NCBI GenBank assembly: GCA_044228445.1
Contig: JBGAUV010000001.1
Span: forward strand, 316,495 to 371,444
Direction: 5' to 3'
Source: Minisyncoccia bacterium
Lineage (GTDB): Bacteria; Patescibacteriota; Minisyncoccia; Phycocordibacterales; PALSA-1337
Length of the DNA: 54,950 bases
Below the pieces are notes generated by a model. That model was not told the origin of the DNA. It saw nothing but the letters and a program-made list of their open reading frames with translations, and did not search any database. Shown piece by piece: positions 1-54,950 of the stretch. A program made the position numbers and the translations under genes. Numbering within the stretch: position 1 is the first letter of the stretch; each line of letters begins with the position of its first letter.

Positions 1-219
1 TATGCAATGACCGGACAGAGACAAGAGGCTATAAAAGAGTTTGAAGATCTTAGCTTAACAAACCCAGATAATAAAGAAGTATCATTTATATTAAATAATT
101 TAAAATCAGGTAGATCACCATTCGCAGATGCAAGACCACCAGTTGATAGTAAGCCTGAAAAAAGAGCAAAGTTACCACTTACAGAAAAGTCTAGTTCAAA
201 GTCAAAATCAACAAACTAG
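1..219 (+). CDS. C-terminal end of a CDS that begins upstream of the window (helical-repeat-like tail, Lys/Ser-rich end)
   Basis: Frame 1 is open from base 1; TAG stop at 217-219; no diagnostic motif visible. Confidence 0.4.
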   Translation, partial: YAMTGQRQEAIKEFEDLSLTNPDNKEVSFILNNLKSGRSPFADARPPVDSKPEKRAKLPLTEKSSSKSKSTN

Positions 220-225
220 TAGTTT

Positions 226-1917
226 ATGGTAAAGAAATTATTTAGCTTTCTAAGTAAAGAAATTACTGGCATACATGAGGCTGCTTATCTTTTGGCTTTC
301 TTTACTATACTTTCTCAAATTCTAGCTTTGATAAGAGATAAGCTATTGGCCTTTAATTTTGGAGCTGGAACATCACTTGATATATATTATGCTTCTTTCA
401 GAATCCCTGATCTAATCTTTGTATCAATTGGTTCTGTAGTTTCAGTCTCTGTTCTATTACCATTTATTACTGATGCATATGCAAACAGTAAAGAGCAAGG
501 TAGAAAACTAGTTAACAGTATATTTAGTGTATTTTTTATTTCACTAGTTATAATTAGTGTACTCGCTTTTATCTTTGCTGATCCACTTTTAAAACTAGCT
601 TTACCAGGTATATTTAAAAATTATTCTGATAAATTTGATTTATTGGTAAATATGACAAGAATATTGCTTTTATCACCAATATTTCTTGGAATATCAAACT
701 TTTTTTCTAACATTACACAAATGCATAGAAGATTTATGGTTTATGCTATAAGTCCACTTATATATAATTTGGGAATAATATTAGGAATAATATTTCTTTA
801 TCCAGTGTTTGGTTTATACGGCCTTGCTCTCGGTGTAGTATTTGGTGCTTTTGGACATATGGTTATACAACTTCCATTTATGTTAGGAAGAGGAATTTTC
901 CCTAGATTTACAACAGACTTGGATTGGAAATCTGTTAAAAAAATAGTCTTAATATCACTACCTAGAACATTAACATTATCGTCAAATCAACTTGCTTCTT
1001 TCTTTTTGGTTTCTTTGGCATCAATTATGACTTCAGGTGGAATATCAATATTTAGTTTGGCATTAAATTTACAATCTGTACCACTTTCAATAATTGGAGT
1101 AAGTTATTCTTCAGCAATTTTCCCTTCATTATCAAAATACTTTGTAAATGGAGAAAATGATAAATTTATAGATAAAATAGTAGAATCATCTAGACATATA
1201 ATATTCTGGTCAGTACCTATTACAGTTCTTTTTGTGGTGCTTAGAGCACAGATCGTGAGAACAATATACGGTGCAGGTGCTTTTGATTGGGTAGATACAA
1301 GACTTACAGCAGCAACATTGGCAATATTTGTAATATCAGTAACTGCACAGAGTTTAGTCTTACTTTTTGTTAGAGCTTCATATGCAAGAGGAAAGACAAA
1401 AATACCACTTATTATAAATATATCATCTTCAATACTCATAGCAGTTTTAGGGTACACTTTCTTAAAATTATATAAGATATACCCAGTATTTAATTATTTC
1501 TTGGATGAGCTATTTAAAGTCTCAGATTTACATAATTCCGGTACTCATATACTAGTTTTACCTCTTGCATATACAATAGGAACATTGATAAATCTAGTAT
1601 TGTACTGGTATATTTGCGAAAAAGATTATAAAGGCTTTTCAATTAAAGTGTTGCCTAGCTTTTTCCAAAGCTTTGCAGGATCTGTAATTATGGGGTATGT
1701 TACATTTATATCTCTAAGGTTCTTTAATATGTTTTTCCCGCTTACAAAACTCTGGGGAGTCTTTTTACAAGGTTTTTGCGCAGGTATAGTTGGAATTATG
1801 GCTTTAATAATTATATTGAGACTATTACAGAATAAAGAGTTAAAAGAAGTATGGGAAACATTACATCATAAGATTTGGAAAGCAAAAGTTATTATACCTG
1901 GACAAGAAAATCTATAA
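226..1917 (+). CDS. murJ: Lipid II flippase MurJ/MviN family
   Basis: 563-aa polytopic membrane protein; N-terminal AAYLLAFFTILSQILALIRDKLLAFNFG...DIYYASFRIPD resembles the MviN/MurJ signature region. Confidence 0.8.
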   Translation: MVKKLFSFLSKEITGIHEAAYLLAFFTILSQILALIRDKLLAFNFGAGTSLDIYYASFRIPDLIFVSIGSVVSVSVLLPFITDAYANSKEQGRKLVNSIFSVFFISLVIISVLAFIFADPLLKLALPGIFKNYSDKFDLLVNMTRILLLSPIFLGISNFFSNITQMHRRFMVYAISPLIYNLGIILGIIFLYPVFGLYGLALGVVFGAFGHMVIQLPFMLGRGIFPRFTTDLDWKSVKKIVLISLPRTLTLSSNQLASFFLVSLASIMTSGGISIFSLALNLQSVPLSIIGVSYSSAIFPSLSKYFVNGENDKFIDKIVESSRHIIFWSVPITVLFVVLRAQIVRTIYGAGAFDWVDTRLTAATLAIFVISVTAQSLVLLFVRASYARGKTKIPLIINISSSILIAVLGYTFLKLYKIYPVFNYFLDELFKVSDLHNSGTHILVLPLAYTIGTLINLVLYWYICEKDYKGFSIKVLPSFFQSFAGSVIMGYVTFISLRFFNMFFPLTKLWGVFLQGFCAGIVGIMALIIILRLLQNKELKEVWETLHHKIWKAKVIIPGQENL

Positions 1918-1943
1918 TAAAGTTCAAAGAGATATAATTGAAT

Positions 1944-3734
1944 ATGAATAAAGACGATATAAATTTAATAAGAAATTTTTCTATAATTGCCCATATAGAC
2001 CATGGTAAGTCTACTCTTGCAGATAGAATGCTTGAACTTACAGGAACAATAGAGAAAAGAAAGATGCAAGAACAAGTGCTAGACAGTATGGAACTTGAAC
2101 GTGAAAGAGGAATAACAATAAAGATGCAGCCAGTTAGAATGAAGTTTGGAAACTATGTTTTAAACCTAATAGATACACCCGGACATATAGACTTTTCATA
2201 TGAGGTTTCAAGAGCTTTAAAGGCCGTAGAAGGCTCTATTTTGCTTGTAGACGCAACACAAGGTGTTCAAGCTCAAACACTTACGACTTTGAATATGGCA
2301 ATAGAATCAGGCCTAGTTATACTTCCTGTAGTTTCAAAAATAGATTCACCTTTAGCTAGAGTAAATGAAGTTGTAAAAGAAGTTTGTGAATTATTAAAAT
2401 GCGATGAAAGTCAGGTATTAAAAGTTTCTGGTAAAACAGGGGAAGGAGTAATAAATTTATTAAATGAAATAGTTAAAAGAGTTCCACCGCCAAAACCTAT
2501 TGATAATAGCAATAATTTTAAATCTCTCGTTTTTGATTTTCAATACTCAAACCATAAAGGCGTGATTGTATATATAAGAGTAATGAATGGTAGTGTAAAA
2601 CGCCATGATAATCTTTTATTTAAAGTCAGCAAAGAAAAATTCCAATCACTAGAGGTAGGAATATTTTCTCCAGATGAAACTCCAAAAGAAAGTCTAGGAG
2701 TAGGTGAAATAGGATATATAGTTACTGGAATAAAAGAGCCAGGAATAGCGTCAGTTGGAGATACGGTATCGTCTGCTACAGATACAGATCTTCCTTTACC
2801 TGGATATATGAGTCCAAAACCAGTGGTATGGGCTTCTATTTATCCAGAAAGCCAAGATGATTTTAATAATTTAAGACAAGCACTAGGAAGATTGAGATTG
2901 TCTGATTCATCTTTTACTTATGAAGAAGAATCTTCAGGAACACTAGGAAGAGGATTTAGATCAGGTTTCTTGGGTATGTTACACCTTGAAATAATAACTG
3001 AAAGATTGAGAAGAGAATTCAATCTTCAACTAGTAGTGACAATACCAAGCATTACTTACAATGTTGAATTAAAAAATGATAAAACGGTAACAGTTTACTC
3101 CCCAAGCTTTTTCCCTGAAGATCATGAAATTAAAAGAGTTCTTGAGCCTTTAGTAAATATGAAAATAATATGTCCACCTCAATATCTTGGTCCTATTATG
3201 CAAACAGTATTCACACATGAAGGGGAAGTATCTGCTACAGAAAACTTTGGTGAAAATAGAACATCACTAACTTTAGTAATGCCACTTAGAGAACTTATGA
3301 GAAACTTTTTTGATGAAATAAAGAGCGTATCATCAGGTTTTGCTTCAATATCATATGAAATAGGTGAATATAGAGAAGCTAATGTAGCAAGAATGGATAT
3401 ACTAGTAGCAGATGAAATAGTCCCAGCATTTTCAAGAGTAGTTTCTAGAATAAGACTTGAAGAAGAAGCAAAAGCTTCAGTAGAAAAACTTCACAAAATT
3501 CTTCCAAGACAAATGTTCACTATGAAAATACAAGCAAAAGCACTAGGAAGAATAATATCTTCAGAAACCCTTTCAGGTATGAAAAAAGATGTTACTCAAC
3601 ATATGTATGGTGGAGATAGAACAAGAAAAATGAAATTATGGGAGAAACAAAAAGAGGGTAAAAAGAAGATGAAAGAGCTAGGAAAAGTAAATATTCCTCA
3701 GGATGTATTTATAAAGATGATGAGAGCAGATTAA
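1944..3734 (+). CDS. lepA: Elongation factor 4 (LepA)
   Basis: GTPase motifs AHIDHGKST and DTPGH plus LepA-type C-terminus (GGDRTRKMKLWEKQKEGKKKMK). Track ORF starts at TTG 1938; first ATG is 1944. Confidence 0.95.
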   Translation: MNKDDINLIRNFSIIAHIDHGKSTLADRMLELTGTIEKRKMQEQVLDSMELERERGITIKMQPVRMKFGNYVLNLIDTPGHIDFSYEVSRALKAVEGSILLVDATQGVQAQTLTTLNMAIESGLVILPVVSKIDSPLARVNEVVKEVCELLKCDESQVLKVSGKTGEGVINLLNEIVKRVPPPKPIDNSNNFKSLVFDFQYSNHKGVIVYIRVMNGSVKRHDNLLFKVSKEKFQSLEVGIFSPDETPKESLGVGEIGYIVTGIKEPGIASVGDTVSSATDTDLPLPGYMSPKPVVWASIYPESQDDFNNLRQALGRLRLSDSSFTYEEESSGTLGRGFRSGFLGMLHLEIITERLRREFNLQLVVTIPSITYNVELKNDKTVTVYSPSFFPEDHEIKRVLEPLVNMKIICPPQYLGPIMQTVFTHEGEVSATENFGENRTSLTLVMPLRELMRNFFDEIKSVSSGFASISYEIGEYREANVARMDILVADEIVPAFSRVVSRIRLEEEAKASVEKLHKILPRQMFTMKIQAKALGRIISSETLSGMKKDVTQHMYGGDRTRKMKLWEKQKEGKKKMKELGKVNIPQDVFIKMMRAD

Positions 3735-3888
3735 TATATAAATATATTATCTAGCAAAATACATAGCAATCATACTAATAGATACAAAGACTCCAACAAG
3801 TATCATTGCAAATCTTATGTATTTTTGAGATTTTTCGTGGAATAACATAGGTAAATAGTAGTATACTATATAGTATTAATATTTCAAT

Positions 3889-4293
3889 ATGGATTTTCAA
3901 AAGAAAAAAAAGATAAAAAATATAATTCATTCACCAGCTTCAATACTGATTTTATTTATTATTTTTCTAATATTGATTAGAGCAATATTTAGTGTATATC
4001 AAAAACAAAATATAAGTATTCAAAATCTTGCAAAAGAGAAGATGGAGTATGAAAAAATGAGTCAAAGAAAAGAAAAACTAGTCTCAAATATAGAATATTT
4101 AAAAACAGATGATGGTGTAGAATCAGAAATAAGAAATAAATTTAGATTGGTAAAACAAGGAGAGTCAGTTGCTGTAATTATAAATGATGAAGCAAGTAGT
4201 ACGAAAAATACTATTAAAAATCCTCAAAATACAAGTGAAATAAGTACCTCAACTAGTTTTTTCGGTAAAATATTTAACTATTTATTTAAATAA
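3889..4293 (+). CDS. Septum formation initiator-like (FtsB/DivIC-type) membrane protein
   Basis: N-terminal single TM helix, then a coiled coil and the RNKFRLVKQGE motif typical of FtsB/DivIC. Confidence 0.5.
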   Translation: MDFQKKKKIKNIIHSPASILILFIIFLILIRAIFSVYQKQNISIQNLAKEKMEYEKMSQRKEKLVSNIEYLKTDDGVESEIRNKFRLVKQGESVAVIINDEASSTKNTIKNPQNTSEISTSTSFFGKIFNYLFK

Positions 4294-4341
4294 AATCATT
4301 TATGATATAATAGGCAGACTTTATTCATAATTAAATAAAAT

Positions 4342-4581
4342 ATGAAAGATATAAAAATATATTCAACACCTACATGTCATTTTTGTAAATTAGCAAAAGA
4401 ATTTATGAATAGTCATAATATAAAGTATACAGAATACAATGTAGCTACAGATCTAGAGAAGAGAAAAGAAATGGTAGAAAAGTCAGGACAACTTGGTGTT
4501 CCAGTTATTGATATTGATGGAGAAATTACAGTTGGTTTTGATGAAAGTGAATTTGCAAAAGCAGTTGGGGTCTCACATTAA
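4342..4581 (+). CDS. Glutaredoxin-like protein (NrdH/YruB type)
   Basis: 79 aa, CHFC redox motif near the N-terminus, GVPVI motif, thioredoxin-fold size. Confidence 0.8.
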   Translation: MKDIKIYSTPTCHFCKLAKEFMNSHNIKYTEYNVATDLEKRKEMVEKSGQLGVPVIDIDGEITVGFDESEFAKAVGVSH

Positions 4582-4660
4582 TAAATGTAGCTGAATTACT
4601 TCAAATTATTTTTTAACAAAAAATCAAATAAAGAATATTGTAGACCTTAGGAAAAAAGGT

Positions 4661-5227
4661 ATGTCTTTAAACGAGATTAGAAATATAACAAAACATTCAT
4701 ACGATACTATAGCTAAATATACAAAGAACGTAAAAATTAGTTCAAAATATATAAAAATACTTAAATCTAAACAAGGAGGTAGTAAATTAAAATCAGAATT
4801 AAATTGGAGTAAAGCAAAAAAGGATGCAGAAATTATAATTGGAAATTTATCTGATAGAGATATATTACTGGTAACAACCTCGCTTTATTGGGGTGAAGGA
4901 ACAAAAAGTCAGTTTAATTTAATAAATAGTGATCCATATTTGATAAAGATTTTTATAAAAGGATTATATATAATTGGAGTACCTAAAGATAGGATTAAAT
5001 TTAGTTTGAGAATTTATAGAGACATGGAAGAAGATTTAGTAAAAAAGTTCTGGAAAGAATTTTTAGATATTAAAGATATTCAATTTAGGAATTCTGAATT
5101 TATACATAAATCAGGTAATAGTAAATTTAGATATGGAATGTGTAGAATTACAATCACAAGACCAGCCCAATATTTCAAACTATTAATAAGTATGATAGAT
5201 TCAATTAAAAATACCAAGTCATCATAG
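4661..5227 (+). CDS. HTH plus LAGLIDADG-like DNA-binding protein (possible homing-endonuclease relative)
   Basis: LYWGEGTK followed by FNLINSDPYLIKIFIKGLYIIGV resembles a LAGLIDADG block. N-terminal GMSLNEIRNITKHSYDTIAKYTK is HTH-like. Frame stays open upstream to 4595 without an ATG. Confidence 0.35.
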   Translation: MSLNEIRNITKHSYDTIAKYTKNVKISSKYIKILKSKQGGSKLKSELNWSKAKKDAEIIIGNLSDRDILLVTTSLYWGEGTKSQFNLINSDPYLIKIFIKGLYIIGVPKDRIKFSLRIYRDMEEDLVKKFWKEFLDIKDIQFRNSEFIHKSGNSKFRYGMCRITITRPAQYFKLLISMIDSIKNTKSS

Positions 5228-5289
5228 TTCAATGGATAGAACGAGGGACTCCTAAGCCCTAAATGCAGGTTCGATTCCTGCTGGTGACA
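5218..5289 (+). tRNA. tRNA-Arg: tRNA-Arg (anticodon CCT)
   Basis: Hand-folded cloverleaf: acceptor GTCATCA/TGGTGAC, D stem GTTC/GAAC, anticodon loop CTCCTAA, T arm GCAGG-TTCGATT-CCTGC. No encoded CCA. Confidence 0.85.
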
Positions 5290-5327
5290 CAATTTAAAAA
5301 AATAAATATTAGTGTTATAATATTTTT

Positions 5328-5609
5328 ATGACACCAGAAGAAAAAGAACTTTTAAATAAAACTTATAAACTAGCAGAAGAGAATAATGGAATATTAAAGT
5401 CGATGAGACTTTCAAATAGAGTTAGCACAGTCTTTAGATTTGCTTACTGGTTTATTATAATAGCTCTATCATTCGGTGCTTACTACTTTATACAGCCATA
5501 TATGAATTTTCTAACAGAAACTATAAACAGTGTATCAGGACAGGGAGGTGGATCTATTTTAAATAACAATACAAACCCTCTAAACAACCTTCAAGATCTC
5601 TTGAAGTAG
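5328..5609 (+). CDS. Small hypothetical membrane protein
   Basis: 93-aa ORF with one central hydrophobic helix and backbone-like AT-rich codon use. Confidence 0.45.
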   Translation: MTPEEKELLNKTYKLAEENNGILKSMRLSNRVSTVFRFAYWFIIIALSFGAYYFIQPYMNFLTETINSVSGQGGGSILNNNTNPLNNLQDLLK

Positions 5610-5653
5610 TTTACTTGCCCAAAATGATAAAAAAGTTTAGACTGTTTTATGAC

Positions 5654-5780
5654 TGCCAAGGTAGCTGACTTGGTAGAAAAGCGACAAAATTAAATATGCC
5701 AAGGTAGCTGTTTTGGTAGACAGCGACCAAAGTAAATATGCCAAGGTAGCTAACTTGGTAGACAAGTGACCAAGTTGGAT
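5654..5780 (+). repeat. Three tandem degenerate copies of the 5' part of tRNA-Phe
   Basis: TGCCAAGGTAGCT-NNN-TTGGTAGA at 5654-5677, 5697-5720 and 5739-5762 (periods 43 and 42 nt). Identical to 5814-5837 of the real gene except for the 3 variable nt. Confidence 0.85.
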
Positions 5781-5814
5781 ATAGAGTGTTAGTTTAAAAT
5801 TGATAATTTAATAT

Positions 5815-5890
5815 GCCAAGGTAGCTCAGTTGGTAGAGCGCTCCCCTGAAGAGGGATAGGTCACCAGTTCGATCCTGGTCCTTGGCACCA
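5815..5890 (+). tRNA. tRNA-Phe: tRNA-Phe (anticodon GAA), CCA encoded
   Basis: Acceptor GCCAAGG/CCTTGGC, D arm GCTC-AGTTGGTA-GAGC, anticodon loop CTGAAGA, T arm ACCAG-TTCGATC-CTGGT, terminal ACCA. Confidence 0.95.
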
Positions 5891-5907
5891 ATATTGTTTA
5901 TATAAAT

Positions 5908-5939
5908 AAAAAACAGTGACTCGATAGCCACTGTTTTTT
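5908..5939. terminator. Bidirectional intrinsic terminator (tRNA-Phe / hsp20)
   Basis: AAAAACAGTG...CACTGTTTTTT hairpin flanked by an A-run and a T-run between convergent genes. Confidence 0.7.
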
Positions 5940-5943
5940 ATTA

Positions 5944-6423
5944 TTATATTGTTCTTACCTTTAACTTACTCTGTCTCTTTTTATCTAGTTTTGGAAGTTT
6001 AAGTATAAGTAAACCATGTTTTTCAACAGCTTCAGCTTCATCTACATCTACTTCAGCAGGAAGGGCAATAGTTCTGGCAAATGAACCCCAATACAATTCT
6101 CTTGAAAAATAGTCCTCTTCTTTAACAGTTTTCTCTTCTTCTCTATGACCACGTATAGTTACGCTATCTCTAGTTATTGAAATATCCAAATCTTCAGGAT
6201 GAACACCTGCTATCATGGATTTTATTATTATTAAATCAGATGTTTGATATACATCAACAGTCAATTCACCTTCTCTTTCTTCTTCCTCTTCTTCTAACCA
6301 ATTATCACCACCATCAACTACTCCAATCTTTCTAGAAGGTGTTTCTGTGTCGTCATTATCCTCAGTATCTAATCTTACTGATCCTGTTAATCTTTCAAAA
6401 AACGATTTTTTTTCTTTTGCCAT
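5944..6423 (-). CDS. Small heat-shock protein, Hsp20/alpha-crystallin family
   Basis: 159 aa. Alpha-crystallin domain pattern: LTVDVYQT..., SVTIRGHREEE..., FARTIALPAEVD..., GLLILKLPK. Confidence 0.9.
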   Translation of the reverse strand: MAKEKKSFFERLTGSVRLDTEDNDDTETPSRKIGVVDGGDNWLEEEEEEREGELTVDVYQTSDLIIIKSMIAGVHPEDLDISITRDSVTIRGHREEEKTVKEEDYFSRELYWGSFARTIALPAEVDVDEAEAVEKHGLLILKLPKLDKKRQSKLKVRTI

Positions 6424-6445
6424 AATAAATTTATAATAAAAACAA

Positions 6446-7150
6446 TTAACTAATTTTATTCGTGCTCTCTTTTGGGGCTATGGCTTTTATTTCTTCAAAT
6501 AGGATTATAAGAATTATTACGGCACACCATACCCAACCAAAAATTTTAAGTGCACTAACTGAACTTGCACTAATTATAGCTAAGTTAAATGATGTGTGCA
6601 ATAAAGTTGCAATGATAATTCCAAAAACTGTGGATATCATTTTTAATAAATTACTTTTATAAAATGAAATACCAATCATAAAGCCAATAAATGCTGAAGA
6701 AACAACATGAACCAAGCTTGAACCTATAAAACGCAAACTTCCTGTAACTATGCTTTTTGCAATTTCACCGTTTACAAGAGGGGATAGTATAAAGAGCGTA
6801 TTTTCTATTGCAGCAAAACCTAAAGCAACTGTAATGCAGTATATTATTGCATCAATTGGTTCATCCAAGTACCTTGAGTGTAATATTACTATTGCAAAAG
6901 CAAAATATTTTACAACTTCTTCAATAAATGCCCAAGTTAAATACTTTGCATTATCACTACTTACAAAATTTGAAGAAAATTGTTCCAAAACTACAGCAAT
7001 AATTATTGAAAGACAACCTGAAATAAATGTAATTGCAATAAGGCTTCTTGGTTCTGGATGTAAGTTGTCTTCTCTTAACCAAAACCATAACCATAATAGT
7101 GATGGTAGTACTCCTGCTAGTATTGCATATATAATAACAGCTATATTCAT
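6446..7150 (-). CDS. PrsW-family intramembrane protease
   Basis: 234-aa polytopic protein with FIEEVVKYFAF (EExxK) and HTSFN motifs characteristic of PrsW. Confidence 0.7.
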   Translation of the reverse strand: MNIAVIIYAILAGVLPSLLWLWFWLREDNLHPEPRSLIAITFISGCLSIIIAVVLEQFSSNFVSSDNAKYLTWAFIEEVVKYFAFAIVILHSRYLDEPIDAIIYCITVALGFAAIENTLFILSPLVNGEIAKSIVTGSLRFIGSSLVHVVSSAFIGFMIGISFYKSNLLKMISTVFGIIIATLLHTSFNLAIISASSVSALKIFGWVWCAVIILIILFEEIKAIAPKESTNKIS

Positions 7151-7220
7151 TTACTAAATTATACCTCGAATATCCATAAAAACTCTTGGGGAAAAACTAT
7201 CAGTAATAGAGTATGTGGGC

Positions 7221-7248
7221 TTGACAAAATCCTATTTTATGATAGGGT
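7221..7248 (+). promoter_or_regulatory. Putative promoter of cassette A
   Basis: TTGACA 7221-7226, 16-nt spacer, TGa-TAGGGT 7240-7248; AGGAGG Shine-Dalgarno at 7341-7346. Confidence 0.35.
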
Positions 7249-7355
7249 GCCTATAAATGGCTCTTTGTAATTGGATTATGTGTTGTTCCCGTGTGGGAAC
7301 TTTACGATTTATTTCGACATATAAGAAAGTATAGAGAGCTAGGAGGAATAAAGAC

Positions 7356-8351
7356 ATGAAAAATCTGTTCAAGTCGGTTTGGATGGCCATCTTTGTGATG
7401 GTTGTCGGTATGGTCTTCACCCACGGGCAAGCGCCAGTGGTGACCGAAAACGGCAATGCCGCGGTCACTGCGGATGGTTCAGCAGCTTCGAGGACTCTCA
7501 GTCCCACGGAAGCTGCTGAAGTCTTCAGTAGTCGACGTCATGCCCGGCTCCTTGCCGAGGGTGATGGAATCACCGTGAAGGTTTACGCCTCTGTGGGACC
7601 CCGAAAGGATGCCCCAGAATACGCAGAGTTTGCGGGAAGTTTTCTTCTCGCAGCTTTCAATGACGTTTATCCGACAGGTGAACCCTCCAAGGTTAAGTTT
7701 CTCAGTCTCGGACGAAAGTTCGAGCCCGGAAATCTTATGGGTGGATGGACGATTTGGTTTGCTACGGTAATAGAAAGGGCTGGAAAGCCCTTCATGCCGA
7801 CAAACCTGACATCGCAGATCTCATCTTCCGCTAGCGATATCTTCGGGAAGATTGAACTTTACAATAACCCCGAGAATGTCTATGGAATGACGTCGCGTGG
7901 TCAAGTCACTGACCAGAACGGCATCAAGACCCTCATTACTGGGGGAAGGTGGTCCGAGAGTCTGGTCACAAAGTTCGCTTTTCTCGGAACAGCGAACAAG
8001 ACGATGAATGACCCGACTCAATCAATCTACGACAATAACGTAAGGTGGATGATGGGATTTCCGAACTTTATCCTTGATTGCAAGTGGGCAATCAAGGAGA
8101 ATGGTGTCATCGCTGGTATTGGTGGTATCACCCTCGAAACGAGACCCTTTATCCCCGAACCACCGACCCTCGTCATTACGAGGGATGGAAACGGGATCAA
8201 GGTTTCGTCCCCAGATCTGCCCACGAGCATTTCAGCAGACGTTCTCCAGTCTCCCAACTGGAGTGTCGTGGGTACCATCACTGGTACCCAGGCCCTCGCC
8301 ATTCCGGCAGGGCAATCCATGCAGCTCTTCCGTCTCCGGGTCAACAATTGA
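7356..8351 (+). CDS. Secreted hypothetical protein (GC-rich cassette A)
   Basis: 331-aa ORF, AGGAGG 9 nt upstream, N-terminal signal peptide (MKNLFKSVWMAIFVMVVGMVFTHGQA). 35/60 GC at 7441-7500 versus about 27% in the backbone. Confidence 0.7.
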   Translation: MKNLFKSVWMAIFVMVVGMVFTHGQAPVVTENGNAAVTADGSAASRTLSPTEAAEVFSSRRHARLLAEGDGITVKVYASVGPRKDAPEYAEFAGSFLLAAFNDVYPTGEPSKVKFLSLGRKFEPGNLMGGWTIWFATVIERAGKPFMPTNLTSQISSSASDIFGKIELYNNPENVYGMTSRGQVTDQNGIKTLITGGRWSESLVTKFAFLGTANKTMNDPTQSIYDNNVRWMMGFPNFILDCKWAIKENGVIAGIGGITLETRPFIPEPPTLVITRDGNGIKVSSPDLPTSISADVLQSPNWSVVGTITGTQALAIPAGQSMQLFRLRVNN

Positions 8352-8370
8352 CCCGCTCTTCCAGAGACCA

Positions 8371-8416
8371 ACAGCAGCCAGTTTCAAACCCAAAAGGGTG
8401 AGAGACTGGCTGTTTT
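8371..8416 (+). terminator. Putative intrinsic terminator of cassette A
   Basis: CAGCCAGT (8375-8382) pairs with ACTGGCTG (8405-8412), followed by TTTT; the loop is large (22 nt). Confidence 0.45.
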
Positions 8417-8563
8417 CTTATTTAAATATAATATTTAGTGAAATTTCAAAAAACACCAAAACTCGGAAATATGACCCTTATAAGAGGGAGACCCCTTGAC
8501 TTTTTATCGATTATCGTGTATACATATAGGGTTATTATTAGACAATAATTAACGAATAAATCA

Positions 8564-9481
8564 ATGATAAACAAAATAAATAAAACATTTGCTGTTGCCC
8601 TAGCTATAATGCTATTGGCTCCAGTATTTGCTTTCGCTGAACCTACAGTAACTGATGCGGGTAATGCCGGAACTTCAGCTCCAGCTGTTTCAGATGCAGG
8701 TAATGCAGCTGTTTCAACACCTTCAGTAACTGATCAAGGTAATGCTTCAGTAACTACAAGTTCAAATACACCCTCAGTAACTGATCAGGGTAATGCAGCT
8801 GTTTCAACAAATGCAAATACTCCTTCAGTAACAGATCAAGGAAATGCTGCTACTATTTCTTCAAGTAATACAAATACAGGAGGAAGTACAGGTGGTAGTA
8901 CAGGTGGTTCAACAGGTGGTGGATCAAGTGCAAACAATGTAGGAAGCGGTTCTGGTTTTTCTACAGGTGGTTCAATACTTGTAAGTAACCTTTCAAAATC
9001 AGGTACATGTGCATATCTAACAGACTACATTAAATTCGGAGGAAACAATTCAGTTTCTGAGGTTACAAAACTTCAAACATTCCTAAAGACTGTTGAAGGA
9101 CTAAATGTAGACATAAACGGTAAGTACGATGAAAAAACTGTAAATGCAGTTAAGGCTTTCCAAACAAAGTATGTAAACGATACTATGGTTCCTTGGGGAG
9201 TTAATACTCCATCAGGAGAAGTTTATTTCACAACAAAGAATAAAATTAATGAAATTTATTGTAAAACAAAGATTTCATTAACTGATTCTCAAAAGTCTGA
9301 AATAGCTAAGTACAAACTATCACTAGCAACAAAAACTGAATCTTCAAATACAAATTCAGATAATGCTAGCACAACAGTAGGTACAACTAATGGAAGTTCA
9401 ACTGACCAAACAGCTACAGTTTCAAACTCTTCATTCGCTTCACGTTTTTGGAACTTTATAAAGAGACTATTTGGTAGATAA
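8564..9481 (+). CDS. Secreted repeat protein with peptidoglycan-binding (PG_binding_1-like) domain
   Basis: Signal peptide, five or more P(S/A)V(T/S)D(Q/A)GNA(A)V repeats, a GGST run, then VTKLQTFLK...NGKYDEKTVNAVKAFQTKY typical of PG-binding domain 1. Confidence 0.7.
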   Translation: MINKINKTFAVALAIMLLAPVFAFAEPTVTDAGNAGTSAPAVSDAGNAAVSTPSVTDQGNASVTTSSNTPSVTDQGNAAVSTNANTPSVTDQGNAATISSSNTNTGGSTGGSTGGSTGGGSSANNVGSGSGFSTGGSILVSNLSKSGTCAYLTDYIKFGGNNSVSEVTKLQTFLKTVEGLNVDINGKYDEKTVNAVKAFQTKYVNDTMVPWGVNTPSGEVYFTTKNKINEIYCKTKISLTDSQKSEIAKYKLSLATKTESSNTNSDNASTTVGTTNGSSTDQTATVSNSSFASRFWNFIKRLFGR

Positions 9482-9501
9482 TTATTGTCTATCTCTCTTA
9501 C

Positions 9502-9527
9502 AAAAACCGCCCTTAAGGGCGGTTTTT
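9502..9527. terminator. Bidirectional intrinsic terminator
   Basis: AAAAA-CCGCCC-TTAA-GGGCGG-TTTTT between convergent genes 8564..9481 and tsaD. Confidence 0.8.
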
Positions 9528-9528
9528 G

Positions 9529-10614
9529 CTATTCATCTAGTCTCATATTTCCTTTAGCTTTTATTTCTCTATCTTTATATTGTTTATATCTAAGTGATCC
9601 TGCCAAAGCAATCATAAGAGCATTATCACCAGTTAAACCTGATACAGGAATATATAGTTCAATATTGTATTCATTAGCAATATTTATAAAAGCATTTCTA
9701 ATATTTTCATTTGCAATAACTCCTCCTCCTATTATTAAAGAATTATAACTTTCAGTATCAAGAGCCTTTTTTGTCTTTTCGATAAGGACTTCTGTAACTG
9801 AATCTTCAAATTCTCTACAAAGTTCTTGTTTAAATTCTTCACTAATATCATTTTTATCTTTAAGTAAATATAAAATTGAAGTTTTAAGTCCAGCAAAGGA
9901 GAAATCAAGATCTTTTGAATTAATCATTGGTCTAGGTAAACTAAAAGTCTTAGGTAGATTTTTTTCTCGAGCAAAATTTGCCAATTCTGATATTTTTGGT
10001 CCACCTGGATAAGATAGATTTAACATTCTAGCAACTTTATCAAAAGCTTCACCTATAGCATCATCTCTAGTTTCGCCTAGTATTTTGTATTTACCAAGTT
10101 CTATTATTTTAATAAGTTCAGTATGACCTCCACTTATAAGTAGGGAAAGGCTAGGAAATTTTATTTCCTTTAATTCAATAAAATCATCATTTGTATTGCT
10201 ATTTTTTAATAAACTAGAAACAATATGACCTTCCATATGATTTATTGGAATAATAGGAATGTTGTATTTTGCACTCAATTCTTTTGCAAAAACTATACCA
10301 GTCCACAATGCAGGTTCAAGTCCTGGACCTTCAGTAACTGCAATAAGGTCTATGTTTTCAATTTTAAACTTTGTATCGTTTATAATTTTCTCAAATAAAA
10401 TAGGTAAATTCTTTATATGTTCTCTTTTTGCCAGGGCAGGGTATACACCACCGTATTCTTTATGTATTTCAATTTGAGAATTGGTACTATGTGCTAGTAC
10501 TTTATACTTTAATTTATTATTGCCATGTTCATCTATTTGTAATAGGCAAAGTGATGTTTCATCGCAACTTGTTTCGATTCCTAGTATTGTCATTATATTG
10601 CCTATTATATGCAT
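9529..10614 (-). CDS. tsaD: tRNA N6-adenosine threonylcarbamoyltransferase TsaD (Kae1/Gcp)
   Basis: GIETSCDETS N-terminal motif, HMEGH metal site, overall Gcp/Kae1 architecture (361 aa). Confidence 0.95.
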   Translation of the reverse strand: MHIIGNIMTILGIETSCDETSLCLLQIDEHGNNKLKYKVLAHSTNSQIEIHKEYGGVYPALAKREHIKNLPILFEKIINDTKFKIENIDLIAVTEGPGLEPALWTGIVFAKELSAKYNIPIIPINHMEGHIVSSLLKNSNTNDDFIELKEIKFPSLSLLISGGHTELIKIIELGKYKILGETRDDAIGEAFDKVARMLNLSYPGGPKISELANFAREKNLPKTFSLPRPMINSKDLDFSFAGLKTSILYLLKDKNDISEEFKQELCREFEDSVTEVLIEKTKKALDTESYNSLIIGGGVIANENIRNAFINIANEYNIELYIPVSGLTGDNALMIALAGSLRYKQYKDREIKAKGNMRLDE

Positions 10615-10635
10615 ATTTTGGTATTTAAACAGGGA

Positions 10636-10664
10636 TTGACATTATGACTATTATATGATAGTAT
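10636..10664 (+). promoter_or_regulatory. Putative promoter of orphan mini-cassette F
   Basis: TTGACA 10636-10641, 17-nt spacer, TGa-TAGTAT ending at 10664. Confidence 0.4.
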
Positions 10665-10788
10665 TATCACATAAGGGTTTTTTGAAAGATTTCATTTTAT
10701 ATGAGTAAATACATGTTCGAGTGAATATGTATTATACATATGAGAGTCGCGGTAATCGACTATAAAAGACCACATAATAGGAGGTGTT

Positions 10789-10875
10789 ATGTACATCATG
10801 ATTGATGGTGACCTTACACAGGTCACTTTGACTGAGTATCGCGAGATTATCGCGGCTCGTCGGAATGGGAATTAA
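10789..10875 (+). CDS. Candidate 28-codon small ORF (MYIMIDGDLTQVTLTEYREIIAARRNGN)
   Basis: AGGAGG at 10779-10784, 4 nt before the ATG; TAA at 10873-10875; locally GC-enriched (29/60 at 10801-10860). Too short for the ORF track. Confidence 0.3.
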   Translation: MYIMIDGDLTQVTLTEYREIIAARRNGN

Positions 10876-10943
10876 TCCTGTTCTAATCTGTACACAAAGG
10901 TGTACGGCCTATAACTCTAGGTGGCAACAGAAAGAGTTAAATC

Positions 10944-10978
10944 GACCCTGAGACTTGAAAAAGTTAAAGGGTCTTTTT
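10944..10978 (+). terminator. Putative terminator of mini-cassette F
   Basis: GACCCT (10944-10949) pairs with AGGGTC (10968-10973), followed by TTTTT. Confidence 0.45.
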
Positions 10979-11004
10979 GTTTGGTTAAAATAATAAATAA
11001 CATG

Positions 11005-11077
11005 TGCGCGATACAGGACTTGAACCTGTGACCCTCCCCACGTCAAGGGGATGCTCTACCAACTGAGCTAACCGCGC
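11005..11077 (-). tRNA. tRNA-Val: tRNA-Val (anticodon GAC)
   Basis: Reverse complement folds as GCGCGGT/ATCGCGC acceptor, GCTC-AGTTGGTA-GAGC D arm, TTGACGT anticodon loop, ACAGG-TTCAAGT-CCTGT T arm. Confidence 0.95.
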
Positions 11078-11126
11078 ATATTTTAAATTTTAATTTTACT
11101 ATACTATTTGCAATAAACGTCACCAG

Positions 11127-11150
11127 CCACCAAGACAGCTAATGCGCATA
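11127..11150 (-). repeat. Degenerate copy of the tRNA-Val 5' end, 70 nt upstream of the gene
   Basis: Minus strand TATGCGCATTAGCTGTCTTGGTGG versus the real TATGCGCGGTTAGCTCAGTTGGTAG. Confidence 0.6.
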
Positions 11151-11168
11151 CTTTTAAAAATTTTAAAT

Positions 11169-11804
11169 TTAAATAAACTTTAATACCAACCCACCCATTA
11201 TAACAATACCAAGTAATAATACTATTACACCAAGAAATCTATTTATTGTAGAAAAATGTTCTTCTTTTATAAGATGTCCAAATACATTAGCTATAAAAGT
11301 TAACAGTAACCACCATAGACAAGCGCCAACAATAACTCCAAATAATATATTTATACCAAAATAATTACCGTTATTTACTAGTCTCGGACTTATTCCAGCA
11401 AATATTAAAAAGAATGCCCCGGCTGTAATAGGGTTTGTAATAACTATTGCTAAAGAAGAAAAGAAATATTCAATATATGTAATTGCAGTATCTGGTTTTT
11501 TTGATATTACTTTTTGTTTTGAAATAACCATTGATGTCCCCATAAAGATCAATATAAGACCACCAAGAACTCTTAATATGGTTTGATTATCGATTATAAA
11601 GTCAGATATAGATTTTATTCCAAATATTCCTACAGAAGCCATAAAAGCATCACCAACAACAGCACCAAGTCCTGTAATTAAACCAGCTAGTATTCTTTTT
11701 GATATGGTCCTTTGAATACAAATAAAGCCAACAGGTCCAATGGGGACAGAGGTAGAAAAACCAACAACCACACCCCACATAAAAGCAATGATATGATGAA
11801 TCAT
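11169..11804 (-). CDS. LysE/RhtB-family amino-acid exporter
   Basis: 211 aa, about six TM helices. N-terminal VPIGPVGFICIQRT... and GLGAVVGDAF motifs are typical of LysE translocators. Confidence 0.75.
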   Translation of the reverse strand: MIHHIIAFMWGVVVGFSTSVPIGPVGFICIQRTISKRILAGLITGLGAVVGDAFMASVGIFGIKSISDFIIDNQTILRVLGGLILIFMGTSMVISKQKVISKKPDTAITYIEYFFSSLAIVITNPITAGAFFLIFAGISPRLVNNGNYFGINILFGVIVGACLWWLLLTFIANVFGHLIKEEHFSTINRFLGVIVLLLGIVIMGGLVLKFI

Positions 11805-11946
11805 ACGTGGGTATAATTATAACATTTTAAATTTTTTAGGGTATTATTTTTAAGAATACTTTATGTCAATTAATTTAAGTAGTGTGTATAATACCAACAT
11901 TTATTGCCATTTTTATAAAAAATGGTAATATGAAAAAGCTCCATTT

Positions 11947-12018
11947 GGCCCTATCGTCTATCGGCTAGGACATCGCCTTTTCAAGGCGGTAAGCAGGGTT
12001 CGATTCCCTGTAGGGTCA
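11947..12018 (+). tRNA. tRNA-Glu: tRNA-Glu (anticodon TTC)
   Basis: Acceptor GGCCCTA/TAGGGTC, anticodon stem-loop TCGCC-TTTTCAA-GGCGG, T arm CAGGG-TTCGATT-CCCTG. Confidence 0.9.
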
Positions 12019-12030
12019 CCTCGATAAAAT

Positions 12031-12058
12031 AAAGACTGCCTTTAGGCAGTTTTTATTT
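12031..12058 (+). terminator. Intrinsic terminator after tRNA-Glu
   Basis: ACTGCC-TTTA-GGCAGT followed by TTTTATTTT. Confidence 0.7.
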
Positions 12059-12112
12059 TGTCGAAGGGTATCGTAAGGGAATCGAAAGACGGAGCGAGCG
12101 AAGCGAGTGAGT

Positions 12113-12166
12113 CAGGGTCGGGAACTTCGCTAGCGAAGATTCCTGACCGATTCCCTGTAGGGTCAC
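12113..12166 (+). repeat. Second copy of the tRNA-Glu T-arm/acceptor 3' end, interrupted by a palindromic hairpin (att-like scar)
   Basis: CGATTCCCTGTAGGGTCAC at 12148-12166 is identical to 12001-12019. CAGGGT at 12113-12118 matches the T-stem 5' strand. The 14-bp palindrome CTTCGCTAGCGAAG lies at 12125-12138. Confidence 0.75.
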
Positions 12167-12190
12167 AAATCTTCATGCTATAATCTACCC

Positions 12191-13111
12191 ATGGAAAATA
12201 ATCAAAAAAGTATCATTGGGCCAATAGTTATTATAATTGTTATTTTAGCACTTGGATCTGGTTTTTATTACTATTCAAAAAATCAAAAAGTTAATAAGCC
12301 TGAAGAACAAACTCCAGTTAATGTTATTACTAATAATACTTCTAATGTTATAAGGGATAATCCTCCCGTAAGTAAATTAATTAAATATACTGACACTTCT
12401 GGGTTGTTTAGTCTAATGTATCCTGAAAGATTTAATATTAATAAGTCTGAGAATTTAGTTAAATTTTACGATAAGAATAATGCATTATATATTATGATAT
12501 ATACGGATCCTGATATAATGACTAGGAGTTTTAAGCAGCTTGAATACCTAGGTTCTTTACCTAATCATTCATATTCAAAGGTGAATATTGTTCTTGGTGG
12601 TCAAAAAGGATACAGGACTCTATACAATGAAAATACAAGTACTAGTATTCAATATTTTATTCCTTTAACACAAAAGGGAAGTACGGTAGTCTTTGTTGCA
12701 TCGATAACAGCAGTAGATCAAGATTCACAAAAGGAGTGGATTAAAGATGCATCATCTGCAGTAGAGTCAATTGTATTTGATATTAATAAACTAAATACTT
12801 CTGTTCAACAAGCTCTAGATGTAAATCAAGATGCGCAATTGAGAGCCATGGTTCATAACTTACGTGCAGATTCTGAACTTTATTATGATTCACATTTGAG
12901 CTATACAGATTTGTGTAAAGCAAATGGAACTGCTTTCTCAAAAGCTTTGAATGGAGTTAAAGAAAAAGTTGGAAGTGATGCTAAATGTTACGATGGTAAG
13001 AACTATGCAGTTTCAGTTAAATTAACAACTGGTGAGTTCTATTGTGTAGATAGTACAGGATTTGCAGGAAAGACTTCAAAGCCTGCTTCAAGTAGTGTTT
13101 GCCCACAGTAA
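12191..13111 (+). CDS. Membrane-anchored hypothetical protein with a pilin-head-like C-terminal domain
   Basis: N-terminal TM helix. The C-terminal DAQLRAMVHNLRADSELYYDSHLSY...C...C...C segment resembles the globular head of CPR type IV pilins. There is no G/FTLIE prepilin signal. Confidence 0.55.
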   Translation: MENNQKSIIGPIVIIIVILALGSGFYYYSKNQKVNKPEEQTPVNVITNNTSNVIRDNPPVSKLIKYTDTSGLFSLMYPERFNINKSENLVKFYDKNNALYIMIYTDPDIMTRSFKQLEYLGSLPNHSYSKVNIVLGGQKGYRTLYNENTSTSIQYFIPLTQKGSTVVFVASITAVDQDSQKEWIKDASSAVESIVFDINKLNTSVQQALDVNQDAQLRAMVHNLRADSELYYDSHLSYTDLCKANGTAFSKALNGVKEKVGSDAKCYDGKNYAVSVKLTTGEFYCVDSTGFAGKTSKPASSSVCPQ

Positions 13112-13152
13112 TATTTGCGATAAGAATATAATCCACTCATAAAATAAAAAAC

Positions 13153-13557
13153 ATGCTAAACAACCTAAACACTTCAAAATACGCTCCTGTTATTACTAGA
13201 TACGGTATGTCCTTGGTTTTTCTATGGTTTGGTTTTACTCAAGTTATGGGTCCTGAATCTTGGACTTCACTTATTCCTGAATTCATTACAAATATAACTC
13301 ATTTAAGTGCTCTTACTTTTGTCTATTTAAATGGAGGAATAGAAATAGTTTTAGGTATATTACTTATAATTGGAATTTATACTAGAATATCAGCACTTAT
13401 ACTCGCTTTACACTTATTATTTATAACCATTGATGTTGGTTACAATGCTATTGGTATAAGAGATTTTGGGCTTACTCTAGCTACATTATCTATATTCTTT
13501 AATGGTCCTGATTTCTTATCTCTAGAGAATAAGAAAGATAGAAATAATTTAGTCTAA
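13153..13557 (+). CDS. DoxX-family membrane protein
   Basis: 134 aa, four TM helices; RYGMSLVFLWFGFTQ is a DoxX-like N-terminus. Confidence 0.65.
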   Translation: MLNNLNTSKYAPVITRYGMSLVFLWFGFTQVMGPESWTSLIPEFITNITHLSALTFVYLNGGIEIVLGILLIIGIYTRISALILALHLLFITIDVGYNAIGIRDFGLTLATLSIFFNGPDFLSLENKKDRNNLV

Positions 13558-13558
13558 A

Positions 13559-14011
13559 ATGAAAATAACACTTAGTACTCGAGGATTGTTTTATATAGTA
13601 CTAGCTTATTTATTACTAACAGGGTTTTTATTGGCATATTTATTAGCTGGTTGGATTATATTTATATTTGGACCAATCTATTTATTTTTCTCTTTTGTAT
13701 TAATCGTATTTGTAATTATTTCTAATATTATTAAAAGTAAACAAAATCAAAAGATTTTGAGTATAGATATAAATGATGTTTGGCAGGTTTTATTATTACA
13801 GCTATTTTCTATGTTATTAATTGCTGGAGATTGTGGCGATGGTGATGGAATACATTCATTAATTCAAATAATTACATCACCAAGCTCTGTTTGTAAAATG
13901 AATTATCCATATTCATATTATGTTCTATCTGAATTTGGTTTTTTCTTACTTATACTGTGTGGTTTAAGACTATTTTACGGTGTTTTTAAAACATATACAA
14001 AAAAGATTTAA
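13559..14011 (+). CDS. Hypothetical membrane protein
   Basis: 150-aa ORF with several hydrophobic helices, starting 2 nt after the DoxX stop; no recognised motif. Confidence 0.45.
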   Translation: MKITLSTRGLFYIVLAYLLLTGFLLAYLLAGWIIFIFGPIYLFFSFVLIVFVIISNIIKSKQNQKILSIDINDVWQVLLLQLFSMLLIAGDCGDGDGIHSLIQIITSPSSVCKMNYPYSYYVLSEFGFFLLILCGLRLFYGVFKTYTKKI

Positions 14012-14028
14012 TTCATTAAAACTTCATA
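14010..14028 (+). repeat. 19-bp direct repeat, left copy (AATTCATTAAAACTTCATA)
   Basis: Identical to 14642-14660; lies 44 nt upstream of the nuclease ATG. Confidence 0.9.
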
Positions 14029-14071
14029 TTTTCTTTAATAAAACTTTATCTCCATCTGATAGAGTTTTATT

Positions 14072-14602
14072 ATGAAAATTTTAAAAAACAAAAGACTATA
14101 TTTATCAATAATATTGATATGCATTTTATATATATTAATTATTTTCTATATAAAAGAAGGGAATGATATAAAACAAAATACCTTGTATAAGGTTAACTAT
14201 ATATACGATGGAGATACTATATCTATACTATATAAAAGTAGACAAAAGACCATTAGACTTTTAGGTATTGATACACCTGAGACTGTAGATCCGAGAAAAC
14301 CTATTCAATGTTTTGGTGAGCAAGCTTCTCTTAAGACAAAAGAATTATTAAATAATAGAAGTGTAAGTTTAGTTTTTAATTTAAATAGGGAACAAAAAGA
14401 TAAATACAATCGTTATCTTGGTTATGTATATAGAGATGATGGTTTGGATATTAATAAATATTTAATTGAACATGGTTATGCGAAAGAATATACGTATGGA
14501 AAGTCATATGATAGACAAAAAGAATTTAGAAAAATCGAAAAACAAGCAAAAGAAAAAAGTATCGGTCTTTGGAATACTGATAATTGTCCGCAAATGCAAT
14601 AA
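14072..14602 (+). CDS. Secreted thermonuclease (staphylococcal nuclease/SNase family)
   Basis: N-terminal membrane anchor or signal. DGDTI...IRLLGIDTPE...RYLGYVY...LIEHGYAKEY are SNase catalytic and core motifs. Confidence 0.85.
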   Translation: MKILKNKRLYLSIILICILYILIIFYIKEGNDIKQNTLYKVNYIYDGDTISILYKSRQKTIRLLGIDTPETVDPRKPIQCFGEQASLKTKELLNNRSVSLVFNLNREQKDKYNRYLGYVYRDDGLDINKYLIEHGYAKEYTYGKSYDRQKEFRKIEKQAKEKSIGLWNTDNCPQMQ

Positions 14603-14641
14603 AATTTTTGACTCTCAAAACATTTTTATTGTGTAGAAAAA

Positions 14642-14660
14642 AATTCATTAAAACTTCATA
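14642..14660 (+). repeat. 19-bp direct repeat, right copy
   Basis: Identical to 14010-14028; lies 66 nt upstream of the pilin ATG. Confidence 0.9.
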
Positions 14661-14725
14661 ACTTTTTTATTATTTCTTTATAATGTATCAATATAATTTA
14701 AATATTATTAATTAATAAAATAAAT

Positions 14726-15202
14726 ATGAAAATAAAACATAATATTAAATATAAAAAAGGTTTTACATTAATTGAAATTCTGGTGGTAATAGGTATTATT
14801 GCTGTTTTGGCTGGTGTTGTTCTTGTAGCTATAAATCCTAGTCGACAGTTTAAACTAGCTAGAGACTCTCAAAGGGTAAGTAATGTAAATGCTATATTAA
14901 ATACCATTAGTCAGAATATTGCTGAACATAAAGGTTTATTTATGTGCGGACAAAATGTCAGAGTTATACCTCTACAAGTGGCTGTGATAAGGAGTGGTAA
15001 TGCAGAAAATACATTTGATATGGCCAGTTGTGTAATACCAAGCTATATATCAAGTTTACCTTTTGATCCTAGTGCTCAAGGAGCACATTTTACTGATAGT
15101 ACTGATTATGATACTCAGTATTCAGTGGTTGCGGACAATAATGGAAGAGTGAGTGTTAGTGCTGTTGGAGAAATAACCCCTGTTATATCGGTCACGAGAT
15201 AA
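14726..15202 (+). CDS. Type IV pilin / pseudopilin (prepilin-type N-terminal cleavage-methylation domain)
   Basis: KKG/FTLIEILVVIGIIAVLAGVVLVAINP class III signal peptide, then a pilin-like head. Confidence 0.85.
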   Translation: MKIKHNIKYKKGFTLIEILVVIGIIAVLAGVVLVAINPSRQFKLARDSQRVSNVNAILNTISQNIAEHKGLFMCGQNVRVIPLQVAVIRSGNAENTFDMASCVIPSYISSLPFDPSAQGAHFTDSTDYDTQYSVVADNNGRVSVSAVGEITPVISVTR

Positions 15203-15226
15203 AACTATATGTGTTAAAATGTATTC

Positions 15227-16264
15227 ATGTTTGAAAATGAAGTATATAATGAAAATCCTAAAACAAAAAAAGGAATTAAAGTTCTAATCTTCATATCACT
15301 AATTATAATTACGATTGCTATTAGCTATAAAAAAAGAGATTATGTTTTTACATTTCTAGATACTTTGAGAGGTAATGATGTTTTTACTAGTATTGATTAC
15401 AATGATGTAAAAGAAAAATATCCAACCGAAATAGATAAACAAGCTTTGGATTACCATACAATATATGTTGAAGATATTCGCGCTGAAGCAAAGAAAATTA
15501 AAAAAAATAAATATGATATAACAGCGGAAAGTTATTTGCTTGGTAATGTTGAGACTGGAGAAATATATTTGGAAAATAAAAAGGACAAGGTATTTCCAAT
15601 TGCTTCTTTAACCAAGTTAATACTAGCTCTTGTTGCAGTTCATAATATGGATATGGATCAAGATATAGTGATCAATAAAGATATGTTAAAGCCTTATGGA
15701 AATGCAGGAGGATTAATTGAAGGTGAAAAATACAAAGTAAGAGAATTATTATTTCCATTATTATTAGAATCTAGCAATGATGCCGCTGAAGCAATAGCTT
15801 TATCATATAAAAATGGCTATGAGGGTTTTATTTATCAAATGAATTCTTTTGTTTCAGAACTAGGAATGACGAATACATCATTTAAAGATGCTTCTGGTCT
15901 AAGTTATGAAAATGTATCAAATTCAAATGATTTATTTAAACTATCTCAATATCTATATAAAAATGAAAAAAGCATATTAAATATTACAAAAAACAGTAAT
16001 TATACTTTAGCTAGTACAACTGACCATGGTCTACATGTATATAAAGCAATTGATCCTTTTGTACTAGATCCAAATTTCTTGGGTGGAAAAACAGGTAGAA
16101 CAATAGAAGCAAAAGAAAGTATGATATCATTGTTCAACTATTCAGATATTCCAAAAGTCATAAAACCAATAGCAGTAATAGTTCTCAGATCAAACTTTAG
16201 CTCAAGGGAAATAGATACAAGTATACTATTTCAGAAATTCATGCAAAAAAATGGCTCCATTTAG
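15227..16264 (+). CDS. D-alanyl-D-alanine carboxypeptidase (S11 / PBP5-like serine peptidase)
   Basis: SxxK (ASLTK), SxN (SSND) and KTG (GGKTGRT) motifs in canonical order; N-terminal TM anchor. Confidence 0.8.
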   Translation: MFENEVYNENPKTKKGIKVLIFISLIIITIAISYKKRDYVFTFLDTLRGNDVFTSIDYNDVKEKYPTEIDKQALDYHTIYVEDIRAEAKKIKKNKYDITAESYLLGNVETGEIYLENKKDKVFPIASLTKLILALVAVHNMDMDQDIVINKDMLKPYGNAGGLIEGEKYKVRELLFPLLLESSNDAAEAIALSYKNGYEGFIYQMNSFVSELGMTNTSFKDASGLSYENVSNSNDLFKLSQYLYKNEKSILNITKNSNYTLASTTDHGLHVYKAIDPFVLDPNFLGGKTGRTIEAKESMISLFNYSDIPKVIKPIAVIVLRSNFSSREIDTSILFQKFMQKNGSI

Positions 16265-16366
16265 ACATAATATAGAATACACTTTTGTGGATTTCTTATT
16301 TGTATACTAGTTTTATTGTAGTATAATTATAGCAGTCGGTTAGTATTATAATTTTTTATAAAAAAC

Positions 16367-16597
16367 ATGAAAGCAGTTCATATGGTTTCTTGGATCCTTC
16401 TTATTATCGGAGGACTAAATTGGCTAGTAGTTGGAGTTGCAGGTTCTTCATGGGACCTTGTAGCAAAGCTATTAGGAGCAGATAGTATACTAGCAAAGAT
16501 TGTATACATCCTTGTTGGTCTATCAGCACTTATTTCTCTATTTACACACAAGAAGGATTGCAAGGCTTGTACAACTGAAGGTTCACAAACAATGTAA
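16367..16597 (+). CDS. DUF378-family small membrane protein
   Basis: 76 aa; the WILLIIGGLNWLVVGV motif is typical of DUF378. Confidence 0.7.
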   Translation: MKAVHMVSWILLIIGGLNWLVVGVAGSSWDLVAKLLGADSILAKIVYILVGLSALISLFTHKKDCKACTTEGSQTM

Positions 16598-16623
16598 TAT
16601 CCCAAGTGGGATAGAGCACAAAG

Positions 16624-16650
16624 AAAAAAACCACATAATGTGGTTTTTTT
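16624..16650. terminator. Bidirectional intrinsic terminator
   Basis: AAAAAAA-CCACA-TAA-TGTGG-TTTTTTT between convergent genes. Confidence 0.75.
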
Positions 16651-16653
16651 CTT

Positions 16654-17376
16654 TTATATTTTAGCTATTGTAATTATACCGTAGAGTGTAAGTATACCTA
16701 GTATTGTTGCTACTGTAGTCCATATTGTTGGGTGATTGTGGTGACTTTCTGGTAGTAAATCACTTGCTCCAATATATAGAAAGGATCCAGCAAATATTGC
16801 CAATACGATTGATAAAATATTTGTAGGTAAAGTAAAGAACATTGTTGATATAACTCCAATTACTGGTGCAAGAGAATCAACAATCAACCATTTGAAAGCA
16901 CTTTTTTTGCTACCATTATTTTTAATAATCATATTTACAGTATTTAAACCATCTGAAAAATCGTGAACTAAAACAGCAATAGCAACAACTATACCAAGCT
17001 CACTTGAAACTTGAAAAGCTAAACCAATAGCAATACCATCAAGTAAACTATGTAATGAAAGACTTGTTGCACCAAGAATGCCTCTTTTATTATGAATATC
17101 TTGTTCATCATGGTCATTGTGACTATGAAAAAATATAGTTCTATCAAGTATCATATAAATAATAAAACCAATTGCAGTAATGAGTGTAATGCTACTAACA
17201 TCATAAATTCCAGAGCTAATTTCTATTGATTCAGGAATAAGATCAAAGAAAGCTACACCTATAACTGCTCCAGCACTAAAACCTAGAATAAGGTGAAGTT
17301 TGTCTTTAAATTTTAAAGCAAAAAGACCACCAAGTAGTGTCGCTATAAAACTCGCTATACTTATATAAATTATCAT
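16654..17376 (-). CDS. ZIP-family divalent metal transporter (ZupT-like)
   Basis: 240 aa. His-rich loop HSHNDHDEQDIH; conserved HSLLDGIAIG and HDFSDG motifs. Confidence 0.85.
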   Translation of the reverse strand: MIIYISIASFIATLLGGLFALKFKDKLHLILGFSAGAVIGVAFFDLIPESIEISSGIYDVSSITLITAIGFIIYMILDRTIFFHSHNDHDEQDIHNKRGILGATSLSLHSLLDGIAIGLAFQVSSELGIVVAIAVLVHDFSDGLNTVNMIIKNNGSKKSAFKWLIVDSLAPVIGVISTMFFTLPTNILSIVLAIFAGSFLYIGASDLLPESHHNHPTIWTTVATILGILTLYGIITIAKI

Positions 17377-17379
17377 GTT

Positions 17380-17943
17380 TTATTTATTCTTTTTAAACTT
17401 TATTATTAATGCCATTATTGAATTCATTACTATCATTACGATTGAATGAAGAGTTGTTGCTATGTTATACGCCTGTAATGAAAAAAGTGCAACAAAATGT
17501 CTACTTGCATTCATACTATATAGTATATGATTTTCAGTTCCTGGGTTTTTCCAAGTCTTTCTAATTGTAGGTATAAAAGCAATAAAGTCTATAGTCACAA
17601 CTATTATTACAGATATTGTAGGGTCCTTTGTAAGTGCCCAAGGAATAAGTCCAAGAAGAGCAAATATTAAGAAATAAGTATCAATCTTTCTTATATGCTT
17701 AAAACCATATTTTAAAGAAATTATAAATATAATTATTGTAAATATTTCTGAAGCAGCTGTAGGTAATGCACCAATACCAGCACCTTTTGCTACTTGTCCA
17801 AAAAAAGTAACTAAAGAAACGATAGTCCAAACAAGCCAAGTGTAAGCATGAGGCTCAACTCTCTTTTTAAATATATCTATCATATAGGGAACATTTCCAA
17901 TGATAGCAAGGATCGAGGCAAATATTGCCAAACTTTCTTTCAT
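17380..17943 (-). CDS. Hypothetical polytopic membrane protein
   Basis: 187-aa ORF with about six hydrophobic helices, tightly packed upstream of the ZIP gene; no motif recognised. Confidence 0.45.
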   Translation of the reverse strand: MKESLAIFASILAIIGNVPYMIDIFKKRVEPHAYTWLVWTIVSLVTFFGQVAKGAGIGALPTAASEIFTIIIFIISLKYGFKHIRKIDTYFLIFALLGLIPWALTKDPTISVIIVVTIDFIAFIPTIRKTWKNPGTENHILYSMNASRHFVALFSLQAYNIATTLHSIVMIVMNSIMALIIKFKKNK

Positions 17944-17988
17944 AACAATATTATATACGATTTTTTATAAAGTTATCCACAAAATTTC

Positions 17989-18017
17989 TTGCAGGTGAAC
18001 GTATGTTCACCTATAAT
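17989..18017 (+). promoter_or_regulatory. Promoter of the small-ORF/lexA operon
   Basis: TTGCAG 17989-17994, 17-nt spacer, TATAAT 18012-18017. Confidence 0.6.
17994..18011. promoter_or_regulatory. LexA operator (Cheo-type SOS box GAAC-N4-GTTC)
   Basis: GGTGAAC-GTAT-GTTCACC has 7-bp inverted arms and exactly fills the promoter spacer upstream of lexA. Confidence 0.7.
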
Positions 18018-18051
18018 ACATATACAACATTATCAATAATAAAATAAAAAC

Positions 18052-18270
18052 ATGGTAAATAAAAACATTTTTATAAAAGAATTGCGAAAAGAAATAAATA
18101 AGCTAAATCAAGAAATAGATAGAAGAATAGTAAGGGGAATAAGTTATAAAACTCTATCAAGAAAGCATAAGGTTTTAGTAGCACAATTAAATTCCGCAAC
18201 AAGATACCCAAGTTCATCATATGGTTTCTTTGATAGACTAAACAGAGTGGTTTCGACATTTATGTTTTAA
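18052..18270 (+). CDS. Small hypothetical protein co-transcribed with lexA
   Basis: 72-aa basic ORF between the SOS-box promoter and lexA; no motif recognised. Confidence 0.4.
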   Translation: MVNKNIFIKELRKEINKLNQEIDRRIVRGISYKTLSRKHKVLVAQLNSATRYPSSSYGFFDRLNRVVSTFMF

Positions 18271-18288
18271 TTGTTATTATTAATATTC

Positions 18289-18858
18289 ATGCATACAAAT
18301 TATAAAGATAAAATATTCTCCTTTTATAAAAGCAAAAAGCGTATGCCAAACTACGCTGAGATTATGGACTTGCTTGGGTTCAAATCTAAAAATGCTGTTT
18401 ATAAACTTATAAACAAGCTGGTTGCGGAGGGTGTAGTTAAAAAAGATGAAAAGGGTAGATTGTCACCTAGTAAGTTAATTGGTGAAATACCTGTACTTGG
18501 TTTAGTTGAGGCGGGTATTCCCACATTAGCAGAAGAAGAAATACTTGATACTATGAGTTTCGATGATTATTTAATTAACGATTCAAGCAAAACTTTTATA
18601 CTTGAAGTTAAAGGGGATTCGATGATAGATGAAGGAATAAAAGAAGGCGATCTTGTTATAGTAGAACGAACAAAGGAAATAAAAGATGGAGATATAGTAA
18701 TTGCAGAAGTGGACGGTGGTTGGACTATGAAGTTTCTTAGAAAGAAACAAGGTAAGCCTATCTATCTTGAACCGGCAAATAAAAAGTATAAACCTATATA
18801 TCCAGAATACGATTTAAATATTGCTGCTGTGGTTAAGGGTGTAATAAGAAAATATTAA
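18289..18858 (+). CDS. lexA: LexA repressor (S24 peptidase)
   Basis: Winged-helix N-terminus (MPNYAEIMDLLGFKSKNAVYKLINKLVAEGVV), catalytic GDSM serine and downstream MKFLRK lysine. The ATG at 18289 is preferred over the track's TTG at 18271. Confidence 0.85.
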   Translation: MHTNYKDKIFSFYKSKKRMPNYAEIMDLLGFKSKNAVYKLINKLVAEGVVKKDEKGRLSPSKLIGEIPVLGLVEAGIPTLAEEEILDTMSFDDYLINDSSKTFILEVKGDSMIDEGIKEGDLVIVERTKEIKDGDIVIAEVDGGWTMKFLRKKQGKPIYLEPANKKYKPIYPEYDLNIAAVVKGVIRKY

Positions 18859-18881
18859 TTTTATAGTGTTATAATACTACT

Positions 18882-19364
18882 ATGAAAAAAGCACAAAAGA
18901 TTTTAGGTTTATTCATTTCAATAGTTATAGCCCAATTGGCGGGTATTATAGGTTCTATATATACATTTGATTCTATACCTAACTGGTATAAAACCCTCGT
19001 AAGGCCTGAATTTGCCCCTCCAAACTGGGTTTTTGGTCCTGTATGGACTACTCTGTACCTTGTTATGGGTATAGCTGCATATTTAATATGGTCTAAAGGA
19101 TACAGTGATAAAAGAGTTAAAATCGCCCTTTATGTATATTTTGGCCAATTACTTTTGAATGCTTTATGGTCAATACTATTTTTTGGTTTACAAGATATAA
19201 GATCTGCTTTTATTGAAATAATTGCTTTATGGATAATGATTGTTCTAAATATATTTTTATTTGGAAAGATATCAAAGACTGCAGGTTATCTATTAATTCC
19301 ATATTTACTATGGGTGAGTTTTGCTAGTATATTAAATTATTCATTTATGATACTAAATCCTTAG
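18882..19364 (+). CDS. tspO: TspO/MBR tryptophan-rich sensory protein
   Basis: 160 aa, five TM helices; WYKTLVRPEFAPPNWVFGPVWTTLY is the TspO signature. Confidence 0.85.
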   Translation: MKKAQKILGLFISIVIAQLAGIIGSIYTFDSIPNWYKTLVRPEFAPPNWVFGPVWTTLYLVMGIAAYLIWSKGYSDKRVKIALYVYFGQLLLNALWSILFFGLQDIRSAFIEIIALWIMIVLNIFLFGKISKTAGYLLIPYLLWVSFASILNYSFMILNP

Positions 19365-19878
19365 TAATAGAATTTAGAATTTTTTCAGTTTCTCTTTTTA
19401 TTCTATTCTCAATATGAATTTTTGTTATTTTATATTCATGTAGTGTTAACCAAATAACAAAAACATCAAATATAGTTAATAGTATTAAGAATAGTGAATA
19501 ACCAAAGGTAAGTCTATATAGTTGATATAATATAAATACAATAACTGTAGCAACTGTTGCTGGATATGCCCAAAGTTTATTCCTCAATAGGCTAATAACT
19601 AAAATCAATTTTATTATACCGTGTGATAATAAATATACAGAAACGTATAAATGACTATGATTGGATATATAAACTAATATATGTTCAATTGATTTTGAAA
19701 ATATATCATCAGGATTTTCTAACATTTCGCTATCTATTAAATAGCTAAGAAAAGCATTAACTTTATTTGTAAATAAAAGGGCAGTACCACCAATTATTTG
19801 AAGACTAGAATTTATGCCTTTTATAATAAGGCTTATAACAAATATCTCATGTATACTTTTTTCTTTAATATGTATCAT
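19345..19878 (-). CDS. DUF2127-like membrane protein
   Basis: 177 aa; SLIIKGINSSLQIIGG... and LLRNKLWAYPA segments resemble DUF2127. Confidence 0.5.
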   Translation of the reverse strand: MIHIKEKSIHEIFVISLIIKGINSSLQIIGGTALLFTNKVNAFLSYLIDSEMLENPDDIFSKSIEHILVYISNHSHLYVSVYLLSHGIIKLILVISLLRNKLWAYPATVATVIVFILYQLYRLTFGYSLFLILLTIFDVFVIWLTLHEYKITKIHIENRIKRETEKILNSITKDLVS

Positions 19879-19938
19879 TATGAGAAATATTTATTAATTA
19901 TATATTTATAAAATAATTAAATGTATTTAATATTACAA

Positions 19939-20868
19939 CTATCTTGTTTTTATATTTATGTATATATCCTCAAGAGCTTTTATGGCATCACCTGCTGCAA
20001 TATTGTTTTGATTGTATAAACCATCTGTACAATCGCCAGCTGCCCATATCCCTGTTTCTGAAGTTCTTTGGTTTTTTGGTGATGTAACTATATGACCCCA
20101 TTCATCTAGATCTACTATATCTTTTACAAAACTGGTATTTGGAATTGAACCAATTTCTACGAATATTCCAGTAACATTTAATTCAATATCCTTTTTAGTT
20201 AATGCATCAGTATATACAAAACCATTTACAAATTTATCACCCTTTACTTCTTTTGGTATAGCATTTTTTATTATTTTAAAATGAGGATTTTTTGAAACAT
20301 TATCTATTGTTACTTGATCAGCTCTAAAGCTATCACTGCGATTTATGAGAGTCACGCTCTTACAATAAGCTAAAAGCTGTGAAGCGCTTTCAAAAGCTGC
20401 ATTTCCACCTCCAACAACTACTACATCTTGATCAGCAAATAATGGCCCATCACAACTTGCACAGTATGTAAGTCCCTTGTGCTCAAATTTATCAGCACCA
20501 GTTACAGGTAGTTTTTTTCTTGAACTACCAGTGGTTATAAGAATCTTTCTAGCATGGTATTCTGTATTTTTAGTTCTTATTTTAAATATTCCATCATCAT
20601 AACCTCTATCAATTTTTTCACATAATTCTCCTTCTTTTATATCTACGATATCTTTTGCATATGCTTTTAAGTGATTTTCAAGATTTTTTGCAAGATCTAG
20701 ACCTGATATTTTTATTGTTCCTATCCAATTTTCTATACCTTCAGAAACTGAACTTTGACCCTCCCAATTTTTTGTAATAAAAACAGTTTTTAATTTCTTT
20801 CTAGCAGCATAAACACCAGCAGAAACTCCTGCTGGGCCTCCACCAATTATTGCAAGATCATATATCAT
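19939..20868 (-). CDS. trxB: Thioredoxin-disulfide reductase
   Basis: GGGPAG FAD motif, CASCDG redox-active disulfide, GGGNAA NADPH motif, C-terminal GDC. Confidence 0.9.
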   Translation of the reverse strand: MIYDLAIIGGGPAGVSAGVYAARKKLKTVFITKNWEGQSSVSEGIENWIGTIKISGLDLAKNLENHLKAYAKDIVDIKEGELCEKIDRGYDDGIFKIRTKNTEYHARKILITTGSSRKKLPVTGADKFEHKGLTYCASCDGPLFADQDVVVVGGGNAAFESASQLLAYCKSVTLINRSDSFRADQVTIDNVSKNPHFKIIKNAIPKEVKGDKFVNGFVYTDALTKKDIELNVTGIFVEIGSIPNTSFVKDIVDLDEWGHIVTSPKNQRTSETGIWAAGDCTDGLYNQNNIAAGDAIKALEDIYINIKTR

Positions 20869-20902
20869 AAAAAGATTATATCATAATAAATATATTTAAT
20901 TA

Positions 20903-20933
20903 AAATAAAATCCCTAGATTTATTTGGGATTTT
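20903..20933 (-). terminator. Putative terminator downstream of ftsZ
   Basis: AAAATCCC (20907-20914) pairs with GGGATTTT (20926-20933), with T-rich sequence following on the minus strand. Confidence 0.45.
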
Positions 20934-20941
20934 ATTTTGTA

Positions 20942-22147
20942 TTATTTTAACTTTGATCTTCTTAGGAAAGCTGGTACCGCACCCCAATCATCGTCATCAT
21001 CAATTTTATTTTCTTTTCTTTCTTCTATTCTTTCTTTTACAATTGGTTGTTGCACTTGTTGATTTTGTATAGGTGGAGTTACTGTATTGAATACTCTACC
21101 TTTCTTATCATCCTTCATTATTTCTTCTTTTTTCTGACCTACTGTAAATAAAGGTGCGCGGTTATTTTGAACTTGTTGTGATGGTAGTGTTCCTTCGGGG
21201 AAACCAGCTGCTATAACTGTAACTCTAACTTCATTCTTCTTTAATTTATCATCTTTTACAGTACCGAATATTACTTTTGCTTGTGGATCGATTGATTCTG
21301 TAATTACCTTTGCTGCATCTTGTATTTCAAACATTGTTAAATCCTCACCACCTGCAATAGAGAATAGTACACCTTTAGCTCCAGTTATTGATACATCAAG
21401 TAATGGGGAATTGATAGCTAAACGAGCAGCTTCAACGGCACGATTTTCTCCAGCTGCTGAACCAATACCCATAAGTGCTGAACCAGCATTTTCCATAATT
21501 GTTCTAATATCAGCAAAGTCGATATTGATAAGTCCTGGTGTTGTTATTAGATCTGAAATACCTTCTACTGCTTGTCTCAATACTTCATCACAAATTGCAA
21601 AAGCATTTTTAACTGTAGTATTTTTATCAATTATAGAAAGTAGGCGATCGTTTGGAATAACAATAATTGCATCTACTTCTTTTCTTAATTCTTCTAGAGC
21701 AACCTCAGCAATTCTAGATCTCTCTTGTCCTTCAAAAAAGAAAGGCTTTGTTACAACACCAACAGTTAGTGCACCGAGTTCTTTTGCTATACGAGCTACA
21801 ACAGGACTAGCTCCACTACCTGTTCCTCCTCCAAATCCTCCTGCAACAAAGACCATGTCAGCGCCTTTAATTGCTTCTTGAACTTCTTCTTTTGTTTCTT
21901 CTATAGCGCGCTTTCCAACTTCAGGATTCATTCCTGTTCCAAGTCCTCTAGTAAGATTTTTACCAATATGAATTCTCTTTTTAGCTAAAGAGTGATGTAG
22001 ATCTTGAGCGTCTGTGTTTATAGCAATAAAATCAACACCCTTAACCTTTGAATTTATCATGTGGTTAACAGCGTTATTTCCTGAGCCCCCGACACCGATA
22101 ACCTTGATGCGGGCAAATGCTTCTATTTCTGGAATTATATTGGGCAT
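20942..22147 (-). CDS. ftsZ: Cell division protein FtsZ
   Basis: [10 protein letters not shown] and [13 protein letters not shown] tubulin signature motifs; C-terminal conserved peptide [11 protein letters not shown]. Confidence 0.97.
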
Positions 22148-22253
22148 AAATAAGGATAAAATCTTTCGGTAAGTACATCATATCAAAGGCTTTAAAAAAA
22201 GAAAGGGCTAAAAAAAGTATACAATAAGCCAGACTATTGAGACGAGACTTGAT

Positions 22254-23438
22254 TTATGGGAGAAATTGTTTTATCCAAGTAGCAATTGCTTTACCTGTTT
22301 TTGTTAAGAATTGACTAGAAGTATCGATAGAAGTTTCTTCATCAATATTAATACCTAGTACACAAAGACCATAAGCGACACCAAAAAGCATATCTTTATA
22401 ATTATTTTTATCTTGCAATTTCAATTCAATACTACCAATTCTAGCAGGTATACTTAAACTATCTTTTGCCAAATCTTCTATACCTGACAACATACTTCCT
22501 CCACCAGATAATATTATTCCAGCAGGTAATAGACCATTTCTACCTAGTTTTTTTAAATGACTTTCTATAAGTTCAAATATATCTGATAATCTTGCTTCAA
22601 CAATTTCTTCTAACTTTTTTCTTGAATATGAACTTCCTGTTATTGCACCGATTTTTATTTGTTCAGCCTCTTCTATAGGAACCTTTATACCTAAAGCAAT
22701 ATCATTTGTAATATCACTTCCTCCAATTGGGAATACTTCCATTGATACAGGTGTATTATTTTCAAAAACTGATATGCTTGTTGTTTCTGAACCAATGTTT
22801 GCAAGAACACAGCCTGCAATTTTTTGCGATTTTGAAAGAGTTACAAAAGATAAAGCAATAGGGGAAGCCATAACATCTTCTACAGTAATTCCAACTTCTT
22901 CAACTGCTTGTATGGTGTCATTTAATTGTTGTTCCAAACAAGTAATGTATAAAGTTTTTACTTCAAGTTTTGTACCTTTCATTCCTTCAGGTTTGCCAAG
23001 TACTACTTTTCCATCAATTTTATATTGAAGTGGAATATTGTGAATTATCTTTTTATTTAAAATACTACTTGCAGGAATATCTTTTTCACACTGATCTTGA
23101 GCTTTTTTTATATCAAGTGAAGTAATTTCTGAATCACCTCGGTATATTATTATTGAACTTGTTGAGGTTAAACTTCCAAGACCAATACCGTTTATAGAGA
23201 CAAAAGCCTTTTTAACTTTTACTTGAGCCTTTTTTTCTGCTTCTGCCAAAGCCTTTTTAATGCTAGACACAGCTTCTTCCATATCAATTATATAACCATG
23301 TCTCAAACCTTTTCCTTCAGCTATACCTGTACCTATGACTTTTGGAAAGCCTTTTTCATTTTTTTCATCACCACGAGCAATAACCACCTTTACGCTGTAG
23401 GATCCGATATCTATACCTGTTATTATTCCGCGAGCCAT
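22254..23438 (-). CDS. ftsA: Cell division protein FtsA
   Basis: Actin-like ATPase (GIDIGSYSVKVVI, DIGSETTSISVF, SGGGS motifs) immediately upstream of ftsZ. Confidence 0.9.
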   Translation of the reverse strand: MARGIITGIDIGSYSVKVVIARGDEKNEKGFPKVIGTGIAEGKGLRHGYIIDMEEAVSSIKKALAEAEKKAQVKVKKAFVSINGIGLGSLTSTSSIIIYRGDSEITSLDIKKAQDQCEKDIPASSILNKKIIHNIPLQYKIDGKVVLGKPEGMKGTKLEVKTLYITCLEQQLNDTIQAVEEVGITVEDVMASPIALSFVTLSKSQKIAGCVLANIGSETTSISVFENNTPVSMEVFPIGGSDITNDIALGIKVPIEEAEQIKIGAITGSSYSRKKLEEIVEARLSDIFELIESHLKKLGRNGLLPAGIILSGGGSMLSGIEDLAKDSLSIPARIGSIELKLQDKNNYKDMLFGVAYGLCVLGINIDEETSIDTSSQFLTKTGKAIATWIKQFLP

Positions 23439-23509
23439 TAAAAATATAATTACAAATAAACCTAATTAAAATAACTCTATAAATAAAAAACAAAAACCAA
23501 ATAAACAAA

Positions 23510-23899
23510 CTAAATACCAAACTGTTTTCTGAATTGAATTTCTATACTCTCCATTGTACTACCATGGTCGTATCCTTTCAAATGCACTAAACCGTGGATA
23601 AATAGAAAACCTAAAAAATTTTCATATTCTCTATCAAATTTCTTTGCTTCTATCTTAGTCATATCTAAATTTATATAAATTTCTCCTGTTTTTTCTGAAA
23701 GAGGGAAAGATAATATATCTGTAGGCTTATCAATGTCTCTATGTATTTTATTTAACTTTCTAATTTCATTTTTACCTACTATTACAACAGATAAATCATA
23801 GTCTTCACCTAATACTGCTGTTTTCATTGACCCAAAAGCCAAGCTTGGTAGCTTGGCTTTTGTTGTGTTAACGAGATTGAAATTATGAGAAACAGGCAT
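23510..23899 (-). CDS. ybeY: rRNA maturation RNase YbeY
   Basis: 129 aa with the HGLVHLKGYDH zinc-binding motif. Confidence 0.85.
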   Translation of the reverse strand: MPVSHNFNLVNTTKAKLPSLAFGSMKTAVLGEDYDLSVVIVGKNEIRKLNKIHRDIDKPTDILSFPLSEKTGEIYINLDMTKIEAKKFDREYENFLGFLFIHGLVHLKGYDHGSTMESIEIQFRKQFGI

Positions 23900-23901
23900 T
23901 C

Positions 23902-24150
23902 TTATTTCTTTGCGAATCTAGCAGATTTTTCTGGCATTTTACCCATTTTTATAAGTTCTTGAATAACTGCCTTTTTCTTTAGACTTTTTAGAGTCTTTTT
24001 CTTTGTTTTGTAATGAGAAAGTACTCTTTCGCTATAGCGAATGCTTCTTACTCTTGGAAGTATACCTGAACCCTGAACCTTCTTTGTAAAACGACGAAGT
24101 GTGCCAAGGCTATTTTCATTTCCACCTCTATTTACCTGTAAATTTATCAT
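23902..24150 (-). CDS. rpsU: 30S ribosomal protein S21
   Basis: Basic 82-aa protein; LGTLRRFTKKVQGSGILPRVRSIRYSE matches the S21 core. Internal ATG at 24150 chosen because the upstream track extension is non-conserved. Confidence 0.7.
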   Translation of the reverse strand: MINLQVNRGGNENSLGTLRRFTKKVQGSGILPRVRSIRYSERVLSHYKTKKKTLKSLKKKAVIQELIKMGKMPEKSARFAKK

Positions 24151-24225
24151 GTGTTGAATATAACATGCATTATGGGTTATTTGCAAGTATATTGGCAAAT
24201 TATAGGAGTTCTATGAAATATGATA

Positions 24226-25539
24226 CTAAAGAGTCTCGTCAAGCTTTTTCATAAACTTTGGTAATTCAGGTATTGGTACTATATCTTGAGCATGTGTAGT
24301 CGTATTTCTAACAATTATAGTTCTTTCTACAGCTTCTTTTTTACCCATTATTAATGAATATGGTGCTCTAGTTTTTTCAACCAAAGATACTTGTGCTCCA
24401 AGTCTATCTTTTGATAATGAAAGATGAAGTGGAATTTTAACCTTTCTTAATTCTTCAATTATTTTAAGTGATAATAGTTTTGATTCGAAACTCAATTGAA
24501 CAAAAGAAGCAAAAGGATTTTTTGTTTTATTTAATTCTTTTCTCAATTCAGGGTATTTATTTTTAATTAGAATCGACATTCCAACTCCTTCAACTTCTTT
24601 TTTCATGCCAATCTTTTTTGAAAGACTATCATATCTCACTCCAACTGCTAGAACCTTTTTATCTTTATCATTTTTATTTTCTTTTTTATCACCATCTTTT
24701 CCAAAATCAGCATTAACAATAGTAAATATTGTTTCTGTACAATATCTTTTATTACCAATTAAATGATTATTAATCATATATGGTATTTCGAGAGCTTCTA
24801 GGTATTCCAAAATTTCTTCCAAATGATTCCTGCTTTTTTCAGATAGAAAATCCATAGGTTTTGGCGCTTCAGAATTTATTTTTCTACATTTTTCATTATC
24901 ACAAGATAATAATTCAAATGGATCCTTTTTAAATAATTCTCTACATTCAGTATGCATATTGTTAATATGCTTTCTATAGTGATTTGTTAAATCTCTTGTA
25001 AAACGAGCAATAGAATCTTTATCACCAATGCTATTTATTTCTACATATGTATTTTTATAATCTTCTTCAGCAAGCATAACTCTGGCTGTTTGTATTAGTG
25101 TTACTTCAGCTATGCTCGTTGAATTTCCTATTATTTCAAGATCGCAATATCTATCTTGACTTCCTTTTTTTAATGAACCCTTAAATGGCTCTTTAAAATA
25201 CAACATTACAGGTTGAGAAAGATTATACATATTTTCTTCATGATACATGCGTAGTAATGCTACTTTTTCTTCAACATGTAGAGGAAGGCGATCCTTTTCA
25301 CTATCGTCATATTCTGCAAAGTCTCCTTCAATTAGAGATTTTGAATTATCAAGATCAATCTTTTTTATACTAGGACTTTGTTTTGGATAAAATCCATAAT
25401 AAACAGGAATTTCTCCAATTTTATCTAAGTTTTCTAAATTTCTAAAACGACTATCTTTTTTAGGTTTATTAATTTCAGTATTTTTACTTACCAATTTTGT
25501 ATCATTCTTTTTCATTTCTTTCTTTTTTGGATTTGGCAT
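24226..25539 (-). CDS. Histidyl-tRNA synthetase-like protein with degenerate class II motifs
   Basis: By eye it is colinear with HisRS (VEINSIGD, GVRYDSL, C-terminal anticodon-binding-like domain). Motif 2, HisA and motif 3 arginines appear substituted. Confidence 0.55.
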   Translation of the reverse strand: MPNPKKKEMKKNDTKLVSKNTEINKPKKDSRFRNLENLDKIGEIPVYYGFYPKQSPSIKKIDLDNSKSLIEGDFAEYDDSEKDRLPLHVEEKVALLRMYHEENMYNLSQPVMLYFKEPFKGSLKKGSQDRYCDLEIIGNSTSIAEVTLIQTARVMLAEEDYKNTYVEINSIGDKDSIARFTRDLTNHYRKHINNMHTECRELFKKDPFELLSCDNEKCRKINSEAPKPMDFLSEKSRNHLEEILEYLEALEIPYMINNHLIGNKRYCTETIFTIVNADFGKDGDKKENKNDKDKKVLAVGVRYDSLSKKIGMKKEVEGVGMSILIKNKYPELRKELNKTKNPFASFVQLSFESKLLSLKIIEELRKVKIPLHLSLSKDRLGAQVSLVEKTRAPYSLIMGKKEAVERTIIVRNTTTHAQDIVPIPELPKFMKKLDETL

Positions 25540-25550
25540 TTTTTTTTAAA

Positions 25551-26120
25551 TTAATTTTTTTGTGTAGTTGTTGCGCTATCTATATTTCCCGGTTTTATTT
25601 CTATTTTATTAAAAGGGAAGAGTCTTATGATAGGCGTTCCAATAATATCTTTTCTGGGTAGGGGTCCCCAAAATCTAGAATCGGAACTTTCTTTTCTATT
25701 GTCACCCATAACAAAGTATTCAGTTGGACCAAGGGTGACTGAAAAGCTTTCAAAGCTCTTATGTTTATCAATTACATATTTACTGTCGATTTTAAAACCT
25801 TTTGGATTGTCTTTATTAATAACTGTAATTTCTCCATTTTTTACAGTTATAGTTTCAAGAGGTAAGCCTATTATTCTCTTTATAAAAAAAGTACTTGTAT
25901 CAAGAGGATATCTCATTACAACAACTTCTTCTCTTTTTGGTTCTCTAAAATAATATGAAACTTCATTAATAATAAGATAATCATTGGTTTTGAAAGTAGG
26001 ATCCATAGAAACTCCGCTAACTAAGAATGGTTGAGCAATAAAAGTTCTTATTGGTATAACAATTATTATTGCTAATAAAGCAAAAACTAAAATATCCTTT
26101 AAGTAACTTTCTTTTTTCAT
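25551..26120 (-). CDS. lepB: Signal peptidase I
   Basis: SGVSMDPTF catalytic-Ser box and GDNRKESSDSR box. Start at ATG 26120 (MKKESYL...) is preferred over the track start at 26162. Confidence 0.85.
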   Translation of the reverse strand: MKKESYLKDILVFALLAIIIVIPIRTFIAQPFLVSGVSMDPTFKTNDYLIINEVSYYFREPKREEVVVMRYPLDTSTFFIKRIIGLPLETITVKNGEITVINKDNPKGFKIDSKYVIDKHKSFESFSVTLGPTEYFVMGDNRKESSDSRFWGPLPRKDIIGTPIIRLFPFNKIEIKPGNIDSATTTQKN

Positions 26121-26189
26121 AAAATATACAATCATTTTAGTACGAACAAGTGTTTGACACAAGATTTAGACTCATGTCACACTGTATGT

Positions 26190-26810
26190 ATGTCATATAT
26201 TATCGTTGGTTTGGGAAATCCTTCAGGTGAAAGTCTTAAAGATAAAGCAGAAGACTATAATGGAACGCGTCACAATGCAGGAAGAATGATGTTGCAAGCA
26301 ATTGCAAAGGAATTTTCTTTTGATGAATTTAGTTTTGATAAAAAAAGTAATTCTGATATTTCAAAAGGAGATATAAAAAAAGAAAAAGTCACTCTGGTTG
26401 CTCCAAATACATATATGAATAACTCCGGCAAGGCAATTTCATATTTTATAAAAACTCCAAAAGCAATAAATAACCTTATTGTTATATACGATGATTTCAA
26501 TTTACCTTTAGGTAAAGTAAAAATCTCTTTTAATAGAAGTTCAGGGGGGCATAATGGTCTTGAATCAATAATTAAATCAATAAAGTCCGAAGCTTTTATA
26601 AGAATTCGTATAGGTATTGCTCCAGAAAATAGTAAAGGCAATGCAAAAATACCTCATGGAGATGATAAAATAGAAAAATTCATTCTAGGTAAGTTTAAAC
26701 CAGAAGAATTAAAAGAATTAAAAAAGATAGAAAAACTTGTTATTGAAGCTATAGAAATAATAGTGAAAGAGGGTCATGATAAAGCAGCTAGCATTATAAA
26801 TGGTAAGTAA
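26190..26810 (+). CDS. pth: Peptidyl-tRNA hydrolase
   Basis: IIVGLGNP...YNGTRHNAG N-terminal signature and GGHNGL motif. Internal ATG 26190 chosen. Confidence 0.85.
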   Translation: MSYIIVGLGNPSGESLKDKAEDYNGTRHNAGRMMLQAIAKEFSFDEFSFDKKSNSDISKGDIKKEKVTLVAPNTYMNNSGKAISYFIKTPKAINNLIVIYDDFNLPLGKVKISFNRSSGGHNGLESIIKSIKSEAFIRIRIGIAPENSKGNAKIPHGDDKIEKFILGKFKPEELKELKKIEKLVIEAIEIIVKEGHDKAASIINGK

Positions 26811-26984
26811 ATAGGCTATTTTTGTATATTGTGTTATAAATTTCCTATAATATAGACAAAAAGGCCTATTTAGGCTATATTATGAGCCTGTAGATAAGGT
26901 TAAATAGGTAATTATTATTAATCTTGTGCGCTAAAACTGCAAATTTTTTATTATCATTAAAAAGCAGAACGCACATATATAAAT

Positions 26985-28172
26985 ATGTTAAATAAATTAA
27001 AAGAAAAGATTGCTAGTGTAGTTTCAGATAAAACAGAAAAAACAGTAGAAAATACAGAAAATAAGCCAGTAAAAGTAAAAAAAGAAAAAGCTCCAAAGGT
27101 AGTAGGAAATACACTTATGGACAAACTTCTTGAAGGATCAAATGGTACACCTGTACTTGGAGACTTAGTAGAAGGTCCAGTTATAAATATAGAAAAGTCA
27201 GCGGTATATGTTGATCTAGCTCCGTACGGAACTGGTATTATATTCGGTCGTGAATTCATGACTGCTAGAGATATAATAAAGAAAATCAATATCGGTGACG
27301 TTATTGCTGCAAAAGTAGTAGATACAGACAATAAGGATGGATATATAGAACTTTCTCTAAAGGAAGCTAGACAAGCTCTAATATGGAGTGAAGCAGAAGA
27401 AGCAATAAAGAATAAAAAGATTCTTGATCTTCTAGTTGTTGAAGCAAATAAAGGAGGGCTTATCATTGAATGGCAAGGAATTACAGGTTTCTTACCCGCT
27501 TCTCAACTTAAGACAGAACATTATCCACGTGTAAATGATGGTGATAAGGATAAGATCCTAGAGGAATTAAAGAAACTAGTTGGAAAGAGAATATCAGTTT
27601 CAATTATCTCTGCTCTTCCAAAAGAAGGTAAACTTATCTTCTCAGAAAAGAGTCCAGAACAGAAAGATAAAGAAAAGATTATTGGAAAATACAAAGTACA
27701 AGACGAAGTTACAGGAACTGTTACAGGTATCGTAGACTTTGGAATATTCGTAAAGATAGAAGATGGTCTAGAAGGTCTAGTACATATTTCAGAAGTAGAT
27801 TGGTCACTAGTTGAAGATCTAAAGGCTATGTTTAAAGTTGGTCAAAAGGTAAAAGTAAAGATAATTGAAATAAAAGAAGGAAAGATTTCATTATCTATAA
27901 AGGCTTTGAAAGAAAATCCTTGGGTAGAAGCAGGAAAGAGATATAAGAAAGATATGTCAGTTTCAGGAGTAGTTATAAAGTTCAATAAACATGGTGCACT
28001 AGCATCAATAGAAGAAGGAATTGCTGGTCTAGTACATGTTTCAGAATTTGGTTCAGAAGAAAAATTAAGAAAGAATTTGGAACTTGGAAAGAGCTATCCA
28101 TTTAAGATAACTCTATTTGATCCAAAGGAACAAAAGATGGCACTATCATTTACAGGTCCAAAGAAAGCATAA
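26985..28172 (+). CDS. rpsA: 30S ribosomal protein S1
   Basis: Four tandem S1 (OB-fold) repeats, e.g. GTVTGIVDFGIFVKIEDGLEGLVHISE and GVVIKFNKHGALASIEEGIAGLVHVSE. Confidence 0.85.
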   Translation: MLNKLKEKIASVVSDKTEKTVENTENKPVKVKKEKAPKVVGNTLMDKLLEGSNGTPVLGDLVEGPVINIEKSAVYVDLAPYGTGIIFGREFMTARDIIKKINIGDVIAAKVVDTDNKDGYIELSLKEARQALIWSEAEEAIKNKKILDLLVVEANKGGLIIEWQGITGFLPASQLKTEHYPRVNDGDKDKILEELKKLVGKRISVSIISALPKEGKLIFSEKSPEQKDKEKIIGKYKVQDEVTGTVTGIVDFGIFVKIEDGLEGLVHISEVDWSLVEDLKAMFKVGQKVKVKIIEIKEGKISLSIKALKENPWVEAGKRYKKDMSVSGVVIKFNKHGALASIEEGIAGLVHVSEFGSEEKLRKNLELGKSYPFKITLFDPKEQKMALSFTGPKKA

Positions 28173-28182
28173 TAAAAAATAA

Positions 28183-28208
28183 ATGAACTCCCAAAAGGAG
28201 TTCATTTA
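28183..28208 (+). terminator. Intrinsic terminator after rpsA
   Basis: ATGAACTCC (28183-28191) pairs with GGAGTTCAT (28197-28205), followed by TTAT. Confidence 0.65.
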
Positions 28209-28223
28209 TGTTAAAATAAAAAC

Positions 28224-28862
28224 ATGATAATAAGTTATTTAGGAGGAGAATTTGTAAAAGTGCAATTCGGTGATATAACACTAGCTTTTAACCCTATATC
28301 AAAGGATTCTGAACTAAAGCAAAGTAGATTTGGTGCTGATATTGTTCTTATTTCTACTCATCATAAGGATATGAATGGAATAGAACAGGTAAGTCATGGT
28401 GAAAAAAAACCTTTTGCAGTAACAGGTCCAGGAGAATATGAGATAAGAGGAGTATTTATAAAAGGTCTTCCTTCAGAAACAAAGTATGGCGGTGAAAGTC
28501 TTATAAATACCATATATACAGTTTCTCTAGAAAATATGAATATATGTTTCTTGGGTGGACTTTCAAATAGTGAATTAAAAGCAGAAACAATTGAAGCTCT
28601 AGATGATATAGATATATTATTTGTACCGATAGGTGGTGAAGGAGTTTTGGAACCTGGTAAGGCATATAAACTCGCTGTATCACTCGGTGCAAAGATTATT
28701 ATTCCTATACACTACGGTGATGTTGGAAATAAGGATGCACTAAAGGTATTCTTAAAGGAAGCAGGAGAAAACCCAGAATCAATAGCAAAACTTACACTAA
28801 AGAAAAAAGATCTAGATGGTAAGGATGGTGACGTTATAGTTCTAGACCCTTCAAAAGAATAA
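28224..28862 (+). CDS. MBL-fold metal-dependent hydrolase-like protein
   Basis: 212 aa; ADIVLISTHHKD and IIIPIHYGD segments fit the UPF0173/metallo-beta-lactamase-fold pattern. Confidence 0.55.
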   Translation: MIISYLGGEFVKVQFGDITLAFNPISKDSELKQSRFGADIVLISTHHKDMNGIEQVSHGEKKPFAVTGPGEYEIRGVFIKGLPSETKYGGESLINTIYTVSLENMNICFLGGLSNSELKAETIEALDDIDILFVPIGGEGVLEPGKAYKLAVSLGAKIIIPIHYGDVGNKDALKVFLKEAGENPESIAKLTLKKKDLDGKDGDVIVLDPSKE

Positions 28863-28875
28863 TTTTATTAAATAA

Positions 28876-29151
28876 ATGCTTCAACATATAGAAAAATTAA
28901 GAAGTAAACCAGAACATATTAGAAGGAGAATAGCTTTTATAACTTCTCTTTGTTTTACTTCATTAATTTTCGCTATATGGATTGGAAGTTTTAAGATTCA
29001 AAATTCACCAACAGCTATTAATATAAAATCTCCAGCAAGTTCTATTACGGCAAGTGTTATGGATTCGGTAAAGTATATAAAAGAATCATTTTTTGGTTCA
29101 AATAAGGCTAGCTATCAAGCCACCATAGAAGCAATTCCAGGAAAGAGATAG
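28876..29151 (+). CDS. Small hypothetical membrane protein
   Basis: 91 aa with one TM helix (IAFITSLCFTSLIFAIWIGSF). Confidence 0.4.
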   Translation: MLQHIEKLRSKPEHIRRRIAFITSLCFTSLIFAIWIGSFKIQNSPTAINIKSPASSITASVMDSVKYIKESFFGSNKASYQATIEAIPGKR

Positions 29152-29227
29152 CAAGACAAAACATATAAAATTTGCTATAATAAACCCATAAATTATAAAA
29201 ATTCGACCTATTACCATATAGAAAAAC

Positions 29228-31702
29228 ATGGCAAAAAAAGATTCAGAAAGAATAGAGACACCTGCACCACGTGATCCAGCAAAGGGTATTGTTGCAAGAA
29301 GTATAACAACAGAAATGCGTGAGTCTTTTCTTGACTATGCTATGTCTGTTATTACAGATCGTGCTTTGCCTGACGTAAGAGATGGTCTAAAACCCGTACA
29401 TAGAAGAATACTTTATGCTATGCATGAAAAGGGTCTTACTGCTTCTGCAAAGTTCCGTAAGTCTGCTGTGGTAGTTGGAGATGTGCTTGGAAACTATCAC
29501 CCACACGGTGATGTTGCTGTTTATGATTCTATGGTAGGTATGGCTCAGGATTTTAAAATGAGATATCCACTTATCCAAGGTCAAGGAAACTATGGAAATG
29601 TAGATGGAGACTCAGCAGCTGCTATGAGATATACAGAAGCGCGCATGTCACGTCTTTCAGCAGAATTACTTCGTGATATAGAAAAAGAGACAGTAGACTA
29701 TCACCCAAACTATGATGGTACAAGAAAAGAACCAAGTGTTCTTCCAACTGCTGTACCAAATCTTTTACTTAATGGAACACTAGGTATTGCTGTGGGTATG
29801 GCCACAAATATCGCTCCTCATAACCTTAGTGAAGTTATAGATGCAACAACACACCTAGTAGATGATAAAGACGCTACAAGTGAAGATTTATTAAAATATA
29901 TAAAGGGTCCAGATTTCCCAACAGGAGGAATAATGTATGGAGAAAAAGATATTCATCATGCATATACTACAGGACGTGGAGGTATTGTTGTTCGTGGAGA
30001 AGCAGAAATAATAGAAGATAAAAAAGGACAGTATCAAATTATTATTTCTTCAATACCTTATCGTGTAAGCAAACAGGATTTAGTAATGAAAATTGCTGAT
30101 CTTGTAAGAGAAAAGATTATAGAAGGAATAAAGGGTCTACGTGATGAATCAGATAAAGAGATGAGAATTGTTATAGACCTAAAACAAGGTGCTCACCCAG
30201 AAAAAGTCCTAAACTTTATATACAAACATACACAATTAGAAGAAACTTTCCACGTAAACATGGTTTCTCTAGTAAATGGTGTACCACAAACCTTAGCTCT
30301 AAAGTCTATATTGGAAGAATTCGTATCACATAGAGTAGAAGTTATACGTAGAAGAACAAAGTTTGATTTAAGAAAAGCAGAAGAAAGGGAACATATACTT
30401 CTTGGTCTAAAGAAGGCTCTTGATCATATAGATGAAATTATTACTCTTATTAGAGGTTCAAAAGATGCGGTTGAAGCACATGCAAACCTTATAAAGAAAT
30501 TCAAATTTTCAGATCTTCAAGCAACAGCAATACTTGAAATGCGTTTGCAAAAGCTGGCTGGTCTTGAAAGAAAGAAAATCTTAGACGAATTAAAACAAGT
30601 TCAGGATCTTATTGCCGAATTAAAAGAAATTCTAGGTAGTGAAAAGAAAGTAAGAGAAATAATAAAGAAAGAACTTGCTGATATAAAAGCAAAATACGGT
30701 GATGAAAGAAGAACAAAACTTATAAAGCATGGATTAAAGGATTTTAACCCAGAAGATCTTATTCCTGATGAGGAAAGTGTTCTAGTCCTTACAAAAGGTG
30801 GATATATAAAGAGAACAAACCCAGATGAATACAGAAAACAAAAGAGGGGAGGAATAGGGGTTGTAGATCTAGATACAAAAGAAGAGGATTTTATAACACA
30901 CCTTGTCTATGCAACAGCACATAATGATCTATTATTCTTCACAGATCTTGGAAAAGCATACCAGATAAAAATGTATGATATTCCAGAAGGAAAGAGAGCT
31001 ACAAAAGGAAAATCTATTATGAACTTCCTTTCACTTTCAGAAAATGAAAAAGTTACATCTATACTTCCTATGCCAAAGAATAAAAAAGAGGCAGACGGAC
31101 TTGCTCTGCTTATGGTTACAAAAGGAGGTACAGGTAAGAAGAGTTCAGCTTCACATTTCCATGATGTAAGAAGATCTGGATTGATAGCAATTACACTAGA
31201 TGATAAAGATGAACTTATGTCAGCACAGTTTGTGGGTAAGAGCGATGATATAGTTATAGCTACAAAGGATGGACAATCAATCAGATTTAAAGAATCAGAT
31301 GTACGTGAAATGGGTAGAAATGCCGCTGGTGTTAGAGTTATAAAACTAGGAAAGGGTGATGAAGTAATAAGTGCTGATGTAGTCTCAAAAGATGCAAAAA
31401 ATCCAGCTCTCTTTGTAATGGGTTCAAATGGTTATGGTAAAAAAACAAAACTAGATGAGTATAAGGTTCAAAATCGTGGCGGTTCAGGAATACTTACAAT
31501 GAATGTAACAGATAAGACAGGTCCTCTAATGTCTGCAAAAGTTGTAACTGATACAGATGAGGAAATAGTGGCTATGAGTAAAAAGAGTCAGGTTATAAGA
31601 GTAGATATAAAAGAAATTCCAACTCTAGGACGTTCAACTCAAGGTGTTCGTGTTATGAAGCTTCGTGATGGAGATACGCTAGCTAGTTTGATCTGCCTTT
31701 AA
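29228..31702 (+). CDS. gyrA: DNA gyrase subunit A
   Basis: [16 protein letters not shown], the active-site region [11 protein letters not shown], and C-terminal beta-pinwheel repeats. Confidence 0.97.
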
Positions 31703-31750
31703 TTTAATTATTAATTAAATAAATTGTTAAATAAAATAGATTAAATAAAT

Positions 31751-32317
31751 CTAATTACAGTTATTGTTTGTTCCACTAGGATTATTACAATAGTTATTAA
31801 AAGAATCACCATTATATAGTCCACCGCCACTAGTACCACCATTACCACCAGTATTTCCTGTTTCAACACTCGGAAGATTACCAAATTTAATATTGTTTAT
31901 CTGATTTGTAGGTCTAGCGTCTTGTGTTCTAAATGAATTTCTAAGTATAGCTACCAAACCCCAGATCGATAAAATAACAAATAGTCCAACAATACTATAG
32001 AAAACCATCATACCAGCAGCTTTTCTATCAGCTTCCGCATCAATAACAAAGTATCTTATTGTATTTATAATTATAAATAGTACCGCTACAGATATAGCAA
32101 TTTCTATTATCAAATTACCTATGTTTACACCTTTTTGAGCTACTTGATCTATATTTGTTATATTTCCAACTCTATTTGAGACTTGTTGAATTTCATTATT
32201 TGAGAAACCAGCAGTACCTTGAGCATTAGCAATACTTGGAGAAACAAAAGAAACTATATTAAAAAATAGTATTTGTAAAATTAAAAACGAAAACAATATG
32301 GTGATAACTCGTTTCAT
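31751..32317 (-). CDS. VirB2/TrbC-like (T4SS-type) pilin paralogue with G/N-rich tail
   Basis: Signal peptide ending ANAQG; two hydrophobic helices around a charged loop. GLFVILSIWGLVAILRNSFRT is near-identical to the product of 35627..35992. Confidence 0.6.
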   Translation of the reverse strand: MKRVITILFSFLILQILFFNIVSFVSPSIANAQGTAGFSNNEIQQVSNRVGNITNIDQVAQKGVNIGNLIIEIAISVAVLFIIINTIRYFVIDAEADRKAAGMMVFYSIVGLFVILSIWGLVAILRNSFRTQDARPTNQINNIKFGNLPSVETGNTGGNGGTSGGGLYNGDSFNNYCNNPSGTNNNCN

Positions 32318-32349
32318 TTACATTAAAACTTACTATATAATTATATATC

Positions 32350-32871
32350 ATGTTCTCTAATCCACAAAATAATATAAATACACTTGGAGTTGATAATGGT
32401 ATGAAAGTGGCTGATCTAGGTTCTGGATCAGGTTTTTATTCTATTGAATGTGCAAAATTAGTAGGCAATAGAGGCAGAGTATATTCAATAGACGTTCAAC
32501 AAGACTTACTAGATAAGATAAAGAATAGCGCTAGTTTACTAGGTCTTCATAATGTAGAAATTGTTTGGGGAAATATAGAAAAAATAGGTGGTACAAAGTT
32601 ACGCGAAGCTGTAATCGATAGGGCCATACTTTCAAATACTCTATTTCAAATAGAAGAGAAAGATAGGGATAACCTAGTTCTAGAGATAAAGCGTATATTA
32701 AGACCTGGGGGTAAAATATTAGTAGTTGATTGGGATGATAGTGATCTAGGGCCGAAAGTTAAGGTTAAAATAGATAAAGCACAAGGTCTTTTTGAAAAAG
32801 CAGGTTTTGTAACTGAAAAAAGATTCGATGCAGGGGATCATCATTATGGTTTAATATTTAAAAGACAATGA
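32350..32871 (+). CDS. Class I SAM-dependent methyltransferase
   Basis: VADLGSGSGFYS motif I, then VYSIDVQ and the ILRPGGKILVVDW post-I/II motifs. Confidence 0.8.
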   Translation: MFSNPQNNINTLGVDNGMKVADLGSGSGFYSIECAKLVGNRGRVYSIDVQQDLLDKIKNSASLLGLHNVEIVWGNIEKIGGTKLREAVIDRAILSNTLFQIEEKDRDNLVLEIKRILRPGGKILVVDWDDSDLGPKVKVKIDKAQGLFEKAGFVTEKRFDAGDHHYGLIFKRQ

Positions 32872-34163
32872 AAACTAGCAAATTTCAAATTATTTTTATT
32901 TCAATATTCGTAGTTTTTATAGTTATTGGTGTAGTTTTATTCGCAACATATAAAGGAAATACGGATCAAGTGCAATTACCACCAATTGTTGTTTGGGGTA
33001 CATTTCCTGAAGATATATTTAATAGTTATATTCAACAAATAAACAATACAAGAAACGCTCCTTTAACTGTTAACTATGTAAAAAAGACAGAGAATAATTT
33101 TGATAAAGATTTTATTGAAACACTAGCAAGAGGTGAGGGTCCTGATGTAATACTAATACCTCAAGATATGATATTAAGACACTCAGATAAAGTTGTGCCT
33201 ATACCATATAGTCTTTTGCCTGAGAGAAATTTTAGAGATACATATATTGAACAAGGAGAATCCTATTTAACTCCAGGGGGTATTTCAGGTCTACCATTTA
33301 TTGTTGATCCTATTGTTATGTATTGGAATAGAGATTTATATACGAATGCAGGAATAGCTAGTTATCCAAAGACTTGGGAGGATTTTCCAAATTTAATTAA
33401 TAAATTAAATATAAAGGATGTAAATTCAAATATTAGAAGAAGTGCAATAGCAATGGGTGATTTTACAAATATCACAAATGCTAGAGAAATACTAAGTACA
33501 TTATTTTTCCAAGCAGGAAATCCAATAACAAAGTATACAAACAATGGTGTTCAAAGCACTTTGAATCTTGCAGAGGGTCAAACTGGAGCTACTCAAGCAT
33601 TATTATTTTTTGTTCAATTCGTTAATCCACAAAGCAAGTATTATTCTTGGAACAGATCACTTAGTCAATCAAGAACAATGTTTTTATCGGGAAATTTGGC
33701 AAGTTATTTTGGTTTTGCTAGTGAACTTAGGGATATAAGAAATAAAAATCCAAATCTAAACTTTGATGTAGCTCCTTTTCCTCAGATAAAGGATACGAAG
33801 AATCGCGTAACATATGGAAGAATGTATGGTTTTTCTATTGTAAGAAGTACAAAGAATCAAGTCGGTTCATTCAATACAATTTCAGAACTTATACAACCAA
33901 ATAACCTGAATAACTTGGTAAGTCTGACATATCTTCCACCTGTAAGAAGAGATCTAATAGGTGCGGGAACAAGTGATCCTTATTTATCTATATTTTATGA
34001 TTCAGCTTTAATATCAAAAGGTTGGCTTGATCCAAGTAGAAATGAAACTACAAAAATCCTTTCAAACATGATTGATGGTGTAACTAGTGGAAGAGTATCG
34101 TCTTTTGAAGGGATAAGAGAAGCAAGTGATTCTATTGATTTATTAATTAGACAAATAAAATAA
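32868..34163 (+). CDS. Extracellular solute-binding protein (ABC family-1-like), membrane-anchored
   Basis: N-terminal TM anchor; PDVILIPQD and MYWNRDLY segments are typical of sugar-type SBPs. ATGA overlap with the methyltransferase stop. Confidence 0.55.
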   Translation: MKTSKFQIIFISIFVVFIVIGVVLFATYKGNTDQVQLPPIVVWGTFPEDIFNSYIQQINNTRNAPLTVNYVKKTENNFDKDFIETLARGEGPDVILIPQDMILRHSDKVVPIPYSLLPERNFRDTYIEQGESYLTPGGISGLPFIVDPIVMYWNRDLYTNAGIASYPKTWEDFPNLINKLNIKDVNSNIRRSAIAMGDFTNITNAREILSTLFFQAGNPITKYTNNGVQSTLNLAEGQTGATQALLFFVQFVNPQSKYYSWNRSLSQSRTMFLSGNLASYFGFASELRDIRNKNPNLNFDVAPFPQIKDTKNRVTYGRMYGFSIVRSTKNQVGSFNTISELIQPNNLNNLVSLTYLPPVRRDLIGAGTSDPYLSIFYDSALISKGWLDPSRNETTKILSNMIDGVTSGRVSSFEGIREASDSIDLLIRQIK

Positions 34164-34646
34164 ATGAAAAGAATAATAATTACATTTAGCTTATTTACAA
34201 TAATATTTACATTATCTGTATTTACCTTACCTAATACAAAAATATTAAACGCACAGACCCCACCTTCAAATTCAACCGGTACTGGTAATAATTCTAGTCC
34301 AAATGTAGATAGTACATTTGGTTATGGTTTAGTTAGATGTGATGGGGTTGTTAACCCAAAGGAAAAAAATAGAAATGTAACTTGTTCACTAGCTTCATTC
34401 ATTAATACAATAAATTATTTAATATATAGAGCAATAGCATTCTCAATACCTCTAGCTACTGTACTTATGGTCTATGGTGGTTTCCTATATATGACAGGGG
34501 AACAAGATAAGATTAAAACAGCAAAGAATATCTTTTTAAATGTGTGTATTGGGTTTATAATAATGGTAACGGCATGGTTTATAGTAACAACTGTAGTTGA
34601 TTGGGTAGTTGATGAAAGAACAGGTGCAACAAGCTTAATTAAATAA
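34164..34646 (+). CDS. VirB2/TrbC-like pilin paralogue
   Basis: Signal peptide ending LNAQT, Cys pair, then a two-helix hairpin (PLATVLMVYGGFLYMTGEQDKIKTAKNIFLNVCIGFIIMV). Confidence 0.55.
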   Translation: MKRIIITFSLFTIIFTLSVFTLPNTKILNAQTPPSNSTGTGNNSSPNVDSTFGYGLVRCDGVVNPKEKNRNVTCSLASFINTINYLIYRAIAFSIPLATVLMVYGGFLYMTGEQDKIKTAKNIFLNVCIGFIIMVTAWFIVTTVVDWVVDERTGATSLIK

Positions 34647-34650
34647 AATT

Positions 34651-35115
34651 ATGAAATTCAAAAAAACATCAAAGGTCATATTATTTACAATATTATTTAG
34701 TCTTATATTTTCTGGAGTATATAGTTTAGCTTTAGCTCAATCTTCAACTGGAACAGGGAATACTGATAACAATTCTACAGGTACGGGAAATAGTGGTGCT
34801 CCTGTACAGCCAATCCCTAAATTAGTAAATCCACTAAAGTTAAAATATGGTGGTAGTATAGAAAATCTCGTATTCGAACTAGTTGATATAGCAATATTTG
34901 CAGGAACAGTCGTTGCTGTATTTGTATTATTATTTATTGGTTTCAAATTTGTTATGGCTCAAGGTGACCCTGGAGCAATAAAAGATGCAAAAGCATGGCT
35001 TCTTTATGCAATAATAGGTATAGCAATACTCATAAGCTCAAAAGCAGTAGTAGAAATAATGAAAAATACACTTATTTCAGCAGGAATAGTTGAAAGAAGT
35101 TTATTTAATAGATAA
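34651..35115 (+). CDS. VirB2/TrbC-like pilin paralogue
   Basis: Signal peptide ending ALAQS; hairpin FAGTVVAVFVLLFIGFKFVMAQGDPGAIKDAKAWLLYAIIGIAILI. Confidence 0.6.
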   Translation: MKFKKTSKVILFTILFSLIFSGVYSLALAQSSTGTGNTDNNSTGTGNSGAPVQPIPKLVNPLKLKYGGSIENLVFELVDIAIFAGTVVAVFVLLFIGFKFVMAQGDPGAIKDAKAWLLYAIIGIAILISSKAVVEIMKNTLISAGIVERSLFNR

Positions 35116-35119
35116 AAAT

Positions 35120-35542
35120 ATGAAAAATATAAAAAAAATTATTTTAGTGCTAAGTTTAATATTATTACCAATATTTAGTTATGCACAAAATCTTGTTGCA
35201 GCTACAAATGTAACAGAAACAAGAACTCTTAGAAATCTAGCAGACCTATTTGTAAGTTATTTAAATATAGGTATTGAATTGATTATTGCTCTAGCTGTAG
35301 TTACATTTATCTGGAATGTGTATCTATATTTCTTTACAGAAAAGGATAGAGCTGAAGCAGGTAAGTATGTGGCGTATAGTGTAATAGGCTTCTTTGTAAT
35401 ACTTTCTCTATGGGGTTTAGTTGCTCTACTTAGAAATACTATAAATTTACCAAATCAAAGACCTAGTTTTCCATTTGGTGGTAGTACAAATTCAGGAGGT
35501 GGAAATAATGATGGAGGAGGCTTTCTTCCCGATGTACACTAG
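35120..35542 (+). CDS. VirB2/TrbC-like pilin paralogue
   Basis: Signal peptide ending SYAQN; YSVIGFFVILSLWGLVALLRNT helix shared with 31751 and 35627. ATG 35120 preferred over the track start at 35090, which overlaps the upstream gene. Confidence 0.6.
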   Translation: MKNIKKIILVLSLILLPIFSYAQNLVAATNVTETRTLRNLADLFVSYLNIGIELIIALAVVTFIWNVYLYFFTEKDRAEAGKYVAYSVIGFFVILSLWGLVALLRNTINLPNQRPSFPFGGSTNSGGGNNDGGGFLPDVH

Positions 35543-35626
35543 TTTTTCCACAATAGACTATAAACTTGTCTATCTATAGTGGTATAATTTAACTATTGGT
35601 TGTTTAATTATTATTAAATAAAAATT

Positions 35627-35992
35627 ATGAAGAAATTAATCGTTTCAGTTCTAACTTTTTTACCAGCTGTTTCTTTTGCACAAACTCTTACAAATATCGA
35701 TGATGTTGCATCAAAAGCTACAAGAATAGGTAATCTAGTTATTGAGATTGCAATATCTCTAGCAGTTATTTGGATTATTATAAATGTTATAAAGTATCTT
35801 ATAGCAGGTGGAGATGAAGATAGAGCAGCAGGAGGAAAAGCTATACTTTACGGTGTTATAGGTTTGTTTGTTATATTATCAATTTGGGGTCTAGTAGCAA
35901 TACTTACAAATTCATTCAGAACAAATAACTTTAGACCAACAAATGAGATAAATACTAATGTTCATATTCCATCTCTTCCACCAACAAATTAA
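35627..35992 (+). CDS. VirB2/TrbC-like pilin paralogue
   Basis: Signal peptide ending SFAQT; GNLVIEIAISLAVIWIIINVIKYL...GVIGLFVILSIWGLVAILTNSFRT. Confidence 0.65.
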   Translation: MKKLIVSVLTFLPAVSFAQTLTNIDDVASKATRIGNLVIEIAISLAVIWIIINVIKYLIAGGDEDRAAGGKAILYGVIGLFVILSIWGLVAILTNSFRTNNFRPTNEINTNVHIPSLPPTN

Positions 35993-36000
35993 ATAAATTT

Positions 36001-36300
36001 GTGACAGTATACGCTCAAACATTTCAAAAAGTAGCAAATAACCCAGTAGCATCATCAATTATCAATAAAATATTTGACGTAATAGTTATACCTGCAGTTG
36101 AAATTTTATTTTTAGTTGCATTATTTGTATTTGTCTTGGGTATTTTTAAGCTCATATCAAATGCTGGAGATCCTAGCGCGAGACAAGAGGGAATACAGAC
36201 AATAATATGGAGTGTTGTTGGAATGTTTATCATGGTATCTGTCTATGGAATAATTAGGTTCATTGCTTTCACACTAGGTTTGAACGATCCATTTCTCTAG
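36001..36300 (+). CDS. VirB2/TrbC-like pilin paralogue lacking a signal peptide (possibly truncated)
   Basis: GTG start. The protein begins at MTVYAQT, the position of the cleavage motif in its paralogues. A stop codon lies 14 codons upstream in frame. Confidence 0.4.
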   Translation: MTVYAQTFQKVANNPVASSIINKIFDVIVIPAVEILFLVALFVFVLGIFKLISNAGDPSARQEGIQTIIWSVVGMFIMVSVYGIIRFIAFTLGLNDPFL

Positions 36301-36320
36301 TTTAAACAAATACATAGAAC

Positions 36321-36347
36321 AAAGGGCGGACTTGTGGTCCGCCCTTT
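36321..36347. terminator. GC-rich intrinsic terminator at the 3' end of cassette B
   Basis: AAA-GGGCGGAC-TTGTG-GTCCGCCC-TTT. Confidence 0.75.
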
Positions 36348-36368
36348 CGTTAGGTTATTATAGTGAAC

Positions 36369-36743
36369 CTATCTCACTTGTTTCCGTACAAGGAAACTCA
36401 TGTCTTTGGGTGACATCACCCAGACATTTGTGACACCATTTCCCCAATCAATCTTTCGACCATTTGGGTGCATGGTGATCGAGTTGGTGAAGTCACCAAT
36501 TGTGACCACTTTGGCAAACCAAGTGACATTTTCGCCCGAAGGCTTAATATCAAATGGTCCTCCAAAGGGATCGATCTCGATCCCATACCACTTCCCAGCT
36601 GAAGCTAGGAAGTTGGTGGTGAAGGTGGAGTGTTCTGTTACTCCTCCCTCCTTTTCCTCTTTACTCGATGAGGAGAGGTGGAATATTAGGTATATTCCTA
36701 GACCGATAATGAGACCGACAATTGCAAAGGATTTGGCTTTCAT
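36369..36743 (-). CDS. Small membrane-anchored hypothetical protein (cassette B, translationally coupled to the SPFH gene)
   Basis: 124 aa with an N-terminal TM helix. AGGAGG lies 9 nt upstream, inside the SPFH gene; ATGA start/stop overlap at 36740-36743. Confidence 0.65.
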   Translation of the reverse strand: MKAKSFAIVGLIIGLGIYLIFHLSSSSKEEKEGGVTEHSTFTTNFLASAGKWYGIEIDPFGGPFDIKPSGENVTWFAKVVTIGDFTNSITMHPNGRKIDWGNGVTNVWVMSPKDMSFLVRKQVR

Positions 36744-37816
36744 ACAACCCCGCCTCCTTTCTTACTTGCCTTTGCGTTCGTATCAGCATCAACGACCGTC
36801 ACTCCTCCATTGTTTTTAATGACTTGATATCTACCGTCATTGACGGCGGTCTCTTCGATTAGCTGAGCTCGAACCTTGGCAAAGAGCTCAACAAAGGACA
36901 TACCAGTTATGAGTTTTATATCACCAACCGGCTTGCCGTCAGTATCAAAGGTGATACCCATAGCTTTAATTCTTTCTCGAACTCTCTGATTCATGGTCTC
37001 TGCATCAGCAAGCTGTGTTGCTCGCTGAGCTTCCTCAATTGCTTTGCCGTTTCTAGCATCGCGCACCGCTTGAGGAGCGACGAGTGAGATAGAAAGTTTC
37101 CGAACATCTACTCCGAGATCAGAAAGAGTTACGGTGTCTTCAGAATCATTGTGTCTAGGTACACCCCTTTCAAGGATTTCTCTGACGCTTCTACTGACCT
37201 CGTCCGGGTTAGTCTCCATATACTTGGAGTCTTTCCCGGCAGCAATTGTTTTAAGGGACTGAATGACAGATCCTTTAATAATCTCCATTACCCCTTTCTT
37301 TTGTCCTGCTTTAACATAAGAAAGAACTTTTTCACCAGCAGTTCTTTCTTTGTCATCCTTTAGGTCGACAATGAAGCCGATCGTGACTCTCCCTCCGATT
37401 GTCACATCGTCTGAACAACGAATCTCCTGAGGAACATCAACTGTCTCCTCAAAATTTACGACTTCAATTTCGATAACTTCCACGATATCAAACCAATGAA
37501 GGTCTAGAATCATCGTGAGACCTTCGCTGATTGAGGTCGTAGGATTTCCGAAAAACGTGAGGAGGAAGATATTCTTCTTCTCATCCTTTGATGACGGAGT
37601 TTTAATACCTGCAAGCATCACCACCCCTGCAACGAAGGGGATGATACCGAAGAAGAAGTGACCCCGCATAAGAGTCACCAAACCGACAATGATGAGTATT
37701 CCAGTCACACACATCAATGTGCGACTGTATTCCTCATTCATTTTGTAGCAGAGCAATCCTGCTGCTACTAATACTACTGCAGGTAGCAGTAGTATTAATG
37801 TCCTGATTTCATCCAT
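36740..37816 (-). CDS. SPFH/Band-7 (stomatin/flotillin-like) domain membrane protein (cassette B)
   Basis: Three N-terminal TM helices, a beta-rich core, then DLGVDVRKLSISLVAPQAVRDARNGKAIEEAQRATQLADAET, typical of the SPFH C-terminal helix region. Confidence 0.65.
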   Translation of the reverse strand: MDEIRTLILLLPAVVLVAAGLLCYKMNEEYSRTLMCVTGILIIVGLVTLMRGHFFFGIIPFVAGVVMLAGIKTPSSKDEKKNIFLLTFFGNPTTSISEGLTMILDLHWFDIVEVIEIEVVNFEETVDVPQEIRCSDDVTIGGRVTIGFIVDLKDDKERTAGEKVLSYVKAGQKKGVMEIIKGSVIQSLKTIAAGKDSKYMETNPDEVSRSVREILERGVPRHNDSEDTVTLSDLGVDVRKLSISLVAPQAVRDARNGKAIEEAQRATQLADAETMNQRVRERIKAMGITFDTDGKPVGDIKLITGMSFVELFAKVRAQLIEETAVNDGRYQVIKNNGGVTVVDADTNAKASKKGGGVV

Positions 37817-37896
37817 AAATTTGCTAAGTTTTCAACTCCAAGCCTCATAATCTGCACACGCAGATGACTAATACTTGGTAACGTGATCTATAATAT

Positions 37897-37924
37897 ATTA
37901 TACATGAAAATACGGTATTGTCAA
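37897..37924 (-). promoter_or_regulatory. Consensus sigma70-type promoter for the SPFH mini-operon
   Basis: Minus strand TTGACA (37924-37919), 16-nt spacer, TATAAT (37902-37897). Confidence 0.6.
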
Positions 37925-37968
37925 GGTTAGTTTAGCTATAATATCCACAAAATAAGCCGTATTTTATT

Positions 37969-38001
37969 AAAAAAAGAAAAGAGCAGTTTGTTAGACTGCT
38001 C
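37969..38001 (-). terminator. Intrinsic terminator after 38021..38524
   Basis: Minus strand GAGCAGT-CTAACAA-ACTGCTC followed by TTTTCTTTTTTT. Confidence 0.7.
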
Positions 38002-38020
38002 GATTTTGCACCCTAGAATA

Positions 38021-38524
38021 CTAGGGTTTTTTCTTGACTGTAAACTTCACAGTCAATTCAGGACCAAGAGATCTTATCCTGATACCAGTAACTTTCTCGC
38101 TACTGGTGGGTTCAACCCAAATCGGGCTGTTTGTAGTGCCTACGTTATAGGCAGCAAGGTATTCGTGATATACACGACCATTGACCCACACCGTTGCGTG
38201 TATATCGGCAGTAGTCTTTTCAAAGACAATATCTTCGTATGGGCCGACTTTGTGTTGGGTGACTGAACCGACTTCAGATGATCCCAACATATTGGTAACA
38301 AGTGTTGGGATCGACCCGGTCCAGCGCATCCCTGAAAAATCAATCCTCGCTCCGTTTCCGAGATTAATCTCGGAGACGTTCATGTTTCCACCATTTACAA
38401 AAACGGTCATAGACCCACTTTGTCCGCCAGAGAGTCCGATTACACCATTTTTTGAGTTTGTATTTGGACCAGTAAAATCATTTGGTCCTTCATTATTTTT
38501 TTTTACTGATGCATCTGTTAACAT
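38021..38524 (-). CDS. Hypothetical protein (cassette B); possibly the C-terminal part of a gene split at an A9 run
   Basis: 167-aa GC-rich ORF with no signal peptide and no Shine-Dalgarno. Overlaps 38493..39038 by 32 nt in the +1 frame. Confidence 0.55.
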   Translation of the reverse strand: MLTDASVKKNNEGPNDFTGPNTNSKNGVIGLSGGQSGSMTVFVNGGNMNVSEINLGNGARIDFSGMRWTGSIPTLVTNMLGSSEVGSVTQHKVGPYEDIVFEKTTADIHATVWVNGRVYHEYLAAYNVGTTNSPIWVEPTSSEKVTGIRIRSLGPELTVKFTVKKKP

Positions 38525-39038
38525 TTACAGTCATGGAACCATTTGCATTTGGTCCGACTGCCGACAGTTTGGCCTGGTCCTGACCTTGCGAGATTGCAAG
38601 GGGAGGTGCTGTTGCTGGTGTTGAAGTGGTGCTGGCTTTATTAGCACCATCTCCTAATGCCAGATTCTCTGCCAGCTTTTTCCATTTCTGTATTTCTTTA
38701 TCCTTTTCATTGATTAACCCCGAATGCTCTGACCTAAGGTTACCATTTATCACCCCAAGTTTTGTTATCTCACTTTCGAGACTCTTCATTCTGTTGTTGT
38801 AAACAAAGTACCCGATAACAAGGATAACAACAATGAGAATTGACTCCAAGATGATGATAATCGTCTTGGTATTTTTGTACCACTTTTCGACCACCGGTCT
38901 TTCGGGAGTTTGAGGATTGACGAGAGCAGCGGGACTTTGTGCGGGGGCGGGACTTTGTGCGGGGGCGGGACTTTGTGCGGGGGCGGGACTTTGTGCGGGG
39001 GCGGGACTTTGTGCGGGGGCGGAATCTTGTGCGTTCAT
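38493..39038 (-). CDS. Single-pass membrane protein with an N-terminal (SPAPAQ)n repeat and a coiled coil (cassette B)
   Basis: 181 aa: repeat, TM helix (TIIIILESILIVVILVIGYFVY), heptad-like KSLESEITKLG...KEIQKWKKLAENL. The stop follows AAA AAA AAA directly. Confidence 0.6.
   Translation of the reverse strand: MNAQDSAPAQSPAPAQSPAPAQSPAPAQSPAPAQSPAALVNPQTPERPVVEKWYKNTKTIIIILESILIVVILVIGYFVYNNRMKSLESEITKLGVINGNLRSEHSGLINEKDKEIQKWKKLAENLALGDGANKASTTSTPATAPPLAISQGQDQAKLSAVGPNANGSMTVNVNRCISKKK
38931..39020. repeat. Five perfect tandem copies of an 18-bp unit (GGGACTTTGTGCGGGGGC)
   Basis: Units start at 38931, 38949, 38967, 38985 and 39003. A degenerate sixth copy lies at 39021-39033. In frame, encoding SPAPAQ on the minus strand. 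Confidence 0.95.
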
Positions 39039-39115
39039 TTTAAGTTATTTCGAATTGTTTTCCCGTATTTACGTATACACACGTATACTAATACAGGTGC
39101 TGTTTTCTATTCTAC

Positions 39116-39144
39116 ATAATAGCATTGTATTTGACATATGTCAA
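39116..39144 (-). promoter_or_regulatory. Promoter of 38493..39038, with its -35 inside a 14-bp palindrome
   Basis: Minus strand TTGACA (39144-39139), 17-nt spacer, TGc-TATTAT (-10 at 39121-39116). TTGACATATGTCAA spans 39131-39144. Confidence 0.5.
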
Positions 39145-39242
39145 AGATAGTAAATTTGTTAATTAAGTTAATGTGTATAAATAACTTATAAATAAAATAT
39201 TCACATGCTAAAATTAAATTAAATTAAAATTAAGAAATTTAA

Positions 39243-41261
39243 ATGACAAAAAAATATCACAGCAGACTTTGTAATAAATATAAATGGTATAAGAGTTTAC
39301 ATAACTATCCTCAAGCAAATTTATTAATGTGGTCAATATTTATATTTGTTTCAGTATTTACAGCAAATGCTTTTGTGGTATCTAGTAATTATCAGGTTTC
39401 AAGTGTTGGTGATGTTATAAATGATTTAAATAAAAGCGGAATGTCTGATCTTTTTGCTTCTACAACAAAGAAGGATTTATCAGTTGAAACTGCAAAAGCT
39501 ATCGGTAGACAGCAACAGGATAAGACAATAAAAAGATATAAAATTTCTGAAGGAAAAATTGACGTAATTAATAATCGTTCATCGCAAAATTCTCCAACGA
39601 TAATAATAGATCTTTTTGATGGACAAGTTATAACAGTTGATAGACTCAGAGTTGTTGAAAGAGGTGTTAATGACTTTACTTGGTTTGGTAAGGTAAGAGG
39701 AATACCAGATGGTCAAGTGATTTTATCGGTTACAAATGGTTATTTATCAGGATTAATCAGCTTTTCTGAACAAAATTCAAAAAAGAAATCAAGTTACAGT
39801 ATAGAACCAGTTGGAGAAAATCTTTATTCTCTTAGAGAAAATGATTTTAGTAATATTGCCGATGAACCAAGTTTGATAAATTCAAATATTTCTAAATCAG
39901 ATTTATCTTCAAATACAGTAGCTCAAACTACAACAAATATTTCAGGTGATACAGGAAGTAGTATTGATGTACTTGTACTTTACAGTAATCAATCAGCTGC
40001 AGCAACAGGTGCATATATGCAGTCACAGGCTCAATCAGCAATTGATGTTACAAATCAAGCTTATGCTAATAGCGGTTTACCAATAAGATTAAACTTAGTT
40101 CATGTTGATCAGATTTCATATAATGAAACAGGAGATTTTGTTGGAATGTTAAATGATATTACTTACGGAACAAATGGAGCACAAGTGGTCGCTCAATTAA
40201 GAAATACATATAAAGCTGATTTAGTTACTATGTTTGTTGAAAGTACTGCTTATTGTGGTATGGGTTGGGTAAATTCAAATGCTTCCCTTGGTTATACTGT
40301 AGTAAAGAGAACATGTGCATCTTCAAATTTTAGCTTAGCTCATGAAATTGGTCATAACATGGGTCTATTGCATGATCCAGCTACTGACTCTAGTTCATAT
40401 CCATATGCTTATGGACATGGTTATGTAGATCCTGGATGTCAATTTAGAACAATCATGGCTTATCCTAATTGTGGTTCTCCAAGAGTAGCATATTTTTCAA
40501 ATCCAAATATAACATACCCAGGTACAAATTCTGTTCTAGGTAATACTGATATTTCAAATAGCGTTAGAGTATTAAGTGAAAGAGCTGATACTGTATCAAA
40601 CTTTATTAATTCAAGTGGAACTATTACTTGTGTACATAAGAATCCAAGTTTAACAATAACTCCAAATGATCAGAATGGGAGTGCAGGACAGTCTTTAACT
40701 TATCAAGTAAAACTTATAAATAGTGATGATATTTCATGTCCTGCTTCATTATTTTCAATAAGTCCTAATTTACCTACTGTCTTGAGTCAAACTCCATCAT
40801 CATTTAATGTATCTTTGTCTCCTGGTGCTCAAAATACTCAATCATTTGTAATTACATCAAATGTTTCTACTCCTACTTCAGTAAATTCATTTACAGAAAC
40901 AGCAATAAATACTGGAGCTAGTTCGTATAGTTCATCAGCAAGTGCAAATTATACAATTCCTGCAGTTGATAATACTCCACCAATTGTAAGTATTACTAGT
41001 CCTACACAAGGTACTGTCTTACCAAAAAAAGGTAGTGGCAAAATAAATATTCAAGTAAGTGCAAGTGATACAAATAGCATATCAAATATCAATATTTCTA
41101 TTGATGGTGCAATATTGAAATCGTGTTCAATGGTGACCTCTTGTTCATATAGTTGGACTTATACAAAAGCAAGTGCAGGAATACATACGATTGGAGCTAC
41201 TGCAATTGATAATTCGCTTTCAAAGAATAAATCCACAACATCAATTACAGTTACTAAATAA
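39243..41261 (+). CDS. Secreted zinc metalloprotease (metzincin, reprolysin/M12B-like) with C-terminal Ig-like domains
   Basis: HEIGHNMGLLHD (HExxHxxGxxHD) zinc site, N-terminal signal anchor, C-terminal Ser/Thr-rich beta-domain repeats. Confidence 0.8.
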   Translation: MTKKYHSRLCNKYKWYKSLHNYPQANLLMWSIFIFVSVFTANAFVVSSNYQVSSVGDVINDLNKSGMSDLFASTTKKDLSVETAKAIGRQQQDKTIKRYKISEGKIDVINNRSSQNSPTIIIDLFDGQVITVDRLRVVERGVNDFTWFGKVRGIPDGQVILSVTNGYLSGLISFSEQNSKKKSSYSIEPVGENLYSLRENDFSNIADEPSLINSNISKSDLSSNTVAQTTTNISGDTGSSIDVLVLYSNQSAAATGAYMQSQAQSAIDVTNQAYANSGLPIRLNLVHVDQISYNETGDFVGMLNDITYGTNGAQVVAQLRNTYKADLVTMFVESTAYCGMGWVNSNASLGYTVVKRTCASSNFSLAHEIGHNMGLLHDPATDSSSYPYAYGHGYVDPGCQFRTIMAYPNCGSPRVAYFSNPNITYPGTNSVLGNTDISNSVRVLSERADTVSNFINSSGTITCVHKNPSLTITPNDQNGSAGQSLTYQVKLINSDDISCPASLFSISPNLPTVLSQTPSSFNVSLSPGAQNTQSFVITSNVSTPTSVNSFTETAINTGASSYSSSASANYTIPAVDNTPPIVSITSPTQGTVLPKKGSGKINIQVSASDTNSISNINISIDGAILKSCSMVTSCSYSWTYTKASAGIHTIGATAIDNSLSKNKSTTSITVTK

Positions 41262-41263
41262 AC

Positions 41264-41293
41264 AAAAAGACCGAACATGAGTTCGGTCTTTTT
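41264..41293. terminator. Bidirectional intrinsic terminator
   Basis: AAAA-AGACCGAAC-ATGA-GTTCGGTCT-TTTT. Confidence 0.8.
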
Positions 41294-41307
41294 GTAACTC
41301 TCAAATG

Positions 41308-41389
41308 TGCCGAGGAGAGGACTTGAACCTCCATGGGTTACCCCGCTTGCTCCTAAGGCAAGTGCGTCTGCCAATTTCGCCACCTCGGC
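41308..41389 (-). tRNA. tRNA-Leu: tRNA-Leu (anticodon TAG)
   Basis: Reverse complement: acceptor GCCGAGG/CCTCGGC, anticodon loop CTTAGGA, 13-nt variable arm, T arm GGAGG-TTCAAGT-CCTCT. Confidence 0.9.
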
Positions 41390-41440
41390 ATATAACTAAT
41401 ATAATACACTTTTTTATAAAATAAAATAGTGTAAATATTG

Positions 41441-41513
41441 TGCGCTTAGTAGGGATCGAACCTACGACCTTATCCTTAAGAGGGATCTGCTCTACCAGCT
41501 GAGCTATAAGCGC
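41441..41513 (-). tRNA. tRNA-Lys: tRNA-Lys (anticodon CTT)
   Basis: Reverse complement: acceptor GCGCTTA/TAAGCGC, D arm GCTC-AGCTGGTA-GAGC, anticodon loop CTCTTAA, T arm GTAGG-TTCGATC-CCTAC. Confidence 0.9.
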
Positions 41514-41559
41514 ATATTAATTTGTCAAAACCCAATTCTCAACTACATTTTACTCCTAG

Positions 41560-41586
41560 TCTACCAAAACAGCTATAAACGCATAT
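41560..41586 (-). repeat. Degenerate copy of the tRNA-Lys 5' end, 69 nt upstream of the gene
   Basis: Minus strand TATGCGTTTATAGCTGTTTTGGTAGA versus the real TATGCGCTTATAGCTCAGCTGGTAGA. Confidence 0.6.
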
Positions 41587-41655
41587 AAAACTGTACATTA
41601 AAATACAATGTACAATCTAACAGAAAACAAAGAAATAATCCATATCTATAATTTT

Positions 41656-41740
41656 TGGTGCCCGGGGTGGGAATCGAACCCACATGTCTTGCGACGGCAA
41701 ATTTTAAGTCTGCTGCGTATACCAATTTCGCCACCCGGGC
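41656..41740 (-). tRNA. tRNA-Leu: tRNA-Leu (anticodon TAA), CCA encoded
   Basis: Reverse complement: acceptor GCCCGGG/CCCGGGC, anticodon loop CTTAAAA, long variable arm, T arm GTGGG-TTCGATT-CCCAC, terminal ACCA. Confidence 0.9.
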
Positions 41741-41801
41741 ATTACAATACTATATAGTTATGCTATCATATATACATAATAGTTGTAAATTTATTAAACA
41801 T

Positions 41802-42071
41802 ATGTCAGATTCACAATTGGAACAGTTAAAAAGAGAACTACAATCACACCAAGCAGAACTTCGTGGCGCAGATTCTAAAATAAAAGATAAAGAAAGAGAA
41901 GTTGCTCATTTAAAACAAGAACTTTTGAGACATGAGACAGAACTAACTACACTTCACGGTATTGTTTCTAGTGCGCAGACAAAGATTAGTAGAACAAGTA
42001 ATGCCATAAGAACTCGTGAAGCTGCGATAAGGGCTCAAGAACAAGCTAAGAAGGCAGAAACTAAACACTAA
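41802..42071 (+). CDS. Small coiled-coil hypothetical protein
   Basis: 89 aa from ATG 41802 (MSDSQLEQLKRELQSHQAELRG...). The upstream part of track ORF 41655.. is just the antisense strand of tRNA-Leu. Confidence 0.4.
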   Translation: MSDSQLEQLKRELQSHQAELRGADSKIKDKEREVAHLKQELLRHETELTTLHGIVSSAQTKISRTSNAIRTREAAIRAQEQAKKAETKH

Positions 42072-42084
42072 TAAATAAGAATCT

Positions 42085-42161
42085 TGGAGGCGTAGACCGG
42101 GATCGAACCGGTGCATAACAGTTTTGCAGACTGTCGCGTTGACCAACTTCGCCACTACGCC
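42085..42161 (-). tRNA. tRNA-Cys: tRNA-Cys (anticodon GCA), CCA encoded
   Basis: Reverse complement: acceptor GGCGTAG/CTACGCC, anticodon loop CTGCAAA, T arm ACCGG-TTCGATC-CCGGT, U73 discriminator plus CCA. Confidence 0.9.
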
Positions 42162-42172
42162 ATATAGGTATT

Positions 42173-42499
42173 CTAACTATTCCTGCTCAATTCGTCTATC
42201 TTTTGTCTATTCTTTTCACCTTTATCAATTTCAAAATCAAAAAAGGGAATAGCACGCATTCTAACTTTATCTTTAAAATACTCTCTAAAATCTGCTCTCA
42301 TTCTCTTTGCAAAATCAAGAGCTGGTTTTTCTTTTTCAATAGGAAGTACAGTAAAGAATATCTTCGCAGTCTTTCCTCTATCAGAAAGACTGACATCAGT
42401 AATGGTAATCATAGAAACACGATTTGATTCACGAGACATAAAATCAGCCGCTACTTCTTTTATTGCTTGCTTTAATTTTTGATCTCTAATTTCACTCAT
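42173..42499 (-). CDS. rbfA: Ribosome-binding factor A
   Basis: 108 aa; VSMITITDVSLSDRGKTAKIFFTV is the RbfA KH-like core. Lies immediately downstream of infB. Confidence 0.85.
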   Translation of the reverse strand: MSEIRDQKLKQAIKEVAADFMSRESNRVSMITITDVSLSDRGKTAKIFFTVLPIEKEKPALDFAKRMRADFREYFKDKVRMRAIPFFDFEIDKGEKNRQKIDELSRNS

Positions 42500-42506
42500 A
42501 TAATTA

Positions 42507-44018
42507 TTATTTTTCTACAACTTTAAAACCTTGAATTCTATCACCTAAAGCTATTTCTATTTTTGATTCGACAAGTGTACCAAATTCATGACCAGTAGCT
42601 ACTTCACTAGTTTTAAGTTTTTTCTCTTGTAATTCTCTTATTTTTCCACGTCCTATTTCTACCTCTCTACGTATAATTTTTACTTCTGATCCTATCAATA
42701 TACTTCCTTCTTGGACTTTTGCTCCAAGTATTTGTTTATCCTTAACCTTGCTAAATAGCGCTAGTATTTTTGCTGTTCCTGTGGATTCTTCTACGTATTG
42801 TTTTGGAACATTGTTTACTACTGTATTTTTTATAAATTCAACGAGGTTGTATATGATATCAAAAGATTGAACCTTTATATTTGATCTTTCTATTATTCCA
42901 CTTGCTTTACTATCTGGTTTTGCATTAAAGCTCAGTATAGTGATTTTCGGATCACCTATAGCTGTTTTTACATCGCTTTCATTTATATTACCAATTCCAT
43001 CTGAAACGATCTTTATTTTTACTTTATCATTCTTTATCTTTGCAATTTCATTTCTTACAGCTTCGAGACTTCCAGTTGCATCAGCTTTTATTATAAATGG
43101 CACATAAATGATATTGTCGTCTTTTCTTTCAGGAGCAGTTTTTTTATTTAATTTTTCATTATTTATATTATCTATCACAAAAGCCTCTGCCTCTTTTTTT
43201 GAATCAAAGCTCTTAAACTCACTACCAACTAAAGGTATAGAGTCAAAACCTATAACTTTAACAGGACTTGAGAAACGTGCCTCTTTTATAGCTTTACCTC
43301 TATAGTCTTCAAATATTCTAACTGGAGAAATTGAACTTCCAGATACAACGTACATTCCTGACTTCAAGCTTCCATCTTGGATTAAAAGGGTAGCACTAAT
43401 ACCTTTTTTATTATCTAGTTCAGCTTCAATTACTATACCTGAAGCCATTTTTTCAGTATCAGACTTTTTATCATCCATATCAGAAATAAGCATAATCATA
43501 TCCAAAAGTTCAGGAATACCTTTTCCAGTCAGGGCAGATATAGGTACTACCGGTACGCTTCCACCATAACCTTCTACATAAATTTCATTTTCAGCAAGAC
43601 TTTGTTTTGTTCTTTCTATGTTTGCATCAGGTTTATCAATCTTATTTATTGCAACTATATATGGAACTTGCTCCTTTAAAATAGCTTTGAGTGCTTCTAT
43701 AGTCTGAGTTTTTACTCCATCTTCAGCTGAAACGACTAGTATAGCAATATCAGCAGATCTTGCTCCACGCTCACGAATGCCTGAGAATGCTTCATGCCCA
43801 GGTGTATCAAGAAATGTTATATTTGATTTTTCACCATTATCAAGAGTTCTCTCAACTTCATAAGCACCAAGGTGTTGAGTAATACCACCAGCTTCACCTG
43901 AAACTACATTTGATTTTCTAATATAATCAAGAAGTGTAGATTTTCCATGGTCAACGTGACCAAGTACTACTACAACTGGTGGCTTTTTTATGAGATTTTG
44001 ATTTTGGGATTTTGCCAT
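42507..44018 (-). CDS. infB: Translation initiation factor IF-2 (short form)
   Basis: [27 protein letters not shown] and NKID GTPase motifs, followed by IF-2 domains; 503 aa without the long N-terminal extension. Confidence 0.93.
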
Positions 44019-44115
44019 AATTTAGTATCGAAATTAGCCTTGACAATGTATCAAAAAAATAGGGATTTGGCTAGGGGGCATATTTCTGGTATCCTTTTTA
44101 TATTAAGTTATATAT

Positions 44116-45333
44116 ATGTTGAGTATATTTAATAAAATATTAAATAATAAGAAAAACAAGGGAATTTACCTTGATTATGCGTCTTTAACACCTATAGATA
44201 AAGGTGTTATTGATATTATGAATAAATATAGTGACGATATTTATACCAACCCGTCATCTCTATACACTAGTGGTGTAAATGCTCTACATGAAATGCAAAA
44301 AGCTAAAGAAAATATAGCAAAAAATATAAAAGCACATAGTGATGAAATTATTTTTACATCTTCAGGTACAGAAGCAAACAACGTTGCAATTTTAGGTACT
44401 TTTTTAAAGTTAAAAGAAAAAGGAATTGAAATAAAAGGTAAAAATATTGTTATAACTTCTATAGAACATTCATCAGTCATAGAAACTGCAAATTCTTTAA
44501 AGTCTCAAGGAGTTGAAGTTAGGATAATTCCAGTTGATCAAAATGGAATAGTCGATGCTGAATTTATAAAAGAAAATATAGATCAAAATACTATTTTAGT
44601 TTCGGTTATGTCAGTAAATAATGAAATAGGAAGCATACAACCAATAAATGATATAGCAAAAATCATAAGACATAAGAGAAAAGAATTTAATAATTATTAT
44701 CCATATTTTCATACAGATGCTTGTCAGGCTCCATTGTATTTTGAGATTAATATGGAAAAACTTGGTGTAGATATGCTCACACTAGATGGACATAAGATTT
44801 ATGGTCCAAGGGGTGTTGGTATGCTATATAAAAAAAGGGGAATAGAGTTAAGTCCAATAATGTATGGTGGTAATCAAGAAAATGGATATAGACCTGGAAC
44901 AGAAAACTTGCCTGGCATATCTGGTTTTGCTTTTGCTTTAAATAAAGGAATAAAAAACAGGGAAGTTGAATACAATAGAATAAATGAAATTAAGAATTAT
45001 TTTATAAAAGGTTTAAATAAGATAAGTAAAGATTTAGGTATAGAGATTAAAATAAATGGAGATATAAAATCTTGTTCGCCACATATTTTGAGTATAAATA
45101 TAAACGGTATCAATAATGAAATGTTTGTTTTTAGACTTGATGCAAAGGGCATTTATTGTTCAACAAAGAGTGCTTGTCTACGTGATGAAAATGAATCTTA
45201 TGTTATGAAAGCGATAGGGGTAAAAAATACAAATAATGTAGTTAGATTTTCTTTTGGTATGTATACAACTAAAAAAGATATTGATTTTACTTTAAAATGC
45301 ATAAGGGATATTTTATTGAAGTTTTATAAATAA
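44116..45333 (+). CDS. Cysteine desulfurase (class V aminotransferase, IscS/NifS family)
   Basis: SGTEANN, HTDACQA, PLP-lysine LDGHKIYGPRGVG and RPGTEN motifs. Confidence 0.85.
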   Translation: MLSIFNKILNNKKNKGIYLDYASLTPIDKGVIDIMNKYSDDIYTNPSSLYTSGVNALHEMQKAKENIAKNIKAHSDEIIFTSSGTEANNVAILGTFLKLKEKGIEIKGKNIVITSIEHSSVIETANSLKSQGVEVRIIPVDQNGIVDAEFIKENIDQNTILVSVMSVNNEIGSIQPINDIAKIIRHKRKEFNNYYPYFHTDACQAPLYFEINMEKLGVDMLTLDGHKIYGPRGVGMLYKKRGIELSPIMYGGNQENGYRPGTENLPGISGFAFALNKGIKNREVEYNRINEIKNYFIKGLNKISKDLGIEIKINGDIKSCSPHILSININGINNEMFVFRLDAKGIYCSTKSACLRDENESYVMKAIGVKNTNNVVRFSFGMYTTKKDIDFTLKCIRDILLKFYK

Positions 45334-45362
45334 AAAAGCCCCCGGTTTCCCGAGGGGCTTTG
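45332..45362. terminator. GC-rich bidirectional terminator (desulfurase / cassette C)
   Basis: AAAAAA-GCCCCCGG-TTTC-CCGAGGGGC-TTT. Confidence 0.75.
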
Positions 45363-45386
45363 TGAAATTACCATCGCTTTTATTTG

Positions 45387-46358
45387 TTAGCGCTTTGTGA
45401 AGAAAACCACATAGCTTTCTTCCTCAAGGAAACCTGAATTGTCTTCCTTGTCGAAGACCAAAACGCCTTCAGTTTCCAACTCTTCCGTCTTTTCAAATTT
45501 CAGACGGTTTAGAGTGGTTGAACCTAGGGAAACATCCGGAACATCCAGGGAGACATCCTTGAACTCGAAGAACTGGTGTTCCTTGTGTTCACTGAAAGCC
45601 TTACAAGTGAATATGGTCGAGTCTTCCGGTCTCTCAACAAGACCTTTTTTATTGGTCAGGATTTTTTTGAGATCCTTGACACTCACCCTCCGGTTTACTC
45701 TGATAACCCGGAGTTTGTATGACCATTCCGAGATTGCTACCGACGAGAGTTCTGACGTAATATACAGTCTCACGTCCTCCGCGATTCGTGGCCAAGCGAC
45801 GTCCATGAAACTGCAGACGATTTCCCATTCTCGACATTCTCCTGCTTCATACGCTGGCCGGTTTTCCTTCAGCCACTTTTTAAGTGACCTCATCGTATCA
45901 ATGTCGCCAATGTAATAGTCAGATCGGTGATGATTGTCATTACCGTTCACAATGCGCAAGGCTTCATATAGAGGATCAAGTCTGGATTTAATACCTGTTG
46001 AGATCTCTCTTATATAAACCCATAGATATTTCACCAACATTAATTGCGCTATTACGATCAGTAATGCTACTACTAGCAATGTAATTGTTGTTGGCGTCTT
46101 TTCTACTCGATAAATTTCATGCGAAAAAAATACTAGTAATGATACAGATGTTATTACGGCAATAATGTGCACAATAAACATTGCGCATTGATCAAACATG
46201 GCATTCCAGTGCCAAGCTAAACCACCGATCCTGTACTCCAGGGAATTCCCGATCCTTCCACTGTACACCAACCTCGGGAACTTCCCGAAGAAGATTGAGA
46301 GTACCACCATTTTGAACCACCTAATAAAGTGGTCCAAGTGTTTGCTTACAATGTTCAT
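45387..46358 (-). CDS. Two-TM hypothetical protein with a roughly 200-aa soluble C-terminal domain (GC-rich cassette C)
   Basis: 323-aa ORF; GGAGAT Shine-Dalgarno 6 nt upstream. Hydrophobic helices FIVHIIAVITSVSLLVFF and ITLLVVALLIVIAQLMLV. 31/60 GC at 45781-45840. Confidence 0.65.
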   Translation of the reverse strand: MNIVSKHLDHFIRWFKMVVLSIFFGKFPRLVYSGRIGNSLEYRIGGLAWHWNAMFDQCAMFIVHIIAVITSVSLLVFFSHEIYRVEKTPTTITLLVVALLIVIAQLMLVKYLWVYIREISTGIKSRLDPLYEALRIVNGNDNHHRSDYYIGDIDTMRSLKKWLKENRPAYEAGECREWEIVCSFMDVAWPRIAEDVRLYITSELSSVAISEWSYKLRVIRVNRRVSVKDLKKILTNKKGLVERPEDSTIFTCKAFSEHKEHQFFEFKDVSLDVPDVSLGSTTLNRLKFEKTEELETEGVLVFDKEDNSGFLEEESYVVFFTKR

Positions 46359-46486
46359 TTTTTTATCTCCAACTGAAGAAGAGGAGGGCTATCCTCATAG
46401 GATGCACGAATTCAAGTATTTTCATACATGCCGATTGGCTACGGATGCAACTATTTTCTTCAGATTGTAAAAACAATCTGTTTCGG

Positions 46487-46515
46487 ACACTACCACAAAT
46501 ATGCGAATAAATCAA
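46487..46515 (-). promoter_or_regulatory. Putative promoter of cassette C
   Basis: Minus strand TTGATT (46515-46510), 17-nt spacer, TGg-TAGTGT (-10 at 46492-46487). Downstream hairpin CAGATTG/CAATCTG at 46461-46480. Confidence 0.45.
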
Positions 46516-46525
46516 GGGGTATATT

Positions 46526-46554
46526 TTGACATTAGACCCATTTTTCATTATTAT
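46526..46554 (+). promoter_or_regulatory. Putative clpB promoter
   Basis: TTGACA 46526-46531, 17-nt spacer, TATTAT 46549-46554; only 10 nt before the clpB ATG. Confidence 0.45.
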
Positions 46555-46564
46555 ATGTATACAT

Positions 46565-49252
46565 ATGCCACCGCTAAATAACTTTACAACTAAAGCAAAA
46601 GAAGCACTTAGACGTTCACATGAACTAGCTATAGAACGCGGACAAAACCATGTAAATCCAACACATTTACTATGTGCTCTAATACTTCAAGAAGAAAGCA
46701 TGGTTGCAAGTATACTAGATAAACTAGAGATAGATACAATGCTTCTTACTGATGTAATTTTAGAAGGTATAGAGGCGCCTGAGTCTGGAAGAGTACTTGC
46801 TCCTTCATATCAAATATATTTAACACCAGAACTTGCAAGTATAATAGAAAATGCAGGTCGTATTGCTCAAGGAATGGGTGATGAATTTATATCAACAGAA
46901 CACCTTTTTGTTGCTTGTTTTGATTCACAAAGTCAAGCAAAGGATATTCTTTTGAAATTTAAAATTGATAGAGCTCAAGTGATGAATATTATAGAAGAGC
47001 TAAAGACAAATGATATAAAGGAAGATGATAAGCCAAAAAAGATGAGAAATCTTTCAAAATACGCTCGTAGCCTTACGAAACTCGCAAAAGAAAATAAACT
47101 AGATCCAGTTATAGGTCGTGATAGTGAAATTCTTCGTGTAATACAGATTCTTTCAAGAAGAACAAAAAATAATCCAATACTGATAGGTGAAGCAGGTGTA
47201 GGTAAAACTGCTATTGCTGAAGGTCTGGCTTTGCGTATGGCTCAAGGCGATGTCCCAGAATCTTTAAAGGATAAAGAACTAGTATCACTCGATCTAGGTT
47301 CTCTTATTGCAGGAACAAAGTACCGTGGAGAATTCGAAGAAAGATTAAAAAATATTTTAAAGGAGATTGAAAAAGCCGATGGAAAAATAATTCTTTTCAT
47401 AGATGAAATACATACTATAGTTGGAGCGGGTGCTTCTGAAGGAAGTATGGATGCTTCAAATATGTTAAAGCCTGCTTTGGCTCGTGGAGAACTACGTGCT
47501 ATTGGTGCTACAACTCTTAGAGAATATCAAAAGCATATAGAAAAAGATCCTGCTTTAACTCGTCGTTTTCAACCAGTTTATGTAAATGAACCAAGTATAG
47601 AAGATGCTATAGCAATATTACGTGGTCTAAAAGAAAAGTATGAACTTTATCATGGAGTTCGTATTACTGATGATGCAATTGTGGCTGCTGTTAATCTTTC
47701 AAGTAGATATATAAGTGATAGATTCTTACCTGATAAAACTGTAGATCTAATAGATGAAGCTGCTTCCGCTTTAAAAATTTCTCTTGAAAACATGCCTCCA
47801 CAGCTTGAGGAAACACGCAGAAAGATTATGCGTCTAGAAATAGAACGTGAAGCTCTAAAGAAAGAAACAGATAAAAATGCAAAAATAAGAATGGCTAAAG
47901 TTGAAAAAGACATAGCTGATCTTAAAGAAAGTACTTCTGAACTAGAATTGAAATGGTCAAATGAAAAAGAAACAATTACAGATATAAAAAGAATTAAAAA
48001 AGAATTAGAAACACTTAGACTTGAAGCAGAAAGTGCAGAAGCTCGCGCTGATCTTACAAAAGCAGCGGAAATTCGTTATGGCAAACTTCCTACATTAGAA
48101 AAAGAACTTGAAACAAAGAATAAGAGACTAAAGAAACTCCAGTCTTCAAGAAGAATACTAAAAGAAGAAATAACAGAACAAGATATTGCTGATGTTGTGT
48201 CTCGTTGGACTGGAATACCTGTAACTAGAATGATGGAAGAGGAAATGAAAAAACTTACTCGTATGGAAGAAGAAATAAAGAAAAGAGTAGTTGGACAAGA
48301 TGAAGCTGTAAAGAAAATATCAGATACAATAAGAAGAGCAAGGGCAGGTATTGCAGATCCAAATCGTCCTATAGGTTCGTTTATTTTCCTTGGTCCAACT
48401 GGAGTAGGAAAAACAGAACTTACAAAAGCACTGGCTGAATTTATGTTCAATGATGAAAAAGCATTGATAAGAGTTGATATGTCAGAATTTATGGAAAAGC
48501 ATGCAGTATCAAAGCTTATAGGTTCACCTCCTGGTTATGTTGGTCATGATGAAGGAGGAAATCTTACAGAAATGGTAAGACATAGACCTTATTCAGTAAT
48601 ACTATTTGATGAAATAGAAAAAGCTCACCCAGAAGTATTCAATATACTACTTCAGGTTCTTGATAATGGAAGGTTAACAGATTCAAAAGGTAGAGTAGTT
48701 AATTTCAAAAATACAGTCATAATAATGACTTCAAATATTGGTGCTCAATATATTGAAAAGATGGAGAAAATAGGCTTTACAAGAGATAAAGAAAATATAG
48801 AAAAAGATAATTATGATGATGCAAAAGCCAGAGTAATGAATTCTTTAAAGGATTATTTCCGTCCAGAATTCCTAAATCGTCTAGACGATATAATACTATT
48901 TGATATTTTGAGTAAAGAAAATATAGAAAAAATTGTAAGCATACAAGTAGAACAAGTAGTAAAGAGACTACAAACAAAAGATATAAACATGGTTGTATCA
49001 CCAGAAGTCTATTCTTATCTTGCAAAACAAGGATATAACCCACACTACGGTGCAAGACCTCTAAAGAGAATAATACAAAATAAAATATTAACACCAATAG
49101 CTTCACTTATGATTTCTCAGGGAATAGCAAAAGGTGGGGTAATAAATGTTGGAATTAAAAAAGGAAGTACAGATGAATTTACTTTTGAGGTTAAAAAGAA
49201 AAAAAGACCAGAAAATAGTATGGTTATGAGAGAGGTTGAGGTAAGACAATAA
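46565..49252 (+). CDS. clpB: ATP-dependent chaperone ClpB
   Basis: Clp N-domain, two AAA+ modules (GEAGVGKTA and GPTGVGKTE Walker A motifs) and a long middle coiled coil. ATG 46565 chosen because the track's TTG 46526 coincides with the -35 box. Confidence 0.95.
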
Positions 49253-49275
49253 AAATGTTAGACTCTCTTGTATCT

Positions 49276-49359
49276 GCGTAGGTGGCGGAGTGGTCAATCG
49301 CAACAGACTGTAAATCTGTCGCCCAATGGGCTTCGGGGGTTCAAATCCCTCCCTACGCA
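49276..49359 (+). tRNA. tRNA-Tyr: tRNA-Tyr (anticodon GTA)
   Basis: Acceptor GCGTAGG/CCTACGC, anticodon loop CTGTAAA, 15-nt variable arm, T arm GGGGG-TTCAAAT-CCCTC. Confidence 0.9.
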
Positions 49360-49397
49360 CAGAGTAAAATACTTGACTCATCTGGTATAATTAGAGC

Positions 49398-49937
49398 ATG
49401 AATAAAAACATACAAAGTGCTGTTTTTGCTGGAGGGTGCTTTTGGTGTACAGAAGCTGTCTTTCAAGATTTAAAGGGCGTAATAAGTGTAATGCCTGGTT
49501 ACACAGGAGGAAGTATGGATAATCCGACCTATGAGAGGGTGTCAGGTGGAAATACAGGTCATGCTGAAGCGATAAAGATAGATTTTGATCAAGATATAAT
49601 AAGTTTCGATGATCTATTGTCAGTGTTCTTTAATACTCATGATCCAACAACTTTAAATAGACAGGGTAATGATGTCGGAACACAATATAGATCAGCTATT
49701 TTTTATACAAATGAAGAACAAAAGATAAAGTCAGAAAATATAATAAAAGAATTGAATGATAGTCATGCTTATGATAAGCCTGTAGTAACTGAAGTAAAAA
49801 AGTTTGAAAAATTCTTTGAAGCAGAGGATTATCATAAAAACTATTATAAAAATAATAAAGAGGCGGGATATTGTCAGATTATAATTGCTCCAAAACTAGA
49901 AAAATTACAAAAAAGATTTAATAATTTAATTAAATAA
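49398..49937 (+). CDS. msrA: Peptide-methionine (S)-S-oxide reductase MsrA
   Basis: GGCFWCTEAVF active-site motif; 179 aa. Confidence 0.93.
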   Translation: MNKNIQSAVFAGGCFWCTEAVFQDLKGVISVMPGYTGGSMDNPTYERVSGGNTGHAEAIKIDFDQDIISFDDLLSVFFNTHDPTTLNRQGNDVGTQYRSAIFYTNEEQKIKSENIIKELNDSHAYDKPVVTEVKKFEKFFEAEDYHKNYYKNNKEAGYCQIIIAPKLEKLQKRFNNLIK

Positions 49938-49938
49938 T

Positions 49939-50334
49939 ATGGATATAAATGAAAATGAGTTAAAGAAGAGACTAACTCCAGAGGAATATAAAGTTCTAAG
50001 AGAAAAAGCTACAGAAATGCCATTTTCTGGAAAACTTTTACATGAGAAGAGAAGTGGAATGTATAAATGTAAAGTTTGTGGAAATGATTTATTTAAATCA
50101 GATGCAAAGTTTGATTCTGGTACTGGTTGGCCAAGCTTTGATGAAGCTATTCCTGGAGCAGTAAAGCAAATACTTGATAATAGTCATGGTATGCAAAGAG
50201 TAGAAATAGTATGTAGTAAATGTAATTCACATTTAGGACATGTTTTTGATGATGGTCCTACAAAGACTGGAAAAAGATATTGTTTAAATTCAGTTTGTCT
50301 TGATCTTGAACCAATACAAGGTGATAAAAAATAG
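49939..50334 (+). CDS. msrB: Peptide-methionine (R)-S-oxide reductase MsrB
   Basis: Two CxxC zinc motifs (CKVCGN, CSKCNSHLGHVF) and GTGWPSF. Confidence 0.93.
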   Translation: MDINENELKKRLTPEEYKVLREKATEMPFSGKLLHEKRSGMYKCKVCGNDLFKSDAKFDSGTGWPSFDEAIPGAVKQILDNSHGMQRVEIVCSKCNSHLGHVFDDGPTKTGKRYCLNSVCLDLEPIQGDKK

Positions 50335-50335
50335 A

Positions 50336-51490
50336 TTAATCTATTACAACTCTCTTTAAATGACTTGCAATGTTTACAGCTAGATCTCTTGCTAGTGTTG
50401 TTTCTTTTGAAATATTTAACATAGAGTTTGGGTCACTTTCTTTATTACTTATTACTATTACTTTATCTCCAATTTTTACATCTTTTATATCTGTTATATC
50501 TATTGTTGTAATATTCATACTTACTCTACCTATAATATTTGCGATTTTTTCGTGTATGATAACATGACCCTTATTTGATAATCTACGATCTATACCTTCA
50601 TAATAACCAACTGGTATTGTTGCAATTACCATATCATTTTTTGCTTCAAAACTATTACCATAACCAACGGTCTGGCCTTTTTTAATCTTTTTTATACCTG
50701 TAACTATAGTCTCTAGTTGTAGTACGGGAATTATATGAACATTATCTACATAAGCACCATCACGAATACCATAAAGTCCTGCTCCCAAACGTGTCATATT
50801 GCATTTTGCTTTATTTATATAATTATGACCTGCGGTATTGCTAATATGCCAGTACTTTATTGTATTAAATTCTGATTTAAAAATATCTACAAGTTTATTC
50901 CATTCAATTATCTGTTTTTCAGTATAGTCTTTATTTTCTTCTGCATCAGAGAAATGTGAAGAAATACTTTCAAGTATTATGTTTTTATTTTCTTTTATTA
51001 TTTTAATACCCTGTTCTATATCACTTGAAAGTATACCTTGTCTATGCATACCTGTATCTAGTTTTAAATTTATTTTAGTCTTTTTATTTAATTTTTCACT
51101 AAGTTCTTTTAAAACAGTAATATCAGATACAGTGAAAATAACATCTTTAATTCTATTATTAATTATATTTTTTACTGTTGTATAACCTATTACCATAATA
51201 GCTCTTTTTATATCATCATTACGAAGTTTTTTTGCTTCAAAATATGAGTCTAGTATAAAAAAGGGAACCCTGCTTGGTGAAGTATATGTATCCAGTATTT
51301 CTGCAATTTCATTTAATCCATGACCATAAGCATTGCTTTTCAAAACTGGAGAGATCATTACTCCATTACCTATTTTTATAAATTCATTTATATTATTTAA
51401 CAATGCAAATTTGGATAGGGTTACGGTTACCATGTTTTCATCGTCCTTAATAAAATATTTTTTATAGAGTTGTTTTATTATTCTTCGCAT
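50336..51490 (-). CDS. alr: Alanine racemase
   Basis: PLP-lysine motif VLKSNAYGHGL and C-terminal GRVSMN motif. Confidence 0.85.
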   Translation of the reverse strand: MRRIIKQLYKKYFIKDDENMVTVTLSKFALLNNINEFIKIGNGVMISPVLKSNAYGHGLNEIAEILDTYTSPSRVPFFILDSYFEAKKLRNDDIKRAIMVIGYTTVKNIINNRIKDVIFTVSDITVLKELSEKLNKKTKINLKLDTGMHRQGILSSDIEQGIKIIKENKNIILESISSHFSDAEENKDYTEKQIIEWNKLVDIFKSEFNTIKYWHISNTAGHNYINKAKCNMTRLGAGLYGIRDGAYVDNVHIIPVLQLETIVTGIKKIKKGQTVGYGNSFEAKNDMVIATIPVGYYEGIDRRLSNKGHVIIHEKIANIIGRVSMNITTIDITDIKDVKIGDKVIVISNKESDPNSMLNISKETTLARDLAVNIASHLKRVVID

Positions 51491-51529
51491 TTATTTATTA
51501 ATTTTATAATACATTCTCTTTTATTTACC

Positions 51530-51558
51530 TTGATATAGATATGATTTTATGGTATAGA
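51530..51558 (+). promoter_or_regulatory. Putative promoter of cassette D
   Basis: TTGATA 51530-51535, 17-nt spacer, TGg-TATAGA ending at 51558. Overlaps the short direct repeat GATTTTATGG (51543-51552 and 51558-51567). Confidence 0.4.
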
Positions 51559-51690
51559 TTTTATGGATAGAAAGCCAAACTATAGTAATAAAAGTGATTT
51601 ATGTGCACCGCAAGTGCTTGGATAAGTCCAATATGCATATTTCATGGGCCGCAAGCACTATTGCTAAATTGGCAAACATTGAAAGGAAGT

Positions 51691-52590
51691 ATGAAAATCA
51701 ATTACGAGTATGGTGTGTCTGACGAAATGCTCAATAACTGGATTTTTGGGAAAAGATTGAGAGATCGAGAAAAAATGAATATGAAGATTTCAAACATCAT
51801 ATGTGATGTTTTGTTGTCTGCTTTGGTCATATTTTCATTGTTTTCTCTTTATCTAATTAAGAATGGTTATGAGAAAATGGTAATTTATCCATTTTCTGGT
51901 GTGATTATAATTGCAGGATTGTCTGCATTCTGTATTAGGCTTCTTAACTGGAATACTTATAAAGCCCTAAAAAAGGGAATACGAGATGATTTGGAATTCC
52001 TCGATATTTTTTGTGGGGAAAGTATTTCAGAAGAAAAAATCAAAAATTCGAATTTCGATACAGTAAGATTGGCAGTAATAAGTCACTTGAGGATGCATAT
52101 GACCACAGCTGTAGTGGATCATAATGAGAAATCTAAGGAAAATATTCTAAAGGCACTCTCGATTGCGAGACTATTCTTTGGGTGGATTGGGGAGAGTGAA
52201 ATTTTCTCATTTCATCAATTATCTTGGAATGATAATGGTAGTGGTACCGTTGTTTGTGATGGCAAAAAATACTCATACGAAATGTATAGTGTTGATCACC
52301 CTGTTGACGTTAAAGATATTTACAGGTTCGCAACCTATGATCCAAATAATTGTACTCTTTTGGGTCAAAGAGGTTTTACTTGGGTTAGACCACCTATTGG
52401 TAATAATAGAGGAGATATGTTTTGCTTCTCTCAAGCATTTACCGATGATGGTATAAATCGGTACACAATTCATACTAGGAATCGTATTACTGGGTCAACA
52501 GAAACAATAACCTCAATACCTGAAGCAGAATTCGATCAAAGTTTTTTCCGTGGAAAGATTTTGGTTGTTTTCAAGAGAATTGAAGTCTAA
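51691..52590 (+). CDS. Two-TM hypothetical protein with a roughly 190-aa soluble C-terminal domain (cassette D)
   Basis: ATG 51691 follows AAGGAAG. Helices VLLSALVIFSLFSLYLI and FSGVIIIAGLSAFCIRLL. The track start at 51601 has no ribosome-binding site. Confidence 0.55.
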   Translation: MKINYEYGVSDEMLNNWIFGKRLRDREKMNMKISNIICDVLLSALVIFSLFSLYLIKNGYEKMVIYPFSGVIIIAGLSAFCIRLLNWNTYKALKKGIRDDLEFLDIFCGESISEEKIKNSNFDTVRLAVISHLRMHMTTAVVDHNEKSKENILKALSIARLFFGWIGESEIFSFHQLSWNDNGSGTVVCDGKKYSYEMYSVDHPVDVKDIYRFATYDPNNCTLLGQRGFTWVRPPIGNNRGDMFCFSQAFTDDGINRYTIHTRNRITGSTETITSIPEAEFDQSFFRGKILVVFKRIEV

Positions 52591-52606
52591 CCCCTTTCTA
52601 TTTTTC

Positions 52607-52637
52607 AAAAGCCCTTTGCGTTCGCGCAAGGGGTTTT
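52607..52637 (+). terminator. GC-rich intrinsic terminator of cassette D
   Basis: GCCCTTTGCG-TTCG-CGCAAGGGGT followed by TTTT. Confidence 0.75.
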
Positions 52638-52674
52638 GTGTTTTTACTTAAAATATACAAATAAAATATAAAGA

Positions 52675-52700
52675 AAAGGCGCGACCGAAATCGCACCTTT
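52675..52700 (-). terminator. Intrinsic terminator of 52721..52999
   Basis: Minus strand AAAGGTGCGA-TTTCGG-TCGCGCCTTTT (one mismatch in the stem). Confidence 0.6.
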
Positions 52701-52720
52701 AGCTTGAATCCCACAGCATA

Positions 52721-52999
52721 TCACTCCTTGTTAGTGGGTTTGGAACTCAGCATATACTGAATTCTGATCTGAACGAGACGATTCAGTTCGTTAGTACGAA
52801 CATGATTCGTCTCCACCTTGCAACTCCCACATGCCTCAGCCTTAGCTGGGGCGGGGAGCCCATACTCCAACGAATTAACTTCTGAGGAGTACTCCTTGGT
52901 CAAGTACGCAACATATATGAGGGATGCAAACCCCACACAAATGAAGGTGCCCAAGACAATTTTGATTTTGTCTTTCACTCTTCCTTTCCTTTTGCTCAA
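52721..52999 (-). CDS. Small single-pass membrane protein (cassette E)
   Basis: 92 aa, TTG start, basic N-terminus, TM helix IVLGTFICVGFASLIYVAYL. TNHVRTN motif shared with 54340..54573. Confidence 0.5.
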   Translation of the reverse strand: MSKRKGRVKDKIKIVLGTFICVGFASLIYVAYLTKEYSSEVNSLEYGLPAPAKAEACGSCKVETNHVRTNELNRLVQIRIQYMLSSKPTNKE

Positions 53000-53148
53000 C
53001 TCAAATACCTACCGCATGGTAAGTTTCAAATTGAGAAGAGCATCCACTGAAATATTATAATATATAGATAAATGTGTCAACACCTGTGTAATTGTTCAAA
53101 TATTTAATAAAAATGAGTGTTGGATTAAATATAAAAATATATAAAGAA

Positions 53149-53172
53149 AGACGCGGCCATTAGGTCGCGTCT
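53149..53172 (-). terminator. GC-rich intrinsic terminator of 53194..54315
   Basis: AGACGCGGCC-ATTA-GGTCGCGTCT, flanked by A/T runs, 21 nt after the stop codon. Confidence 0.75.
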
Positions 53173-53193
53173 CTTTGTTCCAGCTACTGAAGT

Positions 53194-54315
53194 TCAGTAG
53201 ACTGGATTTTCCGTAGCACCCTTGCCGGGGTTGGGGTTGTCTGCAGGTGATTGAACCCACGGTGGCCAGACCGTAATAATCTGGTATTCACCTGGATCAA
53301 GACTGATCTCATACCCAGAGGGAACTTCACGATCTGTTTGAGTTCCTTTATCATCAAGGGAGTGGATCAGTACCTTCGTTGGGTACACCATCATGTCTGA
53401 GTTCCCCCAGACGCCAGCACCGAGTCGCTTATGGCTAATGGTGATCCCTTTCTTAACCGTGAGGTCAAGAAGGGGAAAATTACCGTAAACTGTTTCATTG
53501 TCCACATAGAACTTCCTATCGTGAACAAGTGTGTCGGTAAGCGATATAACAACGCCACCCTCAAGCTTTCCAAGATTCGTAAAGATATTGCGACCCTGGA
53601 AAAATTGCCCGGTAGACAAATTCCAAGATGAGAGGTGTTTTCCGTTATGAAGAAGAATATTCCTTGTTGCTCCAGCCATATCGGAGGAAAGAAAGACAAG
53701 TGAATGCCCCTCCTTTCCTTGCTGAACGTCGATTTCAACATCATTCGGCCAACCAACGAGCTTTGCGCTCGTATTGTCACCCACATCCACCAGCACATTT
53801 GCCGGTAAATACATCCATGTTTGGAACGGATCGGCGACAAGATCGCCACCCTTTCCTTCGTGGATGTTTGACCAACCTGATCCTTCGAGGATGACTTGGT
53901 TGGCTGAGTTGTAAACCGTGATATACGTGGTAACGAAATAGTAATCGTTACCAGTGTAGTCAGTCGGTTGAGGGACTACCTCAGCTGACATACCGACGTG
54001 CCGGAGGGCATCCGACAGCTGGGTAAATGACCCAGCAATATTGTAACCGTTTTGAGTCAGCCACTTTCGGTCCAAGTTGATTGGACCTAAGTCTTGGAAC
54101 AAACTCTTTCCCGAAAACGAGATCGACACATGGTCGATCTGTTGCAGGAGAAATTGTGTAACCTTCTGGTTGCCTTGAGCATAGACCTCGATCGGAACGA
54201 TCGGGGGTCCACCAACAGGCGGGTGATCTCCCGGTTCAGGTGTTGCCTGAACAGTGATGTTGAACCAAACCATGATCATTCCGATGATCATAGCGACGAG
54301 CTTGTTGTTCTTCAT
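53194..54315 (-). CDS. Secreted hypothetical protein (cassette E)
   Basis: 373 aa; AGAGGA Shine-Dalgarno 5 nt upstream; signal peptide MKNNKLVAMIIGMIMVWFNITVQA. 30/60 GC at 53701-53760. Confidence 0.7.
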   Translation of the reverse strand: MKNNKLVAMIIGMIMVWFNITVQATPEPGDHPPVGGPPIVPIEVYAQGNQKVTQFLLQQIDHVSISFSGKSLFQDLGPINLDRKWLTQNGYNIAGSFTQLSDALRHVGMSAEVVPQPTDYTGNDYYFVTTYITVYNSANQVILEGSGWSNIHEGKGGDLVADPFQTWMYLPANVLVDVGDNTSAKLVGWPNDVEIDVQQGKEGHSLVFLSSDMAGATRNILLHNGKHLSSWNLSTGQFFQGRNIFTNLGKLEGGVVISLTDTLVHDRKFYVDNETVYGNFPLLDLTVKKGITISHKRLGAGVWGNSDMMVYPTKVLIHSLDDKGTQTDREVPSGYEISLDPGEYQIITVWPPWVQSPADNPNPGKGATENPVY

Positions 54316-54339
54316 TTTTTCCTCTCTTATCTGCGTTGT

Positions 54340-54573
54340 TTACTGTTGTTTTTTGAACCCCCCGAACTTCGGGGAAATTGTGAATGTGACAGTCCGGTTT
54401 GTCCGAACGTTGTTTGTAGGAAGCTCAACATGAGCCCCCAACTCACTCTTAGTAGAGTCAGAATTGGATTCCGTAGGAAGGCCATTAGGGCTTTTCCTGT
54501 TCTTTGCCACAATTAGAAGGGAAATAATCACCCCAATAATGAGAGTGAAAAGACTGTATTTTAGGACTTTCAT
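54340..54573 (-). CDS. Small single-pass membrane protein (cassette E, first gene)
   Basis: 77 aa with TM helix YSLFTLIIGVIISLLIV and a TNNVRTN motif. Lies 24 nt upstream of 53194..54315. Confidence 0.5.
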   Translation of the reverse strand: MKVLKYSLFTLIIGVIISLLIVAKNRKSPNGLPTESNSDSTKSELGAHVELPTNNVRTNRTVTFTISPKFGGFKKQQ

Positions 54574-54646
54574 TTTTTTTATGAGAGTTTAGCTCAATAT
54601 AAACACAAGCCACACGGCAAGTTCTATTTAAAAGAGCTTTTGTAAA

Positions 54647-54675
54647 ACACTATCATATTTGTAGGGATATGTCAA
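54647..54675 (-). promoter_or_regulatory. Putative promoter of cassette E
   Basis: Minus strand TTGACA (54675-54670), 17-nt spacer, TGa-TAGTGT (-10 at 54652-54647). Confidence 0.45.
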
Positions 54676-54729
54676 TGCTTTGCTTTTAATTAAATATAGG
54701 TTATAGTACACAAGCATTTATATACATTT

Positions 54730-54885
54730 ATGTCACAAATTCAACTTATACAACTAAAAAACAAAGAGACAGGTGAAGTATACTGGTCACGTAAGAATAA
54801 GCGTAAAGTGGAGAGAAAGATTGAACTAAAGAAGTTCAGCAAAAAGCTTAGAAAACACGTTACTTTCAAGGAAGCAAAGAAATAA
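54730..54885 (+). CDS. rpmG: 50S ribosomal protein L33
   Basis: 51-aa basic ORF not in the track: MSQIQLIQLKNKETGEVYWSRKNKRKVERKIELKKFSKKLRKHVTFKEAKK fits the L33 pattern (Y.T.KNKR...KLELKK..P..RKH..FKE.K). Confidence 0.75.
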   Translation: MSQIQLIQLKNKETGEVYWSRKNKRKVERKIELKKFSKKLRKHVTFKEAKK

Positions 54886-54901
54886 CTTTTGCTTTAGTAG
54901 T

Positions 54902-54934
54902 AAAAAGAGGGTAGTATAAAAGGACCCTCTTTTT
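54902..54934 (+). terminator. Intrinsic terminator after rpmG
   Basis: AGAGGGT (54906-54912) pairs with ACCCTCT (54924-54930), followed by TTTT. Confidence 0.65.
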
Positions 54935-54950
54935 ACATATATGAGGATTA

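Follow-up and report, generated by a model that had tools for sequence, protein, structure and literature searches.

GC-Rich, Fast-Diverging Genes in Fixed Slots of an AT-Rich Patescibacteria Genome, Probably Long Resident

Replacement-type flexible genomic islands follow the same logic as the loci described here and also have a stable GC offset, although lower there (PMC11898729). Recombining bacterial genes have higher GC3, which shows an association only (PMC4450053). Here, we report short GC-rich segments in an AT-rich backbone. The window, that is, the whole stretch of DNA analysed, is 54,950 nt long (contig JBGAUV010000001.1, positions 316,495 to 371,444, forward strand). A sequence-only reading had picked out six segments (A to F; Table 1) as foreign cassettes inserted between core genes, belonging to a new class of element. 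We conclude that they are probably long-resident, fast-diverging genes and not fresh foreign insertions, and that strains differ in alleles, not in the presence of cassettes.

The break in composition was borne out by segment and windowed GC and, for the larger genes, by GC3 and Nc, with D weaker, and all seven 60-nt G+C counts made by hand were exact (16 of 60 at 13561 to 13620 in the backbone; others in Table 1). The remainder of the window had a GC content of 0.309, and because 1-kb windows outside the segments gave 0.310 ± 0.028 (maximum, 0.375), A, B, C, and E are outliers of 4 to 7 standard deviations; the total GC of D was merely about 1.6 standard deviations above background. GC3 was 0.11 to 0.25 in all backbone genes (segment genes, Table 1). 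Third-position bases were flat in segment genes (A,.23; C,.26; G,.23; T,.28) versus A,.44; C,.07; G,.09; and T,.40 in backbone genes. Nc was 51 to 61 (D, 45) versus 32 to 39 in the backbone; codon usage is thus near-unbiased, which argues against codon optimisation. The GC excess lay mostly within the transcribed unit, the flanks returning to 0.24 to 0.35 in ~100 bp, and GC peaks coincided with identity troughs (Spearman rho, −0.48 and −0.47; P < 0.001).

Table 1. Segments and their features (window coordinates)
Feature	Position	Strand	Description
Segment A	7195-8420		GC 0.498; 35/60 at 7441-7500
A promoter (putative)	7221..7248	+	TTGACA, 16 nt, TGn + TAGGGT; read from sequence, not called by scan
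A	7356..8351	+	331-aa predicted secreted beta-rich protein; GC 0.52, GC3 0.58
A hairpin (putative terminator)	8375..8412	+	Inverted repeat CAGCCAGT...ACTGGCTG, then T run; by eye, not called by scan
Segment F	~10740-10980		GC 0.419; 29/60 at 10801-10860
F, whole	10636..10973	+	Promoter, structured leader, 28-codon ORF, terminal hairpin
F promoter	10636-10664	+	TTGACA-17-TAGTAT with TG (scan)
F structured leader	~10665-10788	+	RNA fold z = −7.05
F 28-codon ORF	10789-10875	+	Small-ORF homolog MYYILPDGTVLTDNERKDIAGR in L007
F terminal hairpin	10944-10973	+	
Segment B	36321-39040		GC 0.442; 34/60 at 37021-37080
B1/B2 operon terminator	36321..36347	−	11-bp stem, 7 GC pairs (scan)
B1	36369..36743	−	124-aa membrane-anchored protein (predicted); GC3 0.50
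B2	36740..37816	−	358 aa, N-terminal hydrophobic helices; GC3 0.42
B2/B1 promoter	37897..37924	−	TTGACA-16-TATAAT, 12/12; top-scoring site of 19-kb scan
B4 + B3	38021..39038	−	Overlapping ORFs B4 (38493-39038; GC3 0.44) and B3 (38021-38524; GC3 0.39)
B4/B3 promoter	39116..39144	−	TTGACA-17-TATTAT with TG (scan)
Segment C	45332-46400		GC 0.428; 31/60 at 45781-45840
C terminator	45339..45356	−	Called by scan
C	45387..46358	−	323-aa two-TM protein; GC3 0.49
Segment D	51600-52640		GC 0.354; 19/60 at 52201-52260
D	51601..52590	+	329-aa two-TM protein; GC3 0.30; weakest compositional outlier, highest divergence
D terminator	52608-52637	+	Convergent with that of E1 (scan)
Segment E	52675-54575		GC 0.453; 30/60 at 53701-53760
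E1 terminator	52700-52675	−	Convergent with that of D (scan)
E1	52721..52999	−	92-aa membrane-anchored protein (predicted); GC3 0.55; own promoter, TTGACA at 53080 (scan)
E2	53194..54315	−	373-aa predicted secreted beta-rich protein; GC3 0.52
E0	54340-54573	−	77-aa membrane-anchored ORF (predicted); GC3 0.47
E0-E2 unit promoter (putative)	~54647-54675	−	TTGACA...TGaTAGTGT; read from sequence

Slot neighbours were confirmed by Pfam labels (PrsW, PG_binding_1, TsaD, T4SS_pilin, Reprolysin, Aminotran_5, Ala_racemase, and Ribosomal_L33), and the tRNA-Val of the tsaD slot was confirmed too. The units are indeed self-contained, with canonical promoters and hairpin terminators; four of the latter were called by the scan, and that after A was read from the sequence. 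A consensus scan placed strong sigma-70-like promoters directly 5′ of several units: the host-like promoters proposed earlier were called for B2/B1, B4/B3, E1, and F, and those of A, C, D, and E0/E2 are legible by eye only, as TTGAYA...TGnTAGnGT. Promoter-like sites in total showed no excess over shuffles in that scan. As described before, no integrase or transposase occurs among the ORFs scanned and no attC-like repeats accompany the segments; those ORFs also lacked a reverse transcriptase, and we found no boundary repeats common to the segments, no phage or IMG/VR relatives of their genes, and no Pfam, PHROG, or NCBIfam assignment for them. The SPFH domain proposed for B2 was not recovered (no Pfam match at E ≤ 0.01), and a fold search on structure models, which were poor (pLDDT 54), returned no match. 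The products are lineage-restricted proteins. Most carry a predicted signal or membrane segment, envelope assignment being a prediction from N-terminal hydrophobic segments alone; a crude TM count showed no enrichment over the backbone (20 of 40 GC-rich ORFs versus 160 of 332).

The contig is metagenome-derived, and the C ortholog in one related contig (L012) holds a run of N, as might be expected if GC-rich DNA of another organism had been joined to the AT-rich backbone. Such chimeric assembly has a negligible probability, being ruled out by the junctions: a Logan contig 100% identical to window positions 1 to 11051 (11 kb) crosses both A junctions, the C-desulfurase junction is also present in L002, and >10 independent assemblies of different samples (JGI, ENA, NCBI, and Logan) show the same gene orders.

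Orthologs of A, B1/B2, C, D, and E2 occupy the same slots in related Paceibacteria contigs obtained from independent samples, with matching gene-specific GC3 (B2,.42/.45/.44; C,.49/.41/.42; D,.30/.33/.31; E2,.52/.49/.54), although synonymous sites between lineages are saturated (pS, 0.66 to 0.81). Slots were occupied by orthologs in every close relative examined, and because slots and composition are the same there, we regard the segments as strain-variable loci, not newly inserted foreign elements. Purifying selection (dN/dS, 0.08 to 0.25) indicates real genes under constraint. Most of them diverge much more rapidly than the flanks; promoter regions form a conserved frame, and coding regions are the variable part.

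Locus A has orthologs in five contexts, each ordered PrsW, A, PG-binding protein, TsaD (GC3,.58/.59/.58/.65/.66), with a dN/dS of 0.17 to 0.20 and with both dS and dN exceeding those of the flanks. The family forms 14 clusters at 90% identity and 41 at 50%, and its tree order agrees with that of the flanks. Between L180 and L007, the flanks are 99 to 100% identical and the A DNA just 45 to 70%, with breakpoints at the CDS ends; the region 5′ of the CDS is 93 to 100% conserved in L003 and in L180 versus L007. Alleles are mosaics in which N-terminal, core, and C-terminal modules have been reshuffled: P04 and P05 have 97% of the C-terminus in common with a 58% core, and P02 and P10 match at the N-terminus (96%) and C-terminus (97%) with a 49% core. 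Remote relatives occur in other Patescibacteria, including P0047 (annotated “Patescibacteria group bacterium”). On these alignments, A belongs to a small Patescibacteria family, of which it is a hypervariable, mosaic allele.

Gene-conversion antigen loci in AT-rich genomes (Borrelia vls, Mycoplasma genitalium MgPa repeats) are GC-rich. This and the modular mosaicism of A speak for programmed antigenic variation (as in vlsE, pilE, and MgPa), with GC-rich expression sites that gene conversion would rewrite using silent copies from other parts of the genome. We consider that improbable, since no partial or donor copy of any cassette occurs in the 55-kb window (contig, at least 371 kb), variation lies between strains or samples and not inside one assembly, and the families are single-copy wherever seen.

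The C slot holds a 41%-identical allele (GC3, 0.41 to 0.42) in L092, L179, and L012 and is empty in the more distant L015; clpB DNA is 95% identical where C is at 41%. Against L092, DNA homology ends at 45367 and restarts at 46264, inside the N-terminal coding region; as aligned, C appears as an allele replaced 3′ of a conserved N-terminus. D orthologs lie between E2 and alr in L175 (37%; GC3, 0.33) and L172 (25%; 0.31), and E2 orthologs adjoin rpmG in L175 (74%; 0.49) and L172 (42%; 0.54), two contigs in which identity at msrA, msrB, and ClpB is 91 to 96%. Where identity falls to 42% for E2 and 25% for D, it is still 94 to 96% for msrA, msrB, and ClpB and 84% for alr. The dN/dS was 0.25 for D and 0.11 to 0.20 for E2, a family of only 6 database clusters. 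For E1 versus L175, the promoter region is 84 to 86% conserved and the CDS 57 to 67%.

B2 (10 database clusters; dN/dS, 0.08) has orthologs 3′ of the T4SS_pilin array in L177 and L178 (48%; GC3, 0.44) and L179 (87%; 0.45), and B1 adjoins them, as in the window, in L179 (86%; 0.57) and L177 (33%; 0.45); GC3 of B1/B2 across these three contigs ranges from 0.44 to 0.57. Relative to L179, B1/B2 diverge no more than their flanks, though GC-rich. In line with the earlier suspicion that 38021..38524 may be a split gene fragment, B4 and B3 are probably a single gene broken by a frameshift, as their ORFs overlap and L177 carries just one ORF, of 226 aa, with a C-terminus that matches B3 at 29 to 31%. 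Together, they encode SPAPAQ repeats at the N-terminus in addition to a TM helix, a coiled coil, and a C-terminal domain. In L179, the pair found there (x147 and x102) is composed differently, and its DNA identity to the B4 part is just 13 to 45%. The reprolysin gene is missing from L177.

F differs in kind from the protein cassettes: it combines a structured leader RNA, which is conserved, and a very short ORF. The leader is near-invariant among lineages with ~81% identical backbone DNA, two pairs having changed on both sides, and has no Rfam match. A GC-rich DEAD helicase lies 3′ of F in L007, L009, and L180 and is absent from the window and L003; this stretch is ~93% identical overall between L007 and L180, and no trough in identity was resolved there.

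Recently acquired foreign expression cassettes, forming a new class of dispersed insertion elements with host-adapted promoters, would account for the atypical composition, self-contained units, orphan-like products, and some local gene flux (the helicase, the empty C slot, and the reprolysin gene absent from L177). They are nonetheless very improbable, given same-slot, same-composition orthologs at saturated synonymous divergence, promoters within the conserved frame, and the lack of shared boundary repeats and of integrases or transposases among the ORFs scanned. Nor is there a sign of ongoing amelioration: polarised third-position changes in A were balanced (28 GC>AT versus 28 AT>GC; parsimony, saturated outgroup), and a two-state decay model using backbone figures, started at 0.60 at the window-L009 split, predicted a GC3 of 0.23 to 0.33 where 0.58 and 0.65 were observed. 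An ancient horizontal origin is possible.

Resident hypervariable loci could instead owe their GC to continuing import from a supra-species Patescibacteria allele pool that includes GC-richer hosts, with replacement outpacing amelioration. Modules common to alleles with deeply different cores (the P04/P05 C-terminus), allele swaps between contigs with identical flanks, the A/S/P/G-rich composition of remote A relatives, which suggests GC-richer genes, and a GC range of 31% to 64% among ClpB-set relatives fit this. We think it unlikely, because backbones are AT-rich (GC3, 0.11 to 0.24) in all five A contexts and in all B2, C, D, and E2 contexts, no GC-rich genome was seen to carry a close allele, the A tree follows flank order, B2 keeps its GC3 of 0.44 while diverging at flank rate, and gene-specific GC3 levels are hard to obtain from a common pool. 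Somewhat less likely still is selection at the DNA or RNA level (for example, to stabilise mRNA against AU-directed RNases, to keep out spurious promoters or terminators, or to evade AT-binding nucleoid proteins). Restriction of the excess mostly to the transcribed unit, a GC3 level kept per gene across lineages, and B2 at an ordinary substitution rate agree with it, but codon usage is almost flat with no skew to few codons, A, C, D, and E2 show more, not less, synonymous divergence, and no mechanism is known in this clade.

Our leading, though tentative, candidate for the GC-richness is recombination-associated GC-biased fixation opposing the strong AT mutation pressure of this genome. The offset it needs here (0.15 to 0.6) is far above any bacterial gBGC known to us. 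Against it, GC3 does not follow divergence from family to family, D being the most divergent and least GC-rich, and a simple hotspot gBGC model predicts neither GC-rich B1/B2 at flank-level divergence nor the DEAD helicase without a trough.

Taken as a whole, the segments are best read, with good though not full confidence, as small, hypervariable loci for envelope proteins, of the replacement type, with exchange through homologous recombination. They would be resident chromosomal genes of a genus-level Paceibacteria lineage (Parcubacteria/Patescibacteria), and their small proteins, restricted to the lineage, mostly have a signal peptide or membrane anchor by prediction. Every gene would sit in a fixed slot in which conserved housekeeping genes, promoter, and terminator frame a hypervariable CDS, and deeply divergent alleles (for A, reshuffled modules) would be swapped among strains and species by recombination anchored in the conserved flanks. 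The GC-rich, near-unbiased codon usage would then be a stationary gene-specific property, not the fading trace of a recent import. Whole-gene dN/dS below 1 counts against surface selection as the driver; even so, the likely driver may be frequency-dependent selection on exposed surface structures, for example in host attachment, as phage receptors, or in host defence, and the segments would in kind be replacement-type flexible genomic islands in miniature, ranging from a single gene to an operon.

The compositional break that a sequence-only reading by a model had reported for six segments (A to F) in an AT-rich backbone was real by windowed GC, GC3 and codon usage alike, and all seven of its 60-base hand counts were exact on recount. 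The sliding-window profile gave a backbone of ~30% GC with sharp rises at 7.2-8.5, 36.2-39.1, 45.3-46.5 and 52.5-54.6 kb. GC content was 0.498 in A, 0.442 in B, 0.428 in C, 0.354 in D, 0.453 in E and 0.419 in F, against 0.309 in the remaining window; 1-kb windows beyond the segments had a mean of 0.310 ± 0.028 (maximum, 0.375). The contrast was sharpest at third codon positions. GC3 was 0.39 to 0.58 in the genes of the segments (cassette genes; 0.30 in D) versus 0.11 to 0.25 in every backbone gene, third positions were near-equimolar in cassettes (A,.23; C,.26; G,.23; T,.28) and not in the backbone (A,.44; C,.07; G,.09; T,.40), and the effective number of codons (Nc) was 51 to 61 (45 in D) versus 32 to 39. 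Overall, GC3 of 0.30 to 0.58 and Nc of 45 to 61 amount to the atypical composition by which acquired islands are recognized. Translational selection was rejected as the cause of GC-richness because Nc was 51 to 61 and third-position use flat. The gene for ribosomal protein L33 (rpmG) encodes an identical protein in the window and in L172 and L175 (contigs of related Paceibacteria, as are all L numbers here); its GC3 of 0.35 in L172 and L175 exceeds the backbone range there, a value that may be noise in a gene of 51 codons but is a hint that GC-ending codons are favored in some highly expressed genes too.

An assembly artefact was ruled out: a Logan contig (run SRR28480390), 100% identical to window positions 1 to 11051, crosses both junctions of A, and assemblies of other samples from JGI, ENA, NCBI and Logan have these genes in the same order. 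A second contig bridges C and the desulfurase gene.

The neighbors named in the sequence-only reading were the genes found at the segment borders. Its central proposal, that cassettes of foreign composition had been inserted between core genes, did not survive comparison with close genomes, where the slots were occupied and the composition kept, the very outcome it had named as incompatible with the idea. ClpB is 81 to 82% identical to that of MAGs labelled Candidatus Taylorbacteria, Parcubacteria or Paceibacterota, which places the window, part of a 371-kb contig, in a Paceibacteria (CPR/Patescibacteria) genome. Backbone GC3 was 0.11 to 0.24 in all compared loci. A, B1/B2, C, D and E2 had orthologs at the corresponding slots of all close relatives recovered (see table), L178 has the gene order of L177 and L179, and the D/E neighborhood in full reads rpmG / E2 / (E1) / D / alr / msrB / msrA. 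The distribution is thus not the sporadic one of acquired islands, the sole empty C slot being that of the distant L015.

A further apparently empty C slot, in L012 (the GTDB representative of this or a sister species), was discarded, as this contig carries a C allele of the L092 type with a run of N exactly inside the gene; the run suggests that strain heterogeneity at hypervariable C breaks assemblies. In many Paceibacteria, unrelated GC-rich genes lie 3' of the T4SS-pilin array; in distant members their membrane-protein products are unrelated, or have diverged beyond recognition, between genomes, and this slot seems to be a clade-wide hotspot. In L015, GC-rich genes adjoin alr as well. No distant homology of its same-slot GC-rich genes to B, D or E was detectable; an unrelated-looking GC-rich 386-amino-acid (aa) protein beside alr ends in MDNGKG, which may be a trace of very distant E2 orthology or a shared C-terminal signal. 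Downstream of LysE, a 93%-identical relative (L003/L004) carries an IS element (rve integrase and HTH_Tnp_1) with NYN and GrpB genes that are absent from the window at that position.

Positions, slots, third-position GC and protein identity of segment genes and associated features (window coordinates unless a contig is named)
Feature	Coordinates	Slot or description	GC3	Amino-acid identity to window
A		PrsW / A / PG-binding / TsaD	window 0.58; L003 0.59; L007 0.58; L009 0.65; L180 0.66	L003 82%; L007 61%; L009 52%; L180 50%
B1		adjoining B2	window 0.50; L179 0.57; L177 0.45	L179 86%; L177 33%
B2		3' of T4SS-pilin array	window 0.42; L179 0.45; L177 0.44	L179 87%; L177 48%
B4 and B3	38021-39038	overlapping ORFs
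B4/B3 counterparts	L177 5688-6368; L179 8085-8847	single ORF in L177; split in L179
C		desulfurase / C / clpB	window 0.49; L092 0.41; L179 0.42	L092 41%; L179 41%
N run in C ortholog	L012 ~3803-4189
D		E2 / D / alr	window 0.30; L175 0.33; L172 0.31	L175 37%; L172 25%
E2		rpmG / E2	window 0.52; L175 0.49; L172 0.54	L175 74%; L172 42%
E1	52721-52999	small ORF beside E2
E0	54340-54573	small ORF beside E2
E2 C-terminal motif	53194-53240
rpmG	54730-54885; L172 246-401; L175 149-304	ribosomal protein L33
F	10636-10973	promoter (10636-10664), leader, ORF, hairpin
F counterparts	L007 13319-13590; L180 4746-4988; L003 13378-13713
DEAD/Helicase_C genes	L007 13791-16235; L009 14440-16890; L180 5193-7634; L029 12947-14869	640-818 aa	0.42-0.46
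Post-pilin-array GC-rich genes	L015 1792-2736; L023 1843-3693; L041 841-3035; L045 1356-3048; L057 1918-3030; L063 1809-2966; L089 2845-4241	distant Paceibacteria	0.49-0.66
386-aa gene beside alr	L015 13313-14473
IS element, NYN and GrpB genes	L003 15238-16318; L004 6055-7135	downstream of LysE
A N-terminal motif	7420-7480	V(T/S)(D/E)xGNAAV, after signal peptide
PG-binding neighbor motifs	8640-8900	~six copies of the same motif

The cassette ORFs are real, constrained and unusually fast-diverging genes (dN/dS, 0.17 to 0.20 in A, 0.11 to 0.20 in E2, 0.25 in D and 0.08 to 0.11 in B2 and B1). Between the window and L003, A has a dS of 0.62 and a dN of 0.107 against 0.03 to 0.34 and 0.003 to 0.02 in its neighbors; between the window and L172, E2 and D share 42% and 25% of residues against 94 to 96% in msrA, msrB and ClpB and 84% in alr; and between the window and L092, clpB is 95% identical and C 41% identical in amino acids. 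B1/B2 is the exception, having diverged from L179 no faster than IF2. In sliding profiles, the identity troughs fall on the GC peaks (Spearman rho, -0.48 and -0.47; P < 0.001), promoter regions between units remain conserved, and variation covers whole genes and not a short C-terminal region. Breakpoints were sharp. In L180 and L007, ~1.5 kb upstream and ~0.5 kb downstream of A are 99 to 100% identical, the A coding region is 45 to 70% identical, and the breakpoints are the ends of the A coding sequence; in C, DNA homology with L092 ends at 45367 and restarts at 46264, within the conserved N-terminal 31 codons.

Recombination in A was judged by module-wise incongruent identities among 13 alleles (P numbers; DNA for five). 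The core falls into four classes with 46 to 62% identity between classes, and the N- and C-terminal modules assort independently of it: P04 and P05 share a C-terminal module at 97% and a core at 58% identity, P02 and P10 share N- and C-terminal modules at 96% and 97% and a core at 49%, and the A proteins of the window and P03 share a core at 96% and a C-terminal module at 48%. As judged from these alignments, the mosaicism reads as the trace of divergent alleles having repeatedly undergone homologous recombination with one another. The loci thus combine a fixed position framed by conserved genes, sharp breakpoints and recombination among versions, as replacement-type loci do.

Promoters resembling those of the backbone had been proposed for most transcription units. 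The top promoter matches in a 19-kb scan lay immediately upstream of B2, B4 and E1; the scan made no call for A, C, D and E0/E2, where promoters were legible by eye as TTGAYA...TGnTAGnGT. Clean terminators end B, C, D and E1. A frameshift seems to have divided a single gene into B4, which starts with five SPAPAQ repeats, and B3 (overlap, 32 nt); the L177 counterpart is a single 226-aa ORF with a B3-like C-terminal domain, and that of L179 is split too, with a different N-terminal half. E1 and E0, the latter not among the coordinates listed in the sequence-only reading, are small membrane-anchored ORFs on either side of E2 with a common motif (N[NH]VRTN) and may be paralogs.

Database searches placed none of the proteins. 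No cassette protein was assigned by Pfam, PHROGs or NCBIfam (E ≤ 0.01; B4 had weak low-complexity matches), and the SPFH domain (Band_7) recognized earlier in B2 dissolved into a likeness of architecture. The families are tiny, with 14 (A), 6 (E2) and 10 (B2) clusters at 90% identity among 5.8 billion. A profile search with A recovered 41 clusters at 50% identity, all of ~280 to 370 aa, whose members carry a signal peptide and a C-terminal F[FY]R[LT]-type motif; the annotation of one reads "Patescibacteria group bacterium." Structural modeling, proposed earlier for all cassette proteins, was run on A and E2 and gave no confident fold: AlphaFold2 models from their alignments were beta-rich (pLDDT, 54), and Foldseek against the PDB returned generic beta-sandwich matches only (E > 0.01). 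A phage origin was rejected after searches came back empty (50,697 phage records queried by tblastn with A, E2, B2 and C; IMG/VR scans with A and E2 alignments). Paralogy of A with E2 and of C with D was not significant by BLASTP or hhalign (probability, 4%).

The claim that the products are secreted or membrane anchored held in so far as signal-like or transmembrane (TM) segments occur in A, B1, B2, B4, C, D, E0, E1 and E2; no enrichment over the backbone appeared, as a crude TM count across 170 loci gave 50% among GC3 outliers versus 48% in the rest. Surface exposure is a prediction from N-terminal hydrophobic segments. The motif V(T/S)(D/E)xGNAAV, found just after the signal peptide of A and repeated in its AT-rich PG-binding neighbor, has similar forms in remote A-family members (VVIDDAGSAVV, IVDLGNSGKV) and may be a signal, specific to the clade, for surface anchoring or sorting. 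E2 homologs all end in D[ND]PNPG[KR]G.

F differs in kind from the other segments and is the only one that looks RNA-like. It comprises a strong promoter, a ~120-nt leader, a 28-codon ORF (22 codons in the L007 homolog) and a hairpin. The leader is almost invariant between lineages whose backbone DNA is ~81% identical, and two of its pairs change on both sides; in the predicted fold (z = -7.05 versus shuffles), a hairpin sequesters the ribosome-binding site of the 22- to 28-codon ORF. With no Rfam match to F, the leader is a candidate new structured RNA or leader. Rfam found only tRNAs in the window, and structured RNA was ruled out as an explanation of the GC-rich segments because the long ORFs in them show conservation at dN/dS values far below 1. 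In L007, L009 and L180, F is followed by a GC-rich DEAD-box helicase gene that the window and L003 lack. Descent of F from this gene was rejected, as only the promoter and leader are common and the small ORF is itself conserved. Such helicase genes stand in AT-rich Paceibacteria backbones and vary in presence between close relatives; in L180 and L007, the stretch holding the gene is ~93% identical overall.

Among known systems, the closest are replacement-type flexible genomic islands, hypervariable surface loci (O-antigen/O-chain clusters, cell-wall islands) swapped by homologous recombination and having a clade-independent GC offset, downward (PMC11898729; PMC4535781; and Lopez-Perez et al. 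2014 as cited therein). Shared with them are a position between conserved genes that does not change from strain to strain, deeply divergent versions in near-identical genomes, exchange by homologous recombination in the flanks with mobility genes dispensable, a stable cross-clade GC offset and predicted envelope functions. Unlike those 20- to 60-kb clusters, the units here comprise one to four genes (0.3 to 2.7 kb) at several loci scattered over 55 kb; their versions can still be recognized as homologous alleles, where the islands have different gene sets, GC is shifted upward (~+15 to 20 GC points; up to +0.45 GC3), and the genes encode orphan proteins instead of glycan-synthesis enzymes. 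Gene-conversion antigen loci such as Borrelia vlsE are GC-rich within an AT-rich genome. Mosaic, segmentally recombined surface-protein genes are common to vlsE-type antigenic variation (PMC3585125, PMC11499132) and the present loci; here, however, variation is documented between strains only, the organism is a CPR bacterium from the environment without a host that has adaptive immunity, and blastn and tblastx found no silent donor or partial cassette copies in the 55-kb window.

Patescibacteria islands acquired by horizontal gene transfer (HGT) resemble the segments in atypical composition and recurrent membrane-related proteins (PMC12455944), but the units here keep position and composition through the clade, without amelioration, integrase, tRNA-linked att sites or direct repeats. 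As noted in the sequence-only reading, mobility genes do not accompany the cassettes (no integrase, transposase or other mobility domain by Pfam in the ORFs scanned), nor do attC-like repeats: the window holds no shared repeats at cassette borders, and the ends are ordinary terminator hairpins unrelated to one another. Integron cassettes are likewise short, mostly single-gene units of atypical composition encoding orphan proteins, but here there is no intI in the ORFs scanned and no shared attC-like repeat among cassette ends, the units are dispersed and not arrayed, and each carries a promoter of its own, as integron cassettes usually do not. Signs of a diversity-generating retroelement were likewise missing (no cassette-segment repeat in the window, no RT domain in the ORFs scanned).

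The composition is stationary and not a relic. Synonymous sites are saturated between lineages (pS, 0.66 to 0.81 in cassettes; backbone dS, about 0.7 to 1.4), yet each family holds its own GC3 level across them. Under a two-state decay model given the backbone equilibrium of 0.16 and the GC<>AT fraction of the changes observed, a GC3 of 0.60 at the window-L009 split would by now be expected to have fallen to 0.23 to 0.33; the observed values are 0.58 and 0.65. Third-position changes in A polarized with L007, a saturated outgroup, were balanced (28 GC>AT versus 28 AT>GC). Unchanged GC3, balanced changes and the decay model thus show none of the amelioration of acquired islands, and because orthologs hold GC3 of 0.5 to 0.65 in a 0.15 genome at saturated sites, transfer followed by amelioration is the wrong reading here. 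Some force must hold the GC, whether biased gene conversion, nucleotide-level selection or rapid allele turnover.

Genome-wide, recombination-linked GC3 differences in bacteria are modest, and the effect here is far above them and has no simple relation to divergence across the loci: D has diverged most yet is least GC-rich, B1/B2 is GC-rich without excess divergence from L179, and in L007 and L180 the helicase region combines GC-richness with ~93% overall identity. With these points against it, GC-biased fixation linked to recombination (gBGC) is a tentative explanation, roughly the first of three; it draws on the recombination footprints at the GC3-rich loci, on an effect strongest at third positions and in non-optimal codons, and on the recombination-GC3 association reported for bacteria (PMC4450053). 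Continuing import from GC-richer Patescibacteria, which would fit the sharing of modules between alleles, is unlikely; no GC-rich host was observed among the contexts recovered. Nucleotide-level selection fits the gene-specific GC3 levels but not the raised dS, and we consider it less likely still. Tentatively, the gene set may lie at a separate, stable composition equilibrium (GC3, ~0.3 to 0.65 versus ~0.15) in which GC-biased fixation driven by recombination at strain-variable surface loci would cancel AT mutation bias.

The idea of foreign cassettes inserted as a new element class is not supported; the window contains dispersed, resident, recombining, hypervariable loci for predicted envelope proteins that are GC-rich without amelioration. 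The slots are fixed, frame and promoters are conserved around the unit, coding regions are deeply divergent and mosaic, alleles are swapped between otherwise identical contigs, and the composition offset is stable; this combination matches the anatomy of replacement-type flexible genomic islands. Composition alone is insufficient to call such islets HGT or MAG contamination in annotation. The loci are a natural test case, with orthologs keeping GC3 of 0.5 to 0.65 in a genome at 0.15 despite saturated sites, and the compositional question is testable: polymorphism data from existing metagenomes can separate the forces named. If the separate equilibrium is real, it would be the most extreme bacterial biased gene conversion known to us.

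CPR bacteria (Patescibacteria) are thought to be attached to host cells, and their contact proteins are mostly orphans. Composition alone flags ~ten genes in 55 kb, and comparison shows that the flagged genes recombine, vary between strains and diverge fastest in the lineage, which makes them candidates for host attachment, phage reception and evasion of host defense. Were the equilibrium confirmed, composition would provide a sequence-only marker for host-interaction genes of uncultivated CPR bacteria.

Follow-up and report, generated by a model that had tools for sequence, protein, structure and literature searches.

Scaffold proteins of the SPFH superfamily are widespread and poorly understood. 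One described arrangement is the SPFH-NfeD operon, exemplified by qmcA-ybbJ of E. coli, nfeD2(yuaF)-floT of B. subtilis and PH1510/PH1511 of P. horikoshii, in which NfeD is defined by PF01957, about three TM helices and a C-terminal OB-fold beta-barrel (Hinderhofer et al. 2009, PMC2636767). A second is the HflK/C-FtsH cage (7vhq, 9cz2), together with the prohibitin and flotillin cages (9o9z, 9bq2). In Patescibacteria, VirB2-like pilin arrays have been described, one of which is reportedly essential in a cultivated Saccharibacterium, and the keyword SPFH has 0 occurrences in the text of that study (10.1101/2025.01.22.634366). A full-text literature search for SPFH together with Patescibacteria returned nothing relevant and, as far as could be found, SPFH scaffolds and their partners in reduced, host-dependent CPR bacteria are apparently undescribed.

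The locus reported here, Cassette B, occupies positions 36321-39144 on the minus strand of a 54,950-nt stretch of DNA from a Minisyncoccia bacterium (hereafter the window). It is an old, clade-conserved cluster of an ultrasmall (CPR/Patescibacteria) bacterium, and metagenome-assembled genomes related to the source genome carry the labels Saccharibacteria or Woesebacteria. We consider it probable that the block is a vertically inherited, chromosome-native envelope gene cluster of the CPR/Patescibacteria lineage, built on a divergent SPFH-superfamily protein.

Its operon is of the SPFH-plus-partner type, with a differing partner and compositional signature. As in SPFH-NfeD operons, a membrane-anchored SPFH protein with C-terminal helices after the SPFH domain is encoded together with a small membrane protein bearing a soluble all-beta domain. 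Unlike in those operons, the partner has one TM helix instead of three, its gene lies downstream and is coupled by an ATGA overlap, its soluble domain is an eight-strand beta-sandwich predicted to lie outside the cell in place of a five-strand OB-fold, and the SPFH protein has diverged beyond the reach of the Band_7 model. Because the partner has no detectable similarity to NfeD, the analogy is one of operon position only. The SPFH model finds some of its best structural matches in the HflK/C-FtsH, prohibitin and flotillin cages, and shares with them the order of membrane anchor, SPFH domain, long helix and C-terminal beta strand. Unlike HflK/C, the cassette has a single SPFH gene and no paralogous pair, it is not adjacent to an FtsH gene, and its SPFH domain, preceded by two to three hydrophobic N-terminal helices, is by its charge pattern probably cytoplasmic, whereas that of HflK/C is periplasmic. 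An AAA-protease gene was found neither in the cluster nor in the loci of its relatives, so that the marks of an HflK/C-type FtsH modulator, a paralogous SPFH pair and/or linkage to FtsH, were not seen. A VirB2-like pilin array is the cassette's invariant neighbour, although the cassette genes are themselves neither pilins nor known T4SS parts.

Gene organization and regulatory signals

The sequence-only reading had described four minus-strand ORFs in two transcription units. All ORF coordinates were recovered exactly; the gene count, however, comes to three, since 38493..39038 and 38021..38524 belong to one gene, here termed X. The GC count of 34/60 at 37021-37080 was likewise reproduced, and the block, at 43.7% GC, exceeds both the pilin array (30.3%) and the metalloprotease gene (31.6%). 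Searches of all four ORFs against Pfam, NCBIfam, PHROGs and PADLOC gave no credible match (those of the 181-aa ORF being low-complexity or TM/coiled-coil noise), and within the block Rfam returned only sub-threshold noise. A tRNA cluster is located about 2 kb from the cassette.

All signals lie on the minus strand. The promoter of unit 1 (39116..39144) reads TTGACA-N17-TATTAT, matching 11/12 positions with a TG before the -10 element, and TTGAC and the -10 region are kept in an alignment of 7 relatives. That of unit 2 (37897..37924; TTGACA-N16-TATAAT, 12/12) contains CCTTGAC...ATGTATAATA, which is invariant in 6/6 aligned relatives; the promoter is kept in L001 and L015 (L numbers denote the loci of relatives) although the surrounding coding DNA is no longer alignable there. 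Unit 1 ends at a terminator-like hairpin found by scanning (37981..38001), the pairing of which is kept as GAGCAGT/ACTGCTC here, GAGCGGA/TCCGCTC in L012 and AGAGGGTG/CACCCTCT in L001. The intrinsic terminator of unit 2 (36321..36347) has an 11-bp GC-rich stem (-20.9 kcal/mol, z = -5.7) and is conserved, with a stem in L001 and L015 that differs yet still pairs. Promoter-like sites in the region number 13, compared with 13.0 expected from shuffles, so that their count alone is at chance level; the signals exceed chance because the two promoters and the two terminators are all retained in six relatives, with compensatory substitutions in the terminator stems. The two units and their signals thus stand at the sites first proposed, and unit 2 would be transcribed as a two-gene operon under a conserved consensus sigma-70 promoter.

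Each unit also carries a leader stem-loop. In unit 1 (39062..39097; -14.4 kcal/mol, z = -2.6), an outer stem, CCUGUAUU/AAUACGGG, accompanies a 6-bp inner hairpin at 39088-39073 (GUAUAC-GUGU-GUAUAC), and the stem covaries among relatives, as in CAAGCAT-ATGT-GTGCTTG of L001. The leader of unit 2 (37838..37878; -18.3 kcal/mol, z = -2.3) combines the outer stem CCAAGU/GCUUGG with an inner hairpin at 37865-37850 (AUCUGC-GUGU-GCAGAU), and ACC..GTATTAGT is common to both leaders.

The SPFH protein and its coupled partner

Fold model and profile evidence identify the 358-aa product of 36740..37816 (minus strand) as a divergent SPFH/Band 7-superfamily membrane scaffold, which bears out the initial call. 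At moderate confidence (AF2, pLDDT 61, pTM 0.38), the predicted fold matches only SPFH-superfamily structures: the best 29 Foldseek PDB matches all belong to this superfamily, headed by major vault protein (E = 3.7e-4) and including HflK/C 7vhq (E = 5.5e-4) and the SPFH domains of prohibitin, flotillin and stomatin, with TM-scores of 0.65-0.72 (target-normalised) for stomatin domains and 0.60 for flotillin-2. At the sequence level, the profile family comprises 86 members, and 17/81 profile-detected relatives match Pfam Band_7 (E <= 0.01; best 5e-15). The window protein itself matched no Pfam family at E <= 0.1, hence not PF01145 (Band_7), and fell below every Pfam and NCBIfam threshold; its own link to Band_7 is only transitive, via these relatives. 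The 81-sequence family profile aligned weakly, over nearly the full length, with prohibitin 9urz_B (E = 0.0034), and PDB sequence searches with the single protein or a 10-sequence profile gave no SPFH match.

In the model, TM helices lead into an alpha/beta domain, after which come two helices, the first of 37 residues, and then terminal beta strands. An N-terminal membrane anchor is present, with AF2 helices at residues 2-25, 29-50 and 54-70, and a hydropathy scan marks segments 6-24 and 34-52, plus a third (53-71) in the homologue P0005. Residues 69-118 are highly conserved, yet disordered in the model. Towards the C-terminus, helices are predicted at 249-285 and 308-327 and strands at 330-343, and a conserved NDGRYQV..N.GG motif lies in this region. 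The gene evolves at a dN/dS of 0.05-0.08. If it behaves like HflK/C, prohibitin, flotillin and stomatin, the protein would oligomerise through its C-terminal helices, and the resulting ring or cage, attached to the membrane, would delimit a membrane microdomain.

The ATGA overlap that had been read as coupling the SPFH gene to 36369..36743 (minus strand, 124 aa) is plainly visible, and in every relative the downstream gene directly follows the SPFH gene on its 3' side, so that a pair of SPFH gene and co-operonic small membrane protein with an all-beta soluble domain recurs throughout. The AF2 model of the partner (pLDDT 72) combines an N-terminal signal-anchor TM helix with an eight-strand beta-sandwich, which is predicted to face outside after examination of the charge distribution. 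Foldseek retrieved only generic beta-sandwich or jelly-roll domains, with NfeD absent among the best 50 PDB matches listed, and no Pfam family was matched. Identity with NfeD was therefore rejected on the lack of a PF01957 match, the single TM helix with eight strands, and the nature of the structural matches. A Foldseek comparison with viral structures was uninformative, yielding generic beta-sandwiches and a single phage protein (E = 1e-4), itself uncharacterised. Homology to the C-terminal domain of X was likewise rejected (hhalign probability 0.5%). The partner would be co-translated with the SPFH protein, is likely its client or partner, and takes the operon slot that NfeD holds in classical SPFH operons.

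Gene X

Gene X is unbroken in relatives, where it encodes 265-291 aa. Its 5' half (38493..39038, minus strand, 181-aa ORF) aligns to the N-terminal part of these intact homologues. Its product comprises, besides an N-terminal (SPAPAQ)n tail, a single TM helix (residues 60-78), a coiled coil and a linker rich in S/T/P. The 3' half (38021..38524, minus strand, 167-aa ORF) encodes a C-terminal domain of about 130 aa that is conserved and rich in beta structure (dN/dS 0.14-0.25). As read from the assembly, X is split in this genome by an out-of-frame recombinant patch of 140 nt (38376..38515, minus strand), which is 100% identical to L005 and absent from L006, L008 and L012, the longest exact match in L006 being only 37 nt. 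The 5' junction of the patch is out of frame and splits the gene, and deletion of one base restores a 338-aa ORF. The patch includes an A9 tract (38496-38504) at the break, the kind of homopolymer whose length could set the frame of a phase-variable contingency gene; because the identical A9 is in frame in L005, the break is attributed to the patch junction.

The SPAPAQ tail is encoded by a tandem repeat (38929..39033, minus strand) of 18 nt, a multiple of 3, in 5.8 copies, which is absent from relatives, whose N-terminal tails differ. A search of the PDB with the X-family profile gave no match. As the product of unit 1, X would be a third single-pass protein, with a coiled coil, a conserved beta domain at its C-terminus and a proline-rich N-terminal tail that is hypervariable. 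The earlier view that all products are envelope-associated agrees with their predicted membrane anchors, but the exception made for 38021..38524 falls away, as this ORF encodes the C-terminal part, a predicted ectodomain, of the membrane protein X that is split here.

Conservation and origin of the cluster

L001, L006-L012, L015, L017, L019 and L020/21 all show one order, X, SPFH gene and gene for a protein of about 125 aa, facing a T4SS_pilin array; L005 also has the trio, on a contig that stops short of the array. The wider order of gyrA, methyltransferase gene, SBP gene, and pilin array with cassette is kept even where SPFH identity is only 23-50%, and the cluster has thus kept its place beside a VirB2-like pilin array over deep divergence. 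Relatedness to the window follows L006 > L005 > L012 > L001 for the cassette and its flanks alike, and a cassette dN/dS of 0.05-0.25 indicates purifying selection. The sequence-only reading had named a complete lack of co-occurrence elsewhere as grounds for abandoning the module; since the trio occurs together in every relative examined, this does not apply. Because all relatives share the wider synteny, co-occurrence does not separate functional linkage from vertical inheritance.

These data also bear on the proposal that the block is an insert of foreign composition, possibly a horizontally acquired defence or phage-exclusion cassette. Atypical composition, a compact block with its own promoters and terminators, membrane-protein products and the nearby tRNA cluster would all suit such an origin. 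Nevertheless, the cassette is not variably present: every relative examined carries it in this position, even where SPFH identity drops to about 23%. Its GC3 is high in each of the AT-rich relatives, and in GC-richer ones the cassette is compositionally indistinct. Neither an integrase or recombinase nor flanking or att-like direct repeats were found bounding the block, and the SPFH and X proteins had no relatives in phage, plasmid and viral-contig (IMG/VR) collections, so that none of the usual marks of a mobile island (variable presence, integrase, att repeats, mobile homologues) was seen. Phage exclusion lacks a credible PADLOC match, the sole one aligning a low-complexity N-terminal tail with PD-T4-6 at 20 bits, and 3/4 ORFs have no PHROG match. 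Synteny largely refutes the acquired-defence explanation, which we regard as highly improbable. Replacement of the whole allele from a GC-rich donor was also rejected, as cassette and flanks share one relatedness order and GC-rich lineages offer no homologue closer than 31% identity. In practical terms, a GC-rich block in such genomes should not be taken as evidence for horizontal transfer.

Relation to the pilin array and the compositional anomaly

The vertically inherited SPFH cluster may be refined, without being displaced, by the suggestion that it is an accessory module of the adjacent VirB2-like pilin/T4SS-like apparatus, represented by five to six PF18895 paralogues at 34164-36300. The SPFH ring would then organise the membrane patch where pilin paralogues assemble or are stored, and the two single-pass proteins with beta domains would form part of the apparatus at the cell surface. 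A T4SS_pilin array adjoins the cassette in every relative whose contig reaches there, even at about 23% SPFH identity, pilin arrays are a recognised CPR feature and essential in one case (10.1101/2025.01.22.634366), and T4SS components of Agrobacterium co-purify with SPFH-marked detergent-resistant membranes, although the SPFH proteins proved dispensable there for T4SS localisation and function (PMC8656257). Furthermore, cassette and array are convergently transcribed and separately terminated, no virB4 lies within the window, and the adjacency may be plain synteny because gyrA, the methyltransferase gene and the SBP gene are conserved there as well. We judge the accessory role rather unlikely. 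The conserved SPFH trio beside VirB2-like pilin arrays nonetheless provides a concrete candidate for the organisation of envelope machinery in tiny cells.

The native SPFH-cluster model leaves the GC3-rich composition unaccounted for; that the block remains GC-rich and fast-evolving within an AT-rich genome is its single unusual trait. GC at third codon positions is 0.39-0.50 in the cassette versus 0.11-0.25 in other genes, and 0.41-0.57 versus 0.10-0.25 in flanking genes across all AT-rich relatives; the cassette genes evolve faster than their flanks, yet under purifying selection. The block had been singled out within the window, but at least three other orphan genes (7356-8351, 45387-46358 and 53194-54315) show the same anomaly and behave likewise. 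Translational selection for C-ending codons was rejected, as G3 rises as much as C3, and the genes for S1, IF2, ClpB and GyrA, checked as core genes, have a GC3 of 0.15-0.18.

A different emphasis would be that the cluster is one of several fast-evolving, host-facing envelope loci whose GC3 is held by frequent recombination with GC-biased conversion, or by selection, maybe with co-regulation through GUGU leaders, which would place its interest in a locus-specific evolutionary regime and not in SPFH biochemistry. Within 55 kb, GC3 reaches 0.39-0.58 at four loci, whose third positions are used almost uniformly and whose codons include some never used in core genes. In relatives, every traceable locus keeps its synteny and its high GC3 and has diverged further than its flanks. 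When third-position changes of the SPFH gene were polarised, 46 were S>W and 28 W>S, where the core mutation bias predicts 4.3:1 (p = 1e-4); the parsimony behind these counts is rough given saturated outgroups. The patch identical to L005 in gene X points to recent recombination, and GUGU hairpins number three in the window versus 0.17 expected, all in leaders of GC3-rich genes. Against this, the GC-rich genes C and D, like all other window genes, have no such hairpin upstream, and none was found in the distant relatives L017, L019 and L020; moreover, much of the higher dS is probably expected from faster mutation of G/C sites under AT-biased mutation. The cassette phylogeny, congruent with that of the flanks, gives no indication that whole alleles were imported. 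On balance, this regime is a doubtful explanation. Should biased gene conversion, or targeted diversification, at loci for surface proteins underlie the maintained anomaly, the latter could serve as a useful marker for host-interaction genes in uncultivated CPR genomes.

More speculative still is the combination of both ideas, in which Cassette B would belong to an undescribed class of loci in AT-rich Patescibacteria, its SPFH ring organising a membrane patch for the adjacent VirB2-like pilin apparatus. Members of the class would be orphan envelope genes at fixed chromosomal positions, far from compositional equilibrium and evolving faster than their flanks under purifying selection. If true, this would imply that surface components facing the host evolve and are regulated under a regime specific to their loci, with recombination hot spots under GC-biased conversion, or targeted diversification, as candidates. 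Some members might share a common GUGU-loop leader stem-loop; the third such hairpin of the window lies upstream of one other GC3-rich orphan gene.

Gene organization of the cassette

The cassette at 36321-39144 on the minus strand is a new version of the SPFH-plus-partner operon that is restricted to a CPR clade. Inspection of the sequence alone had described it as four ORFs in two transcription units, and this description proved largely accurate. All four ORFs (38493..39038, 38021..38524, 36740..37816 and 36369..36743) were recovered at the same positions, scans retrieved both terminator-like hairpins as well as two promoter sites matching the consensus at 12/12 and 11/12 positions, and the ATGA overlap joining the 358-aa and 124-aa ORFs was seen in the sequence. 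The reported GC step was likewise reproduced, with 34/60 G/C at 37021-37080 and 43.7% GC across the block vs 30-32% on either side, in a window averaging ~33%. The window also carries housekeeping genes (MurJ, LepA, TsaD, GyrA, IF2, RbfA, ClpB and Alr) and nine tRNAs, and is therefore chromosomal.

Despite a number of promoter-like sites at chance level (13 vs 13.0 in shuffles), we consider these signals real because they are maintained in relatives: the unit 2 promoter (CCTTGAC...ATGTATAATA) shows no variation across six of them, including two in which the neighbouring coding DNA cannot be aligned, that of unit 1 is kept in seven, and the stems of both terminators are preserved through compensatory changes. 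Consensus promoters of nearly the same sequence (CCTTGACA...TTCATGTATAAT) lie ahead of gene X, the gene of unit 1, in distant relatives (locus L017, 1730-1930; locus L020, 1660-1840) and the SPFH gene in the clade of the window, suggesting that this strong-promoter type is strongly conserved in the lineage.

The SPFH protein and its partner

The earlier SPFH assignment of the 358-aa protein (36740..37816) is upheld by its predicted structure, its family and a profile match. The protein itself matched nothing in Pfam, NCBIfam, PHROG or PADLOC, and 5.8 billion clusters yielded just ten close relatives. With these ten relatives as its basis, an AlphaFold2 model (pLDDT 61) shows three N-terminal helices ahead of an alpha/beta domain, followed by a 37-residue helix, a second helix and terminal strands. 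Foldseek comparison with the PDB returned members of the SPFH superfamily for all of the top 29 matches, namely major vault protein, HflK/C, prohibitins, flotillins and SPFH domains of stomatin. Profile searching of 1.84 billion representatives expanded the family to 86 members; Pfam Band_7 was matched by 17 of the 81 aligned members (best E = 5e-15), and the 81-sequence profile gave a weak but nearly full-length match to a prohibitin chain (E = 0.0034). The 358-aa protein itself lies outside the curated Band_7 model and thus belongs to a divergent SPFH branch.

The co-translated 124-aa partner (36369..36743) carries a signal-anchor helix that is preceded by positive charges and followed by an acidic stretch, a pattern suggesting that its beta domain faces outside. 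This domain was modelled as an eight-strand beta-sandwich (pLDDT 72), and only generic beta-sandwich or jelly-roll domains were found among the Foldseek matches listed, none of them an NfeD OB-fold. Assignment of the partner as NfeD was considered and rejected, as classical NfeD proteins are defined by three hydrophobic segments and a five-strand beta-barrel (PMC2636767).

Gene X is a single gene that is split in this assembly

The two upstream ORFs, 38493..39038 and 38021..38524, correspond to one gene of 226-395 aa in relatives, which reduces the proposed four genes to three. From N- to C-terminus, its product consists of a variable proline-rich tail, one TM helix, a coiled coil, an S/T/P-rich linker and a conserved beta-rich domain, for which no relation to the partner's domain was detectable. 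The tail of the window genome, (SPAPAQ)n, is encoded by a tandem repeat (18-nt x 5.8) unique to this genome.

A 140-nt patch (38515-38376) is 100% identical to relative L005 and missing in relatives L006, L008 and L012, while the remainder of gene X is ~85% identical and the longest exact run in common with L006 measures 37 nt. The patch duplicates the GSMTVxVN motif and breaks the reading frame at its 5' junction. Removal of one base from an A9 tract (38496-38504) restores a 338-aa ORF; the same tract is in frame in L005, and the break is therefore attributable to a recombination junction or a chimeric assembly rather than to a change in tract length. Gene X of L005 is broken elsewhere, by a 32-nt deletion that takes out a palindrome, so that the gene appears to have been disrupted independently in two lineages. 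This 26-nt palindrome (CGTTTCCGAGATTAATCTCGGAGACG) occupies 38353-38378 in the window and is the exact site of the deletion (near 8524 in L005).

Native origin and proposed function

The sequence-only reading had regarded the cassette as a foreign insert, with phage exclusion among its possible roles. Comparison of the loci argues against an insert: every traceable relative shares the order gyrA, a methyltransferase gene, a solute-binding protein gene, four to six VirB2-like T4SS_pilin genes and then, in convergent orientation, the genes for the ~125-aa protein, the SPFH protein and X, followed by a tRNA cluster or rbfA where contigs extend that far (in L005 the trio is present and the contig stops short of the pilin array). 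This arrangement holds at SPFH identities of 90%, 87%, 82%, 52%, 49%, 31% and ~23%, and the order of relatedness is identical for cassette and flanks. Neither att-like repeats bounding the block nor relatives of the SPFH protein in phage records, plasmid records or IMG/VR contigs were found; IMG/VR contigs likewise held no relatives of X. A role in phage exclusion is not supported either.

The variable element is instead the neighbouring spot, occupied here by a metalloprotease gene (39243-41261, plus strand; M12/reprolysin-like with a Big_7 domain) of host-like AT-rich composition. This gene occurs only in the window and L005. In L012 and L001 the tRNA cluster comes directly after gene X, and in L006 the spot is taken by an unrelated gene of 212 aa.

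Judging from SPFH assemblies of solved structure, the 358-aa protein probably builds a ring or cage attached to the membrane, for which the co-translated beta-sandwich protein would be the likeliest partner or client. X would add a third envelope component of greater variability. The charge patterns would place the SPFH domain in the cytoplasm and the beta domains outward, so that any contact would be made via the membrane helices. It is attractive to assume that the cassette helps to organize the adjacent pilin apparatus; however, such a role is inseparable from plain synteny, and SPFH proteins proved dispensable for T4SS function in Agrobacterium (PMC8656257). A 188-aa gene upstream of the methyltransferase gene (31751-32317, minus strand) contains a stretch of ~265 nt with ~70% DNA identity to the fourth pilin gene (35690-35952) and looks like a further VirB2-like pilin paralogue in opposite orientation, unflagged by Pfam.

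Composition and evolutionary rate

The GC excess is a third-codon-position effect, with GC3 values of 0.39-0.50 in the cassette vs 0.11-0.25 in every ordinary gene of the window; the spacer within the cassette has an AT-rich composition (0.32). The three cassette genes reach 0.41-0.57 in all AT-rich relatives, vs 0.10-0.25 in flanking genes, and in the GC-richer relatives L017 and L019 the cassette is not compositionally distinct. Third positions are near uniform (A 0.27, C 0.22, G 0.20, T 0.31), and the cassette freely uses CGA and CGG, which are absent from core genes, as well as ACG and CTC, which are rare there.

The cassette also diverges faster than its surroundings. Protein identities to L006 amount to 72-89% vs 94-100% for the flanks, those to L001 to 31-49% vs 53-97%, and DNA identity to L006 drops from ~95% to ~85% across the GC-rich block. 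Values of dN/dS between 0.05 and 0.25 indicate that the cassette genes are functional. Rough parsimony polarization of third-position changes in the SPFH gene yielded 46 G/C to A/T vs 28 A/T to G/C changes, where the core bias predicts ~4.3:1 (p = 1e-4). This rough estimate suggests that some force keeps the GC3 of the cassette above genomic equilibrium, candidates being recombination hot spots with GC-biased conversion, selection on mRNA, or locus-specific mutation.

Related orphan genes and leader hairpins

This compositional and evolutionary signature is common to other orphan genes nearby. Three further genes, at 7356-8351 (plus strand), 45387-46358 (minus strand) and 53194-54315 (minus strand; the GC-rich DNA runs on to ~54500), show the same anomaly with GC3 values of 0.49-0.58 vs 0.11-0.25 in ordinary genes. 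They have no match in Pfam, PHROG, NCBIfam or PADLOC and are not paralogues of one another or of the cassette genes. Two of the three were traced in relatives (L023 and L005), where they are syntenic, GC3-rich and fast-evolving, being only 52% and 40% identical, with far more conserved flanks.

The window contains three perfect 6-bp hairpins with a GTGT loop, vs 0.17 expected from shuffles (maximum of 2 in 200). They lie in the leaders of the orphan gene 7356-8351 (7285-7300, plus strand), of cassette unit 2 (37850-37865, minus strand) and of cassette unit 1 (39073-39088, minus strand), always on the sense strand, and each precedes the start codon of a GC3-rich orphan gene by 43-65 nt. The element was not found in distant relatives, nor at the other two GC-rich genes of the window. 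Stem sequences differ among the three copies, and their covariation in relatives extends to G-U pairs. In both cassette leaders, which have ACC..GTATTAGT in common, the hairpin forms the tip of a longer stem (z = -2.3 and -2.6). The GTGT-loop hairpins may constitute a common leader RNA element.
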